Of a stretch of 64,000 nucleotides of DNA, positions 1 through 64,000 are shown in pieces. The DNA lies in IMG/VR virus record IMGVR_UViG_3300037307_000289; one strand, 5' to 3'. The position numbers were made by a program, and so were the translations under genes. The notes beneath the pieces were generated by a model. It searched no databases and had not been told where the DNA came from. It worked only from the letters and a program-made list of their open reading frames with translations. Positions within the stretch are counted from its first letter, which is position 1. Each line of letters begins with the position of its first letter. This stretch comes from a virus.

Positions 1-168
1 TTCTATGACGAGGATATATCTAAGTTATGCCCTTGTCGAACTTGCATACTTAAATCTCGTTGTTCACAGGTATGTGAAGAAAGATGGAGTCTATATGCAT
101 ACAGGAATGAAACATATGAAGATTATATTAAAAGAGATAATGCCTGGAAGAGTACAAGAAGGAGATAA
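1..168 (+). CDS. 5'-truncated member of the Cys-rich CPC-CLVK mini-protein family (reads ...LCPCRTCILKSRCSQVCEE..., stop at 166-168)
   Basis: Frame 1 from the window edge gives FYDEDISKLCPCRTCILKSRCSQVCEERW..RRR*. This carries the family core C-P-C-x2-C-[IL]-L-K-x2-C-x3-C. The listed ORF 5..193 is in another frame and is probably spurious. Confidence 0.5.
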   Translation, partial: FYDEDISKLCPCRTCILKSRCSQVCEERWSLYAYRNETYEDYIKRDNAWKSTRRR

Positions 169-874
169 GATCTTTCTTTCTTTCTTTGGATAAGGTCCTG
201 GATTCATTATTAGTAAGATAAATGCAAAATCTTTTTTGAACTGAAAAATAGAACTTATCCACATCTCCAATATGATCTGGAAACCGAGCACGTACCTATA
301 CCATGTCTTTTCTTTATATGAGCACTACTTTGTCCTCTTCTGGACGCGCAGCATCTAATTTATTAAAATTTTAGACCGCCCCAAAAAGCGCTCATATGGT
401 GAAGGGAGGGGTCGCCCCTTATGCCCCTATATAACCCCTATACACTATATATATCAATAACTGCATAGAGACGATATCTTGGTCGCCGGATTGAAGGATC
501 CCCAACTGGCATGGACTGGGATAGTCGTCTGTATATGATTGGGATCCATCGGGGATGAAGGGCGCGCCTCATCCCTGCACCCCGGAGGGCGTCCGTGATT
601 ATGATGCCGGACGCCCTCCCCTTAACTATCTTCCAACTCAGTGCCCATCTTCATTTTTTAAAGGAGAGTGTTACATCATTATTAATAAGCTGACTACCCA
701 CAAAAACCGACTTCTAGTACCGAACGGGTTAGCGGCACTATTGAGTATCGGGCGGCATAAAGCTAAAGAGTTTGAGCTATATCCTCTACGGCCTGGAGGG
801 TTGTGCTCCTCATATGCTATTCAGTAAATGCTGATCAGATGCTTCATCAGAGGGTTCCCCGTTAGGGAATTCCC

Positions 875-910
875 AGGCGGGTTTTCTCCTTTCTCCCGCC
901 TGTTTTTTTT
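875..910 (+). terminator. rho-independent terminator: 7-bp GC stem aggcggg/cccgcct, 13-nt loop, then GTTTTTTTT
   Basis: Stem 875-881 pairs with 895-901. A T-tract at 902-910 follows. It closes the GC-rich structured island. Confidence 0.6.
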
Positions 911-983
911 GCTTAAATAGGATGCCGCCCTGGATACTAGATGAGGATGCTATCTATAGGATTTGGAACAAATAAAAAATAAA

Positions 984-1056
984 GTACAGTACAGTACAGT
1001 ACAGTACAGTACAGTACAGTACAGTACAGTACAGTACAGTACAGTACAGTACAGTA
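984..1056. repeat. perfect pentanucleotide microsatellite (GTACA)n, about 14.6 copies
   Basis: Direct reading shows gtaca/acagt reiterated without interruption. It ends 17 nt before the ATG of the 1073 ORF. Confidence 0.95.
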
Positions 1057-1072
1057 GAAAAGGAAGCAACCT

Positions 1073-1318
1073 ATGAAACGTGAAAAGATGGTATCTATAT
1101 ATTTCACTAAAGAAGAGCATGAAGCATTAATGAAGCATATCAATAAGAATACAAATGGATTCAGTCCTAGTGTATCAACATATGTGCGTTCTGTTATTCT
1201 TAAAATGATAAACTCTGAGAAACCCACCGAGACAGCTCCCCCTATAGCGCCCACAGAAAATAAACCAGAAGTCAAATCAAATCAAACGCTTAACTTAGGC
1301 GACCTCTTTAATTTATAA
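1073..1318 (+). CDS. small ribbon-helix-helix (CopG/MobC-like) DNA-binding protein, 81 aa
   Basis: The N-terminus KMVSIYFTKEEHEALMKHI matches the RHH beta-strand plus helix pattern (x-V-x-V-x-L-T-x-E-E-x-E-x-L). An RBS AAAGGAAG lies 8 nt upstream. Confidence 0.5.
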   Translation: MKREKMVSIYFTKEEHEALMKHINKNTNGFSPSVSTYVRSVILKMINSEKPTETAPPIAPTENKPEVKSNQTLNLGDLFNL

Positions 1319-1350
1319 CTAGATTCCGAGCATAATAGAACCAAAAAAAT

Positions 1351-1382
1351 AACCGGGAGAGAATATCCTGCGGTTATTTTTT
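1351..1382 (+). terminator. weak hairpin (aaccg..cggtt) followed by ATTTTTT
   Basis: A short imperfect stem is followed by a T-run just downstream of the RHH gene stop. Confidence 0.3.
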
Positions 1383-1531
1383 GACTGCTATGCCAGAGGG
1401 GAATCTTTCTCACTGGATTACTAGGGACAACCTCTCAGTTTCCATCTCAACTAGGTTGACTAAGTCCAGCTAGGAGTCCAATTTGTTATCTAAACGCACT
1501 AATATGCTATCTAAATGTTTCTACCCTCTCA

Positions 1532-1951
1532 TCATTTAAGATAACAAACTTCATCTAACACCCTGATATAGTTATTCATTAACCCGGGAAGCTTAATAAA
1601 CTTCTCTGGAGCTCTCTTCCCGCGTAAAATCCCTTTCTTTCTCTCACCTGCACGTTTTTCTATCTTATTATCTAACCTAACTAATATAGGATTGTTTCTA
1701 GCAATTAACCCTCTATAAACATCACATCTTATTTTATCTCTTTCGACATCCACTTCACGAATATAATTTGAACGATTATATGCTGCCTTTTCAAATTCTT
1801 CACATACTTGATCGCATGTCACTTTAACTAAGCATTTATGACATGGGCATTTTGGTAGTGTATAGCATCTGATACTTTGAATAGAAATACAATATGGTAC
1901 ATATTGACTGTTATATCTTAGTGATTTACAACCAATGCAAGCTTCAGACAT
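1532..1951 (-). CDS. CPC-CLVK family Cys-rich mini-protein with C-terminal extension (139 aa)
   Basis: N-terminal CIGCKSL; core KCPCHKCLVKVTCDQVC. Confidence 0.7.
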   Translation of the reverse strand: MSEACIGCKSLRYNSQYVPYCISIQSIRCYTLPKCPCHKCLVKVTCDQVCEEFEKAAYNRSNYIREVDVERDKIRCDVYRGLIARNNPILVRLDNKIEKRAGERKKGILRGKRAPEKFIKLPGLMNNYIRVLDEVCYLK

Positions 1952-2189
1952 TGTCTATCTTAGTTCCTTGTCTAACGTAATCTCTTATCATTATTAGTTT
2001 AAAGTTTTTATCATACTCTGGACAAGCATCTACACATACTCCTTTTATTAAACAAGTCATGCAAGGACATCTTGGTATTACTATTCCTTGTTCATCTTCT
2101 CTCATGTAATGCATACAATATAAAGAGGTCTCTGCACTTATGGTATTGGTATATGTTTTACATCCTTTACAACTTGTTTTCTCCATCAC
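1944..2189 (-). CDS. CPC-CLVK family Cys-rich mini-protein (81 aa)
   Basis: N-terminal CKGCKTY; core RCPCMTCLIKGVCVDAC. Confidence 0.7.
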   Translation of the reverse strand: MMEKTSCKGCKTYTNTISAETSLYCMHYMREDEQGIVIPRCPCMTCLIKGVCVDACPEYDKNFKLIMIRDYVRQGTKIDNV

Positions 2190-2399
2190 TTTTCTTTTTC
2201 CTTATTGATATTAGAAAATCCTCACATGCTACTTTACACATTGTCTTAACTAGACATGTATTACTTTAATGAATGGGACCATATGAATCTGCATAGTTGC
2301 AGTAAAATAGCTTGTTTCATATGCTTCCCTATTGCTTATTCTATCTTTACTTTCACACGGTTTACAATAAAAGATTTGGTTACAAATTGAGCATGGCAT
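2190..2399 (-). pseudogene. frameshifted family member: N-terminal MPCSICNQIFYCKPCES (49 aa) in one frame, NTCLVKTMCKVACEDF in another
   Basis: Manual translation of the minus strand. The ATG at 2397-2399 opens a 49-aa fragment with the MPCxxC..KPC N-terminus. The CLVK..C core continues in a -1/+2 frame behind a stop. The CPC triplet is absent. Confidence 0.45.
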
Positions 2400-2405
2400 A
2401 ACCTA

Positions 2406-2639
2406 TCAATCTCTCACTATTCTTTCAATGTAGTTTTCACATATATCTCTACACATTACCTTTACTAAGCAATTAACACAAGGGCACTTATAGTTTAATC
2501 TATATATTTTTCTTATCATTTTATCTGGGTAATAGTGATTTGATGTAGTTGAGTTTAATAAGATTTTTACTTTACCTCTTACTAATTTTGTATTACATGG
2601 TTTAACTTTGAAATGTTTATAACAGTGATTGCATGGCAT
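2406..2639 (-). CDS. CPC-CLVK family mini-protein, MPC subtype (77 aa)
   Basis: MPCNHCYKHFKVKPCN; KCPCVNCLVKVMCRDIC. Confidence 0.7.
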   Translation of the reverse strand: MPCNHCYKHFKVKPCNTKLVRGKVKILLNSTTSNHYYPDKMIRKIYRLNYKCPCVNCLVKVMCRDICENYIERIVRD

Positions 2640-2837
2640 TATAATTTCTCTTGTATTTTTTTAAATTCTTCGCACGCTCGTTCACACATGGACTTAACTA
2701 TGCACTTTCTACATGGGCAATCTGGTATTTTATCCCACATATAAAAAACTTTACAAGTTCCTACACATATTGATTCCTTTATTTCCAGCGCCTTCAAGAA
2801 TCTTTAAAGAGTGACAACCTTCACATTCATTATTCAT
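2639..2837 (-). pseudogene. frameshifted family member: MNNECEGCHSL.. (27 aa) then DCPCRKCIVKSMCERAC in the +1 frame
   Basis: Manual translation. The ATG overlaps the upstream gene's stop (ATGA). The N-terminal CEGC motif and the C-terminal CPC core lie in different frames with no in-frame ATG for the second half. Confidence 0.45.
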
Positions 2838-3112
2838 ATATCCTCTGGTTTAATTTGTCTGCAAAAGTGATACCAAGGAGAACATTGTAATCTCCCTTGT
2901 TCACACATCATTTTAACTAAGCAATCTTTACATGGGCATTCATCTCGTAACCTATAATATCTAGTTTCAAATGTTTCTTTAGTTAAACTCTTTAGAATAT
3001 ATCTTTCTGGTTCATGAGTATAAAACATATCTCCTTTTTTACCATTATAAGGAATACCACTACATGGTCTATTCTCATATACTAGATCACATATTTTACA
3101 AGGCATACCCAA
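2834..3112 (-). CDS. CPC-CLVK family mini-protein, MPC subtype (92 aa)
   Basis: MGMPCKICDLVYENRPC; ECPCKDCLVKMMC. Confidence 0.7.
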   Translation of the reverse strand: MGMPCKICDLVYENRPCSGIPYNGKKGDMFYTHEPERYILKSLTKETFETRYYRLRDECPCKDCLVKMMCEQGRLQCSPWYHFCRQIKPEDI

Positions 3113-3118
3113 TATCCC

Positions 3119-3361
3119 CTAATTAAATTTTAAACCTTCTACTTTAGATAGAAATTCTAAATACTCAGGGCAGTTTAATCTTTTATCTCCACATGCCATT
3201 TTAACCAAACAATTACTACATACACACTGTTCATTTAATAGATTAAAGTAGTTAGTTAGATATTTCTTATTATATATTTCACAAAGTTTATCTATCATTT
3301 TAATTTCTTTACTCTTACATGGGGGGTTCTCATACATTGACTCACAAATATTACAAGGCAC
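3119..3361 (-). CDS. CPC-CLVK family mini-protein, MPC subtype (80 aa)
   Basis: MPCNICESMYENPPC; CVCSNCLVKMAC. Confidence 0.7.
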   Translation of the reverse strand: MPCNICESMYENPPCKSKEIKMIDKLCEIYNKKYLTNYFNLLNEQCVCSNCLVKMACGDKRLNCPEYLEFLSKVEGLKFN

Positions 3362-3668
3362 GTTTTATCACTCTCCATTTACCATTAGAAATATTTTTAA
3401 TAGTAATCACTGAAGTTCCTATTCTTTTTCTCTCTCCGGCACTTAACCCTACAGTATAAGATTCTAATACATCTACTCTTCGTTTTAGATATTCTATAAA
3501 TGGCATACACATAGAGTTGCAGGTAACCTTAACTAAGCATTCTCTACATGGGCATGTTACCATAAACCTAATATATACATTGGTAAACTTACATGAGTTT
3601 AAATTATTTGAATCTTTTACTAGTGAGTTACATCCATTACATTCACTTATTCCTTCTGATCTATTCAT
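3351..3668 (-). CDS. CPC-CLVK family mini-protein (105 aa)
   Basis: CNGCNSL; TCPCRECLVKVTCNSMC. Confidence 0.7.
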   Translation of the reverse strand: MNRSEGISECNGCNSLVKDSNNLNSCKFTNVYIRFMVTCPCRECLVKVTCNSMCMPFIEYLKRRVDVLESYTVGLSAGERKRIGTSVITIKNISNGKWRVIKRAL

Positions 3669-3925
3669 CTTAGTAAAGGTCCTATTAAGAGGTCTTCGTC
3701 CTTAACATTAAGTACTCCATCATAGAATACCATTTTTACTTCTTCAATTTGTTTAGCTATTTCTTCACATCCTTTATGTGAATTACATATAGCTCTAACC
3801 AAACATTTTTTACATGGGCATTTAATTCTTATATCTATATATTTTTCTCTAACTACTTTATGTGCCTCAACAAATGAGCAAGGTCTAACACCAACATGTA
3901 TTCGTTTACACTCGTCACATATCAT
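3665..3925 (-). CDS. CPC-CLVK family mini-protein (86 aa)
   Basis: MICDECKRIH; KCPCKKCLVRAIC. Confidence 0.7.
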   Translation of the reverse strand: MICDECKRIHVGVRPCSFVEAHKVVREKYIDIRIKCPCKKCLVRAICNSHKGCEEIAKQIEEVKMVFYDGVLNVKDEDLLIGPLLR

Positions 3926-4173
3926 TATTTATTCCTTTGTTTGGTAAGCATTTTAATTATATAAGTTCTTTTAATTTTATCTTTATATATTCCTATCTGG
4001 TGTGCCTCATAAAATAAATCACATGGGGTGCTACAAACTGGTTTAACCAGACAATTTTGGCAAGGGCAATCAATGATTTTTTCTGGAACATTTTGGAATA
4101 CTATTTGTTTACATAATTCTTTTTTTAATGAATAGCTATATACAAATGAATTACACCCACTACATTTATTCAT
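3925..4173 (-). CDS. CPC-CLVK family mini-protein (82 aa)
   Basis: CSGCNSF; DCPCQNCLVKPVCSTPC. Confidence 0.7.
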   Translation of the reverse strand: MNKCSGCNSFVYSYSLKKELCKQIVFQNVPEKIIDCPCQNCLVKPVCSTPCDLFYEAHQIGIYKDKIKRTYIIKMLTKQRNK

Positions 4174-4433
4174 CTAGTCCTGACCCATGTTTCAATTCTA
4201 TTTTCAAACTCACCACAGAATTCTTGGCACATTACTTTAATAAGACATTCCTGGCAAGGGCAATATCCGTGTAGTATTCCGTGGATTGTAACTAATTTTC
4301 TACATCCATCATACCCTTGAGATGAATATGTTCTTTCAGTTAGAATAGTATCTGAACTTATTCTAAGTTCGCATGGTAAAATACTATAATATTCTTTACA
4401 TGTTTGACATGGCATTAGATCACCTTGAACCAC
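4170..4433 (-). CDS. CPC-CLVK family mini-protein, MPC subtype (87 aa)
   Basis: MPCQTCKEYYSILPC; YCPCQECLIKVMCQEFC. Confidence 0.7.
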   Translation of the reverse strand: MVQGDLMPCQTCKEYYSILPCELRISSDTILTERTYSSQGYDGCRKLVTIHGILHGYCPCQECLIKVMCQEFCGEFENRIETWVRTR

Positions 4434-4780
4434 AGTTTACATTCATAATCAATTGTTAACTCAGTTCCTTTCTTTATATCATTCAAAGCGTATGCTCTCA
4501 TTAGTTTATTTCTATAGTCTCGTTTTATTCTAACATTAGAATTGTTACTATGATTTAATAGATTTATAGCTCCGAATGAAATAGCATCTTGTTTTTTAGT
4601 CCAATACATAGGATAGTTATTAAAAAATGACTCTTTTTTTACATCATTAAATCCTATTGGTGACACAGCATTAATAACTATTAGCTCATCTTTTTTAATA
4701 TTCTGTGCTGCAACTATACAAAATCCTTTTTTATTGTGAAGTGAAATTTCTATTTTTCCGTCACTGAAAAGTTTTTTCAT
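4415..4780 (-). CDS. minimal SET-domain protein lysine methyltransferase (vSET-like, 121 aa)
   Basis: AISFGAINLLNHSNNSNVR matches the SET NHS(C)xPN pocket motif. KGTELTIDYECKLW matches the E-E-L-T-x-D-Y post-SET motif. Size and layout resemble chlorovirus vSET (119 aa). Recalled from memory, not searched. Confidence 0.75.
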   Translation of the reverse strand: MKKLFSDGKIEISLHNKKGFCIVAAQNIKKDELIVINAVSPIGFNDVKKESFFNNYPMYWTKKQDAISFGAINLLNHSNNSNVRIKRDYRNKLMRAYALNDIKKGTELTIDYECKLWFKVI

Positions 4781-4967
4781 TTTTCTCTCCGAAGAAATAT
4801 TTTGTTTCTATTTCAATTGCACTATCTAATACATCACATGGCTCACTACACATTCCTTTTATAAGACAGATTTTACAGGCGCAATCTTTTATAAGTTTTT
4901 CTAACCTATAACATTTGTTTCTAATGTTATAGTAATAGCATCCTTGACATCCATCAAACTTGTCCAC
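4761..4967 (-). CDS. CPC-CLVK family mini-protein (68 aa)
   Basis: DGCQGC; DCACKICLIKGMCSEPC. Confidence 0.7.
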   Translation of the reverse strand: MDKFDGCQGCYYYNIRNKCYRLEKLIKDCACKICLIKGMCSEPCDVLDSAIEIETKYFFGEKNEKTFQ

Positions 4968-5187
4968 TTTTCTTAGTCCTTGCAGTAATTATTTTAAAGT
5001 TATCACAAGCTGTAATACAAATACCTTTAATAAGACAAGTATTGCATGGGCAAGATTCAATCTCAATAACATCTAGATAAAAAGGATATAGTGATTTACA
5101 ATAATATCTTTTTTTATTTTCATGGTATGCTAAAGATTTACACCCTTCACATTTTTCGGTGTTCATAGGCTGCCTTTTGTAATTCAC
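4954..5187 (-). CDS. CPC-CLVK family mini-protein (77 aa)
   Basis: CEGCKSL; SCPCNTCLIKGICITAC. Confidence 0.7.
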   Translation of the reverse strand: MNYKRQPMNTEKCEGCKSLAYHENKKRYYCKSLYPFYLDVIEIESCPCNTCLIKGICITACDNFKIITARTKKSGQV

Positions 5188-5398
5188 TACATCTTTGTGT
5201 ACATATACCTTTAACTAAGCATTTTCCACAAGGGCAATCTTTAATAAATGATTTTCCCCATATTGCATAGACACATTCTAATATTCTTTTATTTTTCCTA
5301 TCTATCATTACTAGTTTACCTAAATTTTTACATCCTCTACAATGCTTTGGGAAGTTTATATTTCTACATTTGGATTCACTCATTTTAGAAATCATCAT
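5147..5398 (-). CDS. CPC-CLVK family mini-protein (83 aa)
   Basis: CRGCKNL; DCPCGKCLVKGICTQRC. Confidence 0.7.
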   Translation of the reverse strand: MMISKMSESKCRNINFPKHCRGCKNLGKLVMIDRKNKRILECVYAIWGKSFIKDCPCGKCLVKGICTQRCSELQKAAYEHRKM

Positions 5399-5576
5399 CT
5401 ATATCTCTGGTAATGTGATGAAACTTATCGCACCCTTCTTCGCAGACAACTTTAATTAAACAATCTCTGCATGGGCACTCTTGCGCTTTAAACATTTCTA
5501 ATACTTTACAATCTATACCCATATGAAACATAGTACATCCTTCGCAGTCTTTTAGGTATCTCTGTACATGTGTCAT
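5385..5576 (-). CDS. CPC-CLVK family mini-protein (63 aa)
   Basis: CEGCTMF; ECPCRDCLIKVVCEEGC. Confidence 0.7.
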   Translation of the reverse strand: MTHVQRYLKDCEGCTMFHMGIDCKVLEMFKAQECPCRDCLIKVVCEEGCDKFHHITRDIDDDF

Positions 5577-5773
5577 AATAAATTTTCTCTAACTCCTTTC
5601 TTTATTAGTTCATCATATTCTTCACAAGTATTTGTACATACCATCTTTAATAGACATATTTGACATGGGCATTCTTCTGCTTTAACTATACATAATATTT
5701 TGCATCCAACTTGATATTTAACTTCCTGTTCCCCATAGATAAAACACAGTTCACATTCTTTATTGTAATTCAT
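5573..5773 (-). CDS. CPC-CLVK family mini-protein (66 aa)
   Basis: CELCFIY; ECPCQICLLKMVCTNTC. Confidence 0.7.
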   Translation of the reverse strand: MNYNKECELCFIYGEQEVKYQVGCKILCIVKAEECPCQICLLKMVCTNTCEEYDELIKKGVRENLL

Positions 5774-6033
5774 TTTAATCCAACCACTTGTTTATACTCT
5801 TCACACATTTGATCTATTTTACTTGAACAGCACTGCATCTTAACTAAACAGTTTTTGCATGGGCAATATGCATTAAGTTTTTTATATGCCTGAACATAAG
5901 ATGGAATATCAATTATATTGTAGGGTACACTAGTTATATATTTACTGAAAATACCAATAGTAACAGAAGCTTCATCTCGTGGATAATCACATGGACTAAT
6001 CTTAAGAGTATTTTGACAAACTAAACATGGCAT
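5770..6033 (-). CDS. CPC-CLVK family mini-protein, MPC subtype (87 aa)
   Basis: MPCLVCQNTLKISPC; YCPCKNCLVKMQCC. Confidence 0.7.
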   Translation of the reverse strand: MPCLVCQNTLKISPCDYPRDEASVTIGIFSKYITSVPYNIIDIPSYVQAYKKLNAYCPCKNCLVKMQCCSSKIDQMCEEYKQVVGLK

Positions 6034-6036
6034 TGG

Positions 6037-6270
6037 TCACACATGAAATTTTAGAGTCATTCTTTTTATCGCGTTAGTTATTTCAGTTTCAAAGTTTTCT
6101 AAATCTTCACATCTAGCTTGGCAAACTCCTTTTATAATACATTTCTTACATGGGCAATCCTTATATCTAGCTCCTAATGCACAGCATTTTGTATTGAGTT
6201 TTGGGTTGTTAGAGAGACACCCATCACATCCTTCGTAATTTTTCAAGGAGTTTTTCAGTTCTATACGCAT
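6037..6270 (-). CDS. CPC-CLVK family mini-protein (77 aa)
   Basis: YEGCDGC; DCPCKKCIIKGVCQARC. Confidence 0.7.
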   Translation of the reverse strand: MRIELKNSLKNYEGCDGCLSNNPKLNTKCCALGARYKDCPCKKCIIKGVCQARCEDLENFETEITNAIKRMTLKFHV

Positions 6271-6502
6271 CAGTTTCCCTTTTCATTATCATTTCTCTTC
6301 TGTGAAGAAAAAACTCACTGCATTTTTTATTACATGTTACCTTAACTAAACAATCTTTACATACACAGTTAGGAATAAAGTTTAGATCAGATATATTGAA
6401 TAGACATTTATAGTAACCAGGAATCTCTCCGTTATCAACAAATGATCTACACCCTTTACATACTACTAGTTCAGGTTTGTATTCTGATTTGGTGTTCTTC
6501 AT
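6224..6502 (-). CDS. CPC-CLVK family mini-protein (92 aa)
   Basis: CKGCRSF; NCVCKDCLVKVTCNKKC. Confidence 0.65.
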   Translation of the reverse strand: MKNTKSEYKPELVVCKGCRSFVDNGEIPGYYKCLFNISDLNFIPNCVCKDCLVKVTCNKKCSEFFLHRREMIMKRETDAYRTEKLLEKLRRM

Positions 6503-6807
6503 GATCTAAATTTTTCTTTTATTTTTTTAATACCATTATCCTGTAACTTAATAAATACTCTATTTGATGCTAATAGTTCTATATTTAAATATTTTTCACA
6601 TGAAAACACCGAAGGTGGGATACATGACATCTTAACTAAACAATCAATACAAGGGCATTTAACCATCAATATTCTATAAAGTTCTTCAGCAAAATCAAGA
6701 GTTGAATTACCTATAGTTTTATCTACTACCTTATAATTTTCTATAAAATCTAGATTTGTTTTACATGGTTTAATAATATAGTTATCTTGACAAATTTGAC
6801 ATGGCAT
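6499..6807 (-). CDS. CPC-CLVK family mini-protein, MPC subtype (102 aa)
   Basis: MPCQICQDNYIIKPC; KCPCIDCLVKMSC. Confidence 0.7.
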   Translation of the reverse strand: MPCQICQDNYIIKPCKTNLDFIENYKVVDKTIGNSTLDFAEELYRILMVKCPCIDCLVKMSCIPPSVFSCEKYLNIELLASNRVFIKLQDNGIKKIKEKFRS

Positions 6808-7097
6808 TAATTTATTTTACTCCCTTTTACTGTATTTTCAAGAAAATCTTTGTATTTACTACATTTATATTTTGAATAATCACATACTATTTTAACTAGA
6901 CATTCTCTACATGGGCAATCTTTATAAGATTCAGTATAAAATGAAGAAACAAAATCAATCACTTTAGATTTCTTTCCTCTTTTACTAACAAAAAATGTTC
7001 TTTCTTTTATATTCTTAATTCCAGATGGTTCTATTTTTCCTTCTATACTTTCACATGGCTTAACATAAAATACATTTATACAACCTTGGCATGGCAT
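6807..7097 (-). CDS. CPC-CLVK family mini-protein, MPC subtype (96 aa)
   Basis: MPCQGCINVFYVKPC; DCPCRECLVKIVC. Confidence 0.7.
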   Translation of the reverse strand: MPCQGCINVFYVKPCESIEGKIEPSGIKNIKERTFFVSKRGKKSKVIDFVSSFYTESYKDCPCRECLVKIVCDYSKYKCSKYKDFLENTVKGSKIN

Positions 7098-7099
7098 TA

Positions 7100-7306
7100 T
7101 TATCCTCCTGCTAACTCAAACAGTTTTTCTGTCAGTAATTTTTCATCTATATAGAATTTAACTTGTTGCAAAACAAAAATATATTCTTTACAATACTCAC
7201 TACAATTAATTTTTACTAAACAATTTTTACAAGGGCACAATAATTTATTTTGTTTCAGATTGCCTTTAAGAGAGCATATTGTTTCTATTTTGCATCCTTT
7301 ACATAT
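7100..7306 (-). pseudogene. family member lacking a canonical ATG: NICKGCKIETIC...LLCPCKNCLVKINCSEYC...*
   Basis: Manual minus-strand translation of the apparent gap between 7097 and 7299. The open frame holds both family motifs, but the first in-frame sense codon is ATA where other members have ATG. Either a non-canonical start or an inactivated copy. Confidence 0.4.
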
Positions 7307-7622
7307 ATTTCCTCAATTCTTTCTTAGAAAACATTCCAGTAATTTCATCATAATAGAGAACTAAATAACGTTCTATTATATTTCTATATTCTTCACATCT
7401 CTTAGGATATTCTACATTACATGTTGCTTTTACTAAACAATTTCTACATGGGCAGTTGAAATGTAAATCCTTATATACTTTAGTATGAAACACGATAGCA
7501 TTATCACTGTATAATATTGGTCTGAACTCTTTTATTTTTGTAACATCTTTCTCTATTAATATTCCAGTTTCATGTTCACATGGTCTAACTGTATAACTTA
7601 TATCACACGCTGGGCATGGCAT
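7299..7622 (-). CDS. CPC-CLVK family mini-protein, MPC subtype (107 aa)
   Basis: MPCPACDISYTVRPC; NCPCRNCLVKATC. Confidence 0.7.
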   Translation of the reverse strand: MPCPACDISYTVRPCEHETGILIEKDVTKIKEFRPILYSDNAIVFHTKVYKDLHFNCPCRNCLVKATCNVEYPKRCEEYRNIIERYLVLYYDEITGMFSKKELRKYM

Positions 7623-7624
7623 CT

Positions 7625-7897
7625 TTACACCTTAAAGACTGTTTTTAAAACTTCAATTGCTGTCATCCAAGTTGTTCCACTCATAGATGGTTTTAATATT
7701 AATTCTATATAATCTTCACATAAATTATCAGTTTTACACATACTTTTCACTAAACAATCTTTACAAGGGCATGCCTTATTTAATTTTGAGAATGAAAATC
7801 TTACAAATGAATAAGAAACTTGAGGAGTAAAAAGTTTACCACTCTTATATTCACAAGGTTTAAAATTATAAAAATGATCGCAAAATATACAAGGCAT
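7625..7897 (-). CDS. CPC-CLVK family mini-protein, MPC subtype (90 aa)
   Basis: MPCIFCDHFYNFKPC; ACPCKDCLVKSMC. Confidence 0.7.
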   Translation of the reverse strand: MPCIFCDHFYNFKPCEYKSGKLFTPQVSYSFVRFSFSKLNKACPCKDCLVKSMCKTDNLCEDYIELILKPSMSGTTWMTAIEVLKTVFKV

Positions 7898-7905
7898 CGT
7901 TACAC

Positions 7906-8127
7906 CTATTCCTCGTCGTAAACTAGCTTTGATCTAAAATAATTTTCTAGAACATCACAATTATTTTCCTGTGTACAAATCATTTTAACTAAACATGTTC
8001 TACATGGGCATTCAGCTACAAATCTTTTGAATCCTCTCACTGAAAACTTCTCTAATATCTCTTGATCTGTATATTCATGGCACTGTTTTGTATTATCAAA
8101 TCTTAATGCACATTTAACACAGCTCAT
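7906..8127 (-). CDS. CPC-CLVK family mini-protein (73 aa)
   Basis: MSCVKCALRF; ECPCRTCLVKMIC. Confidence 0.7.
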   Translation of the reverse strand: MSCVKCALRFDNTKQCHEYTDQEILEKFSVRGFKRFVAECPCRTCLVKMICTQENNCDVLENYFRSKLVYDEE

Positions 8128-8384
8128 TTCTTTCCTTTCTTAATTAGATCTAGTTCATCAATTAAGATCCAGTTAAATTCAATAGAGAATTGTTTAGTTT
8201 CTATCTTACTTTTAGAGTCTTGGAACAACTTCCGGAATTCGCCTCTCCAGAAGTTGTCCCTCCTCTCTATATATTCATGACAAGAATCAGAACACATAAC
8301 TTTAACTACACAATACATGCAAGGGCAGTTATCTAACGGCGGGCACTTTTCTATTTTTAAACATCCCTGACATTGCTCTTTCAT
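8124..8384 (-). CDS. CPC-CLVK family mini-protein (86 aa)
   Basis: CQGCLKIEKC; NCPCMYCVVKVMCSDSC. Confidence 0.65.
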   Translation of the reverse strand: MKEQCQGCLKIEKCPPLDNCPCMYCVVKVMCSDSCHEYIERRDNFWRGEFRKLFQDSKSKIETKQFSIEFNWILIDELDLIKKGKK

Positions 8385-8583
8385 TTTTTAACTGCTCCCT
8401 CAGTCTTATTCTATGAAATTCATCACAATATTCTTCACATGTTACTTTAACTATGCAATTTTTACATGGACACTTTAACATATCTTTATATTGTATGTAG
8501 CATTTAGAAACTCTAGCTTCAGTTATACACCCTTTACAAGTCTTTCTGAATCTAGGTTTTGTTTTTTTCTTTCCAGACTTCAT
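8329..8583 (-). CDS. CPC-CLVK family mini-protein (84 aa)
   Basis: CKGCITE; KCPCKNCIVKVTCEEYC. Confidence 0.65.
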   Translation of the reverse strand: MKSGKKKTKPRFRKTCKGCITEARVSKCYIQYKDMLKCPCKNCIVKVTCEEYCDEFHRIRLREQLKNERAMSGMFKNRKVPAVR

Positions 8584-8749
8584 TTATTTCCTTCAATGAG
8601 TAGTAGTATTTTTCACAATCTCTATCACATGTAACTTTGACTAGACATAATCTACAGACGCATACCTCAATACCTTCATTAAATACGTAGAACACTCTAC
8701 ATAGTTTTTTCTTTTTATTGTATTTTCTACACCCAAGACAGTCGTTCAT
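8552..8749 (-). CDS. CPC-CLVK family mini-protein (65 aa)
   Basis: CLGCRKY; CVCRLCLVKVTCDRDC. Confidence 0.65.
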   Translation of the reverse strand: MNDCLGCRKYNKKKKLCRVFYVFNEGIEVCVCRLCLVKVTCDRDCEKYYYSLKEINEVWKEKNKT

Positions 8750-9936
8750 TCTTTCATTGATATTACTGGTTTTATTCTGTCAATTATTTCTGCAGTTGGG
8801 TCTATTGCTGCTTCAATTACTTTAGGATCTTTATATGCACCCTTTAATTCATCAGTTGGTAACCTGGAAAAATAGATTCCTTTCTCTTTCATACGGTCGC
8901 TTGCTTCTTTATTAGATAGATTCTCATTAGCCCATTTTCTTGAACCTATACGGCCAGCGCCATGAGGGGCAGAATAGTTCCATTCTCGATTACTTTTACC
9001 TTTACATAGAAGTATTCCGTCCTCCATATTAAATGGAATAATAATTTCCTGATCTTTATATGCAGAGATTGCACCTTTTCTAATAATAAAATCTCTAAAA
9101 TCAACATAGTTATGAACTGAACTAACAATTCTATTTGATACTATACTTTTATTAAGTTCTTTCTTTAATACTTTCATAATTTCTTCCATCATGACTATTC
9201 TATTTACTAGTGCATATGTTTGAGCAATCAGAAGATCAACTAGATAATCAAACATATCTGCTCCCTCTAAATATGACAGAGGATGTTTTCCAGCTTTCTT
9301 CTGATGATAATTTGCACTTTTCAATCCATATTGTCTTGACCCTGAATGAATTGTAATCCAGGTATTCCCAGTAGTTTGTGATTCACCAACTTCAATAAAA
9401 TGATTTCCACCACCAAGAGTTCCTAATGATTTAACTACCCTGTCATAAGCTATACCAAACTTATCACATCTTTCTTTTATAGAATCAACACTTATAAATG
9501 GGGTTATATGTTTAGTTTGAAACTTACTATCATATTTTTCAGTGAATGTGACTAACTGAGGATTTACTAATGCTAAAAGTAATCCTATTCTATATTCAAT
9601 AAAATCCTTATTTACATCTGTACCAAACGGTATAACACTACGGATTAACCCGTCTATGCGCTCAGGAGAGAGATCTTTAAGTGTGCCTTGTCCTATATCA
9701 AATGATAACATTCCACATCCCTTATCGACTCCTATTACGTTTGGGATCACCTTGTTAGGCAACTCCATTGTAAATCCAATGACAGCTCCCTTTCCTGCAT
9801 GAGTATCAGGCATAATTGAAACTGGATTTGTAAATGCTTCATGACTAATAAACTCATATATTTGTTTCATTGTTTCTTCATCAATATTATCAATCAATAC
9901 TAAAGCAGTTGTGTATTTGCCTCTTACTTTAAACAT
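8746..9936 (-). CDS. rtcB: RtcB-family RNA 3'-phosphate/tRNA-splicing ligase (396 aa)
   Basis: Signature RtcB motifs are present: IMPDTHAGKG, GVDKGCGM, GGGNHFIEV and a C-terminal HNYV. Length is typical for the family. Confidence 0.9.
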   Translation of the reverse strand: MFKVRGKYTTALVLIDNIDEETMKQIYEFISHEAFTNPVSIMPDTHAGKGAVIGFTMELPNKVIPNVIGVDKGCGMLSFDIGQGTLKDLSPERIDGLIRSVIPFGTDVNKDFIEYRIGLLLALVNPQLVTFTEKYDSKFQTKHITPFISVDSIKERCDKFGIAYDRVVKSLGTLGGGNHFIEVGESQTTGNTWITIHSGSRQYGLKSANYHQKKAGKHPLSYLEGADMFDYLVDLLIAQTYALVNRIVMMEEIMKVLKKELNKSIVSNRIVSSVHNYVDFRDFIIRKGAISAYKDQEIIIPFNMEDGILLCKGKSNREWNYSAPHGAGRIGSRKWANENLSNKEASDRMKEKGIYFSRLPTDELKGAYKDPKVIEAAIDPTAEIIDRIKPVISMKE

Positions 9937-10196
9937 TACTTTCCTCTCTTTCTTCTTTTTATACTGATATAAGTAACATCGTTTAGAGTTAAATCTTTGT
10001 GCATCTTCCCCATTTTATCCTTTTCTTTACATCTATTCTTACACATTGGTTTGACCACACATGTTTTACATGGGCAATCTTTAAAATATTTCTTAATCAT
10101 CCAACATGCAACTAATAATTCTCCTATAGACCACAGATCTGGGATCTTACATCCTGAGCATTCTTTGTTTGGATTTATTTTTAAGTTCTGCCGCAT
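9936..10196 (-). CDS. CPC-CLVK family mini-protein (86 aa)
   Basis: CSGCKIP; DCPCKTCVVKPMCKNRC. Confidence 0.7.
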   Translation of the reverse strand: MRQNLKINPNKECSGCKIPDLWSIGELLVACWMIKKYFKDCPCKTCVVKPMCKNRCKEKDKMGKMHKDLTLNDVTYISIKRRKRGK

Positions 10197-10389
10197 ATCC
10201 TATTGGGTTACTCCTTAGAAATCTAAAGTCATCACACGAAACATCACACATAGTAATAATCAAACATTTTATACATGGGCATATAGGTCTATTTTCTTTT
10301 GATACCGGGCAAAGTTTGGTTCCATTAGTTTTTATTTGTTGAATATAAGCGGAACAACTTTTACACTCTTCCAGAAATGAACTTTCCAT
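10147..10389 (-). CDS. CPC-CLVK family mini-protein, divergent core (80 aa); first gene of the leftward array
   Basis: CKSCSAY; ICPCIKCLIITMCDVSC. Confidence 0.65.
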   Translation of the reverse strand: MESSFLEECKSCSAYIQQIKTNGTKLCPVSKENRPICPCIKCLIITMCDVSCDDFRFLRSNPIGYAAELKNKSKQRMLRM

Positions 10390-10416
10390 TTAATAACCTC
10401 ACACATGTATTTATAT

Positions 10417-10434
10417 GGGATCATTTATGATCCC
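10417..10434. promoter_or_regulatory. perfect 18-bp palindrome GGGATCATTTATGATCCC in the divergent intergenic region
   Basis: 8-bp arms with a 2-bp centre lie between the start of the minus-strand array (10389) and the plus-strand ORF. Candidate operator. Confidence 0.3.
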
Positions 10435-10511
10435 TTCGAGAAGTCTATTTGAACTATATATATTAATATTTGAAATCATTGAATTTAACTCTAACTTTAG
10501 GAGGGATAACT

Positions 10512-10841
10512 ATGTTTAAAGCTTTCGATTTGGGAAAACCGTCAGATATTTCTATCTGTGGAAAGTGTAGATTTATTAACAAAAATACCTGTATGAATCC
10601 ATTTTCGTTTTCCTTTCAGAGCAGGGTTCTCGACGGGTATATTTCCTGCACGAAGTTCAGCAGAAGACCTGAGGAAAAACAGGATTGCTCTAAGTGTCAT
10701 CTGGGGGGAGACTGTCCGATGACTCCAGATACCTGTCCCGGAGCAATCGACAAGAAACAGGTTGAGATGGTTATGCAGGACAGCTCTCCGATGGGGGAAA
10801 TACTCAGGTCTATCCTACTTGACTTGAAGCCGAATCGGTAG
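10512..10841 (+). CDS. Cys-rich hypothetical protein (about 109 aa from the internal Met), GC-richer than its surroundings
   Basis: A strong RBS AGGAGGG lies 6 nt before the internal ATG at 10512 (MFKAFDLGKPSD..). The track ORF starts at 10470 without an RBS. Multiple Cys (CGKC, CSKCHLGGDCP). Codon GC is visibly higher than in neighbouring genes. Confidence 0.4.
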   Translation: MFKAFDLGKPSDISICGKCRFINKNTCMNPFSFSFQSRVLDGYISCTKFSRRPEEKQDCSKCHLGGDCPMTPDTCPGAIDKKQVEMVMQDSSPMGEILRSILLDLKPNR

Positions 10842-10849
10842 GAAATCAG

Positions 10850-10876
10850 GGAGTAAGGACTAGAAATCCTTACTCC
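10850..10876. other. perfect 10-bp stem hairpin (ggagtaagga / tccttactcc, 7-nt loop) between convergent genes
   Basis: Read directly, immediately after the TAG stop at 10839-10841. No U-tract on either strand. Confidence 0.4.
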
Positions 10877-10886
10877 ATGACAAGTA

Positions 10887-11210
10887 TTAGTGAAATGATA
10901 AATAATCTCTTGGTGGGAATTCCCTTTCAATGAAAGGATTCTCTATTAATAAACAAATACCATCAGTATTTTTTCCTTGTTCTTTCAATCTTTTTATAAT
11001 TTCTTTTAGGGTTGGTTCATAGTTTGATCTAAAGTAAGAACAATCCCCAACAATTTTTTTTGCTATTGAATGATTATGATAAGAAGATTCCCCAGTCATT
11101 TTTTCTTGCTCATATCTAGCTCTACAACATGGAAAAGTTATACAACTTCTACATAAACAATCTGGATCTTTTCTAGCACCCAAGAAATACCTCGCAATAG
11201 TTTTTACCAA
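10887..11210 (-). CDS. hypothetical Cys-containing protein (107 aa)
   Basis: ORF only. CLCRSC..PCC motif. No family recognised. Confidence 0.4.
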   Translation of the reverse strand: MVKTIARYFLGARKDPDCLCRSCITFPCCRARYEQEKMTGESSYHNHSIAKKIVGDCSYFRSNYEPTLKEIIKRLKEQGKNTDGICLLIENPFIEREFPPRDYLSFH

Positions 11211-11511
11211 AGTCTGTTAAGGTAATATCTCCATCCATATTAACTTCAATCATTCTCTTAAGTTTTAATGTCCCTAATACAATTTCAAGTTGTTTTGGTC
11301 TCCAATCCAAAGTAGCTAACAAAACATCGTCAGCAATAGCACCAGTCTTTTTGCACTGCTCATAAATAGCTTTTAATGCTTTAGCTTCGTTTGGTTCAGC
11401 TTGACCATCTTCACATACTTTCTTGGTTCTCCTGTTCAACCAAGTAATGAATCCTATAACCAAAATTAAAAAAATACCACCTATAACTAACAACAATACT
11501 GCCTCTGCCAT
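11173..11511 (-). CDS. hypothetical membrane-anchored protein (112 aa), N-terminal TM helix
   Basis: The N-terminal hydrophobic segment LLLVIGGIFLILVIGFITWL is followed by a soluble domain. Confidence 0.45.
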   Translation of the reverse strand: MAEAVLLLVIGGIFLILVIGFITWLNRRTKKVCEDGQAEPNEAKALKAIYEQCKKTGAIADDVLLATLDWRPKQLEIVLGTLKLKRMIEVNMDGDITLTDFGKNYCEVFLGC

Positions 11512-11521
11512 TGTTCCTCCT

Positions 11522-11785
11522 TCACGGATAGAAGTTTAGTTGCTTGTCTAATTCTGAGTTCACTTTGATTATTTCAAATAATGTTAGTGAATCTTTTTTT
11601 GTTACACCACAATAAGGACATTCAAAATCTGATTTTAAAGCAGTTAAACCTTTTTGAATAGCTAGCTCAAAAAATATTCCACAGTTTGGGCATCTCAATA
11701 CAATTTTATACTGATTAGGTCCAACCTCGACTGTTTTGAATAATCTATTCTTTGATGCTGCGGGAGGTCTTCCAGACGGGCTCAT
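11522..11785 (-). CDS. zinc-ribbon hypothetical protein (87 aa)
   Basis: CPNC..(x19)..CPYC pair. Confidence 0.45.
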   Translation of the reverse strand: MSPSGRPPAASKNRLFKTVEVGPNQYKIVLRCPNCGIFFELAIQKGLTALKSDFECPYCGVTKKDSLTLFEIIKVNSELDKQLNFYP

Positions 11786-11844
11786 CTTTCTCCTTTCGAT
11801 TTGAAAAAATAAGTTCTCTTCTTCAAATATTAATATATATAGTT

Positions 11845-12345
11845 CTATTCAACCAAACCATCATCAACTGCCATACTATAAGCTACTGATAATGGAGTCA
11901 TTGCACCGAGATGATATTCGTCTCTTGCAATATTTGATCCAACAAAACGACAATCCTTATCATGCCCATATCTCGCTATCAACAGTATATTATCAACTGG
12001 AGCGAGAGAACTTCTGTAATACATATCATAGACATCCGGGCCAACCTCTGTGGTGCCTAAGAAGTTCAGGGAAGGTTCTGGATTAAAATAACATTGTATT
12101 CCTGCTTCTATTAAGCTTTCATCTTCAAAGATTTTAAACTTACACTTTGGAAAATAAATATCAGGGAGTTCAGGAAATTCTATTTTTAATTCCTTTTTAA
12201 TAATTTCATTTGTTTCTCTTATAATAATGTATTTGCTTAAAGGATCCCAAATTTGAGTCATATATATTTCAACTTTTTCTTGAACGGATTCTAGTAAATA
12301 GTCTCTAGCTTTAATAAATAAACTAACAAGTTCTTCATCATCCAT
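11845..12345 (-). CDS. hypothetical acidic protein (166 aa)
   Basis: ORF with consistent AT-rich codon usage in the operon context. Confidence 0.45.
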   Translation of the reverse strand: MDDEELVSLFIKARDYLLESVQEKVEIYMTQIWDPLSKYIIIRETNEIIKKELKIEFPELPDIYFPKCKFKIFEDESLIEAGIQCYFNPEPSLNFLGTTEVGPDVYDMYYRSSLAPVDNILLIARYGHDKDCRFVGSNIARDEYHLGAMTPLSVAYSMAVDDGLVE

Positions 12346-12399
12346 TGCTATATCTCCGTCAATGGTAGGATTAGAGGGAGGGTTTCCCCTCCCTCATAA

Positions 12400-12879
12400 T
12401 TAGTTTTCTTTGATTAGGTCAGCTGCAATTAAAACTTCAACAACACTTGGTTCAATTGATTGTGGTAAATCTTCAAATGAAATTTTAAATGGATTTGATA
12501 GTGTAAATTCTTCATCAACAATCTTTTCAAATTCTTTAATCTGTGCTTCTCTTTGTTCAATAGCTGACTTAAACTTTTTCTTTAGTTTATTCATTTCTTT
12601 TTCAAATGCATCAGCCTTCGCTACAATAACAAATGAGTTATTTTGAATCATTGGTTTTCCAGCAGAATCTTTATCTGAATACTCTTGAGCTAGTTTGACT
12701 CTCTCAAGTTCAAAATCTAGAAAATCTTGATCTGGTTTTCTTGCCTCATCCAATGCGTCAACTTCCGACTTAATAGCAATTCTATTCTTAGCTAAAAAAT
12801 AACTAAACTTAACTCCATACTTCATGTCACCAAAACGATTAAACACCTCATTCAAACGCAATACATCTAATTTCTTCAT
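12400..12879 (-). CDS. hypothetical coiled-coil protein (159 aa)
   Basis: ORF with a Lys/Glu-rich helical region. Confidence 0.45.
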   Translation of the reverse strand: MKKLDVLRLNEVFNRFGDMKYGVKFSYFLAKNRIAIKSEVDALDEARKPDQDFLDFELERVKLAQEYSDKDSAGKPMIQNNSFVIVAKADAFEKEMNKLKKKFKSAIEQREAQIKEFEKIVDEEFTLSNPFKISFEDLPQSIEPSVVEVLIAADLIKEN

Positions 12880-12903
12880 TGTTTCCTGTTCCTTTCTTAT
12901 TAG

Positions 12904-13410
12904 TTAACAGCCACAACAACTGTTTTCATTATTTTGTTCTAAATCACAAGAACTTTTTCCCTCTGCTTCATCCAATAAAACATTTAAATATGGAATGCTT
13001 AAATCATAAGCTGGAGGCAGCCATCCTTTATAAGTATATAATTGTTCTAATGTTTTCTTCATAGCATCTGAAGATTTTGTGACTATAAATGACGAAGCTA
13101 TTAATACTTTTATACATTTGCAATATACAAAAATATCTTCATCTTGTTTTAAATTGTTATTCCAGTTGAAAATCAATTCACAAAAACCCTCTAAGAATTG
13201 ACCATACTTTCCACTGGTATTTTGATCAATACAAAATGTTACTAATTCCCTAGTAATCTTTTTACAAAAGTCAATATCAAATTCTTCAACTCTCTCATCT
13301 TTTTGGAGAGACGAAATATGTTGCATTATTAATAAGTAAAACTCCTTAAATTCTGGTGGGTATTCATCTATACTATTTTCTATAAACTGAATTGTTCTAT
13401 TAAAGTCCAC
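12904..13410 (-). CDS. hypothetical helical protein (168 aa) ending in CCGC, immediately downstream of radical SAM enzyme 1
   Basis: Stop/start coupled to 13412..14740. C-terminal ..NENSCCGC. Confidence 0.45.
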   Translation of the reverse strand: MDFNRTIQFIENSIDEYPPEFKEFYLLIMQHISSLQKDERVEEFDIDFCKKITRELVTFCIDQNTSGKYGQFLEGFCELIFNWNNNLKQDEDIFVYCKCIKVLIASSFIVTKSSDAMKKTLEQLYTYKGWLPPAYDLSIPYLNVLLDEAEGKSSCDLEQNNENSCCGC

Positions 13411-13411
13411 T

Positions 13412-14740
13412 TTAAAAACCCCCTTTATATTTTTCGTAATAAAGTTTTAAAGACTGTTTTTGTTCTTCACAAACGAAACTATAAATGTAAGGATGAAGTC
13501 CCAAGTCGTATATTTCATCTAACATAGCTTTAACTTTGGCATGTTCTAATAAACAAACAGTTGGGATAGGAGTGAATGTTGTTGAGTTAGTTTCATACAT
13601 TGATCCCCAACACTGTCCACAACATAAATGTTTTATAAGACAAGTTTGACAATATGGAAAATTATCTTCATCAACGCTGGTCCATGCAGTAAGTAAAGAT
13701 GCATTTAGAGCCTTTATTCCAGATATTTCATTATTTTCTATTTCAAATTTCCATAAGTTGTGAGGTTTATAAGATGCTCTATGACAAATAGAATGAGTTA
13801 AATCGCCTAATCTCAATTGAATTGTGTTTTGTACTGAGCATCCGCTGCCTCTTCCAACCCTTCCAAACATACTAAATAAATTACTAAGTCTACTATTTCT
13901 AAGATTAGTCATAAACTTATCTGGGTCATTCCCAACTTTAATATAGTAATAATTAACTAAAAATCTCATAAATTTATAGAAGTCATCTATTTGTTTTATT
14001 GTCCATTCTACATTTCTTACTTCTAAGAAATAAATTGAATCCCAAGACATTTTATGTTTTTCAAACATTTCTTGAAACCATAAATAATTTTGTTTCCACT
14101 TATGAATATTTTTACTATACATCATTGGATGAAATGCATAACTATACTTTGAACAAAACTTAAATAAGTCGTCATAGTATTTATCATCTCTAACTTTACC
14201 ACTTATAAATGGTCTATTTTCATCAACATATTTCCCATCAACTGATGCACTTAAATAAATATAGGTCCCATTATCGAATGCTTTATTAATTAGATATTCG
14301 ACTTTTTTAGTTTTTTCTTTACTAAAAATGAATGACATATTGGTTGGGATAACTACATAATGTGTTTGACATAAATCATTTCTAATATAGAAATCCAATA
14401 TTTTTTCAATTAAAACGAAACCAGCGTATTGAGCAAATACCTCTCCTGAGAATGGTTCTATAATAGGATAAAGCTCATTTTTTTCTAACCACTTAATAAG
14501 AATATCGAAATTATCTAATACTCTTTTTGGATTAGATATATCGTCTGGATATATTTGATCTTTATACTTTGCATAATAACAGTAAGTACATTCTAGATCA
14601 CACTTTGCATTTAACTGAACTTCTAACTTTGCAAAGTTGCCATATTTTTCTTTATCTGATAGATTTTCTCTTTTCCATGCGTTAAAAAAAGTTCTATCTA
14701 AAAAACTTTTTACTAATAGATCATCATGATTTAAAATCAT
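13412..14740 (-). CDS. radical SAM enzyme with C-terminal SPASM domain (peptide/protein-modifying type, 442 aa)
   Basis: CDLECTYCYY gives the CxxxCx(Y)C radical SAM cluster motif. The C-terminal CQTCLIKHLCCGQC gives the canonical SPASM Cx2Cx5Cx3C motif. Confidence 0.8.
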   Translation of the reverse strand: MILNHDDLLVKSFLDRTFFNAWKRENLSDKEKYGNFAKLEVQLNAKCDLECTYCYYAKYKDQIYPDDISNPKRVLDNFDILIKWLEKNELYPIIEPFSGEVFAQYAGFVLIEKILDFYIRNDLCQTHYVVIPTNMSFIFSKEKTKKVEYLINKAFDNGTYIYLSASVDGKYVDENRPFISGKVRDDKYYDDLFKFCSKYSYAFHPMMYSKNIHKWKQNYLWFQEMFEKHKMSWDSIYFLEVRNVEWTIKQIDDFYKFMRFLVNYYYIKVGNDPDKFMTNLRNSRLSNLFSMFGRVGRGSGCSVQNTIQLRLGDLTHSICHRASYKPHNLWKFEIENNEISGIKALNASLLTAWTSVDEDNFPYCQTCLIKHLCCGQCWGSMYETNSTTFTPIPTVCLLEHAKVKAMLDEIYDLGLHPYIYSFVCEEQKQSLKLYYEKYKGGF

Positions 14741-14756
14741 ATACTAAACCTTTCAT

Positions 14757-15209
14757 TTAAACTTTACTAGTTCTGTTGGTACCATAATATGTTGAATTGA
14801 CCGATACATAATTAGTATTATTAACAGATCCATTATAGGGGCTAGCTAAATATGATGCATTATATGAAGAACAATCTGAAGTATAATACCCGCCACAATA
14901 TCCTGGATAGTATCCACCATTATTACTACTATAATATGGTGAAGAATAATTAGGAGTAGTTAAATTAGAACCATCATTACTATTATAATGTGGAGTATTT
15001 CTAATAGCAACCAAGTATGATCCATCATTGGTAGTATAATGTGGTAAAGCTTGAACTGACGAATAGTGTGGTGTGCTTCTAACAGTTACGTTATATGCAA
15101 CATTTGCTCTATTATTATCCAAAAAGTCTGCATTGGTTCTTACTTCACTCAAATAACTGAATGAAACTTTTGATTGTCCTTGTGTAACTCCTGACCAAGT
15201 GAATGCCAT
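14757..15209 (-). CDS. Tyr/Ser/Asn/His-rich repeat protein (150 aa) with reiterated (T/S)P(H/N/Y)Y(S/T)(S/T) motifs; candidate modification substrate
   Basis: TPHYSS, LPHYTT, TPHYNS, TPNYSS and SPYYSS repeats. N-terminus MAFTWSGVT is shared with two other proteins in the cluster. Confidence 0.5.
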   Translation of the reverse strand: MAFTWSGVTQGQSKVSFSYLSEVRTNADFLDNNRANVAYNVTVRSTPHYSSVQALPHYTTNDGSYLVAIRNTPHYNSNDGSNLTTPNYSSPYYSSNNGGYYPGYCGGYYTSDCSSYNASYLASPYNGSVNNTNYVSVNSTYYGTNRTSKV

Positions 15210-15239
15210 TTTTAGATTCCTCTTTTAATAAATTAGTTA

Positions 15240-15785
15240 TTACGAATAAGATACATTGTGTGGTGTAGCTCTATAAGACCCCATATGAGATGATCTTTGA
15301 GTCGCCTGAACAGATGTATAATGCCCACTAAGTCTATGAGTATTATAGTGAATACTATAATGAGGGCCACTTCTATGAGAACCATGATATGTACCATAAA
15401 ACCCAGTATCTACATTATTATTATAACTACTATTGTGGGTTCCATGATGCCCTGTATCTACATTATTTTGATAACTTGAATAATGAGGTCCAGACCTATT
15501 TGTACTATTGTGTGTAGTAAAATGAGATGAACAAACATTGTTATCATGAACATAATCCAAGGCATTTCTTAGTTCGACAAAATCATCATATTCAATTTTT
15601 CCAGCAGTAGCAACTGGCAATTCACTCCATGAATAATTTGAAATGCCTAGATTTGCACATAAAGTATCGGTGTTTGTTTTTGCCTCATTAAAATGAGTTG
15701 GAATAATTTTTGTCCCTGCTGATACTGAAGTCCATGAGAAAGACATTTTAATTTTCCTCTTTAATAATATTGAAATAGTGTTCAC
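15240..15785 (-). CDS. His/Tyr/Ser/Asn-rich repeat protein (about 181 aa), paralogous to 14757..15209; start uncertain because it overlaps the upstream ORF by about 38 nt
   Basis: N-terminus ..MSFSWTSVSAG. Repeats GPHYSS, GPHYSI and SGHYTS. Confidence 0.5.
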   Translation of the reverse strand: MNTISILLKRKIKMSFSWTSVSAGTKIIPTHFNEAKTNTDTLCANLGISNYSWSELPVATAGKIEYDDFVELRNALDYVHDNNVCSSHFTTHNSTNRSGPHYSSYQNNVDTGHHGTHNSSYNNNVDTGFYGTYHGSHRSGPHYSIHYNTHRLSGHYTSVQATQRSSHMGSYRATPHNVSYS

Positions 15786-16224
15786 TAATTTTAAACCCTG
15801 GAACGTTTAAACAGTTAATCTCGTTTGTTAATCTAGAACAAGTTTCTTCTAAAAGTCTTATTTTTTCTAAAAGTGGTGATGAATCAGATGTTACCCTTCG
15901 CAAAAATGAAATTCTTTCTTGCAGATCTTCATTTCTATAAAAATCTTTACAGAAATTTTCAACTATAATAACAAAAGATAGTATGAAATCTTTTAACTCG
16001 GGTTCTAGAAACCTTGAGTACATAATGCCTAGTAAATGTTCTGTACACTTCATTAATAAATTTCCATCAATATTATCTGGAGTTTTTCCTTCTGCTTTTA
16101 ACTTAAATGATAGTTCCATCATTTCCAAAACAAAAAAATACTCAATACCAAGTTCTTTTGAGAAAACATAACATGATCTAGGAGATGATAGAAAAAATCT
16201 ACAAATTTCAAAAAGTTGTTCCAT
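15748..16224 (-). CDS. hypothetical helical protein (158 aa) immediately downstream of radical SAM enzyme 2
   Basis: ORF coupled to 16226..17584. Same positional relationship as 12904..13410 has to radical SAM enzyme 1. Confidence 0.45.
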   Translation of the reverse strand: MEQLFEICRFFLSSPRSCYVFSKELGIEYFFVLEMMELSFKLKAEGKTPDNIDGNLLMKCTEHLLGIMYSRFLEPELKDFILSFVIIVENFCKDFYRNEDLQERISFLRRVTSDSSPLLEKIRLLEETCSRLTNEINCLNVPGFKISEHYFNIIKEEN

Positions 16225-16225
16225 A

Positions 16226-17584
16226 TTATATCCTTCCTAAAATTTTCTTTACATAAAATTCAAACGCCCCATTTCCAAACATTCTAATAGTTGAAAGCAC
16301 CGAAGCTTCCATAGTACTCCCTTCATAAACATTATCTAATTGACAAGAGCATCCTTCTAAAAATGTTGAAAATAAATAACTAAACTTCTTATTTTTATAA
16401 ATAGGTGAAATTTGATTACAGCAAGCTAGTTCATGAATTGCAGCCATTCTTATGGTTGTTCTATGAATAATAAAATCTTGAAACCCTCTATTAACATACA
16501 ACATTTTTAGAAATTGCTTTTTATTATTAATATCTGCAATACCAGTCTTTACTATAATTTCATTTCTTCCAGCTTCTATATTATCTATTTCTTTTTTATT
16601 TTTGTTCCATTTTTTTACTTCATTTTCATATTCTGGATAATTTGTATAATAACTTCTGTGGCACCCATATAAAGTATTTGGCAAGTCTCCAAACCCAAAG
16701 CATGAATCACCAGATGAACAAGAAAACATTCTTGGTTTAGTAAAATATTCTTTATAATATGGAAGTTTGTCTACCCATCTATTAAAATAGAAACAAGAAG
16801 GATAAAAAATATGTTTATATCTTTCTTCATTACCTATTTCAAATTGTAGTTTAATCATTTTTAAAAACGAAATTCCATCATCTTGTGTATAGTTATCTGG
16901 CACTACAAGAGTTGGATTAACGAATTGTGATATTGTAATTTTTTTATTACCTATACTTTCAATCCATTTTTTTAAGCAGTCTTCAAAGAAATCATAATAA
17001 TTAACAAGAACTTCCTTATCACACATTTTTCTAACTATTTCTTTCGTTATTGTAGATTTAATTGTGAAACTTATATTATGAAAATCTTCGACATTTGAAA
17101 TTACTTCTTTAACATTATTTACTATAGTATTTGTTGAACCACCCAATCTGTTCTTATCAGTAATCCATTCTGGGCCATCTAATGATATTTGAAAAGATAC
17201 ATTAAGTTTTCTATTCTTAGGTAAAATTTCATTAACAAAATTTATTATATTCTTTGGTGGAGTCATAAAATTTGACGACATATGAATATTATTTAATTTT
17301 GGAAAAGAATCAACTGCTTCTTTATAAAAATCTTTAAATAAACTTAATGTTAATGTGGGTTCTGTTCCCCAATGTGAGAGACTATCTAAATCTTCACCCA
17401 TCATTTCTTTTAGCTCTTTTAAAAGATCCCCATTTTTAATTCTTTCTATAATTTTTGAGTGAACCTTTTTTAAGAAGTCTGTTTTTGGAATAAAACAATA
17501 TTTACAATTTAAATTACACCAACCAGATGAAAATAATTGAATAGCACTAGCCACATTTTCAGAAAAGTATTCGTTCAATTTCAT
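16226..17584 (-). CDS. radical SAM enzyme with C-terminal auxiliary Cys clusters (SPASM/twitch-like, 452 aa)
   Basis: GWCNLNCKYC gives the CxxxCxYC motif. C-terminal Cys groups CSSGDSC..GC and ACCN..GCSC. Confidence 0.75.
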   Translation of the reverse strand: MKLNEYFSENVASAIQLFSSGWCNLNCKYCFIPKTDFLKKVHSKIIERIKNGDLLKELKEMMGEDLDSLSHWGTEPTLTLSLFKDFYKEAVDSFPKLNNIHMSSNFMTPPKNIINFVNEILPKNRKLNVSFQISLDGPEWITDKNRLGGSTNTIVNNVKEVISNVEDFHNISFTIKSTITKEIVRKMCDKEVLVNYYDFFEDCLKKWIESIGNKKITISQFVNPTLVVPDNYTQDDGISFLKMIKLQFEIGNEERYKHIFYPSCFYFNRWVDKLPYYKEYFTKPRMFSCSSGDSCFGFGDLPNTLYGCHRSYYTNYPEYENEVKKWNKNKKEIDNIEAGRNEIIVKTGIADINNKKQFLKMLYVNRGFQDFIIHRTTIRMAAIHELACCNQISPIYKNKKFSYLFSTFLEGCSCQLDNVYEGSTMEASVLSTIRMFGNGAFEFYVKKILGRI

Positions 17585-18453
17585 TAGTATTTTTCCACCA
17601 TCGAAAAAGATTTGTTAGAAGTTGTATCTAATATATTACATTCACATAACTTATTAAAACCAAACATGTTTTCATAATAGTAAGGAACTCTAACTTGAAA
17701 TATAGTTCCTTCCTCTAAGTCTAAACATGCTTGATCTAAAGCTGTTTTATCAATTTGATTACTGCCCCATTGATCTAGTAATGCTTTAACACTAATATAG
17801 AAATTTATAGTAGATTCTGGTTTAGAAAGAAGAGAACTAGAATAGTGCAATCCATCAGGTCTTCTGTTAGGGTCTACTATATTATAGAGACCACTTTGAT
17901 TATATTTATCAACATGATATTTTTGAAGATATGCACAAATTCCATCTTTCCAAGTTAAAAACTTTCTATGTGTATTATTGATATTTGGATTAATCTGGTT
18001 TTTAACTAAATGAAAAAATAAAAATGACTTTAAATCATTTATTTTTAATGGATCATTAACTTCTGGAAATGTAAAATAAGTATTATAAGACTCATCTTGA
18101 ATATATGTTTCAACTTGTTCAAGAATTGCTGTTGTATCAAAATTTTGATTTATTAGATCCACTAAATTTAGTTCTGAAAAAACTACATAATCAATATTAA
18201 GATTTTGACACCAGGTTTCACAATACGATTGGTCAAAGGAATATGTACTTTCCGTTCCACCAAACAAAGAGGTATAATTTTTATTATGATATGAAAAGCA
18301 TACCACTGAAGTAGTAGAGTTATTTTTCAAGATAGTTAATAAATCTTCATGGCCAGTATGAAGTTCTCCGTTCCCCTTTACATTGAAGGTCGAAACACCA
18401 ATATTACTCCCTACTATATTTTCTAAATCGAACCAGCTAGTTAAAACTTGCAT
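17584..18453 (-). CDS. HxGH-motif nucleotidyltransferase-fold protein (289 aa)
   Basis: GNGELHTGHEDLL resembles the (T/H)xGH signature of cytidylyl/adenylyltransferase-type Rossmann enzymes. No further assignment. Confidence 0.4.
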   Translation of the reverse strand: MQVLTSWFDLENIVGSNIGVSTFNVKGNGELHTGHEDLLTILKNNSTTSVVCFSYHNKNYTSLFGGTESTYSFDQSYCETWCQNLNIDYVVFSELNLVDLINQNFDTTAILEQVETYIQDESYNTYFTFPEVNDPLKINDLKSFLFFHLVKNQINPNINNTHRKFLTWKDGICAYLQKYHVDKYNQSGLYNIVDPNRRPDGLHYSSSLLSKPESTINFYISVKALLDQWGSNQIDKTALDQACLDLEEGTIFQVRVPYYYENMFGFNKLCECNILDTTSNKSFSMVEKY

Positions 18454-18465
18454 TTTTAGTTCCTC

Positions 18466-19500
18466 TTATAAATATGTTTTAATCAAGTTTTGAAAATCTG
18501 TTTTATTTTTTTCATAAGCAAATTTTTCTCTTGCTCTTTCAACTATGTCAAAAGAAACTTCACTTAAGTCAGGATTATCATTTTTTAGTTTAACTAGATT
18601 GCTTAATAGTTCGTCTTCTTTATTACAACCAAAATATAAACCTTTTGCCCAATCAATCCACCTGTAATCAAATGATCTATCTGTTCTATCATTACATACT
18701 AATGGGATTGTTCCACATAAAATGCTTTGTAATAAAGTAACATTAAATATTTCAGAAAATCGCCCATGTGGCAAAACAAAATATTTATACTGATTTAAAA
18801 TTTCAGATACAGAGTTTTGTGGAACCATTGGTAAAATATTTATTCCACTTTCTAATACTTTTCTTTTATAGTCATCATCTAAATAACTAGATATTTCAGA
18901 ATAAAAATCTATTTCTATACCATTGTAATTTTTATATTTATCAAGAAATTCAGTAGAAACTTTTATTGGCATAATATAACCCATGTAACAAAATAGCTTT
19001 TTTCTTTCATTCCATGGAATTATTGGTTTATATACTTTTGGATTTACCGGAAACCAACTCTTTATTATTTTATCTTTTACCCATAAAGGAAATTCAACAT
19101 CTCTAACTGGGCCATTTAATGTTATAGCATGATCCATTGATTCATTATAAAATTTTACTGTAAACCAAACCTTAGCACTATCTTCAGTATTGTTTTCTCC
19201 TTGGTCTTCAAACTTTATCATTAGCCCATCATAAGAATGAACTATACATATAACTTTTGTGTCTGGAAAAAACTTTTTATAATAATAAGTGGTATCTGTA
19301 CTCTTGTGATATATCTCATTCAAAACAACAACATCAGGTTTTTCTCTTATCATTTCAGTTATTAAATGTGGCGACTGATCCTGATGTTTTTGTTCGTATA
19401 TTTCAATATTTTCAATTTCTTTTAACCACTCTAATATCACATTACCGGTGTACTCTATTCCAGAACCAACATTGAAATTGTAATAGAACAGTTTTTTCAT
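18466..19500 (-). CDS. putative GT-B fold glycosyltransferase (344 aa)
   Basis: The C-terminal region RFSEIFNVTLLQSILCGTIPLVCNDR resembles the GT4-type E..F..llEAm..G.P.I donor-binding motif. Confidence 0.45.
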   Translation of the reverse strand: MKKLFYYNFNVGSGIEYTGNVILEWLKEIENIEIYEQKHQDQSPHLITEMIREKPDVVVLNEIYHKSTDTTYYYKKFFPDTKVICIVHSYDGLMIKFEDQGENNTEDSAKVWFTVKFYNESMDHAITLNGPVRDVEFPLWVKDKIIKSWFPVNPKVYKPIIPWNERKKLFCYMGYIMPIKVSTEFLDKYKNYNGIEIDFYSEISSYLDDDYKRKVLESGINILPMVPQNSVSEILNQYKYFVLPHGRFSEIFNVTLLQSILCGTIPLVCNDRTDRSFDYRWIDWAKGLYFGCNKEDELLSNLVKLKNDNPDLSEVSFDIVERAREKFAYEKNKTDFQNLIKTYL

Positions 19501-19838
19501 CTATTCTCCTTTTGAAAACATTCATAACATTTAAATATTTGTTCTAAATTTTCCTCTTTGCCTTCCAATTTTTTTTCAATATAATAATCTTCGCATGAGC
19601 TACAAACCAATAGAATATAACTTTCTCCATCAATCATAAATCTTCCGTTAGAATATTTTAAGTTTTGTATTGTATCCCAACATAGTCTTACTTCTTTTCT
19701 ATACTTTCCTCTGTTAGTACATGTTGGAGAAAAAGCAGAATTATATGAAGTACAACTATTCTGTTTTAATTTTGGAGTACTATAAAATTTATCAACTTTG
19801 TAATTATTTTCTAAATTCTTATTCCAGTTAAATGCCAT
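19497..19838 (-). CDS. zinc-ribbon protein (113 aa) with MAFNW N-terminus
   Basis: CSSC...CYEC pairs. The N-terminus MAFNW resembles MAFTW/MSFSW of the repeat proteins. Confidence 0.45.
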   Translation of the reverse strand: MAFNWNKNLENNYKVDKFYSTPKLKQNSCTSYNSAFSPTCTNRGKYRKEVRLCWDTIQNLKYSNGRFMIDGESYILLVCSSCEDYYIEKKLEGKEENLEQIFKCYECFQKENR

Positions 19839-20724
19839 TTCCGTAATCCCAAACTCTGTAAAGTTGTTTTGTTTTTCTATCTCTTATTATTATTGAAATT
19901 ATTGATTTATTCATAGTTATTTCATTATTAACATGAGTGAATGAATCTAATTTATATTTAATGGATCTTAAAACTAAATCATCTATATTTTTAGATAAAT
20001 TATCAATATCATTATCATTCCTAAACTTGTTAAAAAAAGGGACCATTTTACTAAAAACTTCTACAACTTCAGGAGGATAAGTTTTAAATGAAACATCATA
20101 TGCTAAACCATTTTTATTTCTCAGTATAGGAACCATTTTATAAGTACCACTACAATACTTTTCCCAGAAATGTTTATATAAAAATCCCCAAGTTCCTTCT
20201 GGAGAAACAGCTTGAAAACATCTATTTATAAATTTACTTCCTGATCTATCTGTATATAAAAAATAATGTCTACTAAGAACTAATTTGACCCATGCAGTAT
20301 TTCCCTCAATAGACCAATTGCATAAATAAGGTTCGTATCCTTCTTTTATCCAGATTTCATCTATTTCTTTTCTGACTTGTTTAAAGATTTCATCTTCAAA
20401 TAGTTCATATATAAACTCTTTGTCTGGAAGAAATAAATAATCAAATTTCTTTTCACTCAACCATTTTATTGCATTTTCTTCATCATATTCAGATATCTTA
20501 GTTGGGATTCCTCTAAATACATTTATATCATGATAATTATCCCAAATAACACAAAGAAGTTTTTGCCCCATACCAACTGAGTACTTATACAAATGTTCGT
20601 GAGTAAAATCAAATAAATGTAATCCTCTAGAATATCCAACACAACTATATGTATAATTGGGGTCAACTAATTGTTTCAGCTTTTTCCAATCTCTTATTAC
20701 TTCCATCTTACTCCTTCTGTCCAT
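19828..20724 (-). CDS. hypothetical protein (298 aa)
   Basis: ORF in operon context. Trp/Tyr-rich. No family recognised. Confidence 0.45.
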   Translation of the reverse strand: MDRRSKMEVIRDWKKLKQLVDPNYTYSCVGYSRGLHLFDFTHEHLYKYSVGMGQKLLCVIWDNYHDINVFRGIPTKISEYDEENAIKWLSEKKFDYLFLPDKEFIYELFEDEIFKQVRKEIDEIWIKEGYEPYLCNWSIEGNTAWVKLVLSRHYFLYTDRSGSKFINRCFQAVSPEGTWGFLYKHFWEKYCSGTYKMVPILRNKNGLAYDVSFKTYPPEVVEVFSKMVPFFNKFRNDNDIDNLSKNIDDLVLRSIKYKLDSFTHVNNEITMNKSIISIIIRDRKTKQLYRVWDYGNGI

Positions 20725-21500
20725 GCTTTATAATCATCAAATGAAAATGTTGCATGGACCCACCCATTCATTTTATAGAAGTTAATAACTTTCAAGCCTT
20801 CAATTTCTTTTATATGTTCTCTAACGTGTTCTATATTTTCAAAATCAGGTAATAAAAGTTTTTTATTTATTCTATCTTTTAAATGTTTTGGTAACCCGCT
20901 AATTGTTCTTGAAATTGAATTACCATAAGAATCAGTTTGTGAGTCCAATAAGTCCAGTTTTAATCCCCACCTGTCGTAGACATAATCAGTATATCCTACT
21001 GATCTAAATCTATCTTTTCCTCCTTGCCCTTGATACTCAAACTGTAGATTATAAACTCCATGAATAATATATCTAGTTGCAACTGCTTCAAATAATGAGT
21101 TATAAGTATCCTTATCATCTAGAACACCTTTTTCTTTTAAACATTCAATAGGAAACTGTTCAGAAAACTCATTATCAATTTCTTTTAAATAATCTTGGTA
21201 AGGAAAATAATTTCCTGTTAATATTAAACCAACATCAGAATATTTTTTTAAATATTCAATATCTGATTCATATACAGGGAATGTTTCTATATTATTTTTC
21301 CCCAAAAGCTTTTCAAATACTTTTGCTCTGTTGTTGAATAGTATTCCAACTACCCAGTCACACTTCTGAGCAGACTCTGCACATTTTTGATGCCCAGAAT
21401 GAAATTTTCCTTGAAAAATCCATAGTCCTCTAGTTCCGTTTTCGGGGTGCAACCTTTTTAAATCATCATATGAATAAACTATTATTCCTTTTCTAGACAT
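20697..21500 (-). CDS. HxGH-motif nucleotidyltransferase-fold protein (267 aa)
   Basis: WIFQGKFHSGHQK fits the G-x-F-x(3)-H-x-G-H cytidylyltransferase-like signature. Confidence 0.45.
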   Translation of the reverse strand: MSRKGIIVYSYDDLKRLHPENGTRGLWIFQGKFHSGHQKCAESAQKCDWVVGILFNNRAKVFEKLLGKNNIETFPVYESDIEYLKKYSDVGLILTGNYFPYQDYLKEIDNEFSEQFPIECLKEKGVLDDKDTYNSLFEAVATRYIIHGVYNLQFEYQGQGGKDRFRSVGYTDYVYDRWGLKLDLLDSQTDSYGNSISRTISGLPKHLKDRINKKLLLPDFENIEHVREHIKEIEGLKVINFYKMNGWVHATFSFDDYKAWTEGVRWK

Positions 21501-22665
21501 TACAAATCCCCTTTTCTAAAAACTTATCATAATTATTTTCATAGAAAAACTCTTCAAATATTCCACAGTTATAATATAGTTTAAAAAATGACTTATACAT
21601 TTTCAATACTTCATCATTCAACTGCCTTTGTTTATCACTCAATCTATAAATATAATATGTTTTTCCATATTTGCTAGTATGCGGAATAGTTTCATCTTCT
21701 TTACTATGTGCAAATAACCAATGATTCAAACATGAAATTTTATCTTTATACTTTTCTAACTTTGAAAGAAAATATTCTATTGACTTAACATCATCTTTTA
21801 TTAAATTATTCCATCCATGTATTACTGTAATCTTAACGTGACATTTTCTTTCTATAAAATATTTCATAACTTCTATAGCTGAATCTACATCTATTCCTTT
21901 ATTCATTATATCATACATTCTGTTAGATGGGAATTCTATTCCTATAATTGGTCTAAATCTATCATGTGGAATTCCTTTTTCATTTAATGCTTTTAGGATC
22001 TCCCTATCTCCTCGTATAAAAAAAGTATAGTAAGATTCTTTCTTTAAATTCTGAAATAGTGTTAAAATATCTCTTGGTGTTACAGAAAGTTTGTTTAACC
22101 AAATAGTATTTCTGTTTGGTTTTATTATTGGTATTTGATCTGCATCCACATCTGCATCAATACCATAATCCCTATTGCAAAATTTACACTTTCCCCAGTA
22201 ACATTTATTTCCATATGATAGAGAATAGTTGTAATATATCTCTAACTTATCAATATCTCTTAAATTTGGCAAAACTAAATTCCATGTTTTTTCGCTAGGT
22301 TTTATTCCTAATATTTCAAACATATTTCTTTTATCTGAAGTAAAGTTTTCAGAATCAACATGGAAATCTAAATAGTTAACAGCTGGGCCTCCAACTATAA
22401 ATTTAACATTTTTATTTTCTTTTATTAATGTTTCTACATACTTAAACTCTGTATCAAAACCACAAGAAATATATACAGTTCCTTCAACACTAGGATAAAA
22501 TTTATTAGTTGGGTCAATCCAAAGCATTTTTCCTTTATTTTTAATTACATTCCAAACAGATGAAAACCCATTTTTTAGAAATAAGACTCCATCTTCTATT
22601 TTGTAAAATTGAATATAAGTTTCCATTATTTCTTCTCTGATTCGCCTAGATGATTTTTTCTCCAC
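21493..22665 (-). CDS. Cys-cluster enzyme with a Cx4Cx2C motif, possibly a radical SAM variant (390 aa)
   Basis: GNKCYWGKCKFCN with an aromatic before the last Cys, as in radical SAM loops. Paralog of the next gene, sharing the E(F/Y)PS(N/D)(R/K)M(Y/L)..MNKG block. Confidence 0.45.
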   Translation of the reverse strand: MEKKSSRRIREEIMETYIQFYKIEDGVLFLKNGFSSVWNVIKNKGKMLWIDPTNKFYPSVEGTVYISCGFDTEFKYVETLIKENKNVKFIVGGPAVNYLDFHVDSENFTSDKRNMFEILGIKPSEKTWNLVLPNLRDIDKLEIYYNYSLSYGNKCYWGKCKFCNRDYGIDADVDADQIPIIKPNRNTIWLNKLSVTPRDILTLFQNLKKESYYTFFIRGDREILKALNEKGIPHDRFRPIIGIEFPSNRMYDIMNKGIDVDSAIEVMKYFIERKCHVKITVIHGWNNLIKDDVKSIEYFLSKLEKYKDKISCLNHWLFAHSKEDETIPHTSKYGKTYYIYRLSDKQRQLNDEVLKMYKSFFKLYYNCGIFEEFFYENNYDKFLEKGICNV

Positions 22666-23807
22666 TTATCATCTTTTTCTGAAACATCATAAACTTTTAA
22701 AAATGGATATGAATTAATTAGTTTTCTAATTTCACTATTTATAATTTTTTGTTTTTCAGTTTGTTTGGATAAACCAACATAAACATCATAATCTGTCTCA
22801 CATATATCCATATCTTCTAATGTATATTCCTCAGACATTTTTCTATCTGGCATAATAGTAAGAGGATAAACATTAGCAGTAATTGTATTTGGTTTAGAAA
22901 TAAGTGAAATTTTATCTAGAAAATATTTCATGCTATCTAAATCATCATAATCAGTTGGTTTCCACCCTAAGATAAAATTGAAATGTAATCTAATATCGTT
23001 CTGACTACATACTTCAATAAAATTTAAGTAGTCTTTTACAGTTGCCCCTTTATTCATATACTTTAACATTTTATCTGATGGGTATTCTATTCCTAAATTA
23101 AAAGCTAGATACTTAGGATCGACTTTCAATAATGGTAATATTTCTTTTAATGCTTTAGTAGAATAATTATCTCCTCTTATATATGTTGCATAAACAACAT
23201 CATCTCTTTTTTCAAATTGAGGATATAATTTTTTCATAAAAAATGGAGGCATTGAATAAACATGCAACCAAATAAACTTTTTATGTGGACTGTCGATAAC
23301 TGGAACTGTATAAGTTTCTCTATACTTTAATTTTCCAGTTATTTTACAGTATCTACATTTTCCCCAATAACATCCATATCCATCTACTAATGCAACACTA
23401 TACCCAATTGGCTTTTCAGTTTCAACTACTTCTAGATTCCATTCTGATATTTGCCCATTACATAAAAGATCTTCAGCGTTTAAATTGCTAATATGAAAGT
23501 TTGGTAATTCTTTTCCTAGTTTAATTCCATAATGTAAAACAAGTGGGCCACAAACGTATACTTCAAGATTTGAATATGTTTGTGCCCACTTGTATAATAA
23601 TCTTAAACTCTTAGAATACCAAACTGATGCATAAATAATTCCTTCTGTTGCAACTATAGTTTCTTCTTCAACATTTCTCCAAACCATCTCTCCTTGTTCT
23701 TTTAGTTGGTTCCATACTAACGACAAACCATTATTAAAGTTTACAATTCGATCAGGGCCATAGAGAAAATCTTCTTCTCTATAAAATTGAAGAAAATACT
23801 TTTTCAT
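22626..23807 (-). CDS. paralogous Cx4Cx2C Cys-cluster enzyme (393 aa)
   Basis: GYGCYWGKCRYCK. Shares motif blocks with 21493..22665. Confidence 0.45.
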   Translation of the reverse strand: MKKYFLQFYREEDFLYGPDRIVNFNNGLSLVWNQLKEQGEMVWRNVEEETIVATEGIIYASVWYSKSLRLLYKWAQTYSNLEVYVCGPLVLHYGIKLGKELPNFHISNLNAEDLLCNGQISEWNLEVVETEKPIGYSVALVDGYGCYWGKCRYCKITGKLKYRETYTVPVIDSPHKKFIWLHVYSMPPFFMKKLYPQFEKRDDVVYATYIRGDNYSTKALKEILPLLKVDPKYLAFNLGIEYPSDKMLKYMNKGATVKDYLNFIEVCSQNDIRLHFNFILGWKPTDYDDLDSMKYFLDKISLISKPNTITANVYPLTIMPDRKMSEEYTLEDMDICETDYDVYVGLSKQTEKQKIINSEIRKLINSYPFLKVYDVSEKDDKWRKNHLGESEKK

Positions 23808-24812
23808 TTACATTGCCCACTTTCCAAGTGTTAATCCTGTAAACAAATACATTGAGATAAATCCTAAACATGAAAGTGTTGCTACATATTCAGGCCCCCA
23901 TTTCTCTTTATATAAAGGCCAATAATTTACAGTTGGTATTGCTCCTATTGGTTGAAAGATTGCAACTGCTGCTATAGCATTCCAAGGAAGAATAAACCAA
24001 ATAATAATAAGTTGTAATATACCACAAGCTATTAACATATTTTGATAACCAAATTTCATTCCCAACCATGCATTTGGCCATCTTGATCCAGCTGCTATAA
24101 AACTTAATCCTGCTGTAATATATATTGAAGTTTGTTGACTAAAACCTTGTGCTTTAATAGCAGGGACAAACTGTGTAATTGCATATTGATAACCAGATGA
24201 GAAAAATCCACAGATTGCCATCAAAAACCAGAATCTCCAATCTTTACAGAGCTTCAAAAAGATAGACCATTTCCATCCTTCAATCTTATCATCTGGCATC
24301 ATTATATAAGTAAGGATTCCTGATATACCAAAAACAGTTGCTAGAATAAGTGTTGAAGAAGACCACCCCCATTTTAACAATACAGCACTAAGAAATAATA
24401 AAAAGAATATTGAACCAATATTCTTCGCTGCACCTTGAGGGCATATAGAATAAGCTTCATTCTTATTTATTAATTTCATTGGTCCAGAAAAAGGTATTAC
24501 TTTGATTAATGCCCCAGATAAACCAAATAGTATTCCAAATATATAAGGACTATAATTTAATCCAATAATTCCACCTATACCAAGAATTACTGCCGCCGCC
24601 ATAGCTTTTCTTGAACTAACATTATCAAGCAATGGTCCAATAAAAAACATAGCAGCAGAGAGAGAAATAAAAAAGATTGATAATCCTTGCATAAACCAAG
24701 GAATGACAAGATCAGTTTTAGCTAATGTTGTCATACCATGCTGGATCGCATAGGATCCAAATACGGCTAGAGCTAACGGAAACCACATCCACTTTAATGA
24801 CGAACTACCCAT
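23808..24812 (-). CDS. polytopic membrane protein, MFS-transporter-like (334 aa)
   Basis: At least 9 hydrophobic helices. GPLLDNVSSRKAM resembles MFS motif A (GxLaDrxGrkxxl). Confidence 0.55.
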   Translation of the reverse strand: MGSSSLKWMWFPLALAVFGSYAIQHGMTTLAKTDLVIPWFMQGLSIFFISLSAAMFFIGPLLDNVSSRKAMAAAVILGIGGIIGLNYSPYIFGILFGLSGALIKVIPFSGPMKLINKNEAYSICPQGAAKNIGSIFFLLFLSAVLLKWGWSSSTLILATVFGISGILTYIMMPDDKIEGWKWSIFLKLCKDWRFWFLMAICGFFSSGYQYAITQFVPAIKAQGFSQQTSIYITAGLSFIAAGSRWPNAWLGMKFGYQNMLIACGILQLIIIWFILPWNAIAAVAIFQPIGAIPTVNYWPLYKEKWGPEYVATLSCLGFISMYLFTGLTLGKWAM

Positions 24813-24857
24813 TTTACTTGAACTCCTTTCAATTTTGATTTGACTACTAGTTAAAGT

Positions 24858-26144
24858 TTATTTTACTTTTACCCAATGTCTACCATTAACAGCAACTTGA
24901 TTATTTGGACCCCAAAATTCAGCTGTCTCGGGTTTCTTATAAACTCCTACAATTCGTTCAGGGTATAGAGCTTTTTCTTGATCAGTCATTTTAACTAAGC
25001 TACCATCTGCATCGTTGGTCAATACATCACCAGAAACACATGATGTTGCATCATTAACATAAGCTAAAACCCAACCGCAAACTGCAATAGAGACTTGGGT
25101 TTTATTAGAGTCTTGACCAACACCATAACCAAATGTGTCAGAAGCTATTCCAATAACTGATTTTTGACATCTTTCACTACAAATGTAAGCTCCCTGAAGT
25201 GTATCATAATAACATTTTCCCGCGATAAATTCTGGATCAGCTAAATCTTGAAAATCAGCTATGTCGTTCCATATTGCATTGTAAACTCTAGTTGCATAGA
25301 AGTAACCATCATAATTTAGTCTAGAAGTATTTGTTGGGTCAGTAGATCCTGAATAAAGATATCCAGCAGCTTTATATTCATTATTAATATTTAATGAAGC
25401 ATAACATATAATTGTATCATCAGGATTAATTCTTAATCTTTCATTAGAAACCCCGGAAGCATCGTTAGTCCAAAATCTAATTCTACCAGGTGTTATTCCA
25501 GTACTTACTGTTCCTACCACTTCAGCTAAAATTCTTGCTGCTTGGCTATTGTATGTAGAACCATCATCACAATTCCATACAATACTTCCAATATTATCTG
25601 AATTTGTTAAAGCAGAAAAGCTTTCTGGCGCTGTACTTCTACTTTTTAAGAATCTAAAATATGATTCATTGCCGTCATTACTAAATCTGCCTAGTAACAT
25701 ACTGCTAGCAGAATATGTAGTCCCTAACACCTGAAATATGTAATTGGATCCACCTATTATTAAACCTTCGTCAATATTATAATTAGTTAATCTTCCTAGA
25801 GGAGTCATTTTCCATCTAATAGCATTATCTGTTTTAAATTCAATTTTTCCGCCGGTTACATCTATTACTTCTATGCTTGAATCTCCTTGATATATTTTAT
25901 TTGTTGAAAAGTCACCTATACTAGTATCGACATAACTCTTAACTGCTTTTTCAGTTGGTAATGCAGTATCTGAATTTCCTGCTAAAGTAGTATCAGTAGA
26001 AAATTCATTTATATTTGTTAATGTAGCGTCTAATTGTAAAGAATTAAATAAACCTTTTCTAGTAGCGTCCAAGACCGTGGATGATCCATGAACGATTGTT
26101 TGAGAAGAAGTTAGAACGAGATTTCCGTTTCTAAACTTTGCCAT
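24858..26144 (-). CDS. tail-fiber-like protein (428 aa) carrying one copy of the shared fiber module
   Basis: INEFSTDTTLAGNSDTALPTEKAVKSYVDTSI..KIYQGDSSIEVIDVTG. A GGAGGAAT RBS precedes the ATG. Confidence 0.6.
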   Translation of the reverse strand: MAKFRNGNLVLTSSQTIVHGSSTVLDATRKGLFNSLQLDATLTNINEFSTDTTLAGNSDTALPTEKAVKSYVDTSIGDFSTNKIYQGDSSIEVIDVTGGKIEFKTDNAIRWKMTPLGRLTNYNIDEGLIIGGSNYIFQVLGTTYSASSMLLGRFSNDGNESYFRFLKSRSTAPESFSALTNSDNIGSIVWNCDDGSTYNSQAARILAEVVGTVSTGITPGRIRFWTNDASGVSNERLRINPDDTIICYASLNINNEYKAAGYLYSGSTDPTNTSRLNYDGYFYATRVYNAIWNDIADFQDLADPEFIAGKCYYDTLQGAYICSERCQKSVIGIASDTFGYGVGQDSNKTQVSIAVCGWVLAYVNDATSCVSGDVLTNDADGSLVKMTDQEKALYPERIVGVYKKPETAEFWGPNNQVAVNGRHWVKVK

Positions 26145-26233
26145 GATGGGATTCCTCCGTCAACCTGACCACCTATCTATTGGGAGATAGGACGAGGTGA
26201 AAATATTTATTATTTGTTCTAAAAAATATAATG

Positions 26234-26462
26234 TTATGGCGTTGGAATTGGTAAGTCCAACATTCTTTCAGCAGCAGATTTAATCTTTGCATCTAATACT
26301 ACTTGTTCAACATTAACAGGAATATGTGTAGTGTTTGGATCAGATTTCATTCTTGCTATTTCCATTAAGTGCTTCGGAGTTAGATGCCATAAGATTTTCG
26401 CCATCTTTTACTATAACTTCCGAGGCCTCTAAATAAAGATTGCCATCTTTAATATATGCCAT
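26234..26462 (-). CDS. two overlapping mini-ORFs (40 aa MAYIKDGNLYLEASEV.. and 38 aa MKSDPNTTHIPVNVEQ..), possibly one frameshifted small gene
   Basis: Manual translation. ATG/TGA overlap ATGAAATCTGA. Below the ORF-track size cutoff. Confidence 0.2.
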
Positions 26463-26464
26463 AG

Positions 26465-26839
26465 TTAAATCCCCGCTTTAATTATTACTTGAGGCTTAGT
26501 TGGCCACACTGGTTTTTCTGGGTCAGTTGTATTCTTAGGTAAATCTCTCAATGCTTTTCTGTACATTGTTATATCAATTTGTTCTTGTTCGTTATATCTT
26601 GAAAAGACATCTGGAAGTACCATAAAATCAGTTCTATTTAATATTACATCTCTTTCCAATCTTAATTTTTCATATGCTTTGTCTTTTAGTTCTTGTTCAG
26701 TGAATTCTGGATCAGGAACGTTTCCATTTGATAACCATTCTTTGTATGCAATCCAATCATAATTTGCATCATCATTTGGAATAAAACATGTAGTTTCAGT
26801 ATTCTGAACTCCAGATGAAGTTATTTTATATTTTGCCAT
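26465..26839 (-). CDS. tail fiber assembly (Tfa-like) chaperone (124 aa)
   Basis: C-terminal MYRKALRDLPKNTTDPEKPVWPTKP matches the Tfa motif W..YR..L..VD.......WP..P (lambda Tfa sequence recalled from memory). Sits directly downstream of a fiber gene. Confidence 0.5.
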   Translation of the reverse strand: MAKYKITSSGVQNTETTCFIPNDDANYDWIAYKEWLSNGNVPDPEFTEQELKDKAYEKLRLERDVILNRTDFMVLPDVFSRYNEQEQIDITMYRKALRDLPKNTTDPEKPVWPTKPQVIIKAGI

Positions 26840-26850
26840 TTTTAAACTCC

Positions 26851-27918
26851 TTATGAAATCTCACATGATGCAGTCCAGTTACATACCATACTCAAGGTAG
26901 CTGCTACATTTACTGTTCCATACCAATAGAATCCTGTTGTACTAACAGTTGGTGTTCCAGCATTATAATCTGTATTATTTGTCCAACTACGAACTTTTCC
27001 TGCTGCACCAGTATCAGTAGAATATATAGTAACTGTGGGGGTATAACATTTTTCAACTGCAAATTTAACGTCTGCTCCACCTGTTCCTATTGTTGAAGCT
27101 CCTCCAACACTAAGATATTCTAAAGCACAACCATTTGATGTTATAGTACCTGGTGCTGTAAACATATTATAACTTTTTTCGTAATATCGTTTACACAAGT
27201 TCCCTTCTTTATTTAAAGTTCTTAATTCAAACGGGGTTGGTTGTGAACCAACTTCTAATTGAACACCTATCATATAAAATGCATTATTTATTGCTGACAA
27301 TAGATTTGCTTGATTTGGTCCATAATAATAATTACCTGAAAGCCAAGTATTAAATGTAGAAGTTAGTGCGTTACCCGGAGCTACATCCCAGCATATATTT
27401 ACACCACGATCATTAGTTGACCCAAATGTTACACCAGATGAAGGAAATGTTATTGGAATTACAACATAAGTCCATACAGAATTAGGCATTGTATAAGGAA
27501 CAACATACGAATAGTTACTACTTGTCCCTCTAAATGCAACATAATAAGTTCCGGGATTATTAGTCCATGCCCAAAAACTTAAAACACAACTTTTTCCTTT
27601 TATATAATTAAAGTCATATCCTTCAACAGAATATAATATTGCTACCCATTGAGCTGTGCCTGTAGCAGAGCAATAAACTTGTAATGGAGAATGAATAAAT
27701 GGGGCATCTGCTGGTGGTGTACCTGTTTGTCTATATCCAACTGTTCCAGTCAAAGACCCAGTTTCTAAACTGAATCTATCAGGCAAGAAGTTTGATGTAG
27801 TTCCAGTTATTCCAGAAAGTGTAGTTCCTCTTTGCCATATTTGCATCGCGCCGTTTATAATTAGGTTTCTTCTATAAGGATTTTGTAAAACAGTATTTTG
27901 TATTTTTGTTAAAGACAT
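26851..27918 (-). CDS. tail-fiber tip / receptor-binding paralog 1 (355 aa)
   Basis: Family blocks: MSLTKIQN..NLIINGAMQIWQRGT, GVQLEVGS.PT.FE and L.LCKRYYEKSY. Confidence 0.6.
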   Translation of the reverse strand: MSLTKIQNTVLQNPYRRNLIINGAMQIWQRGTTLSGITGTTSNFLPDRFSLETGSLTGTVGYRQTGTPPADAPFIHSPLQVYCSATGTAQWVAILYSVEGYDFNYIKGKSCVLSFWAWTNNPGTYYVAFRGTSSNYSYVVPYTMPNSVWTYVVIPITFPSSGVTFGSTNDRGVNICWDVAPGNALTSTFNTWLSGNYYYGPNQANLLSAINNAFYMIGVQLEVGSQPTPFELRTLNKEGNLCKRYYEKSYNMFTAPGTITSNGCALEYLSVGGASTIGTGGADVKFAVEKCYTPTVTIYSTDTGAAGKVRSWTNNTDYNAGTPTVSTTGFYWYGTVNVAATLSMVCNWTASCEIS

Positions 27919-27920
27919 AT

Positions 27921-29003
27921 TTATGCCTCTCCAAGTTCACATCTTGCAGTCCATTGAGTACCAAAACTATGTCCAGCTATAGCTGTATGAGGAGCTGCCC
28001 AATAAAACCCTTTAGTATTAGGATTAGAAGATGTTACTGTATGGTCTGTTGAGTTACTCCATAAATATGCTTTACCAGATGTTCCTGTAGCAGGGGAATA
28101 ATATGTAATTCCTGGTGTTGCTCTTTTTTCTACTCTGAAATTTTGATAAGATCCAAATGCTGCTACACTTGATGCTGCATCTACTCCTAAATAATCCCAT
28201 ATCATTCCAGGAACTTCATTAGAGGCACCTGGTATTGCTCCTAACTGATAGCTTTTTTCATAATACCTCTGACACAATCTTAATTCTTCTTCTTGACTTT
28301 TAAATTCAAAATCTGTAGCTTTATCTCCTATTTCTAATTGAACTCCTGTTAAATAATAACCAGCACCATTAGTAGCTGCTGCATTTACAATATTTGATGG
28401 AGCTGAAACATTGCCTGTAGTCCATTGATTTAAATTGCTTGTATAATATGTAGACCCACAAGCTAAAATCCAGTAAATAACTAACCCAACTCCATTAGTT
28501 GTATCAAATGTACCACCAGGAGAATTAAATATTATAGGTATTTCTACTTTTGTCCATGTTCCAGAAGGTAAAAGGTATGGAGCAACATAACTATAAGTTG
28601 ACATATTATCTTTAAAAACTACTGCATAAGTACCAGATATAGTAGTCCAACACCAAAAACTTAGTACACATTGCTGATTTTTTAAATAGTTATAATCATA
28701 TCCTTCAACATAATATCCTATTAAAATCCATTGCCCTGCCCCAACAGATGAATCAGCAGTTGGAAAAAGACAAGCCAATGGAGTAGTAAATCCTGTTGGA
28801 GGAGTTCCTGACTTATTGTATGTAATTACTGCATCAGTATTTTCACTAATAAAAAATCTATCTGCCAAATATTTAGTTCCAGAATTTCCTGTTATTCCTG
28901 TTAATGAAGTTCCACGCTGCCAAATTTTCATATCTCCATTAATAATGAAGTTCTTTTTTGAAGCATACTGAATTAATTTATTATTAATTTTAGTTAAACT
29001 CAT
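27921..29003 (-). CDS. tail-fiber tip paralog 2 (about 360 aa). The start is placed at the internal MSLTKINN; the track ORF extends to 29090.
   Basis: The N-terminus MSLTKINNKLIQ..NFIINGDMKIWQRGTS aligns with the other paralog starts. The 29-aa upstream extension overlaps paralog 3. Confidence 0.6.
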   Translation of the reverse strand: MSLTKINNKLIQYASKKNFIINGDMKIWQRGTSLTGITGNSGTKYLADRFFISENTDAVITYNKSGTPPTGFTTPLACLFPTADSSVGAGQWILIGYYVEGYDYNYLKNQQCVLSFWCWTTISGTYAVVFKDNMSTYSYVAPYLLPSGTWTKVEIPIIFNSPGGTFDTTNGVGLVIYWILACGSTYYTSNLNQWTTGNVSAPSNIVNAAATNGAGYYLTGVQLEIGDKATDFEFKSQEEELRLCQRYYEKSYQLGAIPGASNEVPGMIWDYLGVDAASSVAAFGSYQNFRVEKRATPGITYYSPATGTSGKAYLWSNSTDHTVTSSNPNTKGFYWAAPHTAIAGHSFGTQWTARCELGEA

Positions 29004-30088
29004 CAGTATCCTCCAATCTCTGCATTTGCAACCCACTGAACTGCGCAACTTCTTGTTGCTGTAGCTGTATAAGCACTTGCTGAATACCAATAAAAACCAC
29101 TAGGAATAGGAACTACAGTTGCTGAATATGAAGATCCTATCCCAAAATTATGATATGTGCCAGATGCCCCAGTATGGGGAGAATAAACTGTTACAGTTGG
29201 AGTTGCTCTTTTTTCAGTGTTAAATCTAACATTTTGGCCAGCATAACTTGTGGTACCACCAGTTAAAACATGGTATCTCCAACTCATTCCTCCATATAAA
29301 GGATATGTTCCCGGAACAGTTTCTAATGGATAACTTTTTTCATAATATCTTTGGCATAAAGAAATTTCTTCCGCTTTACTTCTAAACTCATAATCTGTTG
29401 CTGAATCTCCAACTTCTAATTGAACTCCAGTTATATAAAAATCATTTCCTATTGTATCAGCAAAATTAACTTGATTAGGAGGGCAAGTTTTATTTCCAGC
29501 TATCCAAACATTTGGATTACCACCTAAAAGATTTGATCCTCCTGCTAAAATTATAGCAAAGATACATCCAATTCCATTTCCTGAATCAAATGTACCACCA
29601 GGTGAATTAAATGTTACTGGAGCTATAACTTTAGTCCATGTAGATGATGGTAATGTAAACGGAATCATATAAGTATATGTATATGCGTTATCTCTAAATG
29701 AAGCTCCATAAGATCCAGGTTTATTAGTCCATGCCCAAAAACTTAAAGTACATCTTTTTCCTTTTATAAAGTTAAAATCATATCCTTCAATATAGTATAT
29801 TATTGCAACCCATTGATCTGAAGTTAAAGATGTATCAGCAGTAGCTATATAAAATTGATTTGAATATAAAAACCCTTGTCCAGTAGGAACTCCTGTACTT
29901 CTACCGCTAGTTAATGAACCATCAAACGCAGTAGAAGAAATCCATCTATCAGCAATAATATAAGCTGTGGATCCAGTTTGCCCTGTATAACTAGTTCTTC
30001 TTTGATATATTTCCATATTTCCATTAATGAAAATATTCTTTCGATATGGAGATTGTATAAGATTTTTATGAACAGTAGTTAAAGACAT
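29003..30088 (-). CDS. tail-fiber tip paralog 3 (361 aa)
   Basis: MSLTTVHKNLIQ..IFINGNMEIYQRRTS; GVQLEVGDSATDYEF; LCQRYYEKSY. Confidence 0.6.
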   Translation of the reverse strand: MSLTTVHKNLIQSPYRKNIFINGNMEIYQRRTSYTGQTGSTAYIIADRWISSTAFDGSLTSGRSTGVPTGQGFLYSNQFYIATADTSLTSDQWVAIIYYIEGYDFNFIKGKRCTLSFWAWTNKPGSYGASFRDNAYTYTYMIPFTLPSSTWTKVIAPVTFNSPGGTFDSGNGIGCIFAIILAGGSNLLGGNPNVWIAGNKTCPPNQVNFADTIGNDFYITGVQLEVGDSATDYEFRSKAEEISLCQRYYEKSYPLETVPGTYPLYGGMSWRYHVLTGGTTSYAGQNVRFNTEKRATPTVTVYSPHTGASGTYHNFGIGSSYSATVVPIPSGFYWYSASAYTATATRSCAVQWVANAEIGGY

Positions 30089-30090
30089 TT

Positions 30091-31647
30091 TTATAACTCC
30101 GAATCAACTGTCCAATTAAATTCATATAATTCATTAGAAACACCATTTGAAGATAACTGTATATAAGATGCTACTCTATTAGTTGTTGTTTCTGAAACAG
30201 ATGTTACTGCAATTTTAGTAGCTGGATTATTATAAAGCCCAACATAATTTGAACTACCATCTTGTGACCAAACTAATACGGTAGTTGGTGTAACTCTTTT
30301 TGTTACTTTAAAATCGTAACCACTAGTTCCAAATAATCTTGTTAAAACTGTACTTGGAATAATTCCATGCGCTCCACCAGCTGCACTCCCAGGAGCTGTT
30401 CCATAATCGTAGCTTTTTTCATAAAATCTTAGGCATAATTGAAGTTCTTCACCAAATGATCTTTGTTCAAACTTTGTTGCAACAGATCCAACTTCTAATT
30501 GTACTCTTGATAAATCAAAAGTCCCAACCCAACTTGATACAGAATTTCCCGGTAAGAAACGAATATACATATAATTATTAGTACCAATAGTCATTCCAGA
30601 TATAGAAGCTATATTAAAAGTTATTGTGATCTTTTGCCAAGATGTAGTTAATGTAAATGACCCAATTGAAACATTAGTAGCTGTTGAGCCTCCAGATCCA
30701 AAATTTTGACCATATGTCATAGCAAGAGTAGTAGTTAGACTTGCTTTAGCATAAAAAGATAAAGTTGCTGTTTGCCCAGCTAAGCTTCTAACATTTTCAA
30801 CTCTATGTTCTAATAAAAGATAATCTCCTGTTCCAGTTTTATTAATACTCATATAAAATTCTGGTTCTCCTGGAACACTAGTTTGACCAGGCGTAAATGA
30901 TGTTCTAGTTACAGTTCCTGTTGTAGCAGTTCCGCCTCTCCATCTATCAGCATTATAAACGTTAGTAAGATTTGATATTGATGTTCCTCTTTGCCAAATA
31001 TTAAAATCACCATTAATTATATAGTTTTTTCTTCCAGATATTTCAACAAATGTATCTGCATGATAACCATCTAAAGTATCTGCATTTGTTAATGGAATAT
31101 CGTCAGTATTTGGACTTACAAATAAGAGTTTTGTTCCAACTGGTAATTCTTCATCAAATGTTACAGTTGTTCCTGAAATTGAATATGCTTCAGATAATTG
31201 TCTAACTCCATCAATATAAATTGAAATCATTCCTTCGTCTGGTGTAAATGGCAATGTTACATCATCAGTAGCTTCAGTTAATGTAGTTTCATAAGTATTA
31301 GTATTCCATTCATGATTACTTACATTATATGAACCATAGATTGCAAATTCAACAATATCTGTAGCTTGTAATGAAGCGCCAAATGTAATAGTTTTTGAGT
31401 TTGTTTCCACATATTGAGTTGAGTTAGCTGGGCTACTTGTAACTCTTTCAGCTTTTTGCCCATTAATATATACTACTAATGTATTAGAACCAGGAACATA
31501 TGACCCTGACAATGTAAACACTGTATATGAACTGGCACCTTGTGAACCAGTTTGCTTTTCATATAAACGAACTGAGGACACTCCGCCAATATCAGCTTGA
31601 GTTTTAGTCTTAGTTAAAAATTTACCATTTCTTGAAATAGCTGGCAT
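30091..31647 (-). CDS. tail-fiber tip paralog 4 with 170-aa N-terminal extension (518 aa)
   Basis: NYIINGDFNIWQRGTS; RVQLEVGSVATKFE; LCLRFYEKSY. Confidence 0.6.
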   Translation of the reverse strand: MPAISRNGKFLTKTKTQADIGGVSSVRLYEKQTGSQGASSYTVFTLSGSYVPGSNTLVVYINGQKAERVTSSPANSTQYVETNSKTITFGASLQATDIVEFAIYGSYNVSNHEWNTNTYETTLTEATDDVTLPFTPDEGMISIYIDGVRQLSEAYSISGTTVTFDEELPVGTKLLFVSPNTDDIPLTNADTLDGYHADTFVEISGRKNYIINGDFNIWQRGTSISNLTNVYNADRWRGGTATTGTVTRTSFTPGQTSVPGEPEFYMSINKTGTGDYLLLEHRVENVRSLAGQTATLSFYAKASLTTTLAMTYGQNFGSGGSTATNVSIGSFTLTTSWQKITITFNIASISGMTIGTNNYMYIRFLPGNSVSSWVGTFDLSRVQLEVGSVATKFEQRSFGEELQLCLRFYEKSYDYGTAPGSAAGGAHGIIPSTVLTRLFGTSGYDFKVTKRVTPTTVLVWSQDGSSNYVGLYNNPATKIAVTSVSETTTNRVASYIQLSSNGVSNELYEFNWTVDSEL

Positions 31648-31696
31648 TAAATCAGTCCTCCTTTATAGTTCTGCACTAAATAAAACATAACCACCA

Positions 31697-32728
31697 TCAC
31701 CTCTTATTAATATATGGTTTAGCAGCAGTTAAACCTGTAAAATTGCCCAAAATTAACTTACACCCATAAGAACTAGCATATTGTAAATTTGCAGCTGCTG
31801 CACTTTGTGTATAACCAGTTACTGCTGGGTCCTCTATTTTCATAGCAGCAGAAGCGGTTACAGTAGATGGTGTAGTTCTCATTGAAGGAGAAAAAGAGAT
31901 AGCAAATTCAGCAGAAGTAGTTGACGAAGCAGAACCACTTCCTCCTTGAATAATTTGACAATATCTTTTAGCTAAATTTAATTCCTCAGAAATATGTCTC
32001 ATTTCAAAATCAGTTGCTATAGACCCAACTTCTAACTGTACCCCGTTTAGTCTTACTTCATTATTTATACTATCAAGACCATTAACTTGATTATTTGATG
32101 CAATATAATTTCCATTTAACCATGTATCTAATGTTGATGTACTATAAGTTCCTCCAGATGGAGCTGCAATAGTCCACCAAATTGAAAATCCTTCATTGTA
32201 TGTAGTTTCCCAGGTTCCAGAAGAAAGGCTAGAGTACATTGGAATTGTAATAATTTTCTTTTCCCAGGCGTTAGATTGATTAATTACATATTCAGAAACA
32301 TACGATCTATCTGGAGTGGCATTTCTAATTGAAAGTGAATATATTCCAGTTTTATAAGCTCTTATCCAGAAAGATAGAGTAATATATGTATTTGCATATA
32401 ATGCTCTTGCATCATATCCTTCAACTGAATAACCAATAGCTGAGTACTGACTAGATGATAAAGATGTATCTGCGGTGGTTACTATAAAATATAATGAATC
32501 TGTAAAATAATGGCCTGATTCAGATACTGTTGGGACTGATTGTGATTGAGTGTAACGAAGCACACCATCTGAAAAATTAGAAACGTAGAATCTATCAGCT
32601 AAATAAGTTCTAGAACCGCTACTAGTTATATTTAAACGATCTGTTCCTCGTTGCCACAAACGGAAATCCCCATTTATTATATAGTTTCTTCTTCCAATAC
32701 CTATATTTGAGTTACTTAAAAGCGCCAT
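31697..32728 (-). CDS. tail-fiber tip paralog 5 (343 aa)
   Basis: NYIINGDFRLWQRGTD; GVQLEVGSIATDFE; LAKRYCQ. Confidence 0.55.
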   Translation of the reverse strand: MALLSNSNIGIGRRNYIINGDFRLWQRGTDRLNITSSGSRTYLADRFYVSNFSDGVLRYTQSQSVPTVSESGHYFTDSLYFIVTTADTSLSSSQYSAIGYSVEGYDARALYANTYITLSFWIRAYKTGIYSLSIRNATPDRSYVSEYVINQSNAWEKKIITIPMYSSLSSGTWETTYNEGFSIWWTIAAPSGGTYSTSTLDTWLNGNYIASNNQVNGLDSINNEVRLNGVQLEVGSIATDFEMRHISEELNLAKRYCQIIQGGSGSASSTTSAEFAISFSPSMRTTPSTVTASAAMKIEDPAVTGYTQSAAAANLQYASSYGCKLILGNFTGLTAAKPYINKR

Positions 32729-32743
32729 ACTTTTATCTCCAAA

Positions 32744-33835
32744 CTATATTTCTGCATTAGCAGTCCATTGAAAAGCAAAAACATCGCTTATACTTGCAGT
32801 AGCAGAATATGCATTAAAACCATATTCTGAACTACTACCTGTTGTTGCTGCTTGATCGGTACCAGTATTTAAATTTCTAACATTTCCAGAAGCGCCTGTT
32901 GCTGTACTATAAATTGTTAGTACAGCTGTATTTGGTTTTTGTACTTTATAAGCTAAATAACCTACTCCTGCTCCGTTTCCTCTAATTCCAATTACTGATC
33001 CAGCACTAGAAATAGACCCTGGAGCTGTTTCTAAAGCATAAGATTTTTCATAATATCTTTGGCATAAAGCTAATTCAGTTTGATATAATCTAGATTCAAA
33101 ATCTGTAGCTACTGGTCCTAATTCAAACTGAATATTTTTCAAAAAGAAATTATTATTTGTACTGCTAAAGAAATTAACTTGACTACTAGTTGCATATTTT
33201 GCACTAGAGCTCTCCCAAATATTAGGATTACTTGTTTGAAAATCAGTACCACATAGTAAAGTCCATCTAATATTTAAACCAGTTGTATCTGGGGCATAAG
33301 TCCATGTTCCAGATAAACCATCATGCATAGTAAATGTAATTGTTTTATATTCCCATGTGTCTGATTGATTGATTGTATAAGTGGCAACATAATTTCTATC
33401 CGCTCCAGAATTATTCATTGCTATACAAAAAGTACCAGTTTGATAAGCTCTAACCCAAAATGAAAGAGTACAAACTTTTCCCATTATATGCCTAATATCA
33501 ACTCCTTCTATTCTATATCTTAATGTAACTTGTTCTCCTGATGAAGTTGAAGCATCTGCTGTAGTACAATTAATTCTAAAAGCATATGGAGTAAAAATAT
33601 TAGAGGGACTAGATGTAGCTCTTGTTATTGAAGCTACGCCTGCTGTAGCAGCCCCAACACTAAGAGCAAATCTATCTGGTCCAAAAATAGTGGTGCTTGG
33701 GCCTATTCCTGTCTGTGATACACCAGCAGTTCTTTGCCAGATATCAAATGCCCCATTTATTATAAGATTCTTTCTAGCATATGGAATACTACTACCAAGC
33801 ATTGATTGTACTTGTTCCGAATATTTAGTTGCCAT
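32744..33835 (-). CDS. tail-fiber tip paralog 6 (363 aa)
   Basis: NLIINGAFDIWQRT; IQFELGPVATDFE; LCQRYYEKSY. Confidence 0.6.
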   Translation of the reverse strand: MATKYSEQVQSMLGSSIPYARKNLIINGAFDIWQRTAGVSQTGIGPSTTIFGPDRFALSVGAATAGVASITRATSSPSNIFTPYAFRINCTTADASTSSGEQVTLRYRIEGVDIRHIMGKVCTLSFWVRAYQTGTFCIAMNNSGADRNYVATYTINQSDTWEYKTITFTMHDGLSGTWTYAPDTTGLNIRWTLLCGTDFQTSNPNIWESSSAKYATSSQVNFFSSTNNNFFLKNIQFELGPVATDFESRLYQTELALCQRYYEKSYALETAPGSISSAGSVIGIRGNGAGVGYLAYKVQKPNTAVLTIYSTATGASGNVRNLNTGTDQAATTGSSSEYGFNAYSATASISDVFAFQWTANAEI

Positions 33836-33847
33836 TACTAATCCTCT

Positions 33848-34999
33848 TTATGTGTAAAGTTCTGAGTCAGCTACCCAATGAAAGGATATTTTATTACCAG
33901 TTGTTTGTGCAGAAGCTAATAGTAGTCTAGAAAATCCACCTCTTGCTATATAACCTGTAGAACCTCCAACTATTGGATACGTTATATTTACATCTACCCC
34001 AGTATTTAAATTTCTACAATAAATAGATCCAGGAATTCTAGACCAAAGTCTTTCAGTGTTTGGTGAAAAAGAATATAAAGTAGGTATGGCTCGTTTTGTA
34101 ACTACAAAGGCATAATCCCCCTCTATTTCAGTTGTTGATGGAATTCTACATATTTTCGCTCCAACATCAGTTATTGTCCCTATTGTAATTTCTGGACTAT
34201 AACTTTTTTCAAAATATCTTTGACAAGCAGCTAATTCTTGATCTATAGTTCTTCCCATTCCTATTGTTGGCCCTATTCCAGGCTCAAATTTAATATTAGC
34301 AAAATAAATATTTCTTCCTGAACTACCAAATAGATCACCTTGAGTCATATGCGCACTATAATAATTACCACTATACCATGTATTAATTGAGTCAGCTGGG
34401 ATTCTGCCATCACCGCCACATCTTAATATGAAATATATTCGCAAACCTACTTCTCTATCTCTTCTCCATGCGCCACTATCAGTCATTTGAAGTGTTATAG
34501 TTTTATATTCCCAAGTATTTTCTTCTTCTATTTCATAAGGTGTAATATAACATAAATCATTTGCATAATTTTTTAATGCAACAAAATATTTACCTGGATT
34601 ACTAGATTTTACAAAAAATGAAAGAGTGCATTTTTTTCCAATTAATGTAGTAGAATTGTGCCCTTCTATTTTTTGACCTATATAATATAATGCTGGGTCT
34701 GTTCCTCCAGAAACAGTAGTTGAAGTAATTTTTATACTATACTGTGACTCATAGTTATAATTTGGAGGAATATCTGAACTTCTTTCAATTGTTGCATAAC
34801 TAACATTTGGATTTGGTTCTATAAAGCTTTGATAATAAAACCATCTATCAGCAGTATAAAACCCTGTAACTCCATCAAATCCAAAATTAGAAGAATTAAA
34901 AGTAGTGTTTCGCTGCCAAAAATTAAAATACCCATTCAATAAAAAGTTAGGCCTTACAATATCTTGACTTGAAACCATTTCTAAATTATATATTTTCAT
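33848..34999 (-). CDS. tail-fiber tip paralog 7, most divergent (383 aa)
   Basis: NFLLNGYFNFWQRNT; IKFEPGIGPT; ACQRYFEKSY. Confidence 0.55.
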   Translation of the reverse strand: MKIYNLEMVSSQDIVRPNFLLNGYFNFWQRNTTFNSSNFGFDGVTGFYTADRWFYYQSFIEPNPNVSYATIERSSDIPPNYNYESQYSIKITSTTVSGGTDPALYYIGQKIEGHNSTTLIGKKCTLSFFVKSSNPGKYFVALKNYANDLCYITPYEIEEENTWEYKTITLQMTDSGAWRRDREVGLRIYFILRCGGDGRIPADSINTWYSGNYYSAHMTQGDLFGSSGRNIYFANIKFEPGIGPTIGMGRTIDQELAACQRYFEKSYSPEITIGTITDVGAKICRIPSTTEIEGDYAFVVTKRAIPTLYSFSPNTERLWSRIPGSIYCRNLNTGVDVNITYPIVGGSTGYIARGGFSRLLLASAQTTGNKISFHWVADSELYT

Positions 35000-35014
35000 A
35001 ATAAATCTCCCTAA

Positions 35015-38000
35015 TTATGATATAACTCTCCATCCTGTTGTTGAATCAACATATACAAGAGTCACATCTGCACGATCTTCATCTAATACATAATCATCTT
35101 CAATCTCTTCAATTTTATTACCATTTCTTCCCAGTGTACAATTATTTGTACCAAAGTTAACTGATGCATCAACAATCTTAATTTCATCACCAGTAGTTGG
35201 AGAACCAGGTAGAGTAATAGTAATTGCCCCACCAGATGTTTTAACTAATAGTTTGTCTCCATCCTGCGCTGAATAGTTCGAAGTTATTGTTGACCATCTT
35301 GTTACTGCAGCAGGTTGTGTAGAATCAGGATTATATAGAACTCCCCAATTTCTAAAGTCATCAGCTCCGCCTGCTGTCACTCTTAATCTTAAATCTAAAC
35401 CAGTATTTGTAAAGTAATGAATTTCATTGATAGTTACAGTTTCCCAATTAGTTCCATCAGCAGTCATTTCAAATGTATGACCAGCTGTTGTATCGCTATA
35501 ATCTACATATAGAATAGCTTGTGTAACAGCTGCCATTCCTGCATTTGAGTCATATAGATCATTTGATTCTAATATTTCTCCAACTGACGATGCTGAATAC
35601 ATATGGTTTGCAACTGAATGAGTCATAGTTGTTTCACCAGTATTAACATCATCAGTAGTTCTAAATGTATCAAAACCAGCGTTTAAATAAATTGAATTGT
35701 CTAATAATCTTTCATAGAATTGTGCCTCTAGATTTGTATCAATATAAATCTTTGTTGCACGTTCAGTTGGAACGGCTGCGTTTGAATTATCAGCTAATGC
35801 AGAATCGCTAGAAAATTCATTAACTCTTTGCCCTGATGCTAAAGCAAGACCATCACTATTTATAGTTGCTTCAACTGATCCATCAATTGTGCATGTTACT
35901 GTACCATTTGAACCTGTATCAGTAACTTCAACAGTTGAATCTCCTGCTATAATTAGATTTTGTGGACCTCCAACTGTTGAACCATCTACATTAACCCAAG
36001 TAGCTGTAGTTGCATCATATTGAATAATATCTAGGTTTTGAACTCCAGTAATATTAACATCTCCCAAATCTGCTAATAGATCAGGAGAAGTTCCTGAAGT
36101 ACCGCTTGAACCTGAACTACCTGATGTACCTGATGAACCACTAGTACCAGATGTTCCGCTAGTTCCTGAACTACCCGAAGTTCCACTTGAACCTGAAGTT
36201 CCAGATGAACCACTTGTACCTGCATCACCAGTTGGCCCCTGTTCTCCTGAAGTTCCAGATGAACCACTAGTTCCTGAACTACCAGATGTACCTGATGAAC
36301 CACTTGTACCTGAACTACCAGATGTACCTGAGCTTCCTGATGTTCCACTAGTACCTGAACTACCTGACGTACCAGATGTTCCACTTGACCCTGAACTTCC
36401 AGATGAACCAGATGTGCCTGAGCTACCAGAAGTTCCTGATGAACCAGATGTACCAGATGTGCCTGAGCTACCTGATGTGCCTGATGTGCCTGAGCTACCT
36501 GATGTACCTGATGAACCACTAGTACCTGAGCTACCTGATGTTCCTGAGCTACCTGATGTACCAGATGTTCCAGCTAATGATGATGAAGCAGATACTCTAC
36601 TTGTTACTAGACCTCTCCAGTCTATGTATGAATTTTCAGAATCTCCAGATGCTGAAACCATTTTAACATTACTATAAGTATCCCATCCATCATTTGTTTG
36701 ATAAATAAATGTTGCAATTGGTGTAAATTCTGCAGATGGTAAACCCAATGTGTAAATACTATCAATTTCTTCAATAGCTGCATCTCTTGCTGCTGTTCTT
36801 GTTGAATATTCATTTTGTCCCTGAATAGCAATAAAAGGCATACTAGGATCAGGAATAGCAAAGACGTGTGCTAGTACAAAATAGTTATTTGCTGAAACTT
36901 GAGTTTGACTTCCTGAACTACTTGTAATTTGGTTATAATTAACTCTTTGTCCAGTAGTTCCATAAGTCATTAAGAATGATTCTGGTCTCTTTCTCCAATC
37001 TGATCCATCTAAATAAAATAGTGGAATTTCTGCTGCATCAAATGGAGAGCTAACCCCTTGTTGTGGTATAGTATGCAAAATATCTTCATCAAAGAACGAA
37101 CCTTCCTGAATAATGAATTGATTTTGTCTATCTGAAGTAGGTGGGTCATCATTATTACTATCCTCAGTTGCAAGATCTAATACGGCCATACCCGAACCAT
37201 ATCTAGATCCAAATGTTGAGTGTAAATAATAATGTGTCGCCCAGTCCATGGTTACACCATGGCGTTCGTCAGCTTTAATTATCCATATATTACTTGAACT
37301 ATCCCAATAACCATTGGCAACAAATGCATAATTTTTTAATAAGTTTAAACTAAACGTATTAACAGCATTAATATTTTCATCATTATCAAGATAGAAGAAC
37401 CACATTCCTTCAGTTGGAGGACTTGAGAATGTATAAGTTTTAGTTCCTACTTCGTGTTCAACACCTTTAATTAGATATGTAAATGTTGATCCTGTTGGTT
37501 GAATTGACAAACTTTGTGAAGTAGCATCATCCCAAACCAAAGTAGATTCTGTTCTATCAAAGATACCAGTTGGTTCAAATGTGAATGTTCCAAGATAGTT
37601 CATAACTTCTTGAAGAGTTGTACTTGTTCCTGAACTACCTGAAGTACCAGATGATCCGCTTGTACCACTTGAGCCTGAAGTTCCTGAACTACCCGAGGTT
37701 CCGCTTGATCCACTAGTTCCTGATGAACCACTAGTTCCAGATGAACCTGAACTGCCAGATGTACCTGATGTACCACTTGATCCACTAGTTCCTGATGAAC
37801 CACTTGTTCCTGAACTACCTGATGTTCCAGATGATCCTGATGTGCCGCTAGAACCTGATGTACCTGATGTACCACTAGTTCCTGATGTACCACTAGAACC
37901 TGATGATCCTGAGGAACCACTAGAACCTGATGAACCGCTAGTACCTGATGAACCGCTAGTACCTGAACTACCTGAAGTTCCAGATGTTCCGCTTGATCCT

Positions 38001-39262
38001 GATGAACCAGATGTACCAGATGAACCGGAACTGCCTGACGTACCAGATGTTCCTGAACTTCCTGATGTTCCTGAACTGCCCGATGTTCCAGAAGTTCCAT
38101 TGCTACCTGATCTTGCAAAGTCGAAATAGAAATATTGATCGTCTGTTGCATTATCACCAGCAACAACATTAGTTACAGAAACTTTCCAATAACCAGATTC
38201 ATCACTAACTGCTGTTACTGTAAATATACCATATATACTTGTTGAGATATTTCTGCGAATTGTTAATGTACCCTTATTAGGATTTAAAGGGTCATCCCAA
38301 CTTGAAATCCAATTTGATATATCATCATCACCTTGTGTGAGATCGTCTATATAAAGTTCTGTAACAGATCCCCATGAGGCATTATTCATCCTGAAATAAC
38401 CATCTCCAGGATCAGCCTCTGCGGTTACATTATCAAATCTATAAAACGCACCAGCTGCAATTGGATTACCTGATGTACCAGAACTTCCACTTGAACCACT
38501 TGAGCCTGAGGTTCCTGAGCTTCCACTTGTACCTGATGTTCCAGAAGTACCACTTATTCCATTAGTTCCAGAAGTACCACTAGTTCCAGAAGTACCTGAT
38601 GCTTCAGCATTAGCTTCAGCTATAATCCATTCAAATTTATAATTTTGTGAGTCGGTTTCTCCTGTTAGTAGAACAGTAAAACTAGTTTCGTCTCTAGCTA
38701 TAACTGTCCATGCATAAATTGAAGGAGTAGCGTCAACACTATTAGTTATACTACCTGAAACTTTATATGTTGAAGTTCCTTGACTTTCAGAAAAGATTAC
38801 TATAAATGATGATGAATCATCCGGAATACTAAATATTCCAGCTGTAACCCCTTCTCCTGATGTACCACTAGTTCCGCTAGAACCTGAACTACCTGATGTT
38901 CCACTTGATCCACTTGTTCCACTTGATCCACTTGTTCCAGATGACCCTACATGATTATCAACGTAAAATTTAACTGCTTTTTCAGTTGGAACAGCTAAAT
39001 CAGAATCTCCTGATAATGTTCCATCTGTAGAAAATTCATTAACACCTGTACCATTTTTTAAACTAGTAACCCCTGTATCTGTAATTGAAAATACGGAAAC
39101 ATTTGATGTATCGGTAACCTTGAATCCATCTTCATCTTGCATTTGTAGTGAATCAAGAATAATCTTCTTATCATCACCAACATTCCAGTCACCGGTTAGG
39201 GTATTGGTTCCATCTCGTTTTACAACAAGATCTTTTCGTATCCATTTAGGATCAAATGTCAT
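35015..39262 (-). CDS. giant tail fiber with collagen-like (G-T/S-S)n triplet tracts (1415 aa)
   Basis: Three long [13 protein letters not shown].. tracts. Two copies of the shared module ([29 protein letters not shown]; [29 protein letters not shown]). Confidence 0.75.
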
Positions 39263-39282
39263 ATCAGGTAGCCTCTTAGGGA

Positions 39283-39342
39283 ATTAAAAAAAAAATAGTT
39301 GAAAAACTGTGGAGAAGCTCCAAACTTCGAAGCTTCTCCACA
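39283..39342 (-). terminator. rho-independent terminator on the minus strand: perfect 12-bp stem (tgtggagaagct/agcttctccaca), 11-nt loop, then a T-rich tract
   Basis: In minus orientation the hairpin is followed by GTTTTTCAACTATTTTTTTTTTT. Lies just past the stop of the 2337-aa fiber gene. Confidence 0.65.
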
Positions 39343-39357
39343 ATTCGTTTGATAAGA

Positions 39358-42300
39358 TTAAATGATAAAGAAGTTGGTTCCGTCACAAACAAATGTATAT
39401 GCTTGATAGCCAGTATCAATAATAATTTGTGACTGACCATCAATCATACCAGGTGTGGTTGTGATATAAACCTTATTACCATCAGTTGATTTCTTCTTGA
39501 TAATAATCTTACCATCTGTTGATTCCAATAGTTGAATAGTAACATCTCCAGCAGTTGTGTCTGCTAGAATTACATCTCCAGTTGAAGCTGTTGTATCTGC
39601 ATAAACGTTTCTTACATTGATTAGATCTAGTTCTTGTCTTAGATCGTTAATTTCAGTATCAACATAAGTTTTAACTGCTTGTTCAGTTGGAACTGCTGTA
39701 TCTGAATTACCCACTAGTGTTCCATCAATTGAAAATTCAACAATTGAAGCTCCAGTTTGTAATGTTAGACCAGAAGTATTAACTGTTGCATATGCTGTAT
39801 TATTTGCCTCAAATATAATACTTCCAGTTTGATCAATAGAAATATTAGTATCTGCTGCAGTTCCAATTGTAATCAAGTTTACTCCACCATCAAATACTAG
39901 AGTTGAACCTGCGTACAATTTAGCTGTATCCGCTGTTTGATCTAGATCCAATCTTGAATCTCCAGAAACACCAAATGTTTGACTTGTTGTTGCACCGTCA
40001 ATAATTTGAGTTGTTCCTGCATATAGATCTGCTAGATCATTTGATGCATCCAAGAATAGTCTTGAATCTGCTGCTAAACCAATTGTTTGTGCTGTATCTG
40101 TAAAGTTACCAACTGAAATATTACCTGAATTTAATGAGATCTGATTTGATCCTTGTAATAAGGTAATAAATGTATCATCGCCTTTACCAAGTGTCTGACT
40201 TGTATCACCTAAAAGCAACAATTGAGTGGTACCAGCATAACATGCAATTGAATTTCCAGCTTGATCTACAACAATTCTTGAATCTGTTGAAATACCTAAT
40301 GTTTGTGCTGTTGTTCCACCAGTAAATATATCTGATGCTCCAGCAGTCATTGTTATAGTATTTGCTCCTTGTGCTAATGTAATTAAAGTATCTCCAGATA
40401 CACCAACTACTTGTGTTGCAACTGCTCCTGCAAATACTCTTGTTGCACCTGCATAAAGATCAGCAGTATTTGTTGATTGATCTAGAACTAGACTTGAATC
40501 TCCAGCAACACCAAAGATTTGTGTGGTTGTTGCTCCATCAATAATTTGAGTTGTTCCTGCATAAAGATCAGCTGTTCCTGTTGCAAGTTCTAGTCTTGAA
40601 TCGCTTGACAAACCAACTCTTTGTGATGAACCCAAGCTTAGTACATCAGCAGGAGTTGCTCCACCATAAACAGTTACTAAATTATTAGTAACTTCTAATC
40701 TTGATTCTGTTGCTTGACCAATTGTTTGTGTTGTAGCATTAAATGTTGAAACAGCAACATTATCAGCAGTAACAGTAATAACTCCAGCATCTGTACCATC
40801 ATCAATAACTTCAACCTTTGAGTCATCTTGCCAAATTAGATTTGCTTGACCACCAATTTGTGAATCAACATATGTCTTAACTGCTTTTTCAGTTGGTACT
40901 GCATCATCTGAATCACCAGCTAAAGTAACATCTGTTGAAAATTCATTAACTGATGTTCCTAGTTGAAGTGTTAGACCATCACTATCAAATTGACCTCTTT
41001 GTGCTAAACCAGTTACGAATATAATATTATTTGATGTTTGGTCAACTTTAATATATTCGTCACCAAGAGTTTCAAATCTTCTATTATCATCATTCCACCA
41101 AGCAACTTTATAACCATCTGGATCATCTTCTCTGGTTGCAACAGCTTGGGTTTGGCCAGTTTCGCCAACTCTAAATGTATCTGTTGATTCTTGAAAAATA
41201 AATTGATAGATTGGGGATGACCCACGATCAACTTCAAGACCTGCGATTCCTCTTGTTACACCTGGTCCTGGATCTCCATAGTTTACTGTGATGATATTAT
41301 CTTCAGTTTTTACTTCTTCATTAAATACAATAAAAGCGGTTCCATCAATTGATAGATTACCTCTAACTGTTAGATCACCTTCAACACTTACTCCAGTATT
41401 TTCAACTTGCATTTGAAGAGTATTACCAGTGTAAGCGTTAATTTGATCGTCAGTTTGATTAATAGTAAAGTATGTATCGCCTGAAACACCAAGTGTTAAT
41501 ACGTTTGTTGTTCCATTAACAACCTTAACAGTTCCTGCATATAAATCAATTGTATCATTTGTTTGATCTGTTTCTAATCTTGAATCTCCAGCAACACCAA
41601 ATACTTGTAGATTCAATTCGCCTCTAACAATTCTATTTACTCCTGCATATAGATCAGCATAATCATTTGCTTGATCAAAGAATAGATTTGAATCACCAGC
41701 AACACCAAAGATTTGTGTGGTTGTTGCTCCATCAATAATTTGAGTTGTTCCTGCATATAGATCAGCTAGATCGTTTGTTGTATCAAGAACTAGTCTTGAA
41801 TCTGCTGCTTGACCAATTCTCAATGTTGTTAATGACAATTGAGCGACATTTATATTACCAGCAGAGAAACTAATAATATCTGCAACATTATTAATATTCA
41901 TTCTGGTATCTGCAGTCATACCAACTGTAACTGCTGTTAATGAACCACTAAAAACATTAGTTGTTCCTGCATATAGATCAACTGTAGGAGCTGGGGAAAC
42001 AACTAATTCAACTCTTGAACTTGCAGATTGTCCAATTCTTTGTGTATTCAATGTTAATGATTGAACATCTGTATTATCAGCTTTGGTTACAATTGAACCA
42101 GTACCTGCATCAGTTACTCTAACTTCTGAATCACCTTCCCAAATTCTATTTGCTTGACCACCAATTTGTGAATCAACATAAGCTTTAACTGCTGCTTGTG
42201 TTGGTACAATATTATCTGATGGTGTAACATCTCCTAGTGTATCATCAGTTGAAAATTCATTGATCTTTGCACCAGTTGCTAATTGAACTCCAGTTGAATC

Positions 42301-45300
42301 AAATAAAGCAATCTGATCTGTTGAATCAACATCATGTATATGAATACCAGCAGTATTACCATATAAAAATGCTGTTCCAGGAGCCGCATTAGGATTTCCA
42401 ATTCCGAATGTATTTGATGTTGCATAGAATACTATATCAATTGAATTAATAAATAATGATGCTGATGTTGAATCTAACGCTATTTTTACTGTGTCTGGTG
42501 AATCGCCTGCATAGATATCTACAGTTTGATCTTGTGTATGAATATCAATTCCTGCATTTGTACCATTATCACCAAACCAAACTCTATTTGATGTAACACT
42601 ACCTTTTTGTGAAGGAGTATTAAAGAATAGTTCAGTATCATCTAGATCTGCTTTAAAGTTAACACTAGTTATATCACCAAGTGTTACACCATTGTCTGTA
42701 AATAAACCAACTTCAAGACCATCAGCTTTAATAGAAACAGCGCCATCTGTTCCTGTATCTGTTACAACTACTTCGGAGTTTAATTGCCAAATTCTATTTG
42801 GTGCCATTCCAGAAATTTGTGTGTCAACATAATCCTTAACTGCATGTTCTGTTACTAAAGCTGTTGTTGAATCTCCTGTCAATGATGGGTCATTTGTAAA
42901 CTCATTGATGATTGCACCACCAAGAGTTCCACCTTGGGCCATTTGAAGTCCATTAGAAGTCAATTGCATTCCATAACCAGAACCAATATGGAAATCAATA
43001 ACATCTGTTAGACCTGATAGATAAATTCTTGTATCTGAATCTCTACCAATTACTTGAACACCATCAGTCCAATACCCTTGAATAGTGCTATTGACCCAAA
43101 CATTTAATGCACCATCGCCTTGGTTTACTTCTAGTACTACATTTCCTGATACACCAATACTTTGATCAAAACCAAATCTTGCAACAGAAGCAGGTGTTGC
43201 CCCAGCGTATAACTCAATTAAGTCATCACCAACTAACAATCTTGATTCTGCTGCTTTACCAATTCTTTGAGTTGATGAAAGAACATCAAAATATGCAACT
43301 TGAACTCCATCAGTTACGATTTGAACATAACCAGTTGCAGTTCCATCGTCAACAACTTCAACCTTAGAATCATCAGCCCAAATCTTATCAGGATTTAGAT
43401 TTGCAATTTGAGTATCAACATATACCTTAACTGCATGTTCTGTTGGTACTGATGCACTTGAATCATCTACTAGTGTAGTATCATTTGAAATATCATTTAC
43501 TGGTACGCCATTATCTAGTGTTAATGAACCACCTGCAACTGTAACGCCAGCATTAAATGTTGTTAGTCCTGTAAATGGTCTTAGACCAGTTAGTCTAGCG
43601 TATTGTAGATGGTCATCATCTGCTAGTCCTGATAATGAACCGTGATCTGTTACTTGACCAGGTACTGAAGAAATTTTTGCATATCTCCAGTCAGCATAAT
43701 CTCCGCCTTGTGCTGGTCTAGCAGATGTTTTTACAGAGTTTGTAAATGAGTTACTTGTTTGGTACAGAACAGAACCAATTGCTACAAATTCTGCAAATGG
43801 AACTCCTTGTAGAACCATTTCATTGATTTGATTGGCTTGTTCTTGTGCTGTTGTTAAATCAGAATATTGTGTTTGACCAAGAATACCAATAATTTTACGA
43901 CTATTATCATAGTCATTAGTAGCAAAATAGTGAACATAAACATAATAATTATCTGTTGCTTCTGTTAGCTGCCATGATCCACCAGATAGTTCATTCCATG
44001 CCATACGGCCTGAACCAGTGGTAATCAATGGGAAGTTATTAGCAGTACTACTTCTCCAATTTCCTGCTCCTGCTCCAGATCTGTAGAAAATAGGAATATT
44101 TGCAGGCGCAGATTTAGTAGGAATACTTGTAGTAATATCTTCATCGAAAATAGTACCTGCTGAAACAGATAGTTGTGCTTCAACATCTAGACTTCCAGTT
44201 CCATCAGTTACAAGATCACCAATACCTAAACCATCAAGATAAACTGTTCCTCTTGAGTTATGTAGATTCCAGTGTGTGGCGCCATCCATGATAATTCCAT
44301 GTCTTTCATCACCAACATAGATGGCCTTATTATTTGTGGCATCCCAATAAATAACTGAAACGTATGGAACAGTAAAAATATAGTCATTAGACCATGTAGT
44401 AGAATGAGTCAATATTCCATTGTCGTTAAAATAAATATAATGTAGTCCTTCTACATCAGTAATTTCAACTGAAGTAGAAGAGTCTATAACATATCTTTGA
44501 CCTCTAATAAAAATATCAAATGAATCACCAACTGGAACAATACTGAAAACTCTACTTGTACTATCAAATGAAATTGTAGAATCATTTCTTTGTTCAATAC
44601 CATTTGGGTCTCTCATTGAGTAATGAATATCATCAATATATGATCTTACTGCTTTTTCAGAAGCTACAACTGTATCTGATCCTACTCCGCCATTGTATCC
44701 ACCAAGTGTATTATCAGTTGAAAACTCATTGATTGCTGAACCTGCAGATAAAGTAAGCCCATTAGAATCAAATTGACCAACTGTGACGTTAGCAGACTTA
44801 AATGTAATCAAATTGGTTGATTGGTCAATAGTAATAATTGTATCTGCGCTAACACCAAGTGATTGTGTAAGAAGTCCTAAATTTAATACTTCGGTGGTTG
44901 CTGATTTAACAGATACTACATTAGTATTTGTATCTAAATCAATTCTAGTATCGCCGCTTGGGCCAATTCTTACAATCTTTGTAGTTCCAAGATCTTCAAA
45001 TCTACCCATTTCTGTATCATTAATTTGAATTGTCACATACTGAGTAGCTTCTGATGTTGAGTCTTGAACTTCTACTTTTGAATTTCCTTCATCAATAATA
45101 TATCTTGGTACACCGCCGATTTGGTTATCAACATAATCTTTAACTGCATAAGAAGTTGGTAATGTTGTTGCACTTGAACTTAATGTTGAGTTTGAAATAG
45201 CATTAACTGAAACGCCTGATGCTAAAGAGAAGTCCTCTAATACTTGTAGATCTTTAGCAAATGCTGCTTTTGAACCTGCCCAAATTGTTCTCTTAACATC

Positions 45301-46371
45301 AGTATCAACACCCAAGAACAAGAACTCGCCGCTACTAAATACACCAGCTGTTAATGATGCTAGGGTAGTCCAGGTTCCCCCAAATTGAGTTTCAGCTTTA
45401 ACACTTACATTTAGATTATCTCTAATTTGGAAGTATGCTGCTGTTCCTGCACTATTTCTATAAGCAAAACCATATGTGTTGTTTGGTAGTGCAAATAAAG
45501 ACCCGCCAGTCTTTGTGGTGGTTGCAACAATTGTAGAAGCAACTATTTCATTACCATCAGGATCAATGATACCAACCCCAAGATCATTGCTATCATTATA
45601 TGCATAAACAACATGACCATTTGATAGTAAAGTAGTTGGGTAATCAACTAAAGTTCCAAGTACTCCAAGAGATGTTGCTCCTAATACTTGGGTTCCTTGA
45701 CGATCATATATATAATACCAAGCAGAAGTTGAGTTGGTAATAAACACCATAAAATTACCATCTTGTAAACCAACAACTTCGTTTCTATCAACATTTGCAG
45801 AACTGATAATAACTTCAGTTCTTACTACATCTCCATCTTGGTCAAAAATTTGGAAAGCATTTTTTGACGAACCATTGGAATAACCAATAACAAAATTACC
45901 ATCTGCTAGAGGAGTTACAGAAAATTCTGTAAACCCTCCTGTACCTGCAACTACAGTAGAAACTGTAACAACATTCAATCTTTCATCATAAATGATGAAT
46001 CTAATTCTTGGTGTTGCAGCTTCATAGAAAGCAATAACAACATTGCCGTTAGCAAGAGTTGCTGCCTTTAGATAGTTTCCTGTTGCTGCTGCTCCGATTG
46101 TTACAGCGGAAACAACGACAGATCCTGATGGATTAACAACTGCTACTTTGTAATCAGTATCTGCATATGCAACAAGCATATTACCGCTTCTTAATTTAGC
46201 AGTTGCTAGAGCTTGATCTCCATTTACAGCTAGATTTCCTAAGGCAACGCTTTGTGCCCAGTCTGCTACATCAAGACCAGCACTTCCAGCCAGTGAAACT
46301 AATGAGTTTACATCTCCACCATTCACTGAAAATAGTGGAATTTGGTTTAACCATCTTGGGTCGAAAGTCAT
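39358..46371 (-). CDS. giant tail fiber protein (2337 aa) with six copies of the about 60-aa fiber module and internal LYAG-type beta repeats
   Basis: Modules such as [54 protein letters not shown] recur 6 times. DLYAGTTQIIDGATTTQIFGVAGDS repeats 3 times. Confidence 0.8.
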   Translation of the reverse strand: MTFDPRWLNQIPLFSVNGGDVNSLVSLAGSAGLDVADWAQSVALGNLAVNGDQALATAKLRSGNMLVAYADTDYKVAVVNPSGSVVVSAVTIGAAATGNYLKAATLANGNVVIAFYEAATPRIRFIIYDERLNVVTVSTVVAGTGGFTEFSVTPLADGNFVIGYSNGSSKNAFQIFDQDGDVVRTEVIISSANVDRNEVVGLQDGNFMVFITNSTSAWYYIYDRQGTQVLGATSLGVLGTLVDYPTTLLSNGHVVYAYNDSNDLGVGIIDPDGNEIVASTIVATTTKTGGSLFALPNNTYGFAYRNSAGTAAYFQIRDNLNVSVKAETQFGGTWTTLASLTAGVFSSGEFLFLGVDTDVKRTIWAGSKAAFAKDLQVLEDFSLASGVSVNAISNSTLSSSATTLPTSYAVKDYVDNQIGGVPRYIIDEGNSKVEVQDSTSEATQYVTIQINDTEMGRFEDLGTTKIVRIGPSGDTRIDLDTNTNVVSVKSATTEVLNLGLLTQSLGVSADTIITIDQSTNLITFKSANVTVGQFDSNGLTLSAGSAINEFSTDNTLGGYNGGVGSDTVVASEKAVRSYIDDIHYSMRDPNGIEQRNDSTISFDSTSRVFSIVPVGDSFDIFIRGQRYVIDSSTSVEITDVEGLHYIYFNDNGILTHSTTWSNDYIFTVPYVSVIYWDATNNKAIYVGDERHGIIMDGATHWNLHNSRGTVYLDGLGIGDLVTDGTGSLDVEAQLSVSAGTIFDEDITTSIPTKSAPANIPIFYRSGAGAGNWRSSTANNFPLITTGSGRMAWNELSGGSWQLTEATDNYYVYVHYFATNDYDNSRKIIGILGQTQYSDLTTAQEQANQINEMVLQGVPFAEFVAIGSVLYQTSNSFTNSVKTSARPAQGGDYADWRYAKISSVPGQVTDHGSLSGLADDDHLQYARLTGLRPFTGLTTFNAGVTVAGGSLTLDNGVPVNDISNDTTLVDDSSASVPTEHAVKVYVDTQIANLNPDKIWADDSKVEVVDDGTATGYVQIVTDGVQVAYFDVLSSTQRIGKAAESRLLVGDDLIELYAGATPASVARFGFDQSIGVSGNVVLEVNQGDGALNVWVNSTIQGYWTDGVQVIGRDSDTRIYLSGLTDVIDFHIGSGYGMQLTSNGLQMAQGGTLGGAIINEFTNDPSLTGDSTTALVTEHAVKDYVDTQISGMAPNRIWQLNSEVVVTDTGTDGAVSIKADGLEVGLFTDNGVTLGDITSVNFKADLDDTELFFNTPSQKGSVTSNRVWFGDNGTNAGIDIHTQDQTVDIYAGDSPDTVKIALDSTSASLFINSIDIVFYATSNTFGIGNPNAAPGTAFLYGNTAGIHIHDVDSTDQIALFDSTGVQLATGAKINEFSTDDTLGDVTPSDNIVPTQAAVKAYVDSQIGGQANRIWEGDSEVRVTDAGTGSIVTKADNTDVQSLTLNTQRIGQSASSRVELVVSPAPTVDLYAGTTNVFSGSLTAVTVGMTADTRMNINNVADIISFSAGNINVAQLSLTTLRIGQAADSRLVLDTTNDLADLYAGTTQIIDGATTTQIFGVAGDSNLFFDQANDYADLYAGVNRIVRGELNLQVFGVAGDSRLETDQTNDTIDLYAGTVKVVNGTTNVLTLGVSGDTYFTINQTDDQINAYTGNTLQMQVENTGVSVEGDLTVRGNLSIDGTAFIVFNEEVKTEDNIITVNYGDPGPGVTRGIAGLEVDRGSSPIYQFIFQESTDTFRVGETGQTQAVATREDDPDGYKVAWWNDDNRRFETLGDEYIKVDQTSNNIIFVTGLAQRGQFDSDGLTLQLGTSVNEFSTDVTLAGDSDDAVPTEKAVKTYVDSQIGGQANLIWQDDSKVEVIDDGTDAGVITVTADNVAVSTFNATTQTIGQATESRLEVTNNLVTVYGGATPADVLSLGSSQRVGLSSDSRLELATGTADLYAGTTQIIDGATTTQIFGVAGDSSLVLDQSTNTADLYAGATRVFAGAVATQVVGVSGDTLITLAQGANTITMTAGASDIFTGGTTAQTLGISTDSRIVVDQAGNSIACYAGTTQLLLLGDTSQTLGKGDDTFITLLQGSNQISLNSGNISVGNFTDTAQTIGLAADSRLFLDASNDLADLYAGTTQIIDGATTSQTFGVSGDSRLDLDQTADTAKLYAGSTLVFDGGVNLITIGTAADTNISIDQTGSIIFEANNTAYATVNTSGLTLQTGASIVEFSIDGTLVGNSDTAVPTEQAVKTYVDTEINDLRQELDLINVRNVYADTTASTGDVILADTTAGDVTIQLLESTDGKIIIKKKSTDGNKVYITTTPGMIDGQSQIIIDTGYQAYTFVCDGTNFFII

Positions 46372-46459
46372 AATAAATTTCCTCCACTTAATATTGACGG
46401 GTAATCAAACTTAATCATGTATTTGTTCCAAAAATATAGTAAGATTAAAACCGTTATAA

Positions 46460-48472
46460 TTAAACTATAAATAGATTTGCACCATTACTAATAATAGTTA
46501 CTGACTTCAAATATGTTCCGATAACATACAAAGATTGAAAATCTATGCTACCAAAAGTAGGTATGATTGTAACTTTATGTTGACTTGCGTTCTTTACTAT
46601 ATATTTACCATCAATTTTTGGTATCATGTGTAGAACTATATCTCCAGTTGAGTCTACAATTATCGCTTCTCCTGAAACTGCAGTAGAATCTTGTGTTACA
46701 GACTTAATAGTCATTATATCAAGATGTTCAATAATATTATCTATATATGTCTTTACAGCTCGTTCAGTTGGAATCGAAGTATCAGAGTTACTAACTAATG
46801 TCCCATCAGTTGAAAACTTATTGATTCTTGCGCCATACTCTAGTATAAAACCATCTTTATCAAAGTTTGCTATTTCTTTGCTTCCTTCAATTAAAGACTG
46901 ATTTGAATATGTTACTTTAATTTCTATTTGTCTTGCTCTAACAAAACTGGTACTATCTGTAGTAACTACTTTAACTCTAGTTGAAAGATTTTTAACATCA
47001 TCCCAAGTCCAATCTAACGGCGCTTGTGAATCATGAGTAATATCATAATATTGTGACCAACCTGCAGTTCCATAAAAATCAATTGCAGTTCCAACAGTGC
47101 TTCCAGAAAACAATGGGTATAAATACATTTCAGAAACACTAGGCCCATGTTTTGTTGCATAAATTCTAAGTTCAACTTTTAATATTGTACCAACAGCAGT
47201 TGAATCTACAGAATTATTATGATTATTATTTTGAATGTAAGTTCCTGGTGTAGAACTTGTAAAAGCATAAGTTAATAGATTTCCATCCACCATATTTTGT
47301 GGATTAGTCCAATTTGAAGTAGAATATCCATTATATCTAAATGTTGAAACTAAAGTTCCAGTTGAGTCTCCTAAAACTAGATCTCTAGTTTTAATAACTA
47401 CACCACTAAACCCTGTATTATCAAATGTTTCTACACTTGTCAAACCTTTATAAATTTTATTTACACTTACAGAAATAGAAGCAATTGCATTATCTACATA
47501 TGTTTTGACTGCTTTTTCAGTAGGAAGTACAAGATCTGAATTTCCAGATAATGTTACATCTGTAGAAATTTCATTAATATAATTTACTAAAGTAAGGCCT
47601 GATACTAAAGTTAAGCCAGTACTATCTAGAACTGCTTCCGAATTTACACCAACGAAAAAATTCATTGATGAAGAAGATAATGACAGCCTTGTACTAGTGC
47701 TCGAACCTAATCTTTGTGTAGTATCGGTTAGTAATAAAGTTGAATTGTTTGTAAATGCTTCTATACTTGAGGTTGAATCTATTAAAAAATAGTGATTTGA
47801 TTCTGGCTTACCAAGTGTTAAAAGATTTCCTGATATATATAATCTTTGTTCTCCATCAAATCCCATTCTCATAGATGGATAACCAATTTCAAATTGGTCT
47901 AGTGGAGTTGGGCCATAAATGTTTAGTTTATCATCAGTTATGAGTAATCTAGATTTATCATCTAAATCTTTACCAATTCTAATAGATGTGGCTAATGCAT
48001 CAAAATATGCAACTTGCTGATTGTCTGCTACTATTTGAATATAACCAGCATCTGTGCTATCATCAACTACTTCTACTTTAGAATCATTTTGCCAAATTTT
48101 ATTTGGGTTAAGTCCTGAAATTTTAGCATCAATATAAGCAGTTGTATCTATTAATATTTGTGCATCTTGATTGTCAATATATGTTTTAACCGCTTTTTCA
48201 GTAGGAACATGTGCATCACTATTTCCAGATAATGCTTGGTCTATTGTAAATTCTGTAATTGTTGCCCCGGCAGATAGAGTAATATCATCAGCTGTTAAAT
48301 CTGTAAAAAATGCACTATTTGCATCATTTATACCAATAGAAGCTGGTGACGCAAAGAGATTTTCAAATGAGATTTTCTTAGTCTCAGACGCACTAGCATC
48401 AACTATTGGAAACACATCAGATAAATCTGCAGTTACCAATGCGTTAAGTTGTGTTATCTTTTTATCAGCCAT
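46460..48472 (-). CDS. tail fiber protein (670 aa) with three module copies
   Basis: [64 protein letters not shown] and INKFSTDGTLVSNSDTSIPTERAVKTYIDNII. Confidence 0.7.
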   Translation of the reverse strand: MADKKITQLNALVTADLSDVFPIVDASASETKKISFENLFASPASIGINDANSAFFTDLTADDITLSAGATITEFTIDQALSGNSDAHVPTEKAVKTYIDNQDAQILIDTTAYIDAKISGLNPNKIWQNDSKVEVVDDSTDAGYIQIVADNQQVAYFDALATSIRIGKDLDDKSRLLITDDKLNIYGPTPLDQFEIGYPSMRMGFDGEQRLYISGNLLTLGKPESNHYFLIDSTSSIEAFTNNSTLLLTDTTQRLGSSTSTRLSLSSSSMNFFVGVNSEAVLDSTGLTLVSGLTLVNYINEISTDVTLSGNSDLVLPTEKAVKTYVDNAIASISVSVNKIYKGLTSVETFDNTGFSGVVIKTRDLVLGDSTGTLVSTFRYNGYSTSNWTNPQNMVDGNLLTYAFTSSTPGTYIQNNNHNNSVDSTAVGTILKVELRIYATKHGPSVSEMYLYPLFSGSTVGTAIDFYGTAGWSQYYDITHDSQAPLDWTWDDVKNLSTRVKVVTTDSTSFVRARQIEIKVTYSNQSLIEGSKEIANFDKDGFILEYGARINKFSTDGTLVSNSDTSIPTERAVKTYIDNIIEHLDIMTIKSVTQDSTAVSGEAIIVDSTGDIVLHMIPKIDGKYIVKNASQHKVTIIPTFGSIDFQSLYVIGTYLKSVTIISNGANLFIV

Positions 48473-48502
48473 TAGATAATATCCTTACAGTTATACTCTA
48501 TT

Positions 48503-48790
48503 TTAGTCGAATAAAACACTTGATCCTGACTTATCATATAAATTTTGTAATTTGCTTCCTTTTAGTTGATCAGATTCAGATGCATACTTTTTAAGAAAAC
48601 CTTCTAACAACTTTAACTGTTCTATCGTGTTGTATGCAGTATCAACTATTTGCATTTCGATTGGGTCAGGATCTTCCTTGTTTTCAAGGAACTCTAAAAG
48701 TGTGGCTAATGACTGAAAGCTTTCTTGTACTTCACTAGAGTTGAGTTCCCTCAAAAACTTGAAAACTAATCTGTCTGAGGTTTTTGGCAT
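48503..48790 (-). CDS. hypothetical protein (95 aa)
   Basis: ORF in the fiber operon. No family recognised. Confidence 0.4.
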   Translation of the reverse strand: MPKTSDRLVFKFLRELNSSEVQESFQSLATLLEFLENKEDPDPIEMQIVDTAYNTIEQLKLLEGFLKKYASESDQLKGSKLQNLYDKSGSSVLFD

Positions 48791-48821
48791 AGCTTGCTCC
48801 TAAAGTTAAATGTAAACTGTT

Positions 48822-49166
48822 TTATCCTTTAATCTGTTTAGCTGGTTCTGCTGGTGGCAATAAAATTCTATTAATATGTCTCATAAGTGCTTCTGCATTT
48901 TGTTGTGTATTTATTCCAACATCAACTAAAGTTTTTAAAGCTAGAATATTTTTTGAATCTGCTGTTTCTTGTTGTAATGCAAATATTCTAGCATGTGATA
49001 ATTCCATATTATCTGTCATTATATTTATAGCACAATCTTCAAAAGGTACAGGATCTGTTCCATCACCTTTGTATCTCAATCCTTTTCTATAAAGCATACA
49101 CTCATCGCTACATGTTTTGAAATTCCTAAATGGGCATTTTCTCTTTTCATTATTCTTAGTTAACAT
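48822..49166 (-). CDS. hypothetical Cys-containing protein (114 aa)
   Basis: ORF. CPFRNFKTCSDEC. Confidence 0.4.
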   Translation of the reverse strand: MLTKNNEKRKCPFRNFKTCSDECMLYRKGLRYKGDGTDPVPFEDCAINIMTDNMELSHARIFALQQETADSKNILALKTLVDVGINTQQNAEALMRHINRILLPPAEPAKQIKG

Positions 49167-49181
49167 TAAATATTCCTTTCT

Positions 49182-51152
49182 TTAGATTTTTTGTTGAATT
49201 GTAAAACAATTACCACGAGGTCTCCAATCTGGAGGAATAGTTGCATATGTATTAGTTAAACCAGCATAGTTTGTATAGTATGATTCATATGGGTAGTTAG
49301 AAATGGGCGTTGTAGCACCACCCCAATCAGTATAACCACTAAAAGTATGCGTATGTGAGTTTGTTCCGCCTGAACATCTATTAGTACCATCACAGCTTTC
49401 ATAACTAGTAGTACCACTATAAGAGTGTTGATGGTTCCCAATACCTACATAATGTCTATGTGCATAATAGTGATTGTGGTCTGGCATTGAGTGTGAATGT
49501 GATGGTTGAGTCCAAGTTGACCCTGGTTTTACAGCACCTCCAGGATTACCACCAGCTCCGCTTCCTTTAGTAATATAAACCAATCTATCGTCAACTGATG
49601 TAATTAAATTATAACCAGCTACTGCAGTATCTTTATAGAATAAAATCATTTCTCCAGCTGGAATAGATGGATTTGAAAACTCTGCGTGAGTATGATTACC
49701 AAATGCAACCTGTGAACCACCAGTACCAACTGAACCATTTGTGTTTAAATTTGTAAATGTAACGCCAGACGCTGTAATATAAGTTTGTGAGTGATGCCCA
49801 TTCCCATGTGGACTAGGAGCGAAGCCTGTATGACCACTAGCGGCAAATGAAAGATTTGTTAATAGATCATGGTCTGTAACAGTGCCTCCTCCGCCTCCTC
49901 CTCCGCTTGTTCCACCACCACTACCTGCAACTACATAATCAAGATTTTGTGGTGCGGGTTGCCATATTCTAATATAATCTCCATTGTTTATTATTTCAAT
50001 TTTAGAAGGAATTATTTGCTCGTGAGTTGCCGAGTCATAAATTTGAATTAAAAAAGCAGATGTGCCATCTAAACCTCTAACATCAATATTAGCATGATAC
50101 CCTTCAGAATATGGTCCATTCCAATCACTTACATCTATATACCCTTCAACATTTGTAGCCATCATTAATTTAGGTTCAAAAATCATATTAACTGGTACTG
50201 TAGAACTAGCATTTGTTAATGCTCTTCCTAGTAACTGGTAATAAGGATATGGTTTTACATTTGTTACTTTACCAGCTTCTGAATTTGATAAATATAATAA
50301 ATCTCCTGTCCCAACTAAAATTCCAGTTTCTACTGGAACCTCTTCAACGTATCCTGATATTAATCCTTTTCCATCTGTTATACCAACTTTTATACAAACT
50401 AAATCTGCTTGATGAGTGAGATCATCAGATAAGGTTGCAACAACTCCTCCAGTTGTTGAATCAATTCTACAAATATCTCCAATTGCAACAGAAGATGTGT
50501 TTATATCAGATAACTCAGTGCCTCCCCCTCCAACTTCTCCCCATCTATCTATATAACCAAACCAAAATTTATCATTGGCAGCATCATAAACTACTCTTCC
50601 TTGATAACCATAAGTAAATCCTGGCAAACTAGTTTCAATACCAGCATAAACTTTAATATATCGTCTTTGGTTGATTATATTTTGTGGGTCTTTATCCAAA
50701 ATATCAACAACTTCATGAAAACTACCATTCCATTGTACTCTAACTGCATGTAGGAATACCCATGTTCCAGAGAATGAGAGAGCTGATCTTTGACTTGGTT
50801 TTAAAATTACAAACTTTGCTTGAGGAGCTGGGCGAGATTTTTCATAAGAGTATTCTAATAAAACATAGTAATAACCATCTTCGTCAAATCCTCCACCAAA
50901 ATTTTCATAGAAAGCAGCATCTTTAAAATCTATGATGGTGGAAGTTTGTACTTGAATTCTAACATCATCTTTATATATAACTCCAGGAGCTATAACTATT
51001 ATAGATGTTCCATCAAGTATTCCTCTAAGTGAATCATATTTCTCTAATGCATTTTCCCCATGTGTCACCACTCTGGTAATCTTATTAACAGTATCACTGT
51101 TATAAGATGCGAATGGATCAACAGTTCTAATTTGATTTGGGTATTGTGACAT
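49182..51152 (-). CDS. tail fiber/receptor-binding protein with Gly-rich linker and His-rich C-terminal tip (656 aa)
   Basis: A GGGGTSGGGGGGG linker is followed by the dense His/HxH region HSHSMPDHNHYYAHRHYVGIGNHQHS, reminiscent of metal-binding fiber tips such as T4 gp37/gp12. Confidence 0.5.
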   Translation of the reverse strand: MSQYPNQIRTVDPFASYNSDTVNKITRVVTHGENALEKYDSLRGILDGTSIIVIAPGVIYKDDVRIQVQTSTIIDFKDAAFYENFGGGFDEDGYYYVLLEYSYEKSRPAPQAKFVILKPSQRSALSFSGTWVFLHAVRVQWNGSFHEVVDILDKDPQNIINQRRYIKVYAGIETSLPGFTYGYQGRVVYDAANDKFWFGYIDRWGEVGGGGTELSDINTSSVAIGDICRIDSTTGGVVATLSDDLTHQADLVCIKVGITDGKGLISGYVEEVPVETGILVGTGDLLYLSNSEAGKVTNVKPYPYYQLLGRALTNASSTVPVNMIFEPKLMMATNVEGYIDVSDWNGPYSEGYHANIDVRGLDGTSAFLIQIYDSATHEQIIPSKIEIINNGDYIRIWQPAPQNLDYVVAGSGGGTSGGGGGGGTVTDHDLLTNLSFAASGHTGFAPSPHGNGHHSQTYITASGVTFTNLNTNGSVGTGGSQVAFGNHTHAEFSNPSIPAGEMILFYKDTAVAGYNLITSVDDRLVYITKGSGAGGNPGGAVKPGSTWTQPSHSHSMPDHNHYYAHRHYVGIGNHQHSYSGTTSYESCDGTNRCSGGTNSHTHTFSGYTDWGGATTPISNYPYESYYTNYAGLTNTYATIPPDWRPRGNCFTIQQKI

Positions 51153-51337
51153 TATAAATCTCCTTTGCTTAATCCTCTAATTCTGCAATAATAGCGAACT
51201 ATATTTCCTATATTTTTGTTCTAAATAATCTCATTGGTTAGCAACGAAAAAATACGGATGATATTATTAAGATATCATCTATATATATTAATATGTGATA
51301 GATGATATTTATTTTTTTTTGAGAATGGTGGAAGGAA

Positions 51338-51364
51338 GGGGAGCCACATTTCTAGTAGCTCCCC
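51338..51364. other. 7-bp GC hairpin (ggggagc..gctcccc) preceded by T9 in the intergenic region upstream of the fiber operon
   Basis: Read directly. Not a canonical terminator in either orientation. Possible promoter-region structure. Confidence 0.25.
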
Positions 51365-51430
51365 GTAACCTCATCGTTAACTTATTACTAAATATATTAG
51401 TAATTTATGTAGTTATTTGTTCTAAAGTTA

Positions 51431-52042
51431 TTATGAATTTAGAAGGTGTTCGTCTATCAAATCATTACTAGGATCATTAGTTGGAATCTCAATATATTTC
51501 CATCCATAGGATTCTAACTTTAATTTTTTATTCATGTCTAATAATAGATCATTATTGTGCCAGAAAGTATCTGGAAACTGTATTACAACTTTTAGTATGG
51601 GATCACAAAAGTCGGTTATAAACTCAAATTTTAATTTTTGGTCAACTCCAAACTGTCTTATTAAATAATCACTTCTTACATTAGAGTAATGAACTCTTAG
51701 AAAATCTTTAATTCTATTTTTCATAGCTTTCATTGGATTTTTTTCAATTTCTTTTTGTAGAATAGCTTCAATATCTAGTTCTTCAATTTCTGGTTCAATT
51801 GGTTCAGGATTTTTTTCTTGTTGGTCTGCAAATAATTCTTTATTTTTTCCAAATTTAGATCTTGCATTAAATTCTTTGCTAGTTATTGGAGCATTAGGAT
51901 ATCTTTTTCTGTAGTCGTCAAAAGTAATATTATGTTTTTCTAAATGTTTTGGACTTAAAGTTAGAAAGCTTTTTCCACAAATTTGGCAGATAAGTTTTCC
52001 TTTCTCATCGAATTCTGGGAATGGAAGTTTAGCTAGTGGCAT
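51431..52042 (-). CDS. MucR/Ros-like zinc-finger DNA-binding protein (203 aa)
   Basis: ICQICGKSFLTLSPKHLEKHNITFDDYRKRYP fits the MucR/Ros C-x2-C-x(12)-H-x3-H finger with the characteristic LxxHLxxxH..T..YR block. Confidence 0.4.
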   Translation of the reverse strand: MPLAKLPFPEFDEKGKLICQICGKSFLTLSPKHLEKHNITFDDYRKRYPNAPITSKEFNARSKFGKNKELFADQQEKNPEPIEPEIEELDIEAILQKEIEKNPMKAMKNRIKDFLRVHYSNVRSDYLIRQFGVDQKLKFEFITDFCDPILKVVIQFPDTFWHNNDLLLDMNKKLKLESYGWKYIEIPTNDPSNDLIDEHLLNS

Positions 52043-52081
52043 ATTCGTCTCCTTCGGATTTCAATTTTAATTTTGTTCTAA

Positions 52082-52504
52082 ATGGAGAGGTATATCGTGA
52101 CTCAAATTCTTGATATTAAAGCAGATAAAAATTTTCCTTATCATTATATTGTATCAGTTGGTTGTTATTCAGGAATTAATGAACCAAGAACTGGTCAATT
52201 TTATTTAAAGTATAAAGTTGTTAGTTTTACGCACGATGATATTGAAAAAGTAAGAAGCGCAATTATGCTTGGAAGTGATCAATTATTTAAAACTAATATG
52301 AAAGATGCTATGAATTTATGCGAATGTAATGAATTAGTTTCAACATTATCATCATTAAAATTTGCTTGTAGAGCAAATATTATAAGTATGCATCATTTTT
52401 CAAGTGAATATGAGATTGATGAAGATTGGTTTAAAAATATTGTAGAAAATGCACACAGAATAGAATCTTATAGAAAACTTCTACAGGAGTCGCTGATGAA
52501 ATGA
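52082..52504 (+). CDS. hypothetical protein (140 aa), first gene of the rightward block
   Basis: ORF with an ATGA overlap onto the next gene. Confidence 0.45.
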   Translation: MERYIVTQILDIKADKNFPYHYIVSVGCYSGINEPRTGQFYLKYKVVSFTHDDIEKVRSAIMLGSDQLFKTNMKDAMNLCECNELVSTLSSLKFACRANIISMHHFSSEYEIDEDWFKNIVENAHRIESYRKLLQESLMK

Positions 52505-53058
52505 AAATTTACAGATTCATTGGTGAGTATGAATTTCTAAGTAATTTTCATCCAGTTGTAATTATTTTTGAAGGTATTAGATATGCTTCCGTTGAACATG
52601 CTTACGTAGCCTCAAAAACCATGGACAAACAATTCAGAAAGAAGATTGCAAAACTTACTGGAAATTATGCTGCATTAGCAAAAAAAATGGGGAGAAAATG
52701 CAGAGTCCGTCCTGGTTGGGAAGAAATTAAACTGAGATTAATGAGAGATTTTTTAACTCAAAAATTCACACAAGAGCCACTTAAAACTCAATTACTTCAA
52801 ACGGGTGATCAAGAACTTATTGAAGGAAATTATTGGCACGATAATTATTGGGGGGAATGTATTTGCGAAAAATGTAACGGCGTAGTAAATTCACAAAACC
52901 ATCTAGGAAAACTCCTGATGGAAATACGAGAAAAAGTGAAAGGAAAAGAAAATGTTTCTACTGTTTGTTATTCTTCTCATGGTTGCGATTGGGGTGTTCC
53001 TTCCGAGGTACATTCCACAAACGATCCGCAAGGAGACGGGAAGGGGTCACACGATTGA
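52501..53058 (+). CDS. NADAR (YbiA/DUF1768) domain protein
   Basis: GEYEFLSNFHPV..EGIRYASVEHAYVASK..YWG..NHLGKLLMEIREKV matches YbiA almost block for block (compared with E. coli YbiA from memory). The last about 30 aa appear to be a run-on tail. Confidence 0.85.
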   Translation: MKIYRFIGEYEFLSNFHPVVIIFEGIRYASVEHAYVASKTMDKQFRKKIAKLTGNYAALAKKMGRKCRVRPGWEEIKLRLMRDFLTQKFTQEPLKTQLLQTGDQELIEGNYWHDNYWGECICEKCNGVVNSQNHLGKLLMEIREKVKGKENVSTVCYSSHGCDWGVPSEVHSTNDPQGDGKGSHD

Positions 53059-54778
53059 AGTTTCACTCTCATGGGTTAGTTGGTTGATCAGAGGGATTTG
53101 TGGTCTTATCATTGCCCTCTGTGTTGCATCGACCAGCTGCGTTATTGTTGGTTCAGATGAAGTTGGTCATCTAAAACGTATTTATATGGGTTCTGAAATG
53201 CCTCAGGGAAGAATAATCGCTTTACCTTCTGAAAAGGGGCCTCAAGCAAGAATTCTTACACCTGGATTCCATTTCATTCCTCTTGTTCGAATCTTTCAAG
53301 AAGTTGAAATGTTGAAGATCGTCACAATCGAACAGGGAAAGTATGGGTTTTTAGTTGCCAGAGATGGAAAACCTCTCCCCGGCGATAAATTTATGGCACC
53401 AGAATTTGAATCTCCGGATAAAATGATTGATGCCCTTTATTTTATGGGATATACTGAAAATGATAGCGATTTTAAAGGACCAAGGGGAACCAAAGGACCT
53501 CAATTGACAGTTCTATCCCCAGGTCAATATAGAATCAATAGGTATCTTTTTGAAGTATATCAAGGAAATTCAACTGCTATTCCTGCTGGTAGTGTTGGGG
53601 TTGTTAAATCAAATGTTGGTGATGATTACAAAGGCGCTCCTATTCTTCCAGAAGGTGTTAAATCAACTGACCTTTCAGTTCCTATTGTTCCAAAAGGATA
53701 TAGAGGTGTTTGGAAGGATGTTCTTGAACCAGGCGAGTATTATATTAATGAAAAGGCGTATCATGTAACTCCAGTAGATACCAGAGTCCAGACTTGGGAT
53801 TATTCTGGTGGTTACAAACGTCGCTGGATTGATCTTAAGATTACAGATGAAGGTAAGATTGAGCAGTCTGTTAGGGAAGAATCCGTAAAGATGCCTCAGG
53901 ATGCTGCTGATGAAGCAGTTGTTCTTCGTATTGAAGGATGGGATATCTTTTTGGATTCCAGACTTCAAGTTCAAGTAGATCCTGAAAATGCTCCATTCGT
54001 TGTTGCAGCGGTTGGTGGCATCAAAGAGATTGAGAATAAGATCATCACTCCTCTTTATCGCTCAATGTTGAGAAACGTTGCGTCACAGGACATTGTTATT
54101 TCTGAACCTGTTTTAGATAAAGACGGGAAACCCGTTATGACTTGGGAGAATAAGCCCAAGTTGGAGACCAAAATCAGACCTAGAAAGGTTCTTGATCTTC
54201 TGTATCATCGGGAAGAGTTGGAAAAAGAAGTTTTCGGTAAACTCTATCCCGAAGGTCGCAAAACTGGTCTTTCACTACAGGGTGTTCGCTTTGGCGATCC
54301 TGCTGTTCCCCCTGAGCTTCTGGTTCCTGCAAAACGCAAGCAGTTGGCACAGCAGCTGGAAGAGACTTATGCTCAAGAAAAGCAGGCACAGACTGCACGT
54401 GTTCAAACTGAAAAAGAACGCGCCAAAGCTGATCAACAAGCTGGTCTTATGAAGTCTGAAATTGGCAAGGAAATTGCTGACAACGTAGCAGTCGCTCGTC
54501 AGAAGGCTGGTAAAGGTGAGGAAGATTATATGAAGGCTCTTGCAAGAGGACAAGAAGCACAAGCAAGTGTTCTTGGCAAAGAAAAAGCTTTCGAACTCGC
54601 CTATATTAAAGAGGTTCTAGCAGCTATTAAAGAGCATCCTGAAATGATTAAAGTTCCGAATACTTTAGTATTGGGATCAGGAAGTTCTCTTGAAGGTGCA
54701 GCTGCAATTCTTGGGCCCAGCAATATTGGGCTTGGATTGCATAGCGCAAATCCACAGAAACCTGCTCCTAAGCAGTAG
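52952..54778 (+). CDS. SPFH/band-7 (flotillin-like) membrane protein (up to 608 aa; start uncertain because it overlaps the NADAR ORF by about 100 nt)
   Basis: N-terminal TM segments. The C-terminal Ala/Gln/Lys/Glu-rich coiled region QAQTARVQTEKERAKADQQAG..KALARGQEAQA is typical of flotillin/YqiK tails. Confidence 0.55.
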   Translation: MFLLFVILLMVAIGVFLPRYIPQTIRKETGRGHTIEVSLSWVSWLIRGICGLIIALCVASTSCVIVGSDEVGHLKRIYMGSEMPQGRIIALPSEKGPQARILTPGFHFIPLVRIFQEVEMLKIVTIEQGKYGFLVARDGKPLPGDKFMAPEFESPDKMIDALYFMGYTENDSDFKGPRGTKGPQLTVLSPGQYRINRYLFEVYQGNSTAIPAGSVGVVKSNVGDDYKGAPILPEGVKSTDLSVPIVPKGYRGVWKDVLEPGEYYINEKAYHVTPVDTRVQTWDYSGGYKRRWIDLKITDEGKIEQSVREESVKMPQDAADEAVVLRIEGWDIFLDSRLQVQVDPENAPFVVAAVGGIKEIENKIITPLYRSMLRNVASQDIVISEPVLDKDGKPVMTWENKPKLETKIRPRKVLDLLYHREELEKEVFGKLYPEGRKTGLSLQGVRFGDPAVPPELLVPAKRKQLAQQLEETYAQEKQAQTARVQTEKERAKADQQAGLMKSEIGKEIADNVAVARQKAGKGEEDYMKALARGQEAQASVLGKEKAFELAYIKEVLAAIKEHPEMIKVPNTLVLGSGSSLEGAAAILGPSNIGLGLHSANPQKPAPKQ

Positions 54779-54829
54779 ATAAATCTGAGAGGGAGGATTG
54801 AGAAATCAGTCCTCCCTCAAGGAGTTTAA

Positions 54830-55207
54830 ATGTACACAGCAGTCTTTGATGGATCAGCACAACCAAATCCAGGAACAAAACATATTGGAGGAGCAGTTTA
54901 TAAAGATGGAAAAACTATTTATACATTTTCTATAAGAAGAAATCATGGAACAAATAATGAAGCAGAATATGAAGCTCTTATTGAAATTGCATCATATTTA
55001 AATGGATCAGGTATTGAAGAAGTAGAAATAACTGGAGATTCAATGTTGGTTGTAAATCAAGTTAATGGTTTATGGAAATGTAATGTTCCTCAATTACAAG
55101 AGTATAAAGAAAAAATTATACGATTACTCTCTGGAATCAAATATTCTTTAAAACATGTACCGAGAGAACAAAATACTTTTGCAGATAAATTGTCGAAAGG
55201 AACTTGA
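54830..55207 (+). CDS. rnhA: RNase H (RNase HI-like, 125 aa)
   Basis: FDGSAQPNPG..GTNNEAEYEALI..ITGDSMLVVNQ..HVPREQNTFADKL carries the D-E-D-D catalytic pattern of RNase H. Confidence 0.8.
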   Translation: MYTAVFDGSAQPNPGTKHIGGAVYKDGKTIYTFSIRRNHGTNNEAEYEALIEIASYLNGSGIEEVEITGDSMLVVNQVNGLWKCNVPQLQEYKEKIIRLLSGIKYSLKHVPREQNTFADKLSKGT

Positions 55208-56058
55208 AATTGAAAATTCATCTTTTGATCATCGACCCTCAATTTGACTTCTGCGATCCAAGAGGTTCCCTTTCTGTGGCAGGAGCGCACGAAGATATGC
55301 ATCGCCTTGCGAAAATGATTCATCGCATTGGCGCAAAACTTGATGATATTCACGTTACACTCGACAGTCATCACCTTGTCGATATTGCACATCCTATTTT
55401 CTGGATTGATTCCAAAGGGAAGCATCCCAATCCCTTCACTCTTATTTTCCTGGATGACGTGAAGAATGGAATGTGGAGAACCACCAATCCACATTTCCAA
55501 AAAAGAGCTTTGGAGTATGTTCAAGCTCTAAAGGACAACAATCGCTATATCCTTTGTATTTGGAATCCACACTGCCTTATAGGTTCAAATGGAACCAAGG
55601 TGTACAACGGCCCAGATGATCCAAAATTCCCTGCCGATCAACGCCTTTATGATGCCCTTCTATCTTGGGAGAATGAGTTCGCCATGGTCGACTACGTGAC
55701 CAAGGGCTCAAATATGTGGACGGAACACTATTCTGCAGTTCAAGCTGACGTTCCCGATCCTGAAGATCCCGACACTCAGCTTAACATGCGCCTTATTAAA
55801 ACCCTTCAAGAGGCGGATATTATTCTTCTTTCTGGAGAAGCTCTTTCCCACTGTGTGTTGAATACAGTCACGGATATTGCAAACAACTTCGGCGAGGAGA
55901 ACATCAAGAAGATGGTTCTCCTGACCGATGCAACTTCCCCTGTTCCCAATCCTCCTGGCCCTGGAGCTCCTGACTTTTTCAAGATGGGGCAGGATTTCAT
56001 CCGCGACATGAAAAAACGTGGTATGCAGGTTTCTACCACGGTTGAATTTCTGAAGTAG
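55204..56058 (+). CDS. isochorismatase-family cysteine hydrolase, nicotinamidase/pyrazinamidase-like (284 aa)
   Basis: LLIIDPQFDFCDPRGSLSV, HCLIGSNGTKV and LSGEALSHCVLNT parallel PncA blocks (LLVDLQNDFCAGGALAV / HCVQNSEGA / GLATDYCV), including the catalytic Cys (compared with E. coli PncA from memory). Confidence 0.75.
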   Translation: MKLKIHLLIIDPQFDFCDPRGSLSVAGAHEDMHRLAKMIHRIGAKLDDIHVTLDSHHLVDIAHPIFWIDSKGKHPNPFTLIFLDDVKNGMWRTTNPHFQKRALEYVQALKDNNRYILCIWNPHCLIGSNGTKVYNGPDDPKFPADQRLYDALLSWENEFAMVDYVTKGSNMWTEHYSAVQADVPDPEDPDTQLNMRLIKTLQEADIILLSGEALSHCVLNTVTDIANNFGEENIKKMVLLTDATSPVPNPPGPGAPDFFKMGQDFIRDMKKRGMQVSTTVEFLK

Positions 56059-56068
56059 GAGGTGCCTG

Positions 56069-56827
56069 ATGCCTAAATTAATGGGAACTGACGAAACTCA
56101 AGTTATTAAAATTGCAGGAGCAGGGAACTTTCAGTTTTCTGCAATTCGCATTGAAGATTTGGGGGCAACCGAATATTCATTGGTCACAATTGTTTGCGAT
56201 GTCTCTGGAAGTGTTGAAACTTTCAAAGATGGTTTATTGAAAATGATCAAAACTGTTGTTGCAGCTTGCAAAAAGAATCCAAGGGCAGAAAATCTTTTGC
56301 TTCGTCTCCTTGTTTTCAACAGTCAAATAACGGAGATTCATGGATTTAAAGAGCTCAGCAGCATTGATCCTGACAAGTATGACCCTCTCAATCCTGACGG
56401 GTTTACTGCATTATTTGATGCTTCATATGATGGCGTTGGTGCAACTCTTGAGTTCGCCAAACGCTTGATTGAACAGGATTTCAACTGCAATGGAGTTGTT
56501 TACATCATTACAGATGGAATGGACAACCGCAGCAGAATGACTCCTTCTGGTATTAAGAAGAAGATTCTTGAAGCTCTTTCAAATGAGCAGATTGAATCTC
56601 TTTCAACTATTCTTATTGCTTTGCATGATCCCAATTCAGGTTGGGCTGCAGATGTGAAAGATGCATTGGATCGCTTTCATAAAGATGCTGGTCTTAATGC
56701 CTTCGTTGATATTGGTGCTGCAACTCCTCAAAAGTTGGCGAAGTTGGCCAACTGGGTGAGCGAAAGTGTCAGCAGCACTTCACAGGCTCTAGGAACTGGA
56801 GCTCCAAGTCAGGTGCTTAAGTTCTAG
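56069..56827 (+). CDS. von Willebrand factor A (vWA) domain protein (252 aa)
   Basis: The MIDAS motif DVSGSV follows a hydrophobic strand. A second block is IITDGMDN. Confidence 0.7.
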   Translation: MPKLMGTDETQVIKIAGAGNFQFSAIRIEDLGATEYSLVTIVCDVSGSVETFKDGLLKMIKTVVAACKKNPRAENLLLRLLVFNSQITEIHGFKELSSIDPDKYDPLNPDGFTALFDASYDGVGATLEFAKRLIEQDFNCNGVVYIITDGMDNRSRMTPSGIKKKILEALSNEQIESLSTILIALHDPNSGWAADVKDALDRFHKDAGLNAFVDIGAATPQKLAKLANWVSESVSSTSQALGTGAPSQVLKF

Positions 56828-56849
56828 AGTGGTCGAGGCGGCGGGTGAA

Positions 56850-56873
56850 GGGTGGGGTCTTAGGATCCCACCC
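56850..56873. other. GC-rich hairpin (gggtggggtc / gatcccaccc, loop ttag) between the vWA gene and a CPC-family gene
   Basis: Read directly. One mismatch in a 10-bp stem. No U-tract. Confidence 0.3.
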
Positions 56874-56890
56874 AGCCTGGAGAAATAACT

Positions 56891-57109
56891 ATGAAACCAA
56901 AAACTTGTGACGGTTGTACTAGATGGTCTAATTTTTTTCATGGTTGTACATTTTTTGCAGATTCATTAGAAGATATGTATATATGTCCATGTCAAGATTG
57001 TCTAGTAAAACCCATGTGTAAAACAGGAATTATTTGCCCTGTATTTAGAAAAAGAGTAGATGAATATTTTGGATTACAAAAGGGATTGAAATACCCGGAG
57101 GAGAAATGA
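56891..57109 (+). CDS. CPC-CLVK family mini-protein on the plus strand (72 aa)
   Basis: CDGCTRW; ICPCQDCLVKPMCKTGIIC. Stop overlaps the next ATG. Confidence 0.7.
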   Translation: MKPKTCDGCTRWSNFFHGCTFFADSLEDMYICPCQDCLVKPMCKTGIICPVFRKRVDEYFGLQKGLKYPEEK

Positions 57110-57768
57110 AAACTTTAATACTAGGAGATATACACGCTGAGTTTGGCAAGCTTAATACAATAATTAATAATAAAAATCCAGATCTAGTTATTTGCTGCGG
57201 CGATTTTGGATATTGGCCAGGAATCAAAACTTTACCACAATTTGAAGATATCAAACCCAAGAACTCAAAAATTCTTTGGATAGATGGAAACCATGAAAAC
57301 CATTGGGCATTAAAAGAAAGAAAATCAGATGAGATAGTTCCTAATATAATCTATATGCCACGCGGTTCTACTTATGATCTTCCTGATGGAAGAAGAATCC
57401 TTTTCATGGGAGGGGCGGATTCCATTGATAAACAATGGAGAAAACTTGGTTATGATTGGTTTCCAGAAGAGATAATTACTCAAAAAGATATAATTAACTT
57501 ACCTGATTGTAAAATTGATATTTTGATAAGTCATACATGTTCAAATGAAATTAAAGATGAAAAAATGATTAAACTTAACCCACTTAAACTAAAAGATCCT
57601 TCAAATGATGCATTAAGTTATATTTGGAATAAGTATCGCCCAAGCATGTGGTTTTTTGGTCACTGGCATAAATTTGTTCAGGGTGGTTACCAAGGAACCT
57701 TATGGTGGGCATTAAGTCATCCAACTGAAGGAACTCGTTGGTGGATTTGGCTCCCGGAGAAAAGGTAA
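57106..57768 (+). CDS. calcineurin-like metallophosphoesterase / Ser-Thr phosphatase (220 aa)
   Basis: GDIHA, GDFG, GNHENH and GHWH motifs in the canonical order. Confidence 0.8.
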   Translation: MKTLILGDIHAEFGKLNTIINNKNPDLVICCGDFGYWPGIKTLPQFEDIKPKNSKILWIDGNHENHWALKERKSDEIVPNIIYMPRGSTYDLPDGRRILFMGGADSIDKQWRKLGYDWFPEEIITQKDIINLPDCKIDILISHTCSNEIKDEKMIKLNPLKLKDPSNDALSYIWNKYRPSMWFFGHWHKFVQGGYQGTLWWALSHPTEGTRWWIWLPEKR

Positions 57769-57950
57769 TGCCTAAAATTCTAGATCAAACTGAAATTGAA
57801 GAATTACTTAAAAGAATGAGAGAAATACAAAATGATGAAAGAAATCTATTAGCAATTAGAGTTATTGCATTAAAAATAGAAACATATCTATTACAAATGG
57901 ATGTAATTCTATTAGAAGAGGAAGTTAAAAACAATGACAAAAACTTATGA
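57738..57950 (+). CDS. small hypothetical protein (70 aa)
   Basis: ORF only. Overlaps both neighbours. Confidence 0.3.
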   Translation: MVDLAPGEKVMPKILDQTEIEELLKRMREIQNDERNLLAIRVIALKIETYLLQMDVILLEEEVKNNDKNL

Positions 57951-58158
57951 AATTCCAGCTAAATTTATGTTAACTACTGATGCAGATCCAAAACAAATTG
58001 GATATCTTGTTTTAAATGCAGAAATAAATATTAATGAAATGCCAAAAGTTATAGCTAAATTTGACGATGGCAAAACAATAACAGGAATAGTTAGAGTACA
58101 CTTCAGCATGCCAGAGGAGGCAGAAGAATCATGTCAAAACGAATCGCAGAAAGTTTGA
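57934..58158 (+). CDS. small hypothetical protein (74 aa)
   Basis: ORF only. Confidence 0.35.
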   Translation: MTKTYEIPAKFMLTTDADPKQIGYLVLNAEININEMPKVIAKFDDGKTITGIVRVHFSMPEEAEESCQNESQKV

Positions 58159-59237
58159 ACATCATCAAGCACCCCATTACCAAAGCTATTTTGGATCGCT
58201 CCACCGAAATTCTAATGCCTTTGAAAGAGGTTGAGGATTGGTGGGGATATGATCTCATGGCTAGAAAACCCAGTCCAGCGTATGATGAATATGGTATATT
58301 CCAAGGGACGGATTTGGATCTTGCATGCTTTCTTTATGCTCTTTCGGAACGTGATGCAGTTATCAACATTCCGGTTTACAAGAGCATGACCCAGAAGAAG
58401 GAACGGGTCGACGAGAAGGTGACCTCCCAGTACAACAGAAATGGGAAGATCATAGGCCTTGGAGCCAACAAGCATTTCTTTTCATTCAACATCAAGATTC
58501 TAGACCAGAATGTCATTGGTCAGGATGAAGTCGGACGTCCAAGAACTTTTTCTCTCACCGACTATTATGGAAAATGGTATGAAGGGTGGAAGACGATTCA
58601 GTTCACTCCAACTTTGAGGGAGAATAAGTTCATCACCGAAAGCGGTTTATGGTCAGGCAACAAAATCTATTTCAAGAATTTCGCCCATCCGAACCGCTGG
58701 ACTTCATTCTTCGGACATCATTATGTCATTACCAAACTGATGATTGAACGCCTTGAAGATGAAGCCAAATATCTCAATGGAGTCATCAAATGGATGCAGG
58801 AAAACGGTGTCAAATTCGAGAAGGGTGAAGGCCCCGAAGAACATGAATATGAATACGGAGACAAGAAGCAGATGAAGTTCAAGGCTTCTGAAGTTGAAGT
58901 ATTCGTTCCAGAATCCTGTATCATTGGGGAATATGAAAAATACCCTCTCGGAATGGCGGAGCTCGCTTTGGCTTATCAAAAACGCAAAGCTCTCAACCGC
59001 GCCATTGGTCGCCTCCGTTTCATGACCAGAGCAACCGAGATGGCTCACTTCCAGAATCCCGCTGCTCTTCCCTCATGGTTGCAGGGTGTTACATGGGAGG
59101 ATGGATTCAAAAAGCCTGGTGGAAGAACCACCTGGAAAAGATTGAAACTGTATCAACCTGCAGTCGGCGAATATTCAGTTTCCATTTTGAAACGGGAATA
59201 TGAGAAGTCTCAAACCGTTTCTGCCGATTCATACTGA
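58131..59237 (+). CDS. hypothetical protein (368 aa), GC-richer codon usage
   Basis: Long ORF. No family recognised. Confidence 0.5.
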   Translation: MSKRIAESLNIIKHPITKAILDRSTEILMPLKEVEDWWGYDLMARKPSPAYDEYGIFQGTDLDLACFLYALSERDAVINIPVYKSMTQKKERVDEKVTSQYNRNGKIIGLGANKHFFSFNIKILDQNVIGQDEVGRPRTFSLTDYYGKWYEGWKTIQFTPTLRENKFITESGLWSGNKIYFKNFAHPNRWTSFFGHHYVITKLMIERLEDEAKYLNGVIKWMQENGVKFEKGEGPEEHEYEYGDKKQMKFKASEVEVFVPESCIIGEYEKYPLGMAELALAYQKRKALNRAIGRLRFMTRATEMAHFQNPAALPSWLQGVTWEDGFKKPGGRTTWKRLKLYQPAVGEYSVSILKREYEKSQTVSADSY

Positions 59238-59288
59238 TTCCAAAATGGGAGGGAGAGGGAAACTTCTCCCTCCTAACGAAAGGTTAAA

Positions 59289-60092
59289 ATGTTAAAAATA
59301 GACACGTTTTCTGAAATTGGTTCACAACATAAAATATGTGAAGATTACTGTATCGGCCAAAATGAGCCATTTCCATTACTTATTTTATCTGATGGATGTT
59401 CAAGTTCAAAAAATACTGATATGGGAGCAAGAATTATTTGTCATTTGACAAAGCAATATATCACTCAAAATCAACAATATTTAAATAAAGTTATTCCTTC
59501 ACAACTAGGAGACTGGGTTATACATAATGCACAAATGACTGCCAAAAACTTGGGTCTCTCGGAAGAATGTTTAGATGCTACTCTAATTATTGCTTATTAT
59601 GTTAAAGAAGAAAATTGTATAAGAATAATAGTTTTTGGTGATGGTGATATAATTCATCAAACCCCAAACGGAACTATATTTAGACATCATATTCATTACA
59701 AACCAAATGCTCCTTATTATCTTTCATATAGAATTAACATGTTTAGAAACCAATCATATCATCAAATGAAAGTTGATAAAACTATTTTGTTAGATGGGGT
59801 CAAAACCGAGACGGTTGCATACGATCAACCATATGTTATGAATATTTTTTTAGACATGGATGAATTTCCTAAGATTCTAATCTGCACTGATGGGATTGAA
59901 TCTTTCCTAAAAGATGTGGTCAACCCTGTAACAGAACCCGAACTAAAATACATATTGAATGGATTTCTTTCATTTAAAACAACAACCGGGGAATTTCTAA
60001 AAAGAAGAGCTACAAATGCTCTAAAGAAATTAACTGCTGAGAATTTTATTCATTATGATGATTTAACTATTGGTGCAATACTAAAGGAGTAA
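59289..60092 (+). CDS. PP2C-like Ser/Thr phosphatase (267 aa)
   Basis: Asp-containing blocks in PP2C order: ICEDYC, ILSDGCSSS, VFGDGDIIH and C-terminal YDDLTIGAI. Confidence 0.45.
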   Translation: MLKIDTFSEIGSQHKICEDYCIGQNEPFPLLILSDGCSSSKNTDMGARIICHLTKQYITQNQQYLNKVIPSQLGDWVIHNAQMTAKNLGLSEECLDATLIIAYYVKEENCIRIIVFGDGDIIHQTPNGTIFRHHIHYKPNAPYYLSYRINMFRNQSYHQMKVDKTILLDGVKTETVAYDQPYVMNIFLDMDEFPKILICTDGIESFLKDVVNPVTEPELKYILNGFLSFKTTTGEFLKRRATNALKKLTAENFIHYDDLTIGAILKE

Positions 60093-60094
60093 TA

Positions 60095-60403
60095 ATGGAA
60101 TATTATCCAACAGATCTAGTAGACCCAAATCAATTGAAAATGCAGTATCAAGGAGTTCCTGTAATGTCTAGAAGCTACATTGGGAACTTACAAGAAGGTA
60201 ACTATGTGAAGATAAGAAGAAATCAAGAGGCATTTTGGGTTCTTCTTGATAAATTAGAAGGAGAAATTATTAAAGGTAAAGTTTTCTACAAGTTATCTTT
60301 CAATAGATATAAAGTTGGAGATTATCTATTCTTCGATCGAAAATATGTTTTTGATGTCTACGTAGGAGACATGTGGAATATGATACCAGTTCAAACTTCT
60401 TAG
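60095..60403 (+). CDS. hypothetical protein (102 aa)
   Basis: ORF only. Confidence 0.4.
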   Translation: MEYYPTDLVDPNQLKMQYQGVPVMSRSYIGNLQEGNYVKIRRNQEAFWVLLDKLEGEIIKGKVFYKLSFNRYKVGDYLFFDRKYVFDVYVGDMWNMIPVQTS

Positions 60404-60412
60404 GAGAGAATA

Positions 60413-62089
60413 GTGGATGTCATAGTTAATGGTCAAAAAATATCATTGAGTCAAAAGAACTTCGTTGCAAAAGGTGGCGAAGGTTCAATATTCAAGAGAA
60501 ACGGAACTGCTTTCAAAATATATGAAGAAATTTCAAAGATGGTTCCTGTTGAGAAATTGAAAGAATTAAAAGAATTAGATCATCCTAATATTGTAAGACC
60601 TCTAGATATTATTATGAATGAAAAGAAACATGCTATTGGTTTTACAATGGCATGGATTGGAGATGATAACTATCCATTAGTTAAATTATTTACAAATACA
60701 TTCAGAGAAGCAAATAATGTAAATGATGCAATGACTTTAGAACTAGTTGAGAATATTAAGAAAGCTACTTACTACATTCACGAACATAATTGCTTAATAG
60801 TTGATGGCAATGAACTTAACTATCTTGTAGCTCCAAATTTTATCAATCCTTACTTCATTGATACTAATGCATGGCAAACCAAAAATTTTCCTGCATCAGC
60901 TATCATGCCTTCAATAAGAGATTGGACTACAGATTCCTTTACGCAATTAACTGATTGGTTCTCATTTGGAATTGTAACATTTCAACTATTCACTGGAATA
61001 CACCCCTTCAAAGGAAAACATAGAGATTTCAGACCAAATGATTTCCGTGGTCGTATCATGAAGAATATGTCAGTCTTTAATCCTCAGGTTTCAATTCCTC
61101 CAACAGTGAGAGATTTTAATTTAATTCCTGGAGCTTATAAAGACTGGTATTATAATGTATTTGAAAATGGAAAGAGAACCCCTCCTCCTGTTCTTCCTGG
61201 TCAAGCAGGAAAGACTCAGGTTAAAGTTATCCTTATTAAAAGCACAGATAACTTTGAATTTTCTGAAGTTAAAGAATATCCAGAAGATATTCTATATCAT
61301 AATGGTTTAACTGAAGTTACAAAAACAAAAACCAAAATATACATTAGACGAACTGACTATGATATTAAACCTGGAGAAGAAATGCTTATTGTTTCAGCAT
61401 ATCAGATTCCAGTTATAGCGAGTGTTGAAAACAAGGTTCTTAAATTGAGAACTTTAGATAACACTTATAAACTAAAACCAATTGCTTTAACATGTACAGA
61501 TAAAATGATTATCGACGATACTTTATTTGTCAGGAATGAAGAAAAATTAATTCAATTAGATTTTACAGTGATGGGCAACAATCTTTTGCCTATCATAAAT
61601 AAAACATGGACGATTGAATCATTTTCAAGTCAGTTGTTCAGCAATATGATTGTACAAAGTGTTCTAGGAAGGACTTACTTTGCAATTCCCAATCCTTCAA
61701 AAGGAACATTTCATATAGTTGCTATTCCTGATTTAGACAAATACAAAATCATTGATGCAAAATATGAAAATTTAGTTTCAGTTTTAATGCTGAACCATAA
61801 CGGAGTTTATTCACGCTGCGTTATTAAATTCACAGAAAAATTTGATAAATATAAGATTAGAATTGATGACCAGGTTGATTACGAAGCAATAAACTTCATT
61901 TGCCTTTCTCAAGGCGTCTGTATCATGATCCATTCTGATACAGTTGAAATTTTCTTTAATAAATTCGATAAGGATGATGTAAAGAAAATTTCCGATCCTC
62001 AAATCAATTCATCTATGAGATTGTGTAAAGATGGTACCAAAGTTAGATTTTTTCAAGGCAAAAAACTCTATAATTTTTCAATGAAGTAG
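60413..62089 (+). CDS. eukaryotic-like protein kinase domain protein (558 aa)
   Basis: Gly loop GGEGSIF, AFKIY (VAIK-like Lys), catalytic-loop-like HEHNCLIVDGNELN, and DWFSFGIVTFQLFTGIHPF matching the D-x-W-S-x-G..PF subdomain IX block. Then a long C-terminal extension. Confidence 0.55.
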   Translation: MDVIVNGQKISLSQKNFVAKGGEGSIFKRNGTAFKIYEEISKMVPVEKLKELKELDHPNIVRPLDIIMNEKKHAIGFTMAWIGDDNYPLVKLFTNTFREANNVNDAMTLELVENIKKATYYIHEHNCLIVDGNELNYLVAPNFINPYFIDTNAWQTKNFPASAIMPSIRDWTTDSFTQLTDWFSFGIVTFQLFTGIHPFKGKHRDFRPNDFRGRIMKNMSVFNPQVSIPPTVRDFNLIPGAYKDWYYNVFENGKRTPPPVLPGQAGKTQVKVILIKSTDNFEFSEVKEYPEDILYHNGLTEVTKTKTKIYIRRTDYDIKPGEEMLIVSAYQIPVIASVENKVLKLRTLDNTYKLKPIALTCTDKMIIDDTLFVRNEEKLIQLDFTVMGNNLLPIINKTWTIESFSSQLFSNMIVQSVLGRTYFAIPNPSKGTFHIVAIPDLDKYKIIDAKYENLVSVLMLNHNGVYSRCVIKFTEKFDKYKIRIDDQVDYEAINFICLSQGVCIMIHSDTVEIFFNKFDKDDVKKISDPQINSSMRLCKDGTKVRFFQGKKLYNFSMK

Positions 62090-62091
62090 AA

Positions 62092-62670
62092 ATGTCAGGG
62101 GGTGAAATTCCCCCTGACAATAACTTAACAAAGGAGCTATCTATGAAAAAGTTATTTGCAGCAGTTGTTATGGTTCTCTGTTTCTTTAGTTTTGCATCGG
62201 CGGATAGTTTTTGTGAGGAGAATTTTGGTATTCCTTTTTTCAGCGATAGAAATTTATCTGAAGCTCAGATGACCAAAAATTTTGGAAAAAGTATAACTAG
62301 AAATAGTGATTTTACAGTTTGGATGGATAGGAATGGAACAAGTATAACTTTATTTTTTAAACAGGAAAAATTAGTTGGTGCTACAAGTATGGTTGCTATA
62401 GTGGCTGAGTCAAGTCAAGCTATTAGTGAGGTAACAAAACTTTTTATTGAAATGAAAAAGATTATTGATGCAGAAAAAGATTATCAATTAGTTAAAGAAA
62501 TTGGAATGGAATTTAGCGGATTAAAATCAAAAGGATTTCTTTATAAATGTAAAAGAAATTCTATGGAAAGAATGGTAATATATATTTCTAAAGACCCTAA
62601 AAATCAATTACTAGGTATAACTGTTCATTCTTATTTGTCTGGATTTGGACTTAGAGAATTTGATCAATGA
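62092..62670 (+). CDS. secreted/periplasmic hypothetical protein (192 aa) with N-terminal signal peptide
   Basis: The signal-like segment MKKLFAAVVMVLCFFSFASA comes after a short N-terminal segment. The start may be the internal MKKLF. Confidence 0.5.
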   Translation: MSGGEIPPDNNLTKELSMKKLFAAVVMVLCFFSFASADSFCEENFGIPFFSDRNLSEAQMTKNFGKSITRNSDFTVWMDRNGTSITLFFKQEKLVGATSMVAIVAESSQAISEVTKLFIEMKKIIDAEKDYQLVKEIGMEFSGLKSKGFLYKCKRNSMERMVIYISKDPKNQLLGITVHSYLSGFGLREFDQ

Positions 62671-62948
62671 AAGAATATTCATACTGCGATGGGTGTTTAA
62701 CATATGAATTAGTTAAAGAAGAAAAAAGAAAAGGAGAAAGTGATTCAAGGTGTTTGGCAGAACTTTCTCCTGGTTGTCATTGTGCTGATTGTTTGGTTAA
62801 ACCAACATGTAGGGCAAAAAATACTTGTATGAAGTTTGTTAAACAAGTTATCCTTACTTTTCCAAATAGAGGAACAGTAGAAGGATTTGTTGATAAATCA
62901 CCACTTAAAGAACAACTAATAGAAGAAAGAGTTTGGCCAATAATATGA
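62667..62948 (+). CDS. CPC-CLVK family mini-protein on the plus strand (93 aa)
   Basis: CDGCLTY; GCHCADCLVKPTCRAKNTC. Confidence 0.65.
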   Translation: MKEYSYCDGCLTYELVKEEKRKGESDSRCLAELSPGCHCADCLVKPTCRAKNTCMKFVKQVILTFPNRGTVEGFVDKSPLKEQLIEERVWPII

Positions 62949-63244
62949 TCTTACATAAAGAAATCTTAGAAGGTTTTACCAATATTGAAAGTGAAGTAGA
63001 TCAATTAAGATCTCTTCAAGGAGAATGTGGAGAACTTATTGCTGCAATACAAAATTATACAAGGAAAGATAAACCAACTGCAATAGTAGATGTTCTTAAT
63101 GAAGTAGTGGATGTCTATTTCTTAATTCAACAAATTCAGTGGTATCATCCAACTACTTTTTCTCAACTATGTAAAAATAAATTAGAAAAAGTCCAAAAGA
63201 CTTTGGAGGCACGTGGTGGCACTGTTAGAAAAGCTAAGAAATGA
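62933..63244 (+). CDS. MazG-like nucleotide pyrophosphohydrolase domain protein (103 aa)
   Basis: ECGELIAAI and NEVVDVYFLIQQI fit the E-x2-E-L / E-x2-D helix pair of small MazG/HisE-type domains. Confidence 0.5.
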   Translation: MANNMILHKEILEGFTNIESEVDQLRSLQGECGELIAAIQNYTRKDKPTAIVDVLNEVVDVYFLIQQIQWYHPTTFSQLCKNKLEKVQKTLEARGGTVRKAKK

Positions 63245-63629
63245 TCTTAAGCAGACAATGCTTACTAAAGATGAAGAAAAGAAAAATACTATTAAAATGG
63301 TTCTAGGTGAAATTCCAAGATTGAATAAACTTGCCAATGAAATTCCTACTGATGCAGAAGTTGAAGGAATCATCCGGAAGCTTATCAAATCAGAAACTCA
63401 GGTTTTAGAGCTGACTAAAAAGGATATTAATCAGTCTGAATATATTAAGGTTCTATCGAGTTATCTTCCTCAATCATTGAGTAAAGAAGAGATTAAAGAA
63501 TGGATTTCATCAAACATTGATCTTTCTAAATATGATAACCCAATCAAAGCTATGGGTGAAATTATGAAAGCTTTGAAGGGAAAAGTTGATGGTGGGGTTG
63601 TTAGAAATATACTTACCAATATATATTAA
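63213..63629 (+). CDS. yqeY: GatB/YqeY domain protein (138 aa)
   Basis: LLEKLRNDLKQTMLTKDEEKKNTIKMV, YLPQSLSKEEI and MGEIMKALKGKVDGGVV align closely with Bacillus YqeY (LLERLNQDMK.., YLPEQLSEEEL, MGKVMGAIMPKVKGKADGS), recalled from memory. Confidence 0.8.
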   Translation: MVALLEKLRNDLKQTMLTKDEEKKNTIKMVLGEIPRLNKLANEIPTDAEVEGIIRKLIKSETQVLELTKKDINQSEYIKVLSSYLPQSLSKEEIKEWISSNIDLSKYDNPIKAMGEIMKALKGKVDGGVVRNILTNIY

Positions 63630-63660
63630 TAAATAACAACAACCCTAACTAGGAGGTCTC

Positions 63661-63975
63661 ATGGACATCTTCAAACTGGAAATTCCTGTTACCAACTACA
63701 CTGAGGATGGTGTTTACTACTACACCATGTACTTCGCAAACAGATTCCCTACCAAGGATGAAGTTCTGGCTCTTCTTCAGAAAGAGTTGGAAACCCCTGA
63801 TCCTGATGGTTTTCCTGGTGGTGAAGATCTAACCAAGGAAGCTATGGAGATTCTGACCATTGCAGAGTACCCTATGCTTTACTCCAATTTGGTCATGACC
63901 AACAAAAGAGTTATTCATCCGAAATGGGGTGATTGCCCTATCTCGGCTGAAAGGGTTTACTATGTAGAGATGTAG
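63661..63975 (+). CDS. hypothetical protein (104 aa), GC-richer codon usage
   Basis: ORF only. Preceded by an AGGAGG RBS. Confidence 0.45.
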   Translation: MDIFKLEIPVTNYTEDGVYYYTMYFANRFPTKDEVLALLQKELETPDPDGFPGGEDLTKEAMEILTIAEYPMLYSNLVMTNKRVIHPKWGDCPISAERVYYVEM

Positions 63976-64000
63976 AATACTTATCCGCTGGCAGACCGGT

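Follow-up and report, generated by a model that had tools for sequence, protein, structure and literature searches.

A two-radical-SAM gene cassette of uncultured phages and CPR bacteria as a candidate system for modifying repeat proteins

A six-gene cassette in a viral DNA of 64,000 nucleotides (IMG/VR record IMGVR_UViG_3300037307_000289, the whole of which is referred to here as the window) most likely represents an undescribed system for the chemical modification of repeat proteins, as the cassette recurs in many uncultured phages and in CPR bacteria, which are tiny, and in the latter the same enzymes are found beside His-Xaa-Ser repeat proteins. No published description of this cassette was found in the literature. 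It spans positions 12904-17584 on the minus strand in the order rSAM2, helper 2, repeat protein B, repeat protein A, rSAM1 and helper 1 (Table 1). The six open reading frames of a preliminary description were all recovered at the same coordinates and on this strand, and the structural-gene neighbourhood that it had proposed is evident from tail-fibre PHROG matches spanning 24858 to about 48472. On comparative grounds we consider it fairly probable that the region forms the central part of a conserved cassette for protein maturation in uncultured phages and CPR bacteria, in which two radical SAM enzymes jointly modify ribosomally made repeat proteins.

Table 1. The cassette and the genes lying upstream of it in the window.
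Feature	Position	Strand	Remarks
Helper 1, all-alpha	12904..13410	-	168 aa; directly after rSAM1
rSAM1, radical SAM/SPASM enzyme, core component	13412..14740	-	442 aa; CxxxCxxC and 7-Cys SPASM signature
Repeat protein A, putative substrate	14757..15209	-	150 aa; one W-motif, then 117-aa tail
Repeat protein B, putative substrate	15240..15746	-	168 aa; two W-motif copies, junction Cys (DNNVC), 97-aa tail
Helper 2, all-alpha, paralog of helper 1	15748..16224	-	about 158 aa; follows rSAM2
rSAM2, radical SAM enzyme, core component	16226..17584	-	452 aa; CxxxCxxC and three conserved C-terminal Cys
PanC-like (HxGH) ATP-dependent ligase paralog, type b	17584..18453	-	stop codon overlaps rSAM2 start
GT1-like glycosyltransferase (GT)	18466..19500	-	Pfam Glycos_transf_1 weak, 0.052
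Small Cys-rich protein	19497..19838	-	113 aa; conserved upstream of rSAM2 in L004, L012
Two further PanC-like paralogs	19828..21500	-	alignments A5 and A6
Two paralogous B12-type radical-SAM-like proteins	21493..23807	-	rSAM4 21493-22665, rSAM3 22626-23807; each with CYWGKCxxC
MFS transporter	23808..24812	-	Pfam MFS_1 3.3e-10, over its cut-off
Tail-fibre protein	24858..26144	-	PHROG tail fibre matches; conserved C-terminal domain

The gene set recurs with shuffled order in loci L001, L002, L004, L006, L008 and L010-L013. rSAM1-like and rSAM2-like enzymes were paired in 62 out of 75 non-redundant loci, the helper directly followed rSAM1 in all 39 loci where it was detected, and 28 of these 39 contained two N-motif proteins, the remainder being truncated contigs or HxS-type loci. 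Family sizes match, at 164 protein clusters for rSAM1 homologs, 149 for rSAM2 homologs and 153 B-type representatives, and an A-type partner was found wherever B-type occurs. The expectation that such a set would be unusual in a virus did not hold, with 54 loci in IMG/VR and about 150 protein clusters in uncultured phages; the cassette is also present in genuine CPR bacterial genomes, where it adjoins TatC. The enzymes and repeat proteins occur together in dozens of phage and CPR loci that are divergent and differ in gene order, which supports the original reading of precursor plus maturase, and on the basis of conserved gene linkage A and B are considered putative substrates of the enzyme pair. 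In CPR loci L079, L087 and L091 both enzymes and the helper are kept while A and B are replaced by signal-anchored HxS-repeat proteins. That of L087 passes the NCBIfam model HxsA4 (101.4 bits vs a cut-off of 55) and that of L079 nearly passes HxsA3 and HxsA4 over its full length. In a distant viral clade the enzyme pair lies beside proteins with other short-period Ser-rich repeats, with the motif domain and junction Cys in 4 out of 5 examples. The suggested pairing of A with rSAM1 and of B with rSAM2 was not supported: CPR loci that encode only one substrate still have both enzymes, and in many loci two substrates are accompanied by one helper.

rSAM1 contains CDLECTYC at residues 47-54 (C47/C51/C54) and the C-terminal motif C364-x2-C367-x5-C373-x3-C377, and these cysteines together with C301, C319 and C396 are invariant in 27 family members (alignment A3). 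Judging by sequence, rSAM1 thus carries a full SPASM signature; the preliminary description had read CxxxCxYC and SPASM CX2CX5CX3C. For rSAM2 the expected CxxxCxYC was present as CNLNCKYC at residues 23-30 (C23/C27/C30), but the C-terminal Cys clusters were reduced to three invariant residues, namely C289, C308 and C414 (alignment A4), so that the domain is Twitch-like or a partial SPASM and not a full one. Weak NCBIfam matches of rSAM1 included QhpD (3e-7), PapB (3e-5) and the SPASM domain (0.011), and a PDB profile search returned CteB as the best match (5wgg, 8.5e-10) with the SPASM segment aligned. rSAM2 matched Pfam Radical_SAM at 2.5e-6 and, best within NCBIfam, PapB at 8.5e-14 with every match far under cut-off, while Foldseek searches with its AF2 model (pLDDT 90.7) gave anSME (4k36, 3.5e-8), ChlB, SkfB, SuiB and TigE as best matches. 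Nearest to both enzymes are CteB, ChlB and TigE by profile and anSME, ChlB, SkfB and SuiB by fold; by HMM, PDB profile and fold alike both are nearest to peptide- or protein-modifying radical SAM/SPASM enzymes. Assignment to a cofactor or rRNA-methylation family, named beforehand as the contrary outcome, did not arise, and neither enzyme passed the curated NCBIfam cut-off of any family, HxsB included. Many family members are labelled 'AslB' by JGI auto-annotation.

Likeness to the SPASM RiPP maturases (CteB/SCIFF, PapB, QhpD, ChlB, SuiB and SkfB) extends from the CxxxCxxC and 7-Cys SPASM of rSAM1 and the nearest HMM, profile and fold matches to enzyme genes adjoining genes for a conserved domain with a variable region. 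In contrast to those maturases, the window enzymes score far under the family cut-offs and have no fused RRE, CxxxCxxC beginning at residues 47 (rSAM1) and 23 (rSAM2); the helper of the cassette, a separate protein, is all-alpha and not PqqD-like; and the substrates are 100-390 aa long with dozens of repeats and few Cys, and sometimes lie C-terminally on large proteins. The only annotated phage relatives of rSAM1, the radical SAM genes of Campylobacter phages CP220 and CP21 (phrog_1802, about 25% identity), probably belong to a different system; rSAM2, the helper and the W-motif protein were not detected beside them (L003, L053).

The helical protein of about 160 aa predicted to follow each radical SAM gene was confirmed by position and by an AF2 model that is helical and of medium confidence (pLDDT 68, from a 4-sequence alignment). 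Alignment of the helper-1 and helper-2 family profiles with hhalign gave a probability of 99.3% (E = 1e-20) and both have the motifs NWN and W.PP.F.LS..Y..L in common; this homology was not seen by plain BLASTP. Helper 2 had no match in Pfam, NCBIfam, PHROG or PADLOC. A role of the helper as a classical recognition element was not upheld, since it is not a PqqD-like RRE.

A and B are paralogous as proposed (BLASTP E = 1e-7) and have in common a W-motif domain with a hypervariable tail after it, the N-motif HMM matching A at 1.2e-13 and the long ORF of B at residues 14-46 and 50-83. The previously uncertain start of B was settled at ATG 15746, which is preceded by the SD AAGAGGAAA and coincides exactly with the start of all homologs. 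Residues W5, W40, D64 and C72 of B are invariant, and the B-type representatives, drawn from 1.84e9 proteins, have the domain at 1-75 and are almost all 83-340 aa long. In some family members the motif and tail sit C-terminally on proteins of 250-960 aa, in which galactose-binding-like or LamG-like domains were apparent by inspection only, and this arrangement favours a protein as the product. The W-motif may not be the recognition element, since the HxS-type substrates in CPR bacteria have none yet occur with the same enzymes.

The tail of A contains P[HNY]Y[STN][ST] five times and is rich in Y/S/N at its end, that of B is H/Y/S/T/N/G-rich with period 4, and the reiterated units noted earlier exceed chance by shuffling, with 5 such units in A vs 0.0 expected (0/5000 shuffles reach 5) and 9 H-x-[ST] triplets in B vs 4.1 expected (19/5000 shuffles). 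[ST]-x-[ST] occurs 0-1 times in A and B vs about 8 expected, and 0/5000 shuffles were as low. Over 77 tails, Ser/Thr co-occurrence was 0.10-0.11 at lags 4, 8 and 12 vs 0.003-0.007 at lags 2, 6 and 10, the unit being a Ser/Thr fixed in a 4-residue period with His/Tyr/Asp/Asn two residues off. The conserved and near-universal feature of the tails is period-4 Ser/Thr, not aromatic residues. In fact, aromatic residues are dispensable in the family, as the L001 tails of 318 and 335 aa consist of D/T/V/N/A repeats with 10 and 8 aromatic residues and aromatic content is below 10% in 16 of the 77 tails. The period-4 Ser/Thr could equally be glycosylation sites or a structural repeat.

The chemistry originally put forward, in which the enzymes are triceptide-type (3-CyFE) cyclophane synthases that join a His/Tyr ring to the beta-carbon two positions on (-2 Da per repeat) with rSAM1 serving A and rSAM2 serving B, is unlikely. 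The substrates are repetitive and in the tails of the window and most others aromatics lie two positions from Ser/Thr, with [HYFW]-x-[ST] found 12 and 14 times vs 5.8 and 7.7 expected and pooled enrichment at +/-2, but the enrichment is the same on either side (+2 and -2), as a simple period 4 would produce, and the aromatic position is not conserved. GrrM/OscB, YhhB, AmcB, XyeB and FxsB are among the weak HMM matches, and one of the nearest structures is that of ChlB, determined with the leader region of its precursor bound; the cyclophane models nevertheless scored 13-36 bits vs cut-offs of 310-450, on par with a dozen other maturase families, and thioether, sulfatase and QhpD-type models score as well. 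Retention of both enzymes in single-substrate loci also speaks against it. An anSME-like oxidation, whereby one or both enzymes turn the periodic Ser (Thr) into formylglycine (ketone), would place reactive carbonyls along the tail for crosslinking or adhesion, and seems quite improbable. In its favour, periodic Ser/Thr is the only near-universal tail feature, anSME acts on protein Ser or Cys and needs no RRE, and anSME/AslB is the best fold match of rSAM2, with anSME models among the HMM matches (3.8e-10) and the 'AslB' label on many relatives. However, the anSME HMM gave 39 bits vs a cut-off of 349, Foldseek TM-scores were only about 0.5 at 15% identity, only 3 auxiliary Cys are conserved in rSAM2, and by inspection the tails are without the sulfatase motif, C/S-x-P-x-R. 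The modification of the His-Xaa-Ser (HXS) system, moreover, is +8 Da and not an oxidation (PMC13128918).

To a further alternative we assign a very low probability, namely that the repeat proteins are unmodified structural or fibre-associated proteins and that the radical SAM enzymes, with the PanC-like, MFS and GT proteins, make or modify a small molecule, glycan or other target. The three PanC-like proteins, MFS transporter, GT and two B12-type radical SAM proteins do lie directly upstream in the window, the tails resemble low-complexity fibre sequence and the phage module travels with a tail-fibre gene. Against this, most loci lack the accessory genes but retain the two enzymes, the helper and the repeat proteins, the genes for the repeat proteins are found between the two enzymes or directly beside them whether the locus is viral or cellular, also in CPR loci that have no fibre genes, and the nearest enzyme relatives are all peptide- or protein-acting.

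Joint maturation of a repeat protein, the reading favoured here, has a precedent closer than the triceptides in the HXS system, of which the cassette is, judged by architecture, a distant and non-orthologous analogue. HXS is a Proteobacterial antiphage system (HxsA/HxsB/HxsC/HxsD) of two radical SAM enzymes, a repeat effector and HxsD bound to HxsC (Nat Commun 2026, PMC13128918). Both systems combine genes for a pair of unlike radical SAM enzymes with a small partner that goes with one enzyme of the pair (HxsD with HxsC there, the helper after rSAM1 here), and in both the ribosomal substrate has short Ser-containing repeats and remains, here by proposal, a protein after maturation; the substrate of the CPR relatives is a literal (His-Xaa-Ser)n protein. 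Against the HXS reference models (NCBIfam TIGR03978 and related), however, the window enzymes scored 20-32 bits for HxsB, with a cut-off of 370, and had no match to HxsC, the helper is not HxsD, and A and B match no HxsA model. The window substrates bear the W-motif domain where HXS has a signal peptide and peptidoglycan-binding domain; as no signal peptide was visible in A and B by inspection and Pfam gave no peptidoglycan-binding domain match, the HXS localisation model does not transfer to them. Repeats in the window family follow a period of 4 in which H/Y/D/N varies, and they run into the tens, whereas HXS has five, and the cassette is phage-borne and adjoins tail fibres.

In the proposed mechanism rSAM1, with full SPASM, and rSAM2, with a reduced auxiliary-cluster domain, would both act on the same repeat-protein substrate. 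Their dedicated all-helical partner lies directly after rSAM1 wherever it was detected, with a second copy after rSAM2 in this phage. After reductive cleavage of SAM, each enzyme would remove a tail hydrogen atom, with the periodic Ser/Thr or a position adjacent to it as the most probable site, resulting in repeated modifications such as a crosslink to the residue two positions off or an oxidation. The mature product would remain a protein of about 100-300 aa and not be trimmed to a small peptide. As the module comes after a particular tail-fibre gene in phages and adjoins TatC in CPR bacteria, mature A/B-type proteins probably act extracytoplasmically, either at the virion fibre or on the cell surface. 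The clade-specific tailoring enzymes upstream (GT, PanC-like ligases and B12-type radical SAM enzymes, with the MFS transporter) probably add further decorations.

Among these upstream genes, the type-b PanC-like family profile (A7) matched pantothenate synthetases (3mxt at 7.2e-9 and some 10 others), the DGL..SS segment being part of the match, and its homologs adjoin the cassette in L001, L002 and L006. Of the other two paralogs, with homologs in L001, L006 and L013, that at 19828-20724 has a degenerate HxGH motif and that at 20697-21500 is type a, whose profile on its own matched PanC only at E = 0.28. The GT shares 33% identity with the GT half of an rSAM2-GT fusion protein carried by L010, and GT matches adjoin the cassette in 11 sampled loci other than the window. 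BLASTP identity of the small Cys-rich protein to its counterparts in L004 (6601-6975) and L012 (6630-6998) was 27-35%. rSAM4 and rSAM3 matched Pfam Radical_SAM at 2.8e-4 and 1.1e-5, and their motif and homologs occur in L011 and L013; rSAM3 had weak NCBIfam matches to MCR Gln C-methyltransferase (1.9e-8) and RiPP C-methyltransferase, while rSAM4 had none. Homologs of the MFS transporter hold the same position in L001, L006 and L013. In its middle part the tail-fibre protein shares about 35% identity with tail fibres of cyanophages, and its C-terminal domain (alignment A9) had no Pfam or PDB match. The phage cassette usually lies just downstream of the tail-fibre gene, which is immediately upstream of the module in all of the first 7 viral loci and in some 25 loci in total; this linkage could reflect the position of the module and not its function.

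The six genes of the cassette, encoding two radical SAM enzymes (rSAM1 and rSAM2), two helper proteins and the repeat proteins A and B as putative substrates, lie at positions 12904-17584, all on the minus strand, with stops and starts that overlap or nearly touch. The start of B, left uncertain in the preliminary description, is almost certainly the ATG at position 15746. This codon is preceded by the Shine-Dalgarno sequence AAGAGGAAA, and some 150 homologs start exactly at the corresponding MSFSW; the listed 181-residue ORF begins with GTG. The GC content of the window is low, about 30%, and no similarity to annotated phages at the DNA level was found by megablast of positions 12000-18500. 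A scan for promoters and terminators between 11.5 and 26.5 kb allowed no operon boundaries to be claimed because the counts equalled those of shuffled sequence. Positions 1-64000 gave neither tRNA or tmRNA genes nor a match to an Rfam family at the gathering threshold.

Features of the cassette and its surroundings in the viral window
Feature	Position	Strand	Length	Remarks
rSAM2	16226-17584	-	452 aa	first in transcription order
Helper 2	15748-16224	-	158 aa	second in transcription order
Repeat protein B	15240-15746	-	168 aa	third in transcription order
Repeat protein A	14757-15209	-	150 aa	fourth in transcription order
rSAM1	13412-14740	-	442 aa	fifth in transcription order
Helper 1	12904-13410	-	168 aa	sixth in transcription order
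PanC-like ligase	17584-18453			directly upstream of rSAM2; type-b profile matches pantothenate synthetases (7e-9)
GT1-like glycosyltransferase	18466-19500			shares 33% identity with the GT portion of the rSAM2-GT fusion of locus L010
Small Cys-rich protein	19497-19838
Two further PanC-like paralogs	19828-20724 and 20697-21500
Two B12-type rSAM-like proteins	21493-23807			CYWGKCxxC
MFS transporter	23808-24812
Tail-fibre gene	24858-26144			conserved C-terminal domain
Tail-fibre block	24858 to about 48472
RtcB	8746-9936

Conservation of the arrangement was evaluated in homologous loci. Single-protein scans of IMG/VR recovered two loci (L001 and L002) with the six genes of the window in identical order. 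In contigs with divergent homologs (L004, L006, L008 and L010-L013) these components were reordered, and some of the contigs had one helper. A profile scan returned 54 loci from viruses and 24 from GTDB representative genomes. All loci were annotated with HMMs, and the statistics cover 75 loci, all non-redundant and each with a full-length rSAM1-like gene. In 62 of these an rSAM2-like gene lies no more than 6 kb away on the same strand, and a helper was detectable in 39 loci, 28 of which encode two proteins with the W-motif domain, the conserved N-terminal part of A and B. The helper loci lacking two such proteins include six truncated contigs and three loci with HxS-repeat proteins. This conserved linkage marks the six genes as a unit, in which the enzyme pair accompanies a predicted ribosomal substrate with a conserved and a variable region. 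Literature searches returned no publication on the cassette.

Some of the cellular matches come from phage contigs that had been placed in CPR or DPANN MAGs; L071, assigned to Woesearchaeota, is the contig of L004, which carries fibre genes. Pure mis-binning was ruled out as a general explanation. Some loci are truly cellular: the genes flanking L069, which lies on a Parcubacteria contig of 238 kb, encode TatC, subunits of pyruvate:ferredoxin oxidoreductase (PFOR) and RecG, and those flanking L010 encode RNase Y, a two-component system and a T2SS ATPase. TatC adjoins the cassette in L008, L010 and L069, being encoded directly upstream in all three of these cellular loci (3101-4336, 1614-2883 and 3212-3994, respectively), together with TatA in L008 and L010. 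L008 also encodes a 76-residue protein with a twin-arginine-like N-terminus (MKIERRNFLKF).

Comparison with known families placed both enzymes in the peptide- or protein-modifying class of radical SAM proteins. The CxxxCxxC motif was invariant in 27-sequence alignments of rSAM1 (C47/C51/C54) and rSAM2 (C23/C27/C30). rSAM1, whose aligned homologs share 39-74% identity, carries a full SPASM signature including CX2CX5CX3C, and C301, C319, C364, C367, C373, C377 and C396 were invariant in 27 homologs. Only three downstream Cys were invariant in rSAM2 (C289, C308 and C414), short of the seven of SPASM, and rSAM2 probably binds one auxiliary cluster rather than two. No close paralogy was seen between the two enzymes. 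In NCBIfam both matched peptide/protein-maturase models alone, and weakly (PapB, QhpD, anSME, GrrM, YhhB, DynA, AmcB, HxsB, CbpB and SCIFF), with all scores 5- to 30-fold under the curated cut-offs. The PDB profile searches with the enzymes matched CteB (for rSAM1 at 8.5e-10, its SPASM segment aligned), TigE and ChlB. For the confident AF2 model of rSAM2 (pLDDT 90.7) the nearest fold was anSME, followed by ChlB, SkfB, SuiB and TigE. Grouping with cofactor or rRNA-methylation enzymes, which had been named beforehand as the outcome that would speak against a peptide maturase, was not observed in NCBIfam, in the PDB profiles or at the level of fold. Judged by these comparisons, neither enzyme belongs to a characterised family.

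Among annotated phages, tblastn returned no match for rSAM2 and, for rSAM1, distant Campylobacter phage radical SAM genes alone, in CP220 (L003) and CPt10 (L053), at about 25% identity. No rSAM2, helper or W-motif protein gene was found beside them, and these genes probably belong to another pathway. Their neighbours are genes for a QueE-like radical SAM protein, a UDP-glucose dehydrogenase and a nucleotidyltransferase. PADLOC gave weak viperin-model matches for rSAM2 and none for the seven other proteins scanned.

Repeat protein A is a paralog of B (E = 1e-7), and the two share a motif of roughly 33 residues, [FY]xW[ST]...G..I.....E.[RK].N.D, present in one copy in A-type proteins and in two copies in B-type proteins, in which an invariant Cys (DNNxC) comes after it. 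The 75-residue B domain, searched exhaustively with phmmer against 1.84 billion representatives, recovered 153 proteins, nearly all of 83-340 residues with the domain at residues 1-75. The tails that follow consist mainly of S, T, N, D, Y, G, H and V. The repeat units proposed for them in the preliminary description are real, as P[HNY]Y[STN][ST] occurs five times in A where chance predicts 0.0. Across 77 tails, Ser/Thr pairs occurred at frequencies of 0.10-0.11 at lags of 4, 8 and 12 residues against 0.003-0.007 at lags of 2, 6 and 10, and the tail feature conserved throughout the family is, from these sequences, the 4-residue period. Aromatic residues, where present, stand two positions out of phase with Ser/Thr. 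They make up less than 10% of 16 of the 77 tails, and the L001 tails of 318 and 335 residues, built of (DDTTVDSGDDVTVNAD)n-type repeats, have 10 and 8 of them; aromatic residues are thus dispensable in the family. Tails of close relatives differ by gained or lost repeat units, and in far relatives tail divergence outpaces that of the W-motif domain (in L093 the tails are 31-39% identical, the domain 56%).

A few larger proteins have the motif and tail as their C-terminus, following four galactose-binding-like repeats in the 960-residue P0317 and a LamG-like part in P0385, both by inspection only. Such fusions speak more for a protein product than for an excised peptide. An A-type protein of L011 (1103-1939, 278 residues) has an insertion after its tail, beginning CFPAGIKILLANKRW...DIRPGDEVMS, that looks like a Hint/intein-type domain. 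Four B-type proteins (P0251, P0264, P0277 and P0288) have SD[IKR]RLK..I[VI]Y[LI] near their C-termini and stop about 12 residues later; this sequence resembles the motif at which intramolecular chaperone (peptidase S74) domains of tail fibres are cleaved.

These features were weighed against the modifications that related enzymes install. In the model suggested by the preliminary description the enzymes would be triceptide-type cyclophane synthases, with rSAM1 acting on A and rSAM2 on B. Such 3-CyFE chemistry fits the tails of the window, where an aromatic residue at position 1 of a three-residue motif is present, but not the family, as this aromatic is absent from L001 and scarce in the same 16 of 77 tails. 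The enzymes, moreover, scored far below the cut-offs of GrrM (36 bits, cut-off 310), XyeB (17.5, 450), FxsB (13.3, 370), YhhB (34.6, 445) and AmcB (32.5, 425). The triceptide assignment is accordingly not upheld by either the family HMMs or aromatic conservation. An anSME-like oxidation of Ser/Thr would fit the invariant Ser/Thr of the tails and the fold match, which is a real but moderate similarity, and nothing else; the anSME HMM gave 39.4 bits against a cut-off of 349. The sulfatase target motif C/S-x-P-x-R was not seen on inspection of the tails. Thioether formation of the PapB/QhpD type was rejected for A and B because the median Cys count of the tails is only about 2, whereas the repeats number dozens.

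A closer parallel was found in the His-Xaa-Ser (HXS) systems. The HXS antiphage system comprises two radical SAM enzymes (HxsB and HxsC), the small protein HxsD, which binds HxsC, and the effector HxsA, which has five HxS repeats and is processed, modified by +8 Da on SHRSS and exported (PMC13128918). Three CPR loci (L079, L087 and L091) contain rSAM2, rSAM1 and a helper without W-motif proteins, and directly upstream of rSAM2 encode a signal- or membrane-anchored HxS-repeat protein. The L087 protein, with about 200 residues of HGS/HSS/HAS, passes the NCBIfam HxsA4 model (101.4 bits, cut-off 55), and that of L079 nearly passes HxsA3 and HxsA4 over its full length. By these matches, cellular relatives of the cassette carry HxS-repeat proteins. 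In a distant viral clade, in which rSAM1 is 28-32% identical, the enzyme pair is found beside other short-period Ser-rich repeat proteins, with repeats such as SNGTR/SYGKD or YDGSYNGTYRASNNA, and the motif domain and junction Cys are present in 4 of 5 examples. The denominator common to all clades is, as far as sequence can tell, a Ser-containing short-period repeat.

The comparison with HXS was made with the NCBIfam Hxs models. As in HXS, two different radical SAM enzymes occur together, a pairing kept in 62 of 75 loci, and the helper occupies a position analogous to that of HxsD, yet it has no HxsD HMM match. The HxsB model (cut-off 370) gave 30.9 bits for rSAM2, nothing for rSAM1 of the window and 20.7-31.7 bits for the enzymes of the CPR loci, and the HxsC model matched neither the window nor the CPR-locus enzymes at E <= 0.1. 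No HxsA-model match was obtained for A and B, but H-x-[ST] triplets number 9 in B. Both proteins lack a peptidoglycan-binding domain, and inspection of their N-termini (MAFTWSG in A, MSFSWTS in B) revealed no hydrophobic signal segment. The cassette follows the same logic as HXS without being orthologous to it, and we rated its products as putative radical SAM-matured repeat proteins of the Hxs type.

Under this Hxs-type reading, A and B would be the substrates and both enzymes would act on each, because loci with a single substrate keep both. The radical chemistry would take place at the periodic Ser/Thr or its neighbour, with the helper as a likely partner of rSAM1. The two helpers are unrelated by BLASTP, whereas their profiles (ten and five orthologs) align with an hhalign probability of 99.3% (E = 1e-20) and share the motifs NWN and W-PP-F-LS-Y-L. 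A word-indexed search returned 3 matches for helper 1, whose structure model was therefore built from 4 sequences. No RiPP recognition element of the PqqD-like winged-helix kind was found in the cassette, either fused to an enzyme or as a separate partner.

Further tailoring steps may be added by the glycosyltransferase, the ligases and the B12-type radical SAM proteins, and the mature proteins may act at the virion fibre or cell surface. The accessory genes upstream are present in subsets of loci only; the fibre gene was directly upstream of the module in all 7 of the first viral loci examined. L010, on a 291-kb cellular (CPR-like) contig, encodes an 830-residue protein in which an rSAM2-type enzyme is fused to a GT1 glycosyltransferase (4488-6980), and glycosylation is therefore tied to the pathway. 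The three PanC-like (pantoate-beta-alanine ligase) proteins are HxGH paralogs, of which the middle one (19828-20724) has lost the HxGH. One of the B12-type pair weakly matches protein and RiPP C-methyltransferases. The B12-type and MFS genes sit between the tail-fibre gene and the cassette, a position kept in L001, L006, L011 and L013. The C-terminal 180 residues of the fibre (24858-25400) are strongly conserved, with invariant ADF, CQ, SDT.G, GWVLAY and GRHW.KV, and in many viral loci their coding sequence lies immediately upstream of the cassette; no Pfam, PDB or annotated-phage match was found for this domain.

Maturation of whole short-repeat proteins by radical SAM enzymes was given a biological role only lately, with the HXS antiphage barrier in 2026. 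A second, non-orthologous enzyme set of the same logic is widespread in uncultured phages and CPR bacteria, with putative substrates that are hypervariable and, in the cassette, adjoin tail-fibre genes. We consider it rather unlikely, if worth stating, that these proteins form a new class of radical-crosslinked or -decorated hypervariable repeat protein at the infection interface, common to phages and CPR episymbionts. They could then be a fibre or adhesin appendage on the tail fibre encoded upstream, with repeat turnover driving host-range change, or a phage-borne counterpart of the HXS barrier serving superinfection exclusion or countering HXS-like defences. Either way the radical SAM reaction would be one not yet described, with a scaffold of period-4 Ser/Thr in which His, Tyr, Asp or Asn are tolerated. 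Should the enzymes modify the tails, this would be one of a very small number of cases in which an enzyme installs a radical modification on a phage-encoded protein. Such a modification would also offer an experimental handle on unknown chemistry, since dozens of natural substrate variants have matched enzymes, and a functional clue for a conserved CPR gene set in genomes mostly without gene annotation.

Other features of these genomes were recorded. The fibre repertoire of the window is unusually large: seven tandem paralogous tail-fibre genes of 343-518 residues (26851-34999), all phrog_4492, are followed by a 1415-residue collagen-like fibre protein and a 2337-residue protein. Just downstream of RtcB, positions 9936-11210 hold small Cys-rich ORFs of 80-123 residues with CPC/CxxC-type motifs on both strands. 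The divergently transcribed arm of the phage includes, on the plus strand, genes for an SPFH/Band-7 domain protein (52952-54778) and for one carrying part of a Ser/Thr protein-kinase domain (60413-62089). In L087, from a Colwellbacteria MAG, at least four extra radical SAM genes (4164-5654, 9870-10790, 11748-12689 and 14666-15880) flank the cassette beside the (HxS)n protein, forming a radical SAM-rich island.

Follow-up and report, generated by a model that had tools for sequence, protein, structure and literature searches.

The window, the 64,000-nucleotide stretch of the virus record IMGVR_UViG_3300037307_000289 analysed here, carries in its late region a minus-strand cassette of about 12 kb (24812→12904). 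An ORF check bore out the eight minus-strand genes and the coordinates given in an initial annotation: B to I (17584–24812) are tightly packed, with neighbouring reading frames either overlapping or separated by no more than 12 nt. These genes had been placed downstream of a radical SAM pair; as transcription runs 24812→17584, they are actually located upstream of that pair, genes J (16226–17584) and N (13412–14740), both on the minus strand. Directly upstream of the whole cassette, on the same strand, is a gene for a tail-fibre protein of 428 aa (24858–26144), which matches PHROG tail-fibre families.

Orthologues of B–I, at 25–77% identity and in the same order, were found in eight other phage contigs. 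B–I are conserved genes rather than chance ORFs. Where this phage was assembled from other data, D and F are called from 22626 (377 aa) and 20706 (292 aa), respectively, which are probably the true starts. One syntenic cassette is common to nine independent phage loci (the window, L001, L003, L006, L008, L010, L012, L014 and L019), with the shared order tail fibre, MFS permease, two PanC-like proteins, SPASM enzyme, helper, L, M, SPASM enzyme and helper. The invariable core comprises the E-type and F/I-type PanC-fold proteins, J, N, K, O, L and M; E is present in all nine loci and the permease in eight of them, while C and D (B12-type radical SAM), H (GT4) and G (CxxC) are optional additions. 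A tail-fibre homologue precedes the cassette in all eight loci in which this could be assessed. No protease and no ABC or C39/peptidase exporter is encoded in any of the nine loci, and no RRE was detected in them.

An exhaustive profile search with the PanC-like family returned 38 proteins, representing 38 clusters among 1.84 billion representatives; all have a phage-type context and no canonical PanC is included. Neither GTDB genomes nor GenBank phages contained a match for the family, and tblastn with E and J gave none in 50,697 GenBank phage records. The cassette was found only in uncultured tailed phages. In L008 it lies next to a T4-type portal gene, a GH25 lysozyme gene is found nearby in L001 and L003, and L001 also has, a few kb upstream, CTP_transf_like genes and faintly QueC-like ones.

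Predicted enzymes and helpers of the cassette

Gene B (23808–24812) encodes a compact permease of 334 aa whose assignment to the MFS, proposed initially, is confirmed by Pfam MFS_1 (E = 3.3e-10, 39.9 bits, cut-off 33.4). Its orthologues span positions 22–345 of the 347 in this profile, and one of them has a weak, sub-threshold similarity to the L-lactate MFS protein SfMCT (3.9e-5).

The products of C (22626–23807, 393 aa) and D (21493–22665, 390 aa as called) are indeed paralogues with a common Cx4Cx2C cluster, as the initial annotation had described (29% identity, E = 2e-31). In C the cluster is C146-x4-C151-x2-C154 (CYWGxCxxC), which is invariant in 22 family members, and D has the same motif. 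Foldseek comparison of the AF2 model of C (pLDDT 91.7) with the PDB gave MgmA (9ccb, 6.6e-8) as the best match, followed by OxsB, RimO, TokK, MiaB, AprD4 and TsrM; the best NCBIfam match, far below its cut-off, was TIGR04014, the MCR glutamine C-methyltransferase (1.9e-8). Pfam gave no B12-binding match for C and D, and the window copies did not reach the gathering score of Radical_SAM. According to the predicted structure, C and D combine a Rossmann domain with a radical-SAM barrel in a B12-type architecture, closest to the protein methylase MgmA. AprD4-type cobalamin-independent chemistry is no less possible than cobalamin use.

Three PanC-like proteins are encoded by E (20697–21500, 267 aa), F (19828–20724, 298 aa as called) and I (17584–18453, 289 aa). 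E contains the motif H34-S-G-H37, invariant across 21 homologues, along with conserved G(K/R)D.(F/W)R and GN..S motifs. In I, which is of the F type, the motif is an intact H32-T-G-H35, and in F it has degenerated to D-F-T-H. This loss is confined to the subgroup of the window, L001, L003 and L006; the F-type proteins of L008, L010, L012 and L014 all retain HxGH, and I aligns with them. I also matches the F orthologue of L001 (BLAST 6e-5) and, weakly, an NCBIfam FAD-synthetase N-domain. All top 50 PDB fold matches of the E model (pLDDT 83.7) were pantothenate synthetases, the best being 3qtt_B (2.7e-10). In sequence searches of the PDB, PanC was the sole non-artefact match of E (E = 0.03–1.2), a link below significance library-wide, and the F/I family profile matched PanC 3mxt_A at E = 2.9e-5 across both domains. 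None of E, F and I passes the PanC models of Pfam and NCBIfam, and at the pantoate site (VNPxQF in PanC) E has an Ala aligned with the Gln. Model and profiles point to PanC-fold proteins resembling carboxylate-amine ligases, not sugar-nucleotide transferases. The two HxGH nucleotidyltransferase-fold proteins of the initial annotation therefore keep their motif (E and I) but appear to be ligase-like, and F, in which the motif is lost, had been missed.

H (18466–19500, 344 aa) scores only 13.5 bits against Glycos_transf_1, under the 26.4 cut-off, and had no PDB sequence match; its orthologues (42–45% identity) pass this Pfam model with 36.3 and 34.5 bits, so that H is predicted to be a GT4-like GT-B glycosyltransferase, as had been suspected. 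The general label of glycosylation-type genes is not supported, the HxGH proteins having a predicted PanC fold; nor is the glycosyltransferase a core member, as it occurs in only four of the nine loci. The adjacent G (19497–19838), overlooked before, encodes a protein of 113 aa whose two CxxC pairs look, on inspection, like a Zn ribbon. It has homologues in L003 and L008 and no family match in Pfam, PHROG and NCBIfam searches.

J (452 aa) and N (442 aa) are radical SAM/SPASM-type proteins resembling peptide maturases. In NCBIfam, J matches the PapB family (8.5e-14, 51.5 bits against a cut-off of 340), anSME (3.8e-10) and the cyclophane synthases GrrM, YhhB, DynA and AmcB, all far below the cut-offs; the HxsB family score of the cassette enzymes was 30.9 against 370 bits. 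N, which is 48–52% identical across loci and carries a Cx2Cx5Cx3C motif, has weak NCBIfam matches including the SPASM domain TIGR04085. The putative helpers K (15748–16224, 158 aa) and O (12904–13410, 168 aa, with a Cys-rich C-terminal tail), both on the minus strand, are paralogues that share NWN.N and W.PP.F.LS.HYF..LKEE motifs, and K invariably adjoins J and L across loci. We take SDRRLKxNI to be a tail-fibre-chaperone motif.

L and M as candidate substrates of a proposed maturation pathway

Between K and N lie the minus-strand genes for two paralogous proteins, L (15240–15746, 168 aa) and M (14757–15209, 150 aa). L has a duplicated conserved N-terminal region and a tail rich in His, Tyr, Ser and Asn, and its start, MSFSW, agrees with that of homologues; M contains PHY..ND repeats and 8 N-x-S/T sequons. 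In alignments, both proteins show a conserved N-terminal region of 45–90 aa followed by a hypervariable polar tail, with core motifs typical of sub-lineages (PHY..ND, SIHTGKD and (S/T)PQY...D). Their length varies across loci from 92 to 390 aa and is set by the number of repeats, the longest (310–390 aa) having about 30. The tails are periodic at lags 8, 16 and 24 (z up to 22; for L of the window, 16 residues, z = 5.1), a property that 19 control proteins encoded in the window do not show. Presumably, the 8-residue periodicity is that associated with phage triple beta-helices. Moreover, in the metagenomic ORF P0059, whose contig is present in two samples, lectin domains of about 500 aa, an M-like segment and an E domain are fused in this order. 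L and M are, to judge from these features, most likely small repeat-rich fibre-like proteins and the substrates of the cassette.

The synteny in nine loci and the natural fusion of an M-like segment with E uphold the proposal that these genes, the radical SAM module and the transporter form one functional unit. The explanation we prefer, with belief and doubt in equal measure, is a phage-specific maturation pathway for L and M, of which B–I would be the accessory half. It is based on the co-occurrence and synteny of the genes and their tight spacing; on the PanC fold of E and F/I, with HxGH in every E and most F/I proteins; on the B12-type architecture of C, with MgmA as best match, and the SPASM-maturase similarity of J and N; on the architecture, periodicity and repeat-dependent length of L and M and the P0059 fusion; and on the tail-fibre gene upstream together with the lack of a protease or ABC exporter in any locus. 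The chemistry is drawn by analogy. K and O, with J and N, would bind the conserved N-termini of L and M, and J and N would act along the repeats, introducing radical cross-links or C-H chemistry of another kind. C and D might add further radical modifications, probably C-methyl groups as MgmA does. E and F/I, one ligase per substrate, would adenylate a carboxylate and create amide (or ester) linkages on L and M or between them, and H, in phages that have it, could glycosylate Ser, Thr, Asn or Tyr. The permease may take a small molecule across the inner membrane, either a co-substrate (for the ligases possibly an organic acid) or a by-product. Such a pathway would involve PanC-like ligases and B12-type radical SAM proteins, enzyme types not previously linked to the modification of fibre-like phage proteins. 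That its end products are protein-sized, fibre-like components of the virion or associated with the tail fibre is a view we hold tentatively, with doubt slightly prevailing; exported small peptides are distinctly less probable. Several points count against the maturation pathway: with products that remain in the virion, the near-universal permease is hard to account for, the family matches of J, N, C and D are all far below curated cut-offs, the sequence link between E and PanC does not reach library-wide significance, and the combination of a conserved N-terminus and a variable, repeat-bearing tail is also the classic layout of leader and core in RiPP precursors with several cores.

That layout may be taken literally. 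In a true RiPP cluster, L and M would be long-leader precursors with several cores, each core unit of 8–16 aa being cross-linked by J and N and tailored by C–F, H and I; host proteases would release small products, and the permease would export a toxin, signal or superinfection blocker. The sub-lineage core motifs, the resemblance of J and N to maturases of repeat motifs (PapB, GrrM, HxsB and cyclophane families) and the permease in eight of nine loci all suit this reading, and MFS exporters do serve small RiPP pathways, namely MccC of microcin C, PaaC of pantocin and BotT of bottromycin. However, every locus is devoid of a protease, RRE and ABC/C39 exporter, substrates of up to 310–390 aa with some 30 repeats would have to be processed, the cassette occupies the late structural module directly after the tail fibre, the M-like segment of P0059 sits behind the lectin domains, and a lytic phage frees the cell contents anyway. 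We thus consider it unlikely. The complete biosynthetic gene cluster with export, as first suggested, is accordingly no more than a possibility, the presumed substrates of 90–390 aa having a fibre-like 8-residue periodicity and invariably following directly on a tail-fibre gene; of the alternative then offered, fibre or DNA glycosylation, fibre modification fits better than such a cluster, and DNA glycosylation is unsupported.

In T4-like pelagiphages, a hypervariable region with the tail-fibre genes was described as containing 'radical SAM cassettes' along with glycosyltransferase and transport genes, and O-chain modification was suggested (PMC7029224). Extended to our loci, and with the nearby GH25 lysozyme of L001 and L003 in its favour, this proposal for glycosyltransferases in host-recognition clusters would make the glycosyltransferase, permease and ligases an envelope-remodelling island that modifies host LPS, capsule or peptidoglycan against superinfection and has no connection with L, M, J and N. 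It is improbable: five of nine loci lack the glycosyltransferase, yet E, F/I and the permease stay with J–O, the M–E fusion ties a ligase to a repeat protein, and family searches revealed neither genes for sugar-nucleotide synthesis nor a flippase or polymerase. Decoration of phage DNA bases by the radical SAM, nucleotidyltransferase-fold and glycosyltransferase enzymes seems more remote still. Radical SAM enzymes and transferases can occur in phage thymidine hypermodification clusters (see PMC8989533), and the CTP_transf_like and QueC-like genes of L001 could be counted in support; however, no kinase, aGPT-Pplase, hydroxymethylase, dNMP or deazaguanine gene was found in the cassette by family searches, no match places the genes in nucleotide or DNA-modification metabolism, the SPASM enzymes look like peptide maturases, and dedicated repeat proteins with helpers would have no role and a permease would be unexpected. 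Least credible of all is that E, F and I are real pantothenate synthetases serving as vitamin B5 auxiliary metabolic genes, with the permease importing pantoate or beta-alanine. PanC is their sole fold and family match and the permease weakly resembles monocarboxylate transporters, but the failed PanC models, the 38 proteins without a canonical PanC and the Ala in place of the pantoate-site Gln speak against it, and B5 synthesis would give no reason for two or three divergent paralogues in each phage or for the fusion with an M-like segment.

Comparison with known systems

SPASM systems acting on repeat precursors include the XYE/GRR/FXS cyclophane 'triceptides', His-Xaa-Ser, PapB ranthipeptides, PQQ and mycofactocin with its glycosyltransferase MftF (for cyclophane synthases of this kind see PMC11499958 and PMC11851443). 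Like them, the cassette has SPASM enzymes beside small proteins with a conserved N-terminus and short His/Tyr-rich repeats, adjacent small helpers and extra tailoring enzymes. It differs in family scores far below cut-off, in the undetected RRE and protease, in substrates of up to 390 aa with octad periodicity, in a core that includes PanC-like ligases and a permease, and in its phage-only occurrence beside tail fibres. With class B radical SAM enzymes C shares the Rossmann-like N-domain and radical-SAM barrel, and its top match by both fold and family, MgmA (methyl-coenzyme M reductase glutamine C-methyltransferase), modifies a protein residue; the cluster of C and D is Cx4Cx2C, in contrast to CxxxCxxC in cobalamin-dependent enzymes. 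E and F/I resemble PanC (pantoate-beta-alanine ligase) in the two-domain fold and the equivalent place of HxGH, and we assume, matching by eye, that the G-K-D and G..S motifs of E correspond to the GEKD and GLAxSSRN positions. Unlike PanC, they fail the family models, do not conserve the pantoate-site Gln, occur as two or three paralogues per cassette and have lost HxGH in one lineage.

The 'radical SAM cassettes' of pelagimyophages, for which PMC7029224 has no gene-level description, likewise place radical SAM, glycosyltransferase and transport genes among the tail-fibre genes of low-GC T4-like phages. In its position directly after the tail fibre, the cassette is also similar to tail-fibre accessory and adhesin genes, such as the chaperones encoded beside fibre genes. 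To our knowledge, no fibre-assembly system includes radical SAM, PanC-like or MFS proteins, and no homology to known chaperones was found for the cassette proteins. The likeness to tail-fibre accessory genes extends to small proteins with a conserved N-terminus and a hypervariable C-terminus, encoded next to their helpers.

Organisation and distribution of the cassette

The window comes from an uncultured tailed phage and has a low GC content (27-40%); nearly all genes between about 52 kb and about 2 kb lie on the minus strand. The interval from 24812 to 17584 is filled by eight overlapping or abutting minus-strand ORFs, which in the order of transcription are B (334 aa), C (393 aa), D (390 aa), E (267 aa), F (298 aa), G (113 aa), H (344 aa) and I (289 aa). 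The series then runs uninterrupted through J (452 aa), K (158 aa), L (168 aa), M (150 aa), N (442 aa) and O (168 aa) on the same strand, down to 12904. The initial annotation placed B-I downstream of the radical SAM pair J and N, which is true of plus-strand coordinates only, as B-I are transcribed first. Directly upstream of B we found a gene for a 428-aa tail-fibre protein, a tail-assembly chaperone (Phage_tail_APC) and seven consecutive, paralogous tail-fibre genes (26465-34999, minus strand; 343-518 aa, each assigned to PHROG 4492 with E as low as 1e-64). So many fibre genes next to the cassette are unusual.

[quoted passage not shown] Promoters and terminators were counted no more and no less often than expected after shuffling, and PADLOC models found no defence system in the cassette, only a generic radical SAM similarity of J to pVip (1e-5). 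Two giant minus-strand ORFs occupy 35015-46371. The 1415-aa product matches collagen-like and tail-fibre PHROGs, while the 2337-aa product has only short matches to structural proteins of Salinibacter and Halorubrum viruses and to a 'pyocin knob', and yielded no lineage assignment. A full-length RtcB RNA ligase is encoded at 8746-9936 on the minus strand (Pfam 1.1e-52; PHROG tRNA splicing ligase 2.9e-105) and suggests tRNA repair against anticodon nucleases of the host; a tRNA scan of the window returned zero genes. At about 51400-52100 the strand switches, with divergent transcription and a flip in the sign of the GC skew at about 52 kb, and the plus-strand genes that follow include a metallophosphoesterase (57106-57768).

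Homologues of the cassette proteins form few clusters among 5.8 billion proteins (19 for E, 21 for C and 17 for L/M), and their contigs supplied eight additional independent loci, hence nine with the window. In a BLAST map of these loci, all nine carry E, F/I, J, K, L, M, N and O, in constant order. The MFS permease gene is found in eight (it is missing in phage contig L008), the C-type enzyme in seven, the glycosyltransferase in four and G in three. A homologue of the 428-aa tail-fibre gene stands directly upstream in 8/8 assessable loci. The minimal cassette, on the 43-kb viral contig L019, consists of the fibre, MFS, E, F/I, J, K, L, M, N and O genes; the product of the gene after O carries a Walker-A motif (GPVGSGKSS) and by eye looks like a terminase large subunit. 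In L008 the cassette is followed by a T4-type portal gene, and L012 lies on a 276-kb contig. Most components come in pairs (presumed substrates, SPASM enzymes, helpers, PanC-like proteins and, in many loci, B12-type enzymes), beside one transporter.

The initial annotation had seen in these genes a resemblance to a complete biosynthetic cluster with export. With the corrections given here its observation is confirmed, and its interpretation finds support in part. A single functional cassette with a transporter is borne out by this survey; glycosylation as its primary pathway is not. Neither megablast of the 13-kb block nor tblastn of E and J matched any of 50,697 GenBank phages, the E family had no match in 185,579 GTDB species genomes, and C and E as single-sequence queries found nothing in IMG/VR; the alignment-based scan of IMG/VR returned one locus, L019. 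A few kb upstream of the cassette, the L001 contig has two genes, one CTP_transf_like and one faintly QueC-like (L001:1211-3180), possibly of a separate nucleotide or deazapurine pathway.

Enzymes of the cassette

Two of the encoded proteins had been noted as HxGH nucleotidyltransferase-fold proteins. The motif is indeed there, but the proteins are PanC-like and three in number, as judged by fold matches for E and by a profile for F and I: E reads HSGH, I reads HTGH and F has lost the ATP motif. E has no Pfam, PHROG or NCBIfam match. Its structural model (pLDDT 83.7) shows the two-domain PanC fold, a Rossmann N-domain followed by a C-terminal domain, as does the F/I profile, and the best 50 PDB fold matches of the model are all pantothenate synthetases (top E=2.7e-10), with a TM-score of only about 0.45. 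A viral fold library gave weak cytidylyltransferase matches and nothing else. PPR-repeat matches of E were rejected as spurious, as they arise from a 25-aa helix worth about 5 bits per stretch, multiplied by the repeats; with this helix removed, the E family profile matched only PanC chains in the PDB (E=0.03-1.2). F and I are paralogous to each other, and their joint profile matches C. jejuni PanC (3mxt_A) at 2.9e-5 over both domains. BLAST and hhalign found no direct link between the E and F families, PanC being their sole connection, and single-sequence PDB searches with E, I and the glycosyltransferase H gave nothing or artefacts.

The HxGH ATP-binding motif is invariant in the E family, and I as well as the F/I proteins of L008, L010, L012 and L014 also carry it. 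It is lost in F of the window and in its orthologues of L001, L003 and L006. In other phages the one F/I-type gene keeps it. None of the three proteins reaches the curated PanC models (PF02569/TIGR00018; no Pfam or NCBIfam PanC match). In a profile alignment with N. gonorrhoeae PanC, the Gln of the VNPxQF motif, which binds pantoate in PanC structures, is replaced by Ala in the E family. When 1.84 billion representatives were searched exhaustively by profile, 38 proteins were found, none of them a canonical PanC. Thus, it can be concluded from the failed family models, the Gln-to-Ala change and the exhaustive search that E, F and I are not canonical PanC.

C and D are paralogues (29% identity, 2e-31), and a CYWGxCxxC motif is invariant in 22/22 family members. 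This motif is Cx4Cx2C and departs from the canonical CxxxCxxC. PF04055 scores 26.1 and 21.5 bits for C and D, under the gathering threshold of 29.5 and over the C-terminal part of the domain only. The model of C (pLDDT 91.7) gives full-length matches to MgmA (6.6e-8), OxsB, RimO, TokK, MiaB, AprD4 and TsrM and predicts an N-terminal Rossmann-like domain with a radical SAM barrel, i.e., the class B radical SAM architecture. AprD4 has the identical architecture without B12, hence the fold is no proof of cobalamin binding, and C and D have no match to the Pfam B12-binding domain. For all C-type proteins, the family model that matches best is that of the MCR glutamine C-methyltransferase, with scores far under its cut-off. 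A role as methylthiotransferases of the RimO/MiaB kind was rejected because the three conserved cysteines of the N-domain (UPF0004) are missing, with no invariant Cys before residue 146 in the 22 sequences. On the 77-kb contig L007 a lone C-type gene (L007:10001-11191; product 57% identical to C) lies away from any cassette, flanked by a methionine-aminopeptidase-like (M24) gene and ClpP. In L012 (L012:16761-20066) the corresponding position is taken by a 306-aa ORF.

J and N are most like the peptide-modifying SPASM enzymes PapB, anSME and the cyclophane synthases (NCBIfam), and fall below all family-membership thresholds tested. Their paralogous helpers K and O have no family class, and the cassette proteins gave no RRE/PqqD or leader protease matches. 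O (12904-13410) ends in a short Cys-rich C-terminal tail (…SSCDLEQNNENSCCGC); its orthologue in L006 (L006:9096-9617) ends …EGCKQEVSCS, and the other orthologues lack such a tail. Just past O, three contigs carry extra canonical radical SAM genes (L001:16642-17745, L003:13835-14938 and L014:12229-14615; PF04055, some Fer4_12), of which no counterpart was seen near O in the window.

The MFS-like permease first seen by eye was confirmed, B scoring 39.9 bits with Pfam MFS_1 (PF07690) against a cut-off of 33.4, and its orthologues 65-66 bits over the whole profile. It is the only transporter of the cassette. A crude hydropathy scan of four orthologues gave 7-9 hydrophobic peaks (8 in B), where a canonical MFS protein would have 12 TM segments. 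One orthologue bears a weak, sub-threshold likeness to a lactate transporter. H is a probable GT-B enzyme of GT4-like type, as judged by its orthologues (42-45% identical; 36.3 and 34.5 bits with Glycos_transf_1, PF00534), whereas H itself scores 13.5 bits, under the gathering threshold of 26.4. The EX7E position in H reads E250...Q258, and a PDB sequence search with the family found no match. Sequons are frequent in M of the window (8), yet the glycosyltransferase is optional, and an N-glycosylation theme was rejected. G, with its two CxxC pairs, matched no family.

Presumed substrates L and M

L and M share the N-terminal motif (M)xFxWxx(I/V)xxGxxIxxxxxN(E/D)(V/L)(K/R)xNxDxL, of which L has a second similar copy. 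The mechanical call of L (15240-15785) uses a GTG that lies 13 codons ahead of the proper start, which is at 15746 according to homologues and the MSFSW motif. Past the motif, both proteins consist of polar, unalignable repeats whose type depends on the lineage: His/Tyr/Ser/Asn-rich with PHYxxND units in the window, SIHTGKDAS units in L001, acidic GAQEAGQDSAENPS units in L008, (S/T)PQYxxxD units in the homologue P0053, and 23-29% Asp in the 368-390-aa proteins of L019. A universal core motif was thus rejected, the motifs being lineage-specific.

Autocorrelation of the tails peaked at lags 8, 16 and 24 in 13 of the 17 tested (z up to 22), and three of the remaining four had adjacent periods (9/18/27 in P0053, 17 in P0059 and 16-17 in M of the window). 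L of the window reached z=5.1 at lag 16; M reached about 3.4 at lags 16-17, which is near the control maximum of 3.1 and marginal alone. Structure is weak in L012_M, with its strongest peak at lag 4 (z=5.5). None of 19 further window proteins, eight of them tail-fibre proteins, had such periodicity, and at the level of DNA TRF found no tandem repeats in the genes for L and M. A period conserved despite free drift of the sequence points to a structural repeat or a fixed enzymatic register. In the T4 gp5 needle, octapeptide repeats mark a trimeric triple beta-helix. A PDB search with the N-terminal region of L/M returned only coiled-coil noise.

The L/M homologues of some lineages, among them L008 (9299-11015) and P0053, have SDRR(L/Q)K(x)(N/D)I(x)Y at the C-terminus. 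This sequence presumably resembles the opening strand of Peptidase_S74, the intramolecular chaperone domain of tail fibres, of which the remainder is missing. M-type proteins have a conserved penultimate Lys (...S/T-K-x).

The 991-aa protein P0059 joins two Laminin_G_3 lectin domains, an M-like N-terminal motif with SPHYTGND repeats and a complete E domain in a single ORF, with no internal start residues at the junctions. Its 3.3-kb contig was found in two samples (ENA ERZ22067504 and a JGI sample), and a 99-aa gene, of the size of G, precedes it. This fusion ties E to the M-type proteins and shows that M-type repeats can belong to a large lectin-bearing protein.

Possible function and comparison with known systems

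The gene identities, the synteny, the fusion and the periodicity are what the data show; the mechanism given here is inferred from them, and the chemistry and the product of the cassette carry real uncertainty. By analogy with characterised relatives, J and N, with K and O, would probably recognise the conserved N-termini of L and M and modify the repeats. C and D would contribute further radical chemistry, probably C-methylation as in MgmA. Following PanC chemistry, E and F/I would adenylate a carboxylate and transfer it to an amine or hydroxyl; Asp side chains, C-termini and the penultimate Lys of M-type proteins are candidates for such ligation, or alternatively an imported acid. H would add glycosylation in the phages that carry it. 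The likeness to a lactate transporter and the PanC analogy suggest, as a guess, that the MFS protein imports an organic acid.

With their leader-like N-terminus and core beside modifying enzymes, L and M fit the layout of RiPP precursors, but they are 92-390 aa long and fibre-like. An exported small RiPP would agree with this layout and with the near-universal MFS gene. We nevertheless favour protein-sized, fibre-associated products, to which we give somewhat less than an even chance, because the genes follow a tail fibre, the proteins reach 390 aa, their tails are periodic, one homologue is fused to lectin domains, and neither a protease nor an ABC exporter is encoded; the exported RiPP we hold to be less likely. 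Little speaks for envelope remodelling, DNA modification or vitamin B5 synthesis. A fully specified version of the fibre-associated reading would be RiPP-like maturation of fibre-like, possibly receptor-binding virion proteins, with radical SAM/SPASM staples placed per 8-residue repeat, amide or ester links made at side chains or termini by a hitherto unknown family of PanC-derived enzymes, and acid or amine building blocks imported by the MFS protein. We consider this version rather improbable.

Should that version be true, no earlier case would exist of a PanC-fold enzyme that acts on a polypeptide, nor of radical SAM maturation in a phage host-recognition component. If confirmed, tailed phages would carry their own multi-enzyme line for post-translational maturation of hypervariable fibre-like proteins, which would be a new way to diversify host range and to stabilise the virion. 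The PanC fold would gain a new functional branch (38 clusters in 1.84 billion representatives, all in phage-type context), and the enzymes would be candidate tools for repeat-protein stapling. The unexplained 'radical SAM cassettes' in tail-fibre islands of marine T4-like phages would likewise obtain a testable function. Our search of the literature on PanC-like enzymes in RiPPs and on phage-encoded RiPP clusters found nothing relevant; the sole related item was a remark on "radical SAM cassettes", glycosyltransferases and transport genes in pelagimyophage host-recognition clusters (PMC7029224).

Judged from its genes, the cassette appears to work like a radical SAM/SPASM maturation system, outside every family threshold tested. 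The His-Xaa-Ser system (HxsA-D), in which the paired radical SAM enzymes HxsB and HxsC go with an HxS-repeat protein, does not match: J scores 30.9 bits against HxsB, where the cut-off is 370, and HxS triplets occur in L and M of the window and not in most orthologues. To our knowledge, two enzyme types of the cassette are new to radical SAM/SPASM maturation systems, and here they stand inside a phage structural module.

Follow-up and report, generated by a model that had tools for sequence, protein, structure and literature searches.

The question raised by this locus is why four tail fiber proteins of one virus share a short repeated sequence unit and what this unit does in the fibers. The window, i.e., the whole stretch of DNA analyzed here, covers 64,000 nucleotides of IMG/VR virus record IMGVR_UViG_3300037307_000289. 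An initial annotation, made from the sequence alone, described a module of ~60 amino acids (aa) that is reused 12 times in proteins of 428, 670, 1415, and 2337 aa and proposed that it serves as a shared structural joint or docking element and as a substrate for recombination between fiber genes. The four genes lie where that annotation had placed them, all on the minus strand, and the proteins that carry the module are tail fiber proteins, as indicated by matches of all four to PHROG tail fiber families, by a neighboring chaperone gene, and by homologues in fibers that have been annotated as such or assigned by cryo-EM. Specifically, the open reading frame for the 428-aa protein (24858..26144) matches phrog_18345, 9851, and 9942; the 1415-aa collagen-like protein (35015..39262) matches Pfam Collagen (E = 5e-53) and many PHROG tail fiber families; and phrog_9851 is matched over five stretches by the open reading frame for the 2337-aa protein (39358..46371; E = 3.4e-39) and over three stretches by the 670-aa protein (46460..48472; E = 1.5e-24). 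The chaperone gene, just upstream of the gene for the 428-aa protein, codes for a 124-aa tail fiber assembly chaperone without the module (26465..26839, minus strand; PF16778 Phage_tail_APC; phrog_4912 at 1e-15). Together with seven tip-like paralogues, which match phrog_4492 "tail fiber protein," it is situated between the fiber genes.

A 36-column hidden Markov model (HMM) of the module core, run against all six reading frames of the window, detected 13 copies with per-copy E values of 2.7e-12 to 4.3e-21. Since the next-best match in the window had an E value of only 0.65, this number is far beyond chance. The counts of one, three, and two copies in the 428-, 670-, and 1415-aa proteins agree with those first reported, whereas the 2337-aa protein contains seven HMM domains rather than six, with the proline of the PTE motif at aa 405, 570, 976, 1173, 1390, 1826, and 2228. 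Copies 1 and 2 of this protein have the two least canonical cores, and hence one of them may be the copy that was overlooked: copy 1 (aa 377 to 453; 45013..45243; E = 2.7e-12) combines a divergent core, VNAISNS...LPTSYAVKDYVD, with a second half, and copy 2 (aa 533 to 584; 44620..44775; E = 2.3e-15) is a core with a 5-aa insertion. All copies in the window are encoded on the minus strand.

The ~60-aa unit as first described turned out to be composite. Its first part, a core of ~45 aa, is present in all 13 copies, but the second half, PNxIWxDDSKVEVxDDGT or NxIWxxDSKVEVxDDGT, accompanies only eight of them. Moreover, the true start of the unit is ~12 aa further N-terminal than had been assumed, at an fDSxGLtLxxG stretch. 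Besides copy 1, the 2337-aa protein has both parts in copy 3 (aa 945 to 1023; 43303..43539; E = 4.6e-18), copy 4 (aa 1136 to 1219; 42715..42966; E = 2.2e-18), copy 5 (aa 1356 to 1434; 42070..42306; E = 1.9e-17), and copy 6 (aa 1794 to 1872; 40756..40992; E = 4.3e-21). The same is true for the single copy in the 428-aa protein (aa 34 to 108; 25821..26045; E = 2.9e-21) and for two copies in the 670-aa protein, at aa 59 to 152 (48017..48298; E = 4.1e-20), where a 15-aa insertion separates the two parts, and at aa 281 to 366 (47375..47632; E = 4.7e-20). Only the core is found in copy 7 of the 2337-aa protein (aa 2196 to 2245; 39637..39786; E = 1.9e-20), in the last copy of the 670-aa protein (aa 536 to 582; 46727..46867; E = 4.4e-21), and in both copies of the 1415-aa protein (aa 61 to 107; 38942..39082; E = 7.4e-21; and aa 1133 to 1180; 35723..35866; E = 2.2e-18). 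Upstream of the latter core, the 1415-aa protein also has an orphan second-half element at aa 1091 to 1128 (35879..35992, minus strand), which matches positions 42 to 80 of our A2 profile.

A profile search, as had been suggested in the initial annotation, extended the module far beyond this genome, to 6,682 protein clusters (clustered at 50% identity) that come mostly from aquatic, uncultured phages; among these relatives, a protein can have up to ~30 copies. Annotated tail fibers with the module are also found in cultured cyanophages, pelagiphages, phage HMO-2011, and Legionella phage LME-1. Named carriers, which are genuine homologues at the level of the core sequence, include LME-1 orf22 (PDB 9EFK) and P-SCSP1u gp28 (PDB 8I4M), both assigned as tail fibers by cryo-EM, as well as P-SSM2 PSSM2_301 (aa 1236 to 1277 match the core with an E value of 1e-17), fibers of S-CAM1/3, Pelagibacter phages Mosig and HTVC103P, and Puniceispirillum phage HMO-2011, and also PHROG 9851. 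In a tblastn search against cultured phages, a 99-aa module segment gave matches with E values of 4e-8 to 8e-3, and the whole 670-aa protein gave no match at 1e-5. The module is therefore generic and widespread in aquatic phage fibers, and to this extent it resembles the already named repeat that the first description had foreseen as one outcome. However, neither a name nor a curated family exists for this repeat, with no Pfam or NCBIfam model matching it at threshold and no match to its motif strings in a full-text literature search, and it has no known structure. A single-protein query against sequences of solved structures found none, and profile searches found only the 9EFK chain (E = 4.7e-7) and the 8I4M chain (E = 1.1e-4). 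Since only virion-proximal fiber parts were modeled in the papers describing 9EFK and 8I4M, with the distal fiber left out, the module is without any coordinates. The LME-1 fiber (EMD-47975), whose module lies at aa 454 to 498, is reported to bend, running 180 Å outward and then 160 Å downward.

AlphaFold (AF2) predictions suggest a small strand-helix unit without a pocket-forming domain. In every modeled copy, short strands are followed by a helix of 12 to 14 residues, and all three copies in the model of the 670-aa protein have a strand-strand-helix arrangement, with strands at 301 to 303 and 315 to 317 and a helix at 319 to 332 in the copy at aa 281 to 366 and with strands at 552 to 554 and 566 to 568 and a helix at 570 to 583 in the copy at aa 536 to 582. 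The second half is predicted to form β-hairpins. Within this full-length monomer model, the modules reach pLDDT values of only about 55 to 75; a monomer model of copy 6 of the 2337-aa protein has confident strands and a 12-residue helix, with block means of 79 to 95 for the core.

In fibers that otherwise diverge, no part is as conserved as the module. Among 819 unique instances, the core retains Y in 97%, A in 95%, S in 91%, K in 90%, and T, D, and D in 87% each, and these residues hold in phages of unrelated hosts, a pattern of sequence conservation that looks structural. It is conceivable that the module is instead an adhesin repeat, multiplied for avidity in the binding of a glycan on the host surface, as it recurs along long, surface-exposed fibers, one relative is labeled a trimeric autotransporter adhesin by one source, and there are weak, sub-threshold matches to carbohydrate-binding modules nearby (CBM53, aa 1182 to 1211 of the 1415-aa protein). 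However, the sequence is nearly invariant in phages that infect cyanobacteria, SAR11, SAR116, and Legionella, contrary to what is seen with receptor-binding elements; the module is also the best-conserved rather than the most variable part of the fiber, and the predicted unit offers no pocket-forming domain. We consider an adhesin function very improbable.

The closest named relative of the module is probably PF03406 (Phage_fiber_2), the repeat 2 of the lambda Stf side tail fiber, also called Pf2 in collagen-like proteins of E. coli prophages. PF03406 was the only Pfam family to match more than one module in a diverse set of 62 sequences, namely, two of them (best E = 0.0083), and always below threshold. 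In the window, the best copy, and the only one with a sub-threshold match, is that at aa 59 to 152 of the 670-aa protein, which scores 19.7 bits at aa 82 to 104 against a gathering threshold of 22 bits; one relative scored 19.3 bits, and none of the 13 copies matched PF03406 as an isolated segment. In a profile-profile comparison with lambda-type PF03406 repeats, hhalign gave a score of 20.9 (P = 7.5e-4; probability, 25%) over 29 columns in a consistent register, and none of 200 column-shuffled controls reached this score (mean, 8.9; maximum, 16.2). The profile link thus appears to be weak but nonrandom. Both units have a strand (INEFST in the module and IVQLSS in PF03406), continue with a loop with a conserved serine, and lead into a helix that starts at ...P.AVK..., capped by P-T-E-K-A-V-K in the module and by A-T-P-K-A-V-K in PF03406. 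The module differs in the Y-V-D that follows AVK, in its N-terminal GLxLxxG extension, and in its optional β-hairpin second half. In addition, PF03406 units form head-to-tail arrays with a unit every 42 aa, whereas module copies are dispersed, with spacings of 150 to 600 aa in the window proteins, and the hosts of cultured examples are mostly marine for the module and enteric for PF03406.

A likeness may also exist to the mixed α-β fibrous repeats of T4 gp12 and gp34. In the crystal structure of this repeat, a conserved glycine begins an outward strand, which is followed by a variable loop, and a Ser/Thr-Pro pair caps a central helix, with the helices forming a three-helix bundle on the fiber axis (Granell et al. 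2017; PMC5537660). As judged from sequence and AF2 secondary structure, the elements of the module appear to follow one another in this order, with a glycine at profile position 13 (84%) before the predicted strand and P34 (80%) and T35 (87%) before the helix, although the cap reads P-T instead of Ser/Thr-Pro and the helix has 12 to 14 residues rather than the 4 to 5 of gp12 and gp34. The T4 repeats score 21.0 against the lambda-type profile, level with the 20.9 of the module. A direct hhalign comparison of the module with the gp12/gp34 repeats was not significant (P = 0.13 with profile A3 and 0.42 with profile A2), hmmsearch of the module against gp12 and gp10 gave negative scores, and no fold match was obtained with a monomer model of the module. 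Taken together, these comparisons make the module a probable member of the phage tail fiber repeat kind represented by PF03406 and the T4 gp12/gp34 repeats, as a diverged branch that has no name and in which the copies are dispersed.

In the initial annotation, the module was seen as a piece shuffled among the fibers. In the 670- and 2337-aa proteins, however, it often does not stand alone but heads, as their best-conserved portion, longer homologous segments (180 to 310 aa, 37 to 44% identity). Conserved motifs flank variable regions in T-even distal fiber genes, and the module would resemble them if it were kept as a stretch of homology for swapping distal fiber segments, within one genome or between coinfecting phages. 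The 428-aa protein indeed shares its N terminus and module with proteins that have different C termini, and orthologues of the 2337-aa protein have five, six, or seven copies, with copy 4 missing in orthologue P0115. Within the 2337-aa protein, 52 of 115 internal alignment ends fall within a module ±10 aa, compared with an expected 30%; we discarded this excess as evidence of recombination, as the ends are not independent and would cluster at the best-conserved segment anyway. The nucleotide sequences argue against such a role. The identity of the core DNA over a 17-codon stretch is 51 to 86% (mean, 67%), and the longest exact run shared between extended modules has a median of 11 nucleotides and a maximum of 33. 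Furthermore, of the 10 copies in the 670- and 2337-aa proteins, 9 resemble their positional counterpart in an orthologue (71 to 96% identity, the upper value for copy 5 of the 2337-aa protein and its counterpart in P0121) more closely than any other copy in their own genome (45 to 64%); the tenth, copy 4 of the 2337-aa protein, is a tie (56% versus 57%). No gene conversion or concerted evolution was seen among these 10 copies in the orthologue comparison. Overlapping BLAST segments with P0115 and P0119 had suggested unequal crossing-over at the modules, a scenario that we rejected when a sliding identity profile put the junctions downstream. In each of the two copy-number indels that we examined, one paralogous segment gives way to the other within 36-aa shaft repeats, 40 to 100 aa downstream of the module, which itself remains orthologous throughout. 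With orthologues closer than paralogues and both indel junctions outside the module, a role as a substrate for recombination is therefore unsupported, and we consider it improbable.

What the positions of the copies point to is a place between segments. The first module of the 1415-aa protein directly abuts a G-x-y collagen-like repeat (boundary at aa 107/108), copy 7 of the 2337-aa protein precedes a C-terminal tip domain of ~90 aa, and the last copy of the 670-aa protein is flanked by two confident β-sandwich domains and likewise lies ahead of a C-terminal tip domain. In single-copy relatives, the median distance from the C terminus is 127 aa, and PSSM2_301 of P-SSM2, like most of 80 IMG/VR loci, has one copy near the C terminus, in contrast to the 13 copies in four genes seen here. 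The layout of module and collagen in the 1415-aa protein resembles that of Pf2 in EPclB proteins, where Pf2 sits between collagen stalks and appears as a globular node by electron microscopy (PMC3368898). The 1415-aa protein had suggested that the module nucleates collagen, but we rejected this as a general role, since G-x-y repeats follow just 2 of the 628 instances from the top relatives. A different reading of the positions is that the module is a docking or recognition site for another protein of the virion or of its assembly, which could be another fiber, any of the seven small tip-like paralogues, or the assembly chaperone; the genes for the paralogues and the chaperone lie among the fiber genes. 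In some relatives, the module is within 6 to 15 aa of the C terminus, it corresponds to positions 1042 to 1086 of the 1092 positions of the phrog_9851 profile, close to its end, and such a terminal place would fit end-to-end joining; in addition, an early copy, within the first ~150 aa, is present in three of the four window proteins. However, none of the 13 copies in the window is terminal, which speaks against end-to-end docking, no covarying partner protein is apparent, and a specific docking site is hard to reconcile with chains that carry up to seven copies in this virus and about 30 in its relatives, making this reading quite unlikely.

The suggestion of a shared structural joint, on the other hand, is plausible and the best supported: conservation in the fibers is highest in the module, its predicted structure is strand-strand-helix, and the segments on either side of it differ in structure. 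We favor, with a probability of roughly 60%, the reading that it serves trimeric fibers as a conserved architectural element, a connector node on the trimer axis that joins segments and belongs to a branch of the PF03406 kind. Both the helix bundle on the axis and the connector role are what we infer for the assembled fiber. In this model, a short β-strand/loop unit would end in an amphipathic helix capped by Pro-Thr (PTEKAVKxYVDxQI), and in the trimer, three such helices would pack on the 3-fold axis and thereby bring the chains back into register where segments of different structure meet (globular domains, 36-aa β-shaft repeats, a collagen-like triple helix, and the C-terminal tip domain). 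More tentatively, and as a rather doubtful extension, the module could be an autonomous, portable connector for trimer registration that joins unrelated shafts into the very long fibers of aquatic phages, represents a distinct fold family unseen in structures, and possibly acts as a hinge or as a branch-point seat for the small tip paralogues. The shaft types in this extended version are a β-repeat shaft, a collagen triple helix, globular lectin-like domains, and tip domains.

In summary, a conserved structural repeat in phage fibers is in itself unsurprising biology. Nevertheless, a single signature of ~45 aa marks the tail fibers of thousands of uncultured, mostly aquatic phages without being covered by a curated Pfam or NCBIfam model, and with such a model, receptor-binding proteins in marine viromes would be better annotated. 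Should the module prove to be a self-registering trimer node, it would be a candidate part for the engineering of chimeric fibers and a focused target for cryo-EM in the fibers of LME-1, P-SCSP1u, and P-SSM2.

The module shared by the four large tail-fibre proteins of this virus was searched for with a 36-column HMM based on the motif; the run, with all filters off, covered every reading frame of the six-frame translation of the window and detected 13 copies with per-copy E values of 2.7e-12 to 4.3e-21, the next best match having an E value of 0.65. One copy lies in the 428-aa protein (24858-26144, minus strand), three in the 670-aa protein (46460-48472, minus), seven in the 2337-aa protein (39358-46371, minus) and two in the 1415-aa collagen-like protein (35015-39262, minus); the initial annotation had counted 12, missing one in the 2337-aa protein. 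It had also described a single ~60-aa unit. Every one of the 13 copies has the first part (~45 aa), whose start lies about 12 residues before the one proposed; the second part, NxIWxxDSKVEVxDDGTxxGxVxIxxD, follows it in only 8, and the 1415-aa protein has one orphan second-half element upstream of a core. Homology extends well beyond the module within the 2337-aa protein and between it and the 670-aa protein (180 to 310 aa, 37 to 44% identity); the last module together with the C-terminal tip domain aligns at 36.5% over 208 aa. The surroundings are unrelated in the 1415-aa protein, where the module lies beside collagen, and in the 428-aa protein, where it precedes a different C-terminal region.

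All four proteins match PHROG "tail fiber protein" families, and a 124-aa tail-fibre assembly chaperone gene (26465-26839, minus; PF16778 Phage_tail_APC; phrog_4912 at 1e-15) lies directly upstream of the 428-aa fibre gene. Seven paralogous genes for proteins of ~360 aa (355, 389, 361, 518, 343, 363 and 383 aa) are arranged in tandem at 26851-34999 (minus) with a period of ~1080 nt, and each of the seven aligns with ~310 positions at the C-terminal end of phrog_4492 ("tail fiber protein"). One possibility is that this array, flanked by the large fibre genes, provides alternative receptor-binding tips. The 518-aa paralogue gave a weak CBM_4_9 match. Five long collagen-like G-S/T-S stretches, with globular domains between them, occur in the 1415-aa protein (Pfam Collagen E = 5e-53); the DNA repeats that encode them have a 9-nt period. 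The 1415-aa protein has in common with the 2337-aa protein the motif MTFDP[KR]W at the start and a ~310-aa globular domain (aa 563-883, 36614-37576, and aa 588-896, 43684-44610, respectively; 32.5% identity, E = 1.8e-41). Residues 1-376 of the 2337-aa protein (45244-46371, minus) seem, by eye only, to comprise about seven ~45-aa blade-like repeats (LANGNVVIAF..., LADGNFVIGY..., LQDGNFMVFI...); this sequence pattern suggests an N-terminal beta-propeller, and the region matches no Pfam family. The same protein has 36-aa (108-nt) shaft repeats (..DLYAGTTQIIDGATTTQIFGVAGDSRL.LDQ..) at aa ~1435-1700 and 1873-2190 (39800-42070, minus), which build super-repeats headed by the module (aa 1350-1660 versus 1791-2057, 44% identity).

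Elsewhere in the window, which has a G+C content of 27 to 42%, unusual auxiliary genes lie upstream of the fibre genes on the same strand (8746-24812, minus): an RtcB-type RNA ligase (8746-9936; phrog_1075 at 3e-105), three radical-SAM-like genes (13412-14740, 16226-17584 and 22626-23807) and an MFS-transporter-like gene (23808-24812; MFS_1 at 3e-10). Near 52.2 kb, both the direction of the genes and the GC skew reverse, and a plus-strand block (52501-62670) encodes an SPFH/Band 7 protein (52952-54778) as well as a protein whose N-terminal region is kinase-like (60413-62089; Pkinase, 32.8 bits versus a cut-off of 31.7). Among cultured phages, the whole 670-aa fibre protein found no match, and a radical-SAM-like gene, the one non-fibre gene searched, reached only ~25% identity.

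When 1.84 billion representative proteins were searched with a profile of the 13 copies, 6,682 matched at an E value of ≤1e-3, 1,907 at ≤1e-10 and 195 at ≤1e-30. Among the best 150 matches, proteins carried a median of 4 and a maximum of 27 copies by our own count, and the search output gave up to 33 matched stretches in one protein; the second half is present in 197 of 728 instances. Across 819 unique instances, ~28 aa are kept in nearly every one, with conserved Y (97%), A (95%), S (91%), K (90%) and T, D and D (87% each). In cultured phages, tblastn located the module within proteins annotated as tail fibres in the cyanomyoviruses S-CAM1, S-CAM3, P-SSM2 (a single copy, aa 1236-1277 of the 1326-aa protein PSSM2_301), P-SSM5, S-SSM7 and S-B05, the Pelagibacter phages Mosig and HTVC103P and the Puniceispirillum phage HMO-2011. 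Since exactly one reading frame bears the module in 74 of 80 IMG/VR loci, where single copies lie a median of 127 aa from the C terminus, the window is at the high end of module reuse; the module itself is common. A shorter form, KSTDxTLxxxSDxKFPTEKAVKTYVD, turns up repeatedly in fragments of bacterial contigs, Flavobacterium-type and others, that reach 0.9 to 2.2 Mb (relatives P0081 and P0071), in P0081 adjoining a different repeat, DUF5907 (PF19264). The module may thus be present in prophages or in surface proteins of bacteria as well.

No Pfam family matched the module above threshold in the four proteins, isolated copies or ten relatives, NCBIfam gave no module match, and text searches of the literature with motif strings found no paper. 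The sole recurrent Pfam signal was PF03406 (Phage_fiber_2, the lambda-type tail-fibre repeat), always below the cut-off of 22 bits (best scores, 19.7 and 19.3) and in 2 of 62 diverse copies. In a profile-profile comparison with collected lambda-type repeats, the window profile of the module scored 20.9 (P = 7.5e-4, 29 columns), pairing INEFSTD.. with IVQLSSAT..SETLAATPKAVKAAYD; none of 200 column-shuffled lambda profiles reached this score (mean, 8.9; maximum, 16.2). The T4 gp12/gp34 repeats scored 21.0 against the same profile, and direct comparison of the module with the T4 repeat profile gave no match (P = 0.13 to 0.42). On this evidence, the module is probably a distant relative of the "phage tail fibre repeat" kind, short of membership in PF03406. 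Profile searches of PDB sequences found only two chains with the module, the tail fibres orf22 of Legionella phage LME-1 (9EFK; aa 454-498, E = 4.7e-7) and gp28 of cyanophage P-SCSP1u (8I4M; E = 1.1e-4), and the corresponding papers modelled only the virion-proximal part of the fibre. The module is thus without a known structure, and it is without a name. The initial annotation had considered that it might be a generic, already named fibre repeat of known structure; of this, only its generic nature and wide occurrence were borne out.

A further proposal, that the module is a substrate for recombination between fibre genes, was not upheld. Over a 17-codon core stretch, DNA identity between copies was 51 to 86% (mean, 67%), and the longest exact run common to two extended modules had a median of 11 nt and a maximum of 33 nt, the latter within the 2337-aa gene. 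Nine of the 10 copies in the 670-aa and 2337-aa proteins were nearer to the same-position copy in a related phage (71 to 96%) than to other copies in their own genome (45 to 64%), and the tenth (2337-aa protein, aa 1136-1219) was a tie (56% versus 57%); this comparison revealed no gene conversion among these copies. Full-length orthologues of the 2337-aa protein carry six (P0115, 2252 aa) and five (P0119, 1926 aa) copies. In a sliding identity profile of the two, module copy 3 (aa 945-1023) was orthologous throughout, the switch to a downstream paralogous segment occurring 40 to 100 aa farther on, within the 36-aa shaft repeats, which is where the indel junctions with orthologues lie. An apparent excess of alignment ends at modules was rejected as a sign of recombination, since it is expected for the most conserved segment and the ends are not independent.

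An AlphaFold2 model of copy 6 of the 2337-aa protein (aa 1794-1872; 118-sequence alignment) had block-mean pLDDT values of 79 to 95 over the first 50 residues, with short strands at 5-7, 10-12, 21-23 and 35-37 followed by a helix at 39-50 (EKAVKTYVDSQI); the second half, modelled in isolation, was of low confidence. In the full-length 670-aa model, all three copies show the strand-strand-helix pattern (helices 92-102, 319-332 and 570-583), the second halves are beta-hairpins, and the third copy is flanked by two beta-sandwich domains predicted with confidence (373-540 and 588-669). No PDB match came from fold searches with the monomer fragment, an uninformative result for a piece of an intertwined trimer. 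In the solved T4 gp34/gp12 repeat, an outward strand starts at a conserved Gly; next come a variable loop and a central helix capped by Ser/Thr-Pro, and the central helices, one from each of three chains, bundle on the fibre axis (PMC5537660). The elements of the module follow the same order: G (84%), strand, a loop with a near-invariant Ser, a cap (here P-T) and a helix, one face of which carries A, V, Y, V and I. From this shared order, we propose that the module would act as a trimer-axis node, its helices forming a three-helix bundle by analogy with T4, that restores the register of the three chains where unlike segments meet. Such a node would fit the sites that the module occupies (ahead of collagen and of tip domains, and between globular domains), the extreme degree to which it is conserved in phages with unrelated hosts and its position-specific conservation in orthologues. 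The module-collagen layout of the 1415-aa protein has a precedent in Col-Pf2-Col proteins of E. coli prophages, in which Pf2 (PF03406) is seen as a globular node between collagen stalks (PMC3368898). Collagen nucleation was rejected as a general role, since the module directly precedes collagen in only 2 of 628 instances in relatives.

Taken together, the module is real, widespread and uncurated and is best seen as a variant of the phage-fibre repeat kind, with a likely role as a structural connector. While this biology is not surprising, the module is of use in annotation and offers a target for structure determination.
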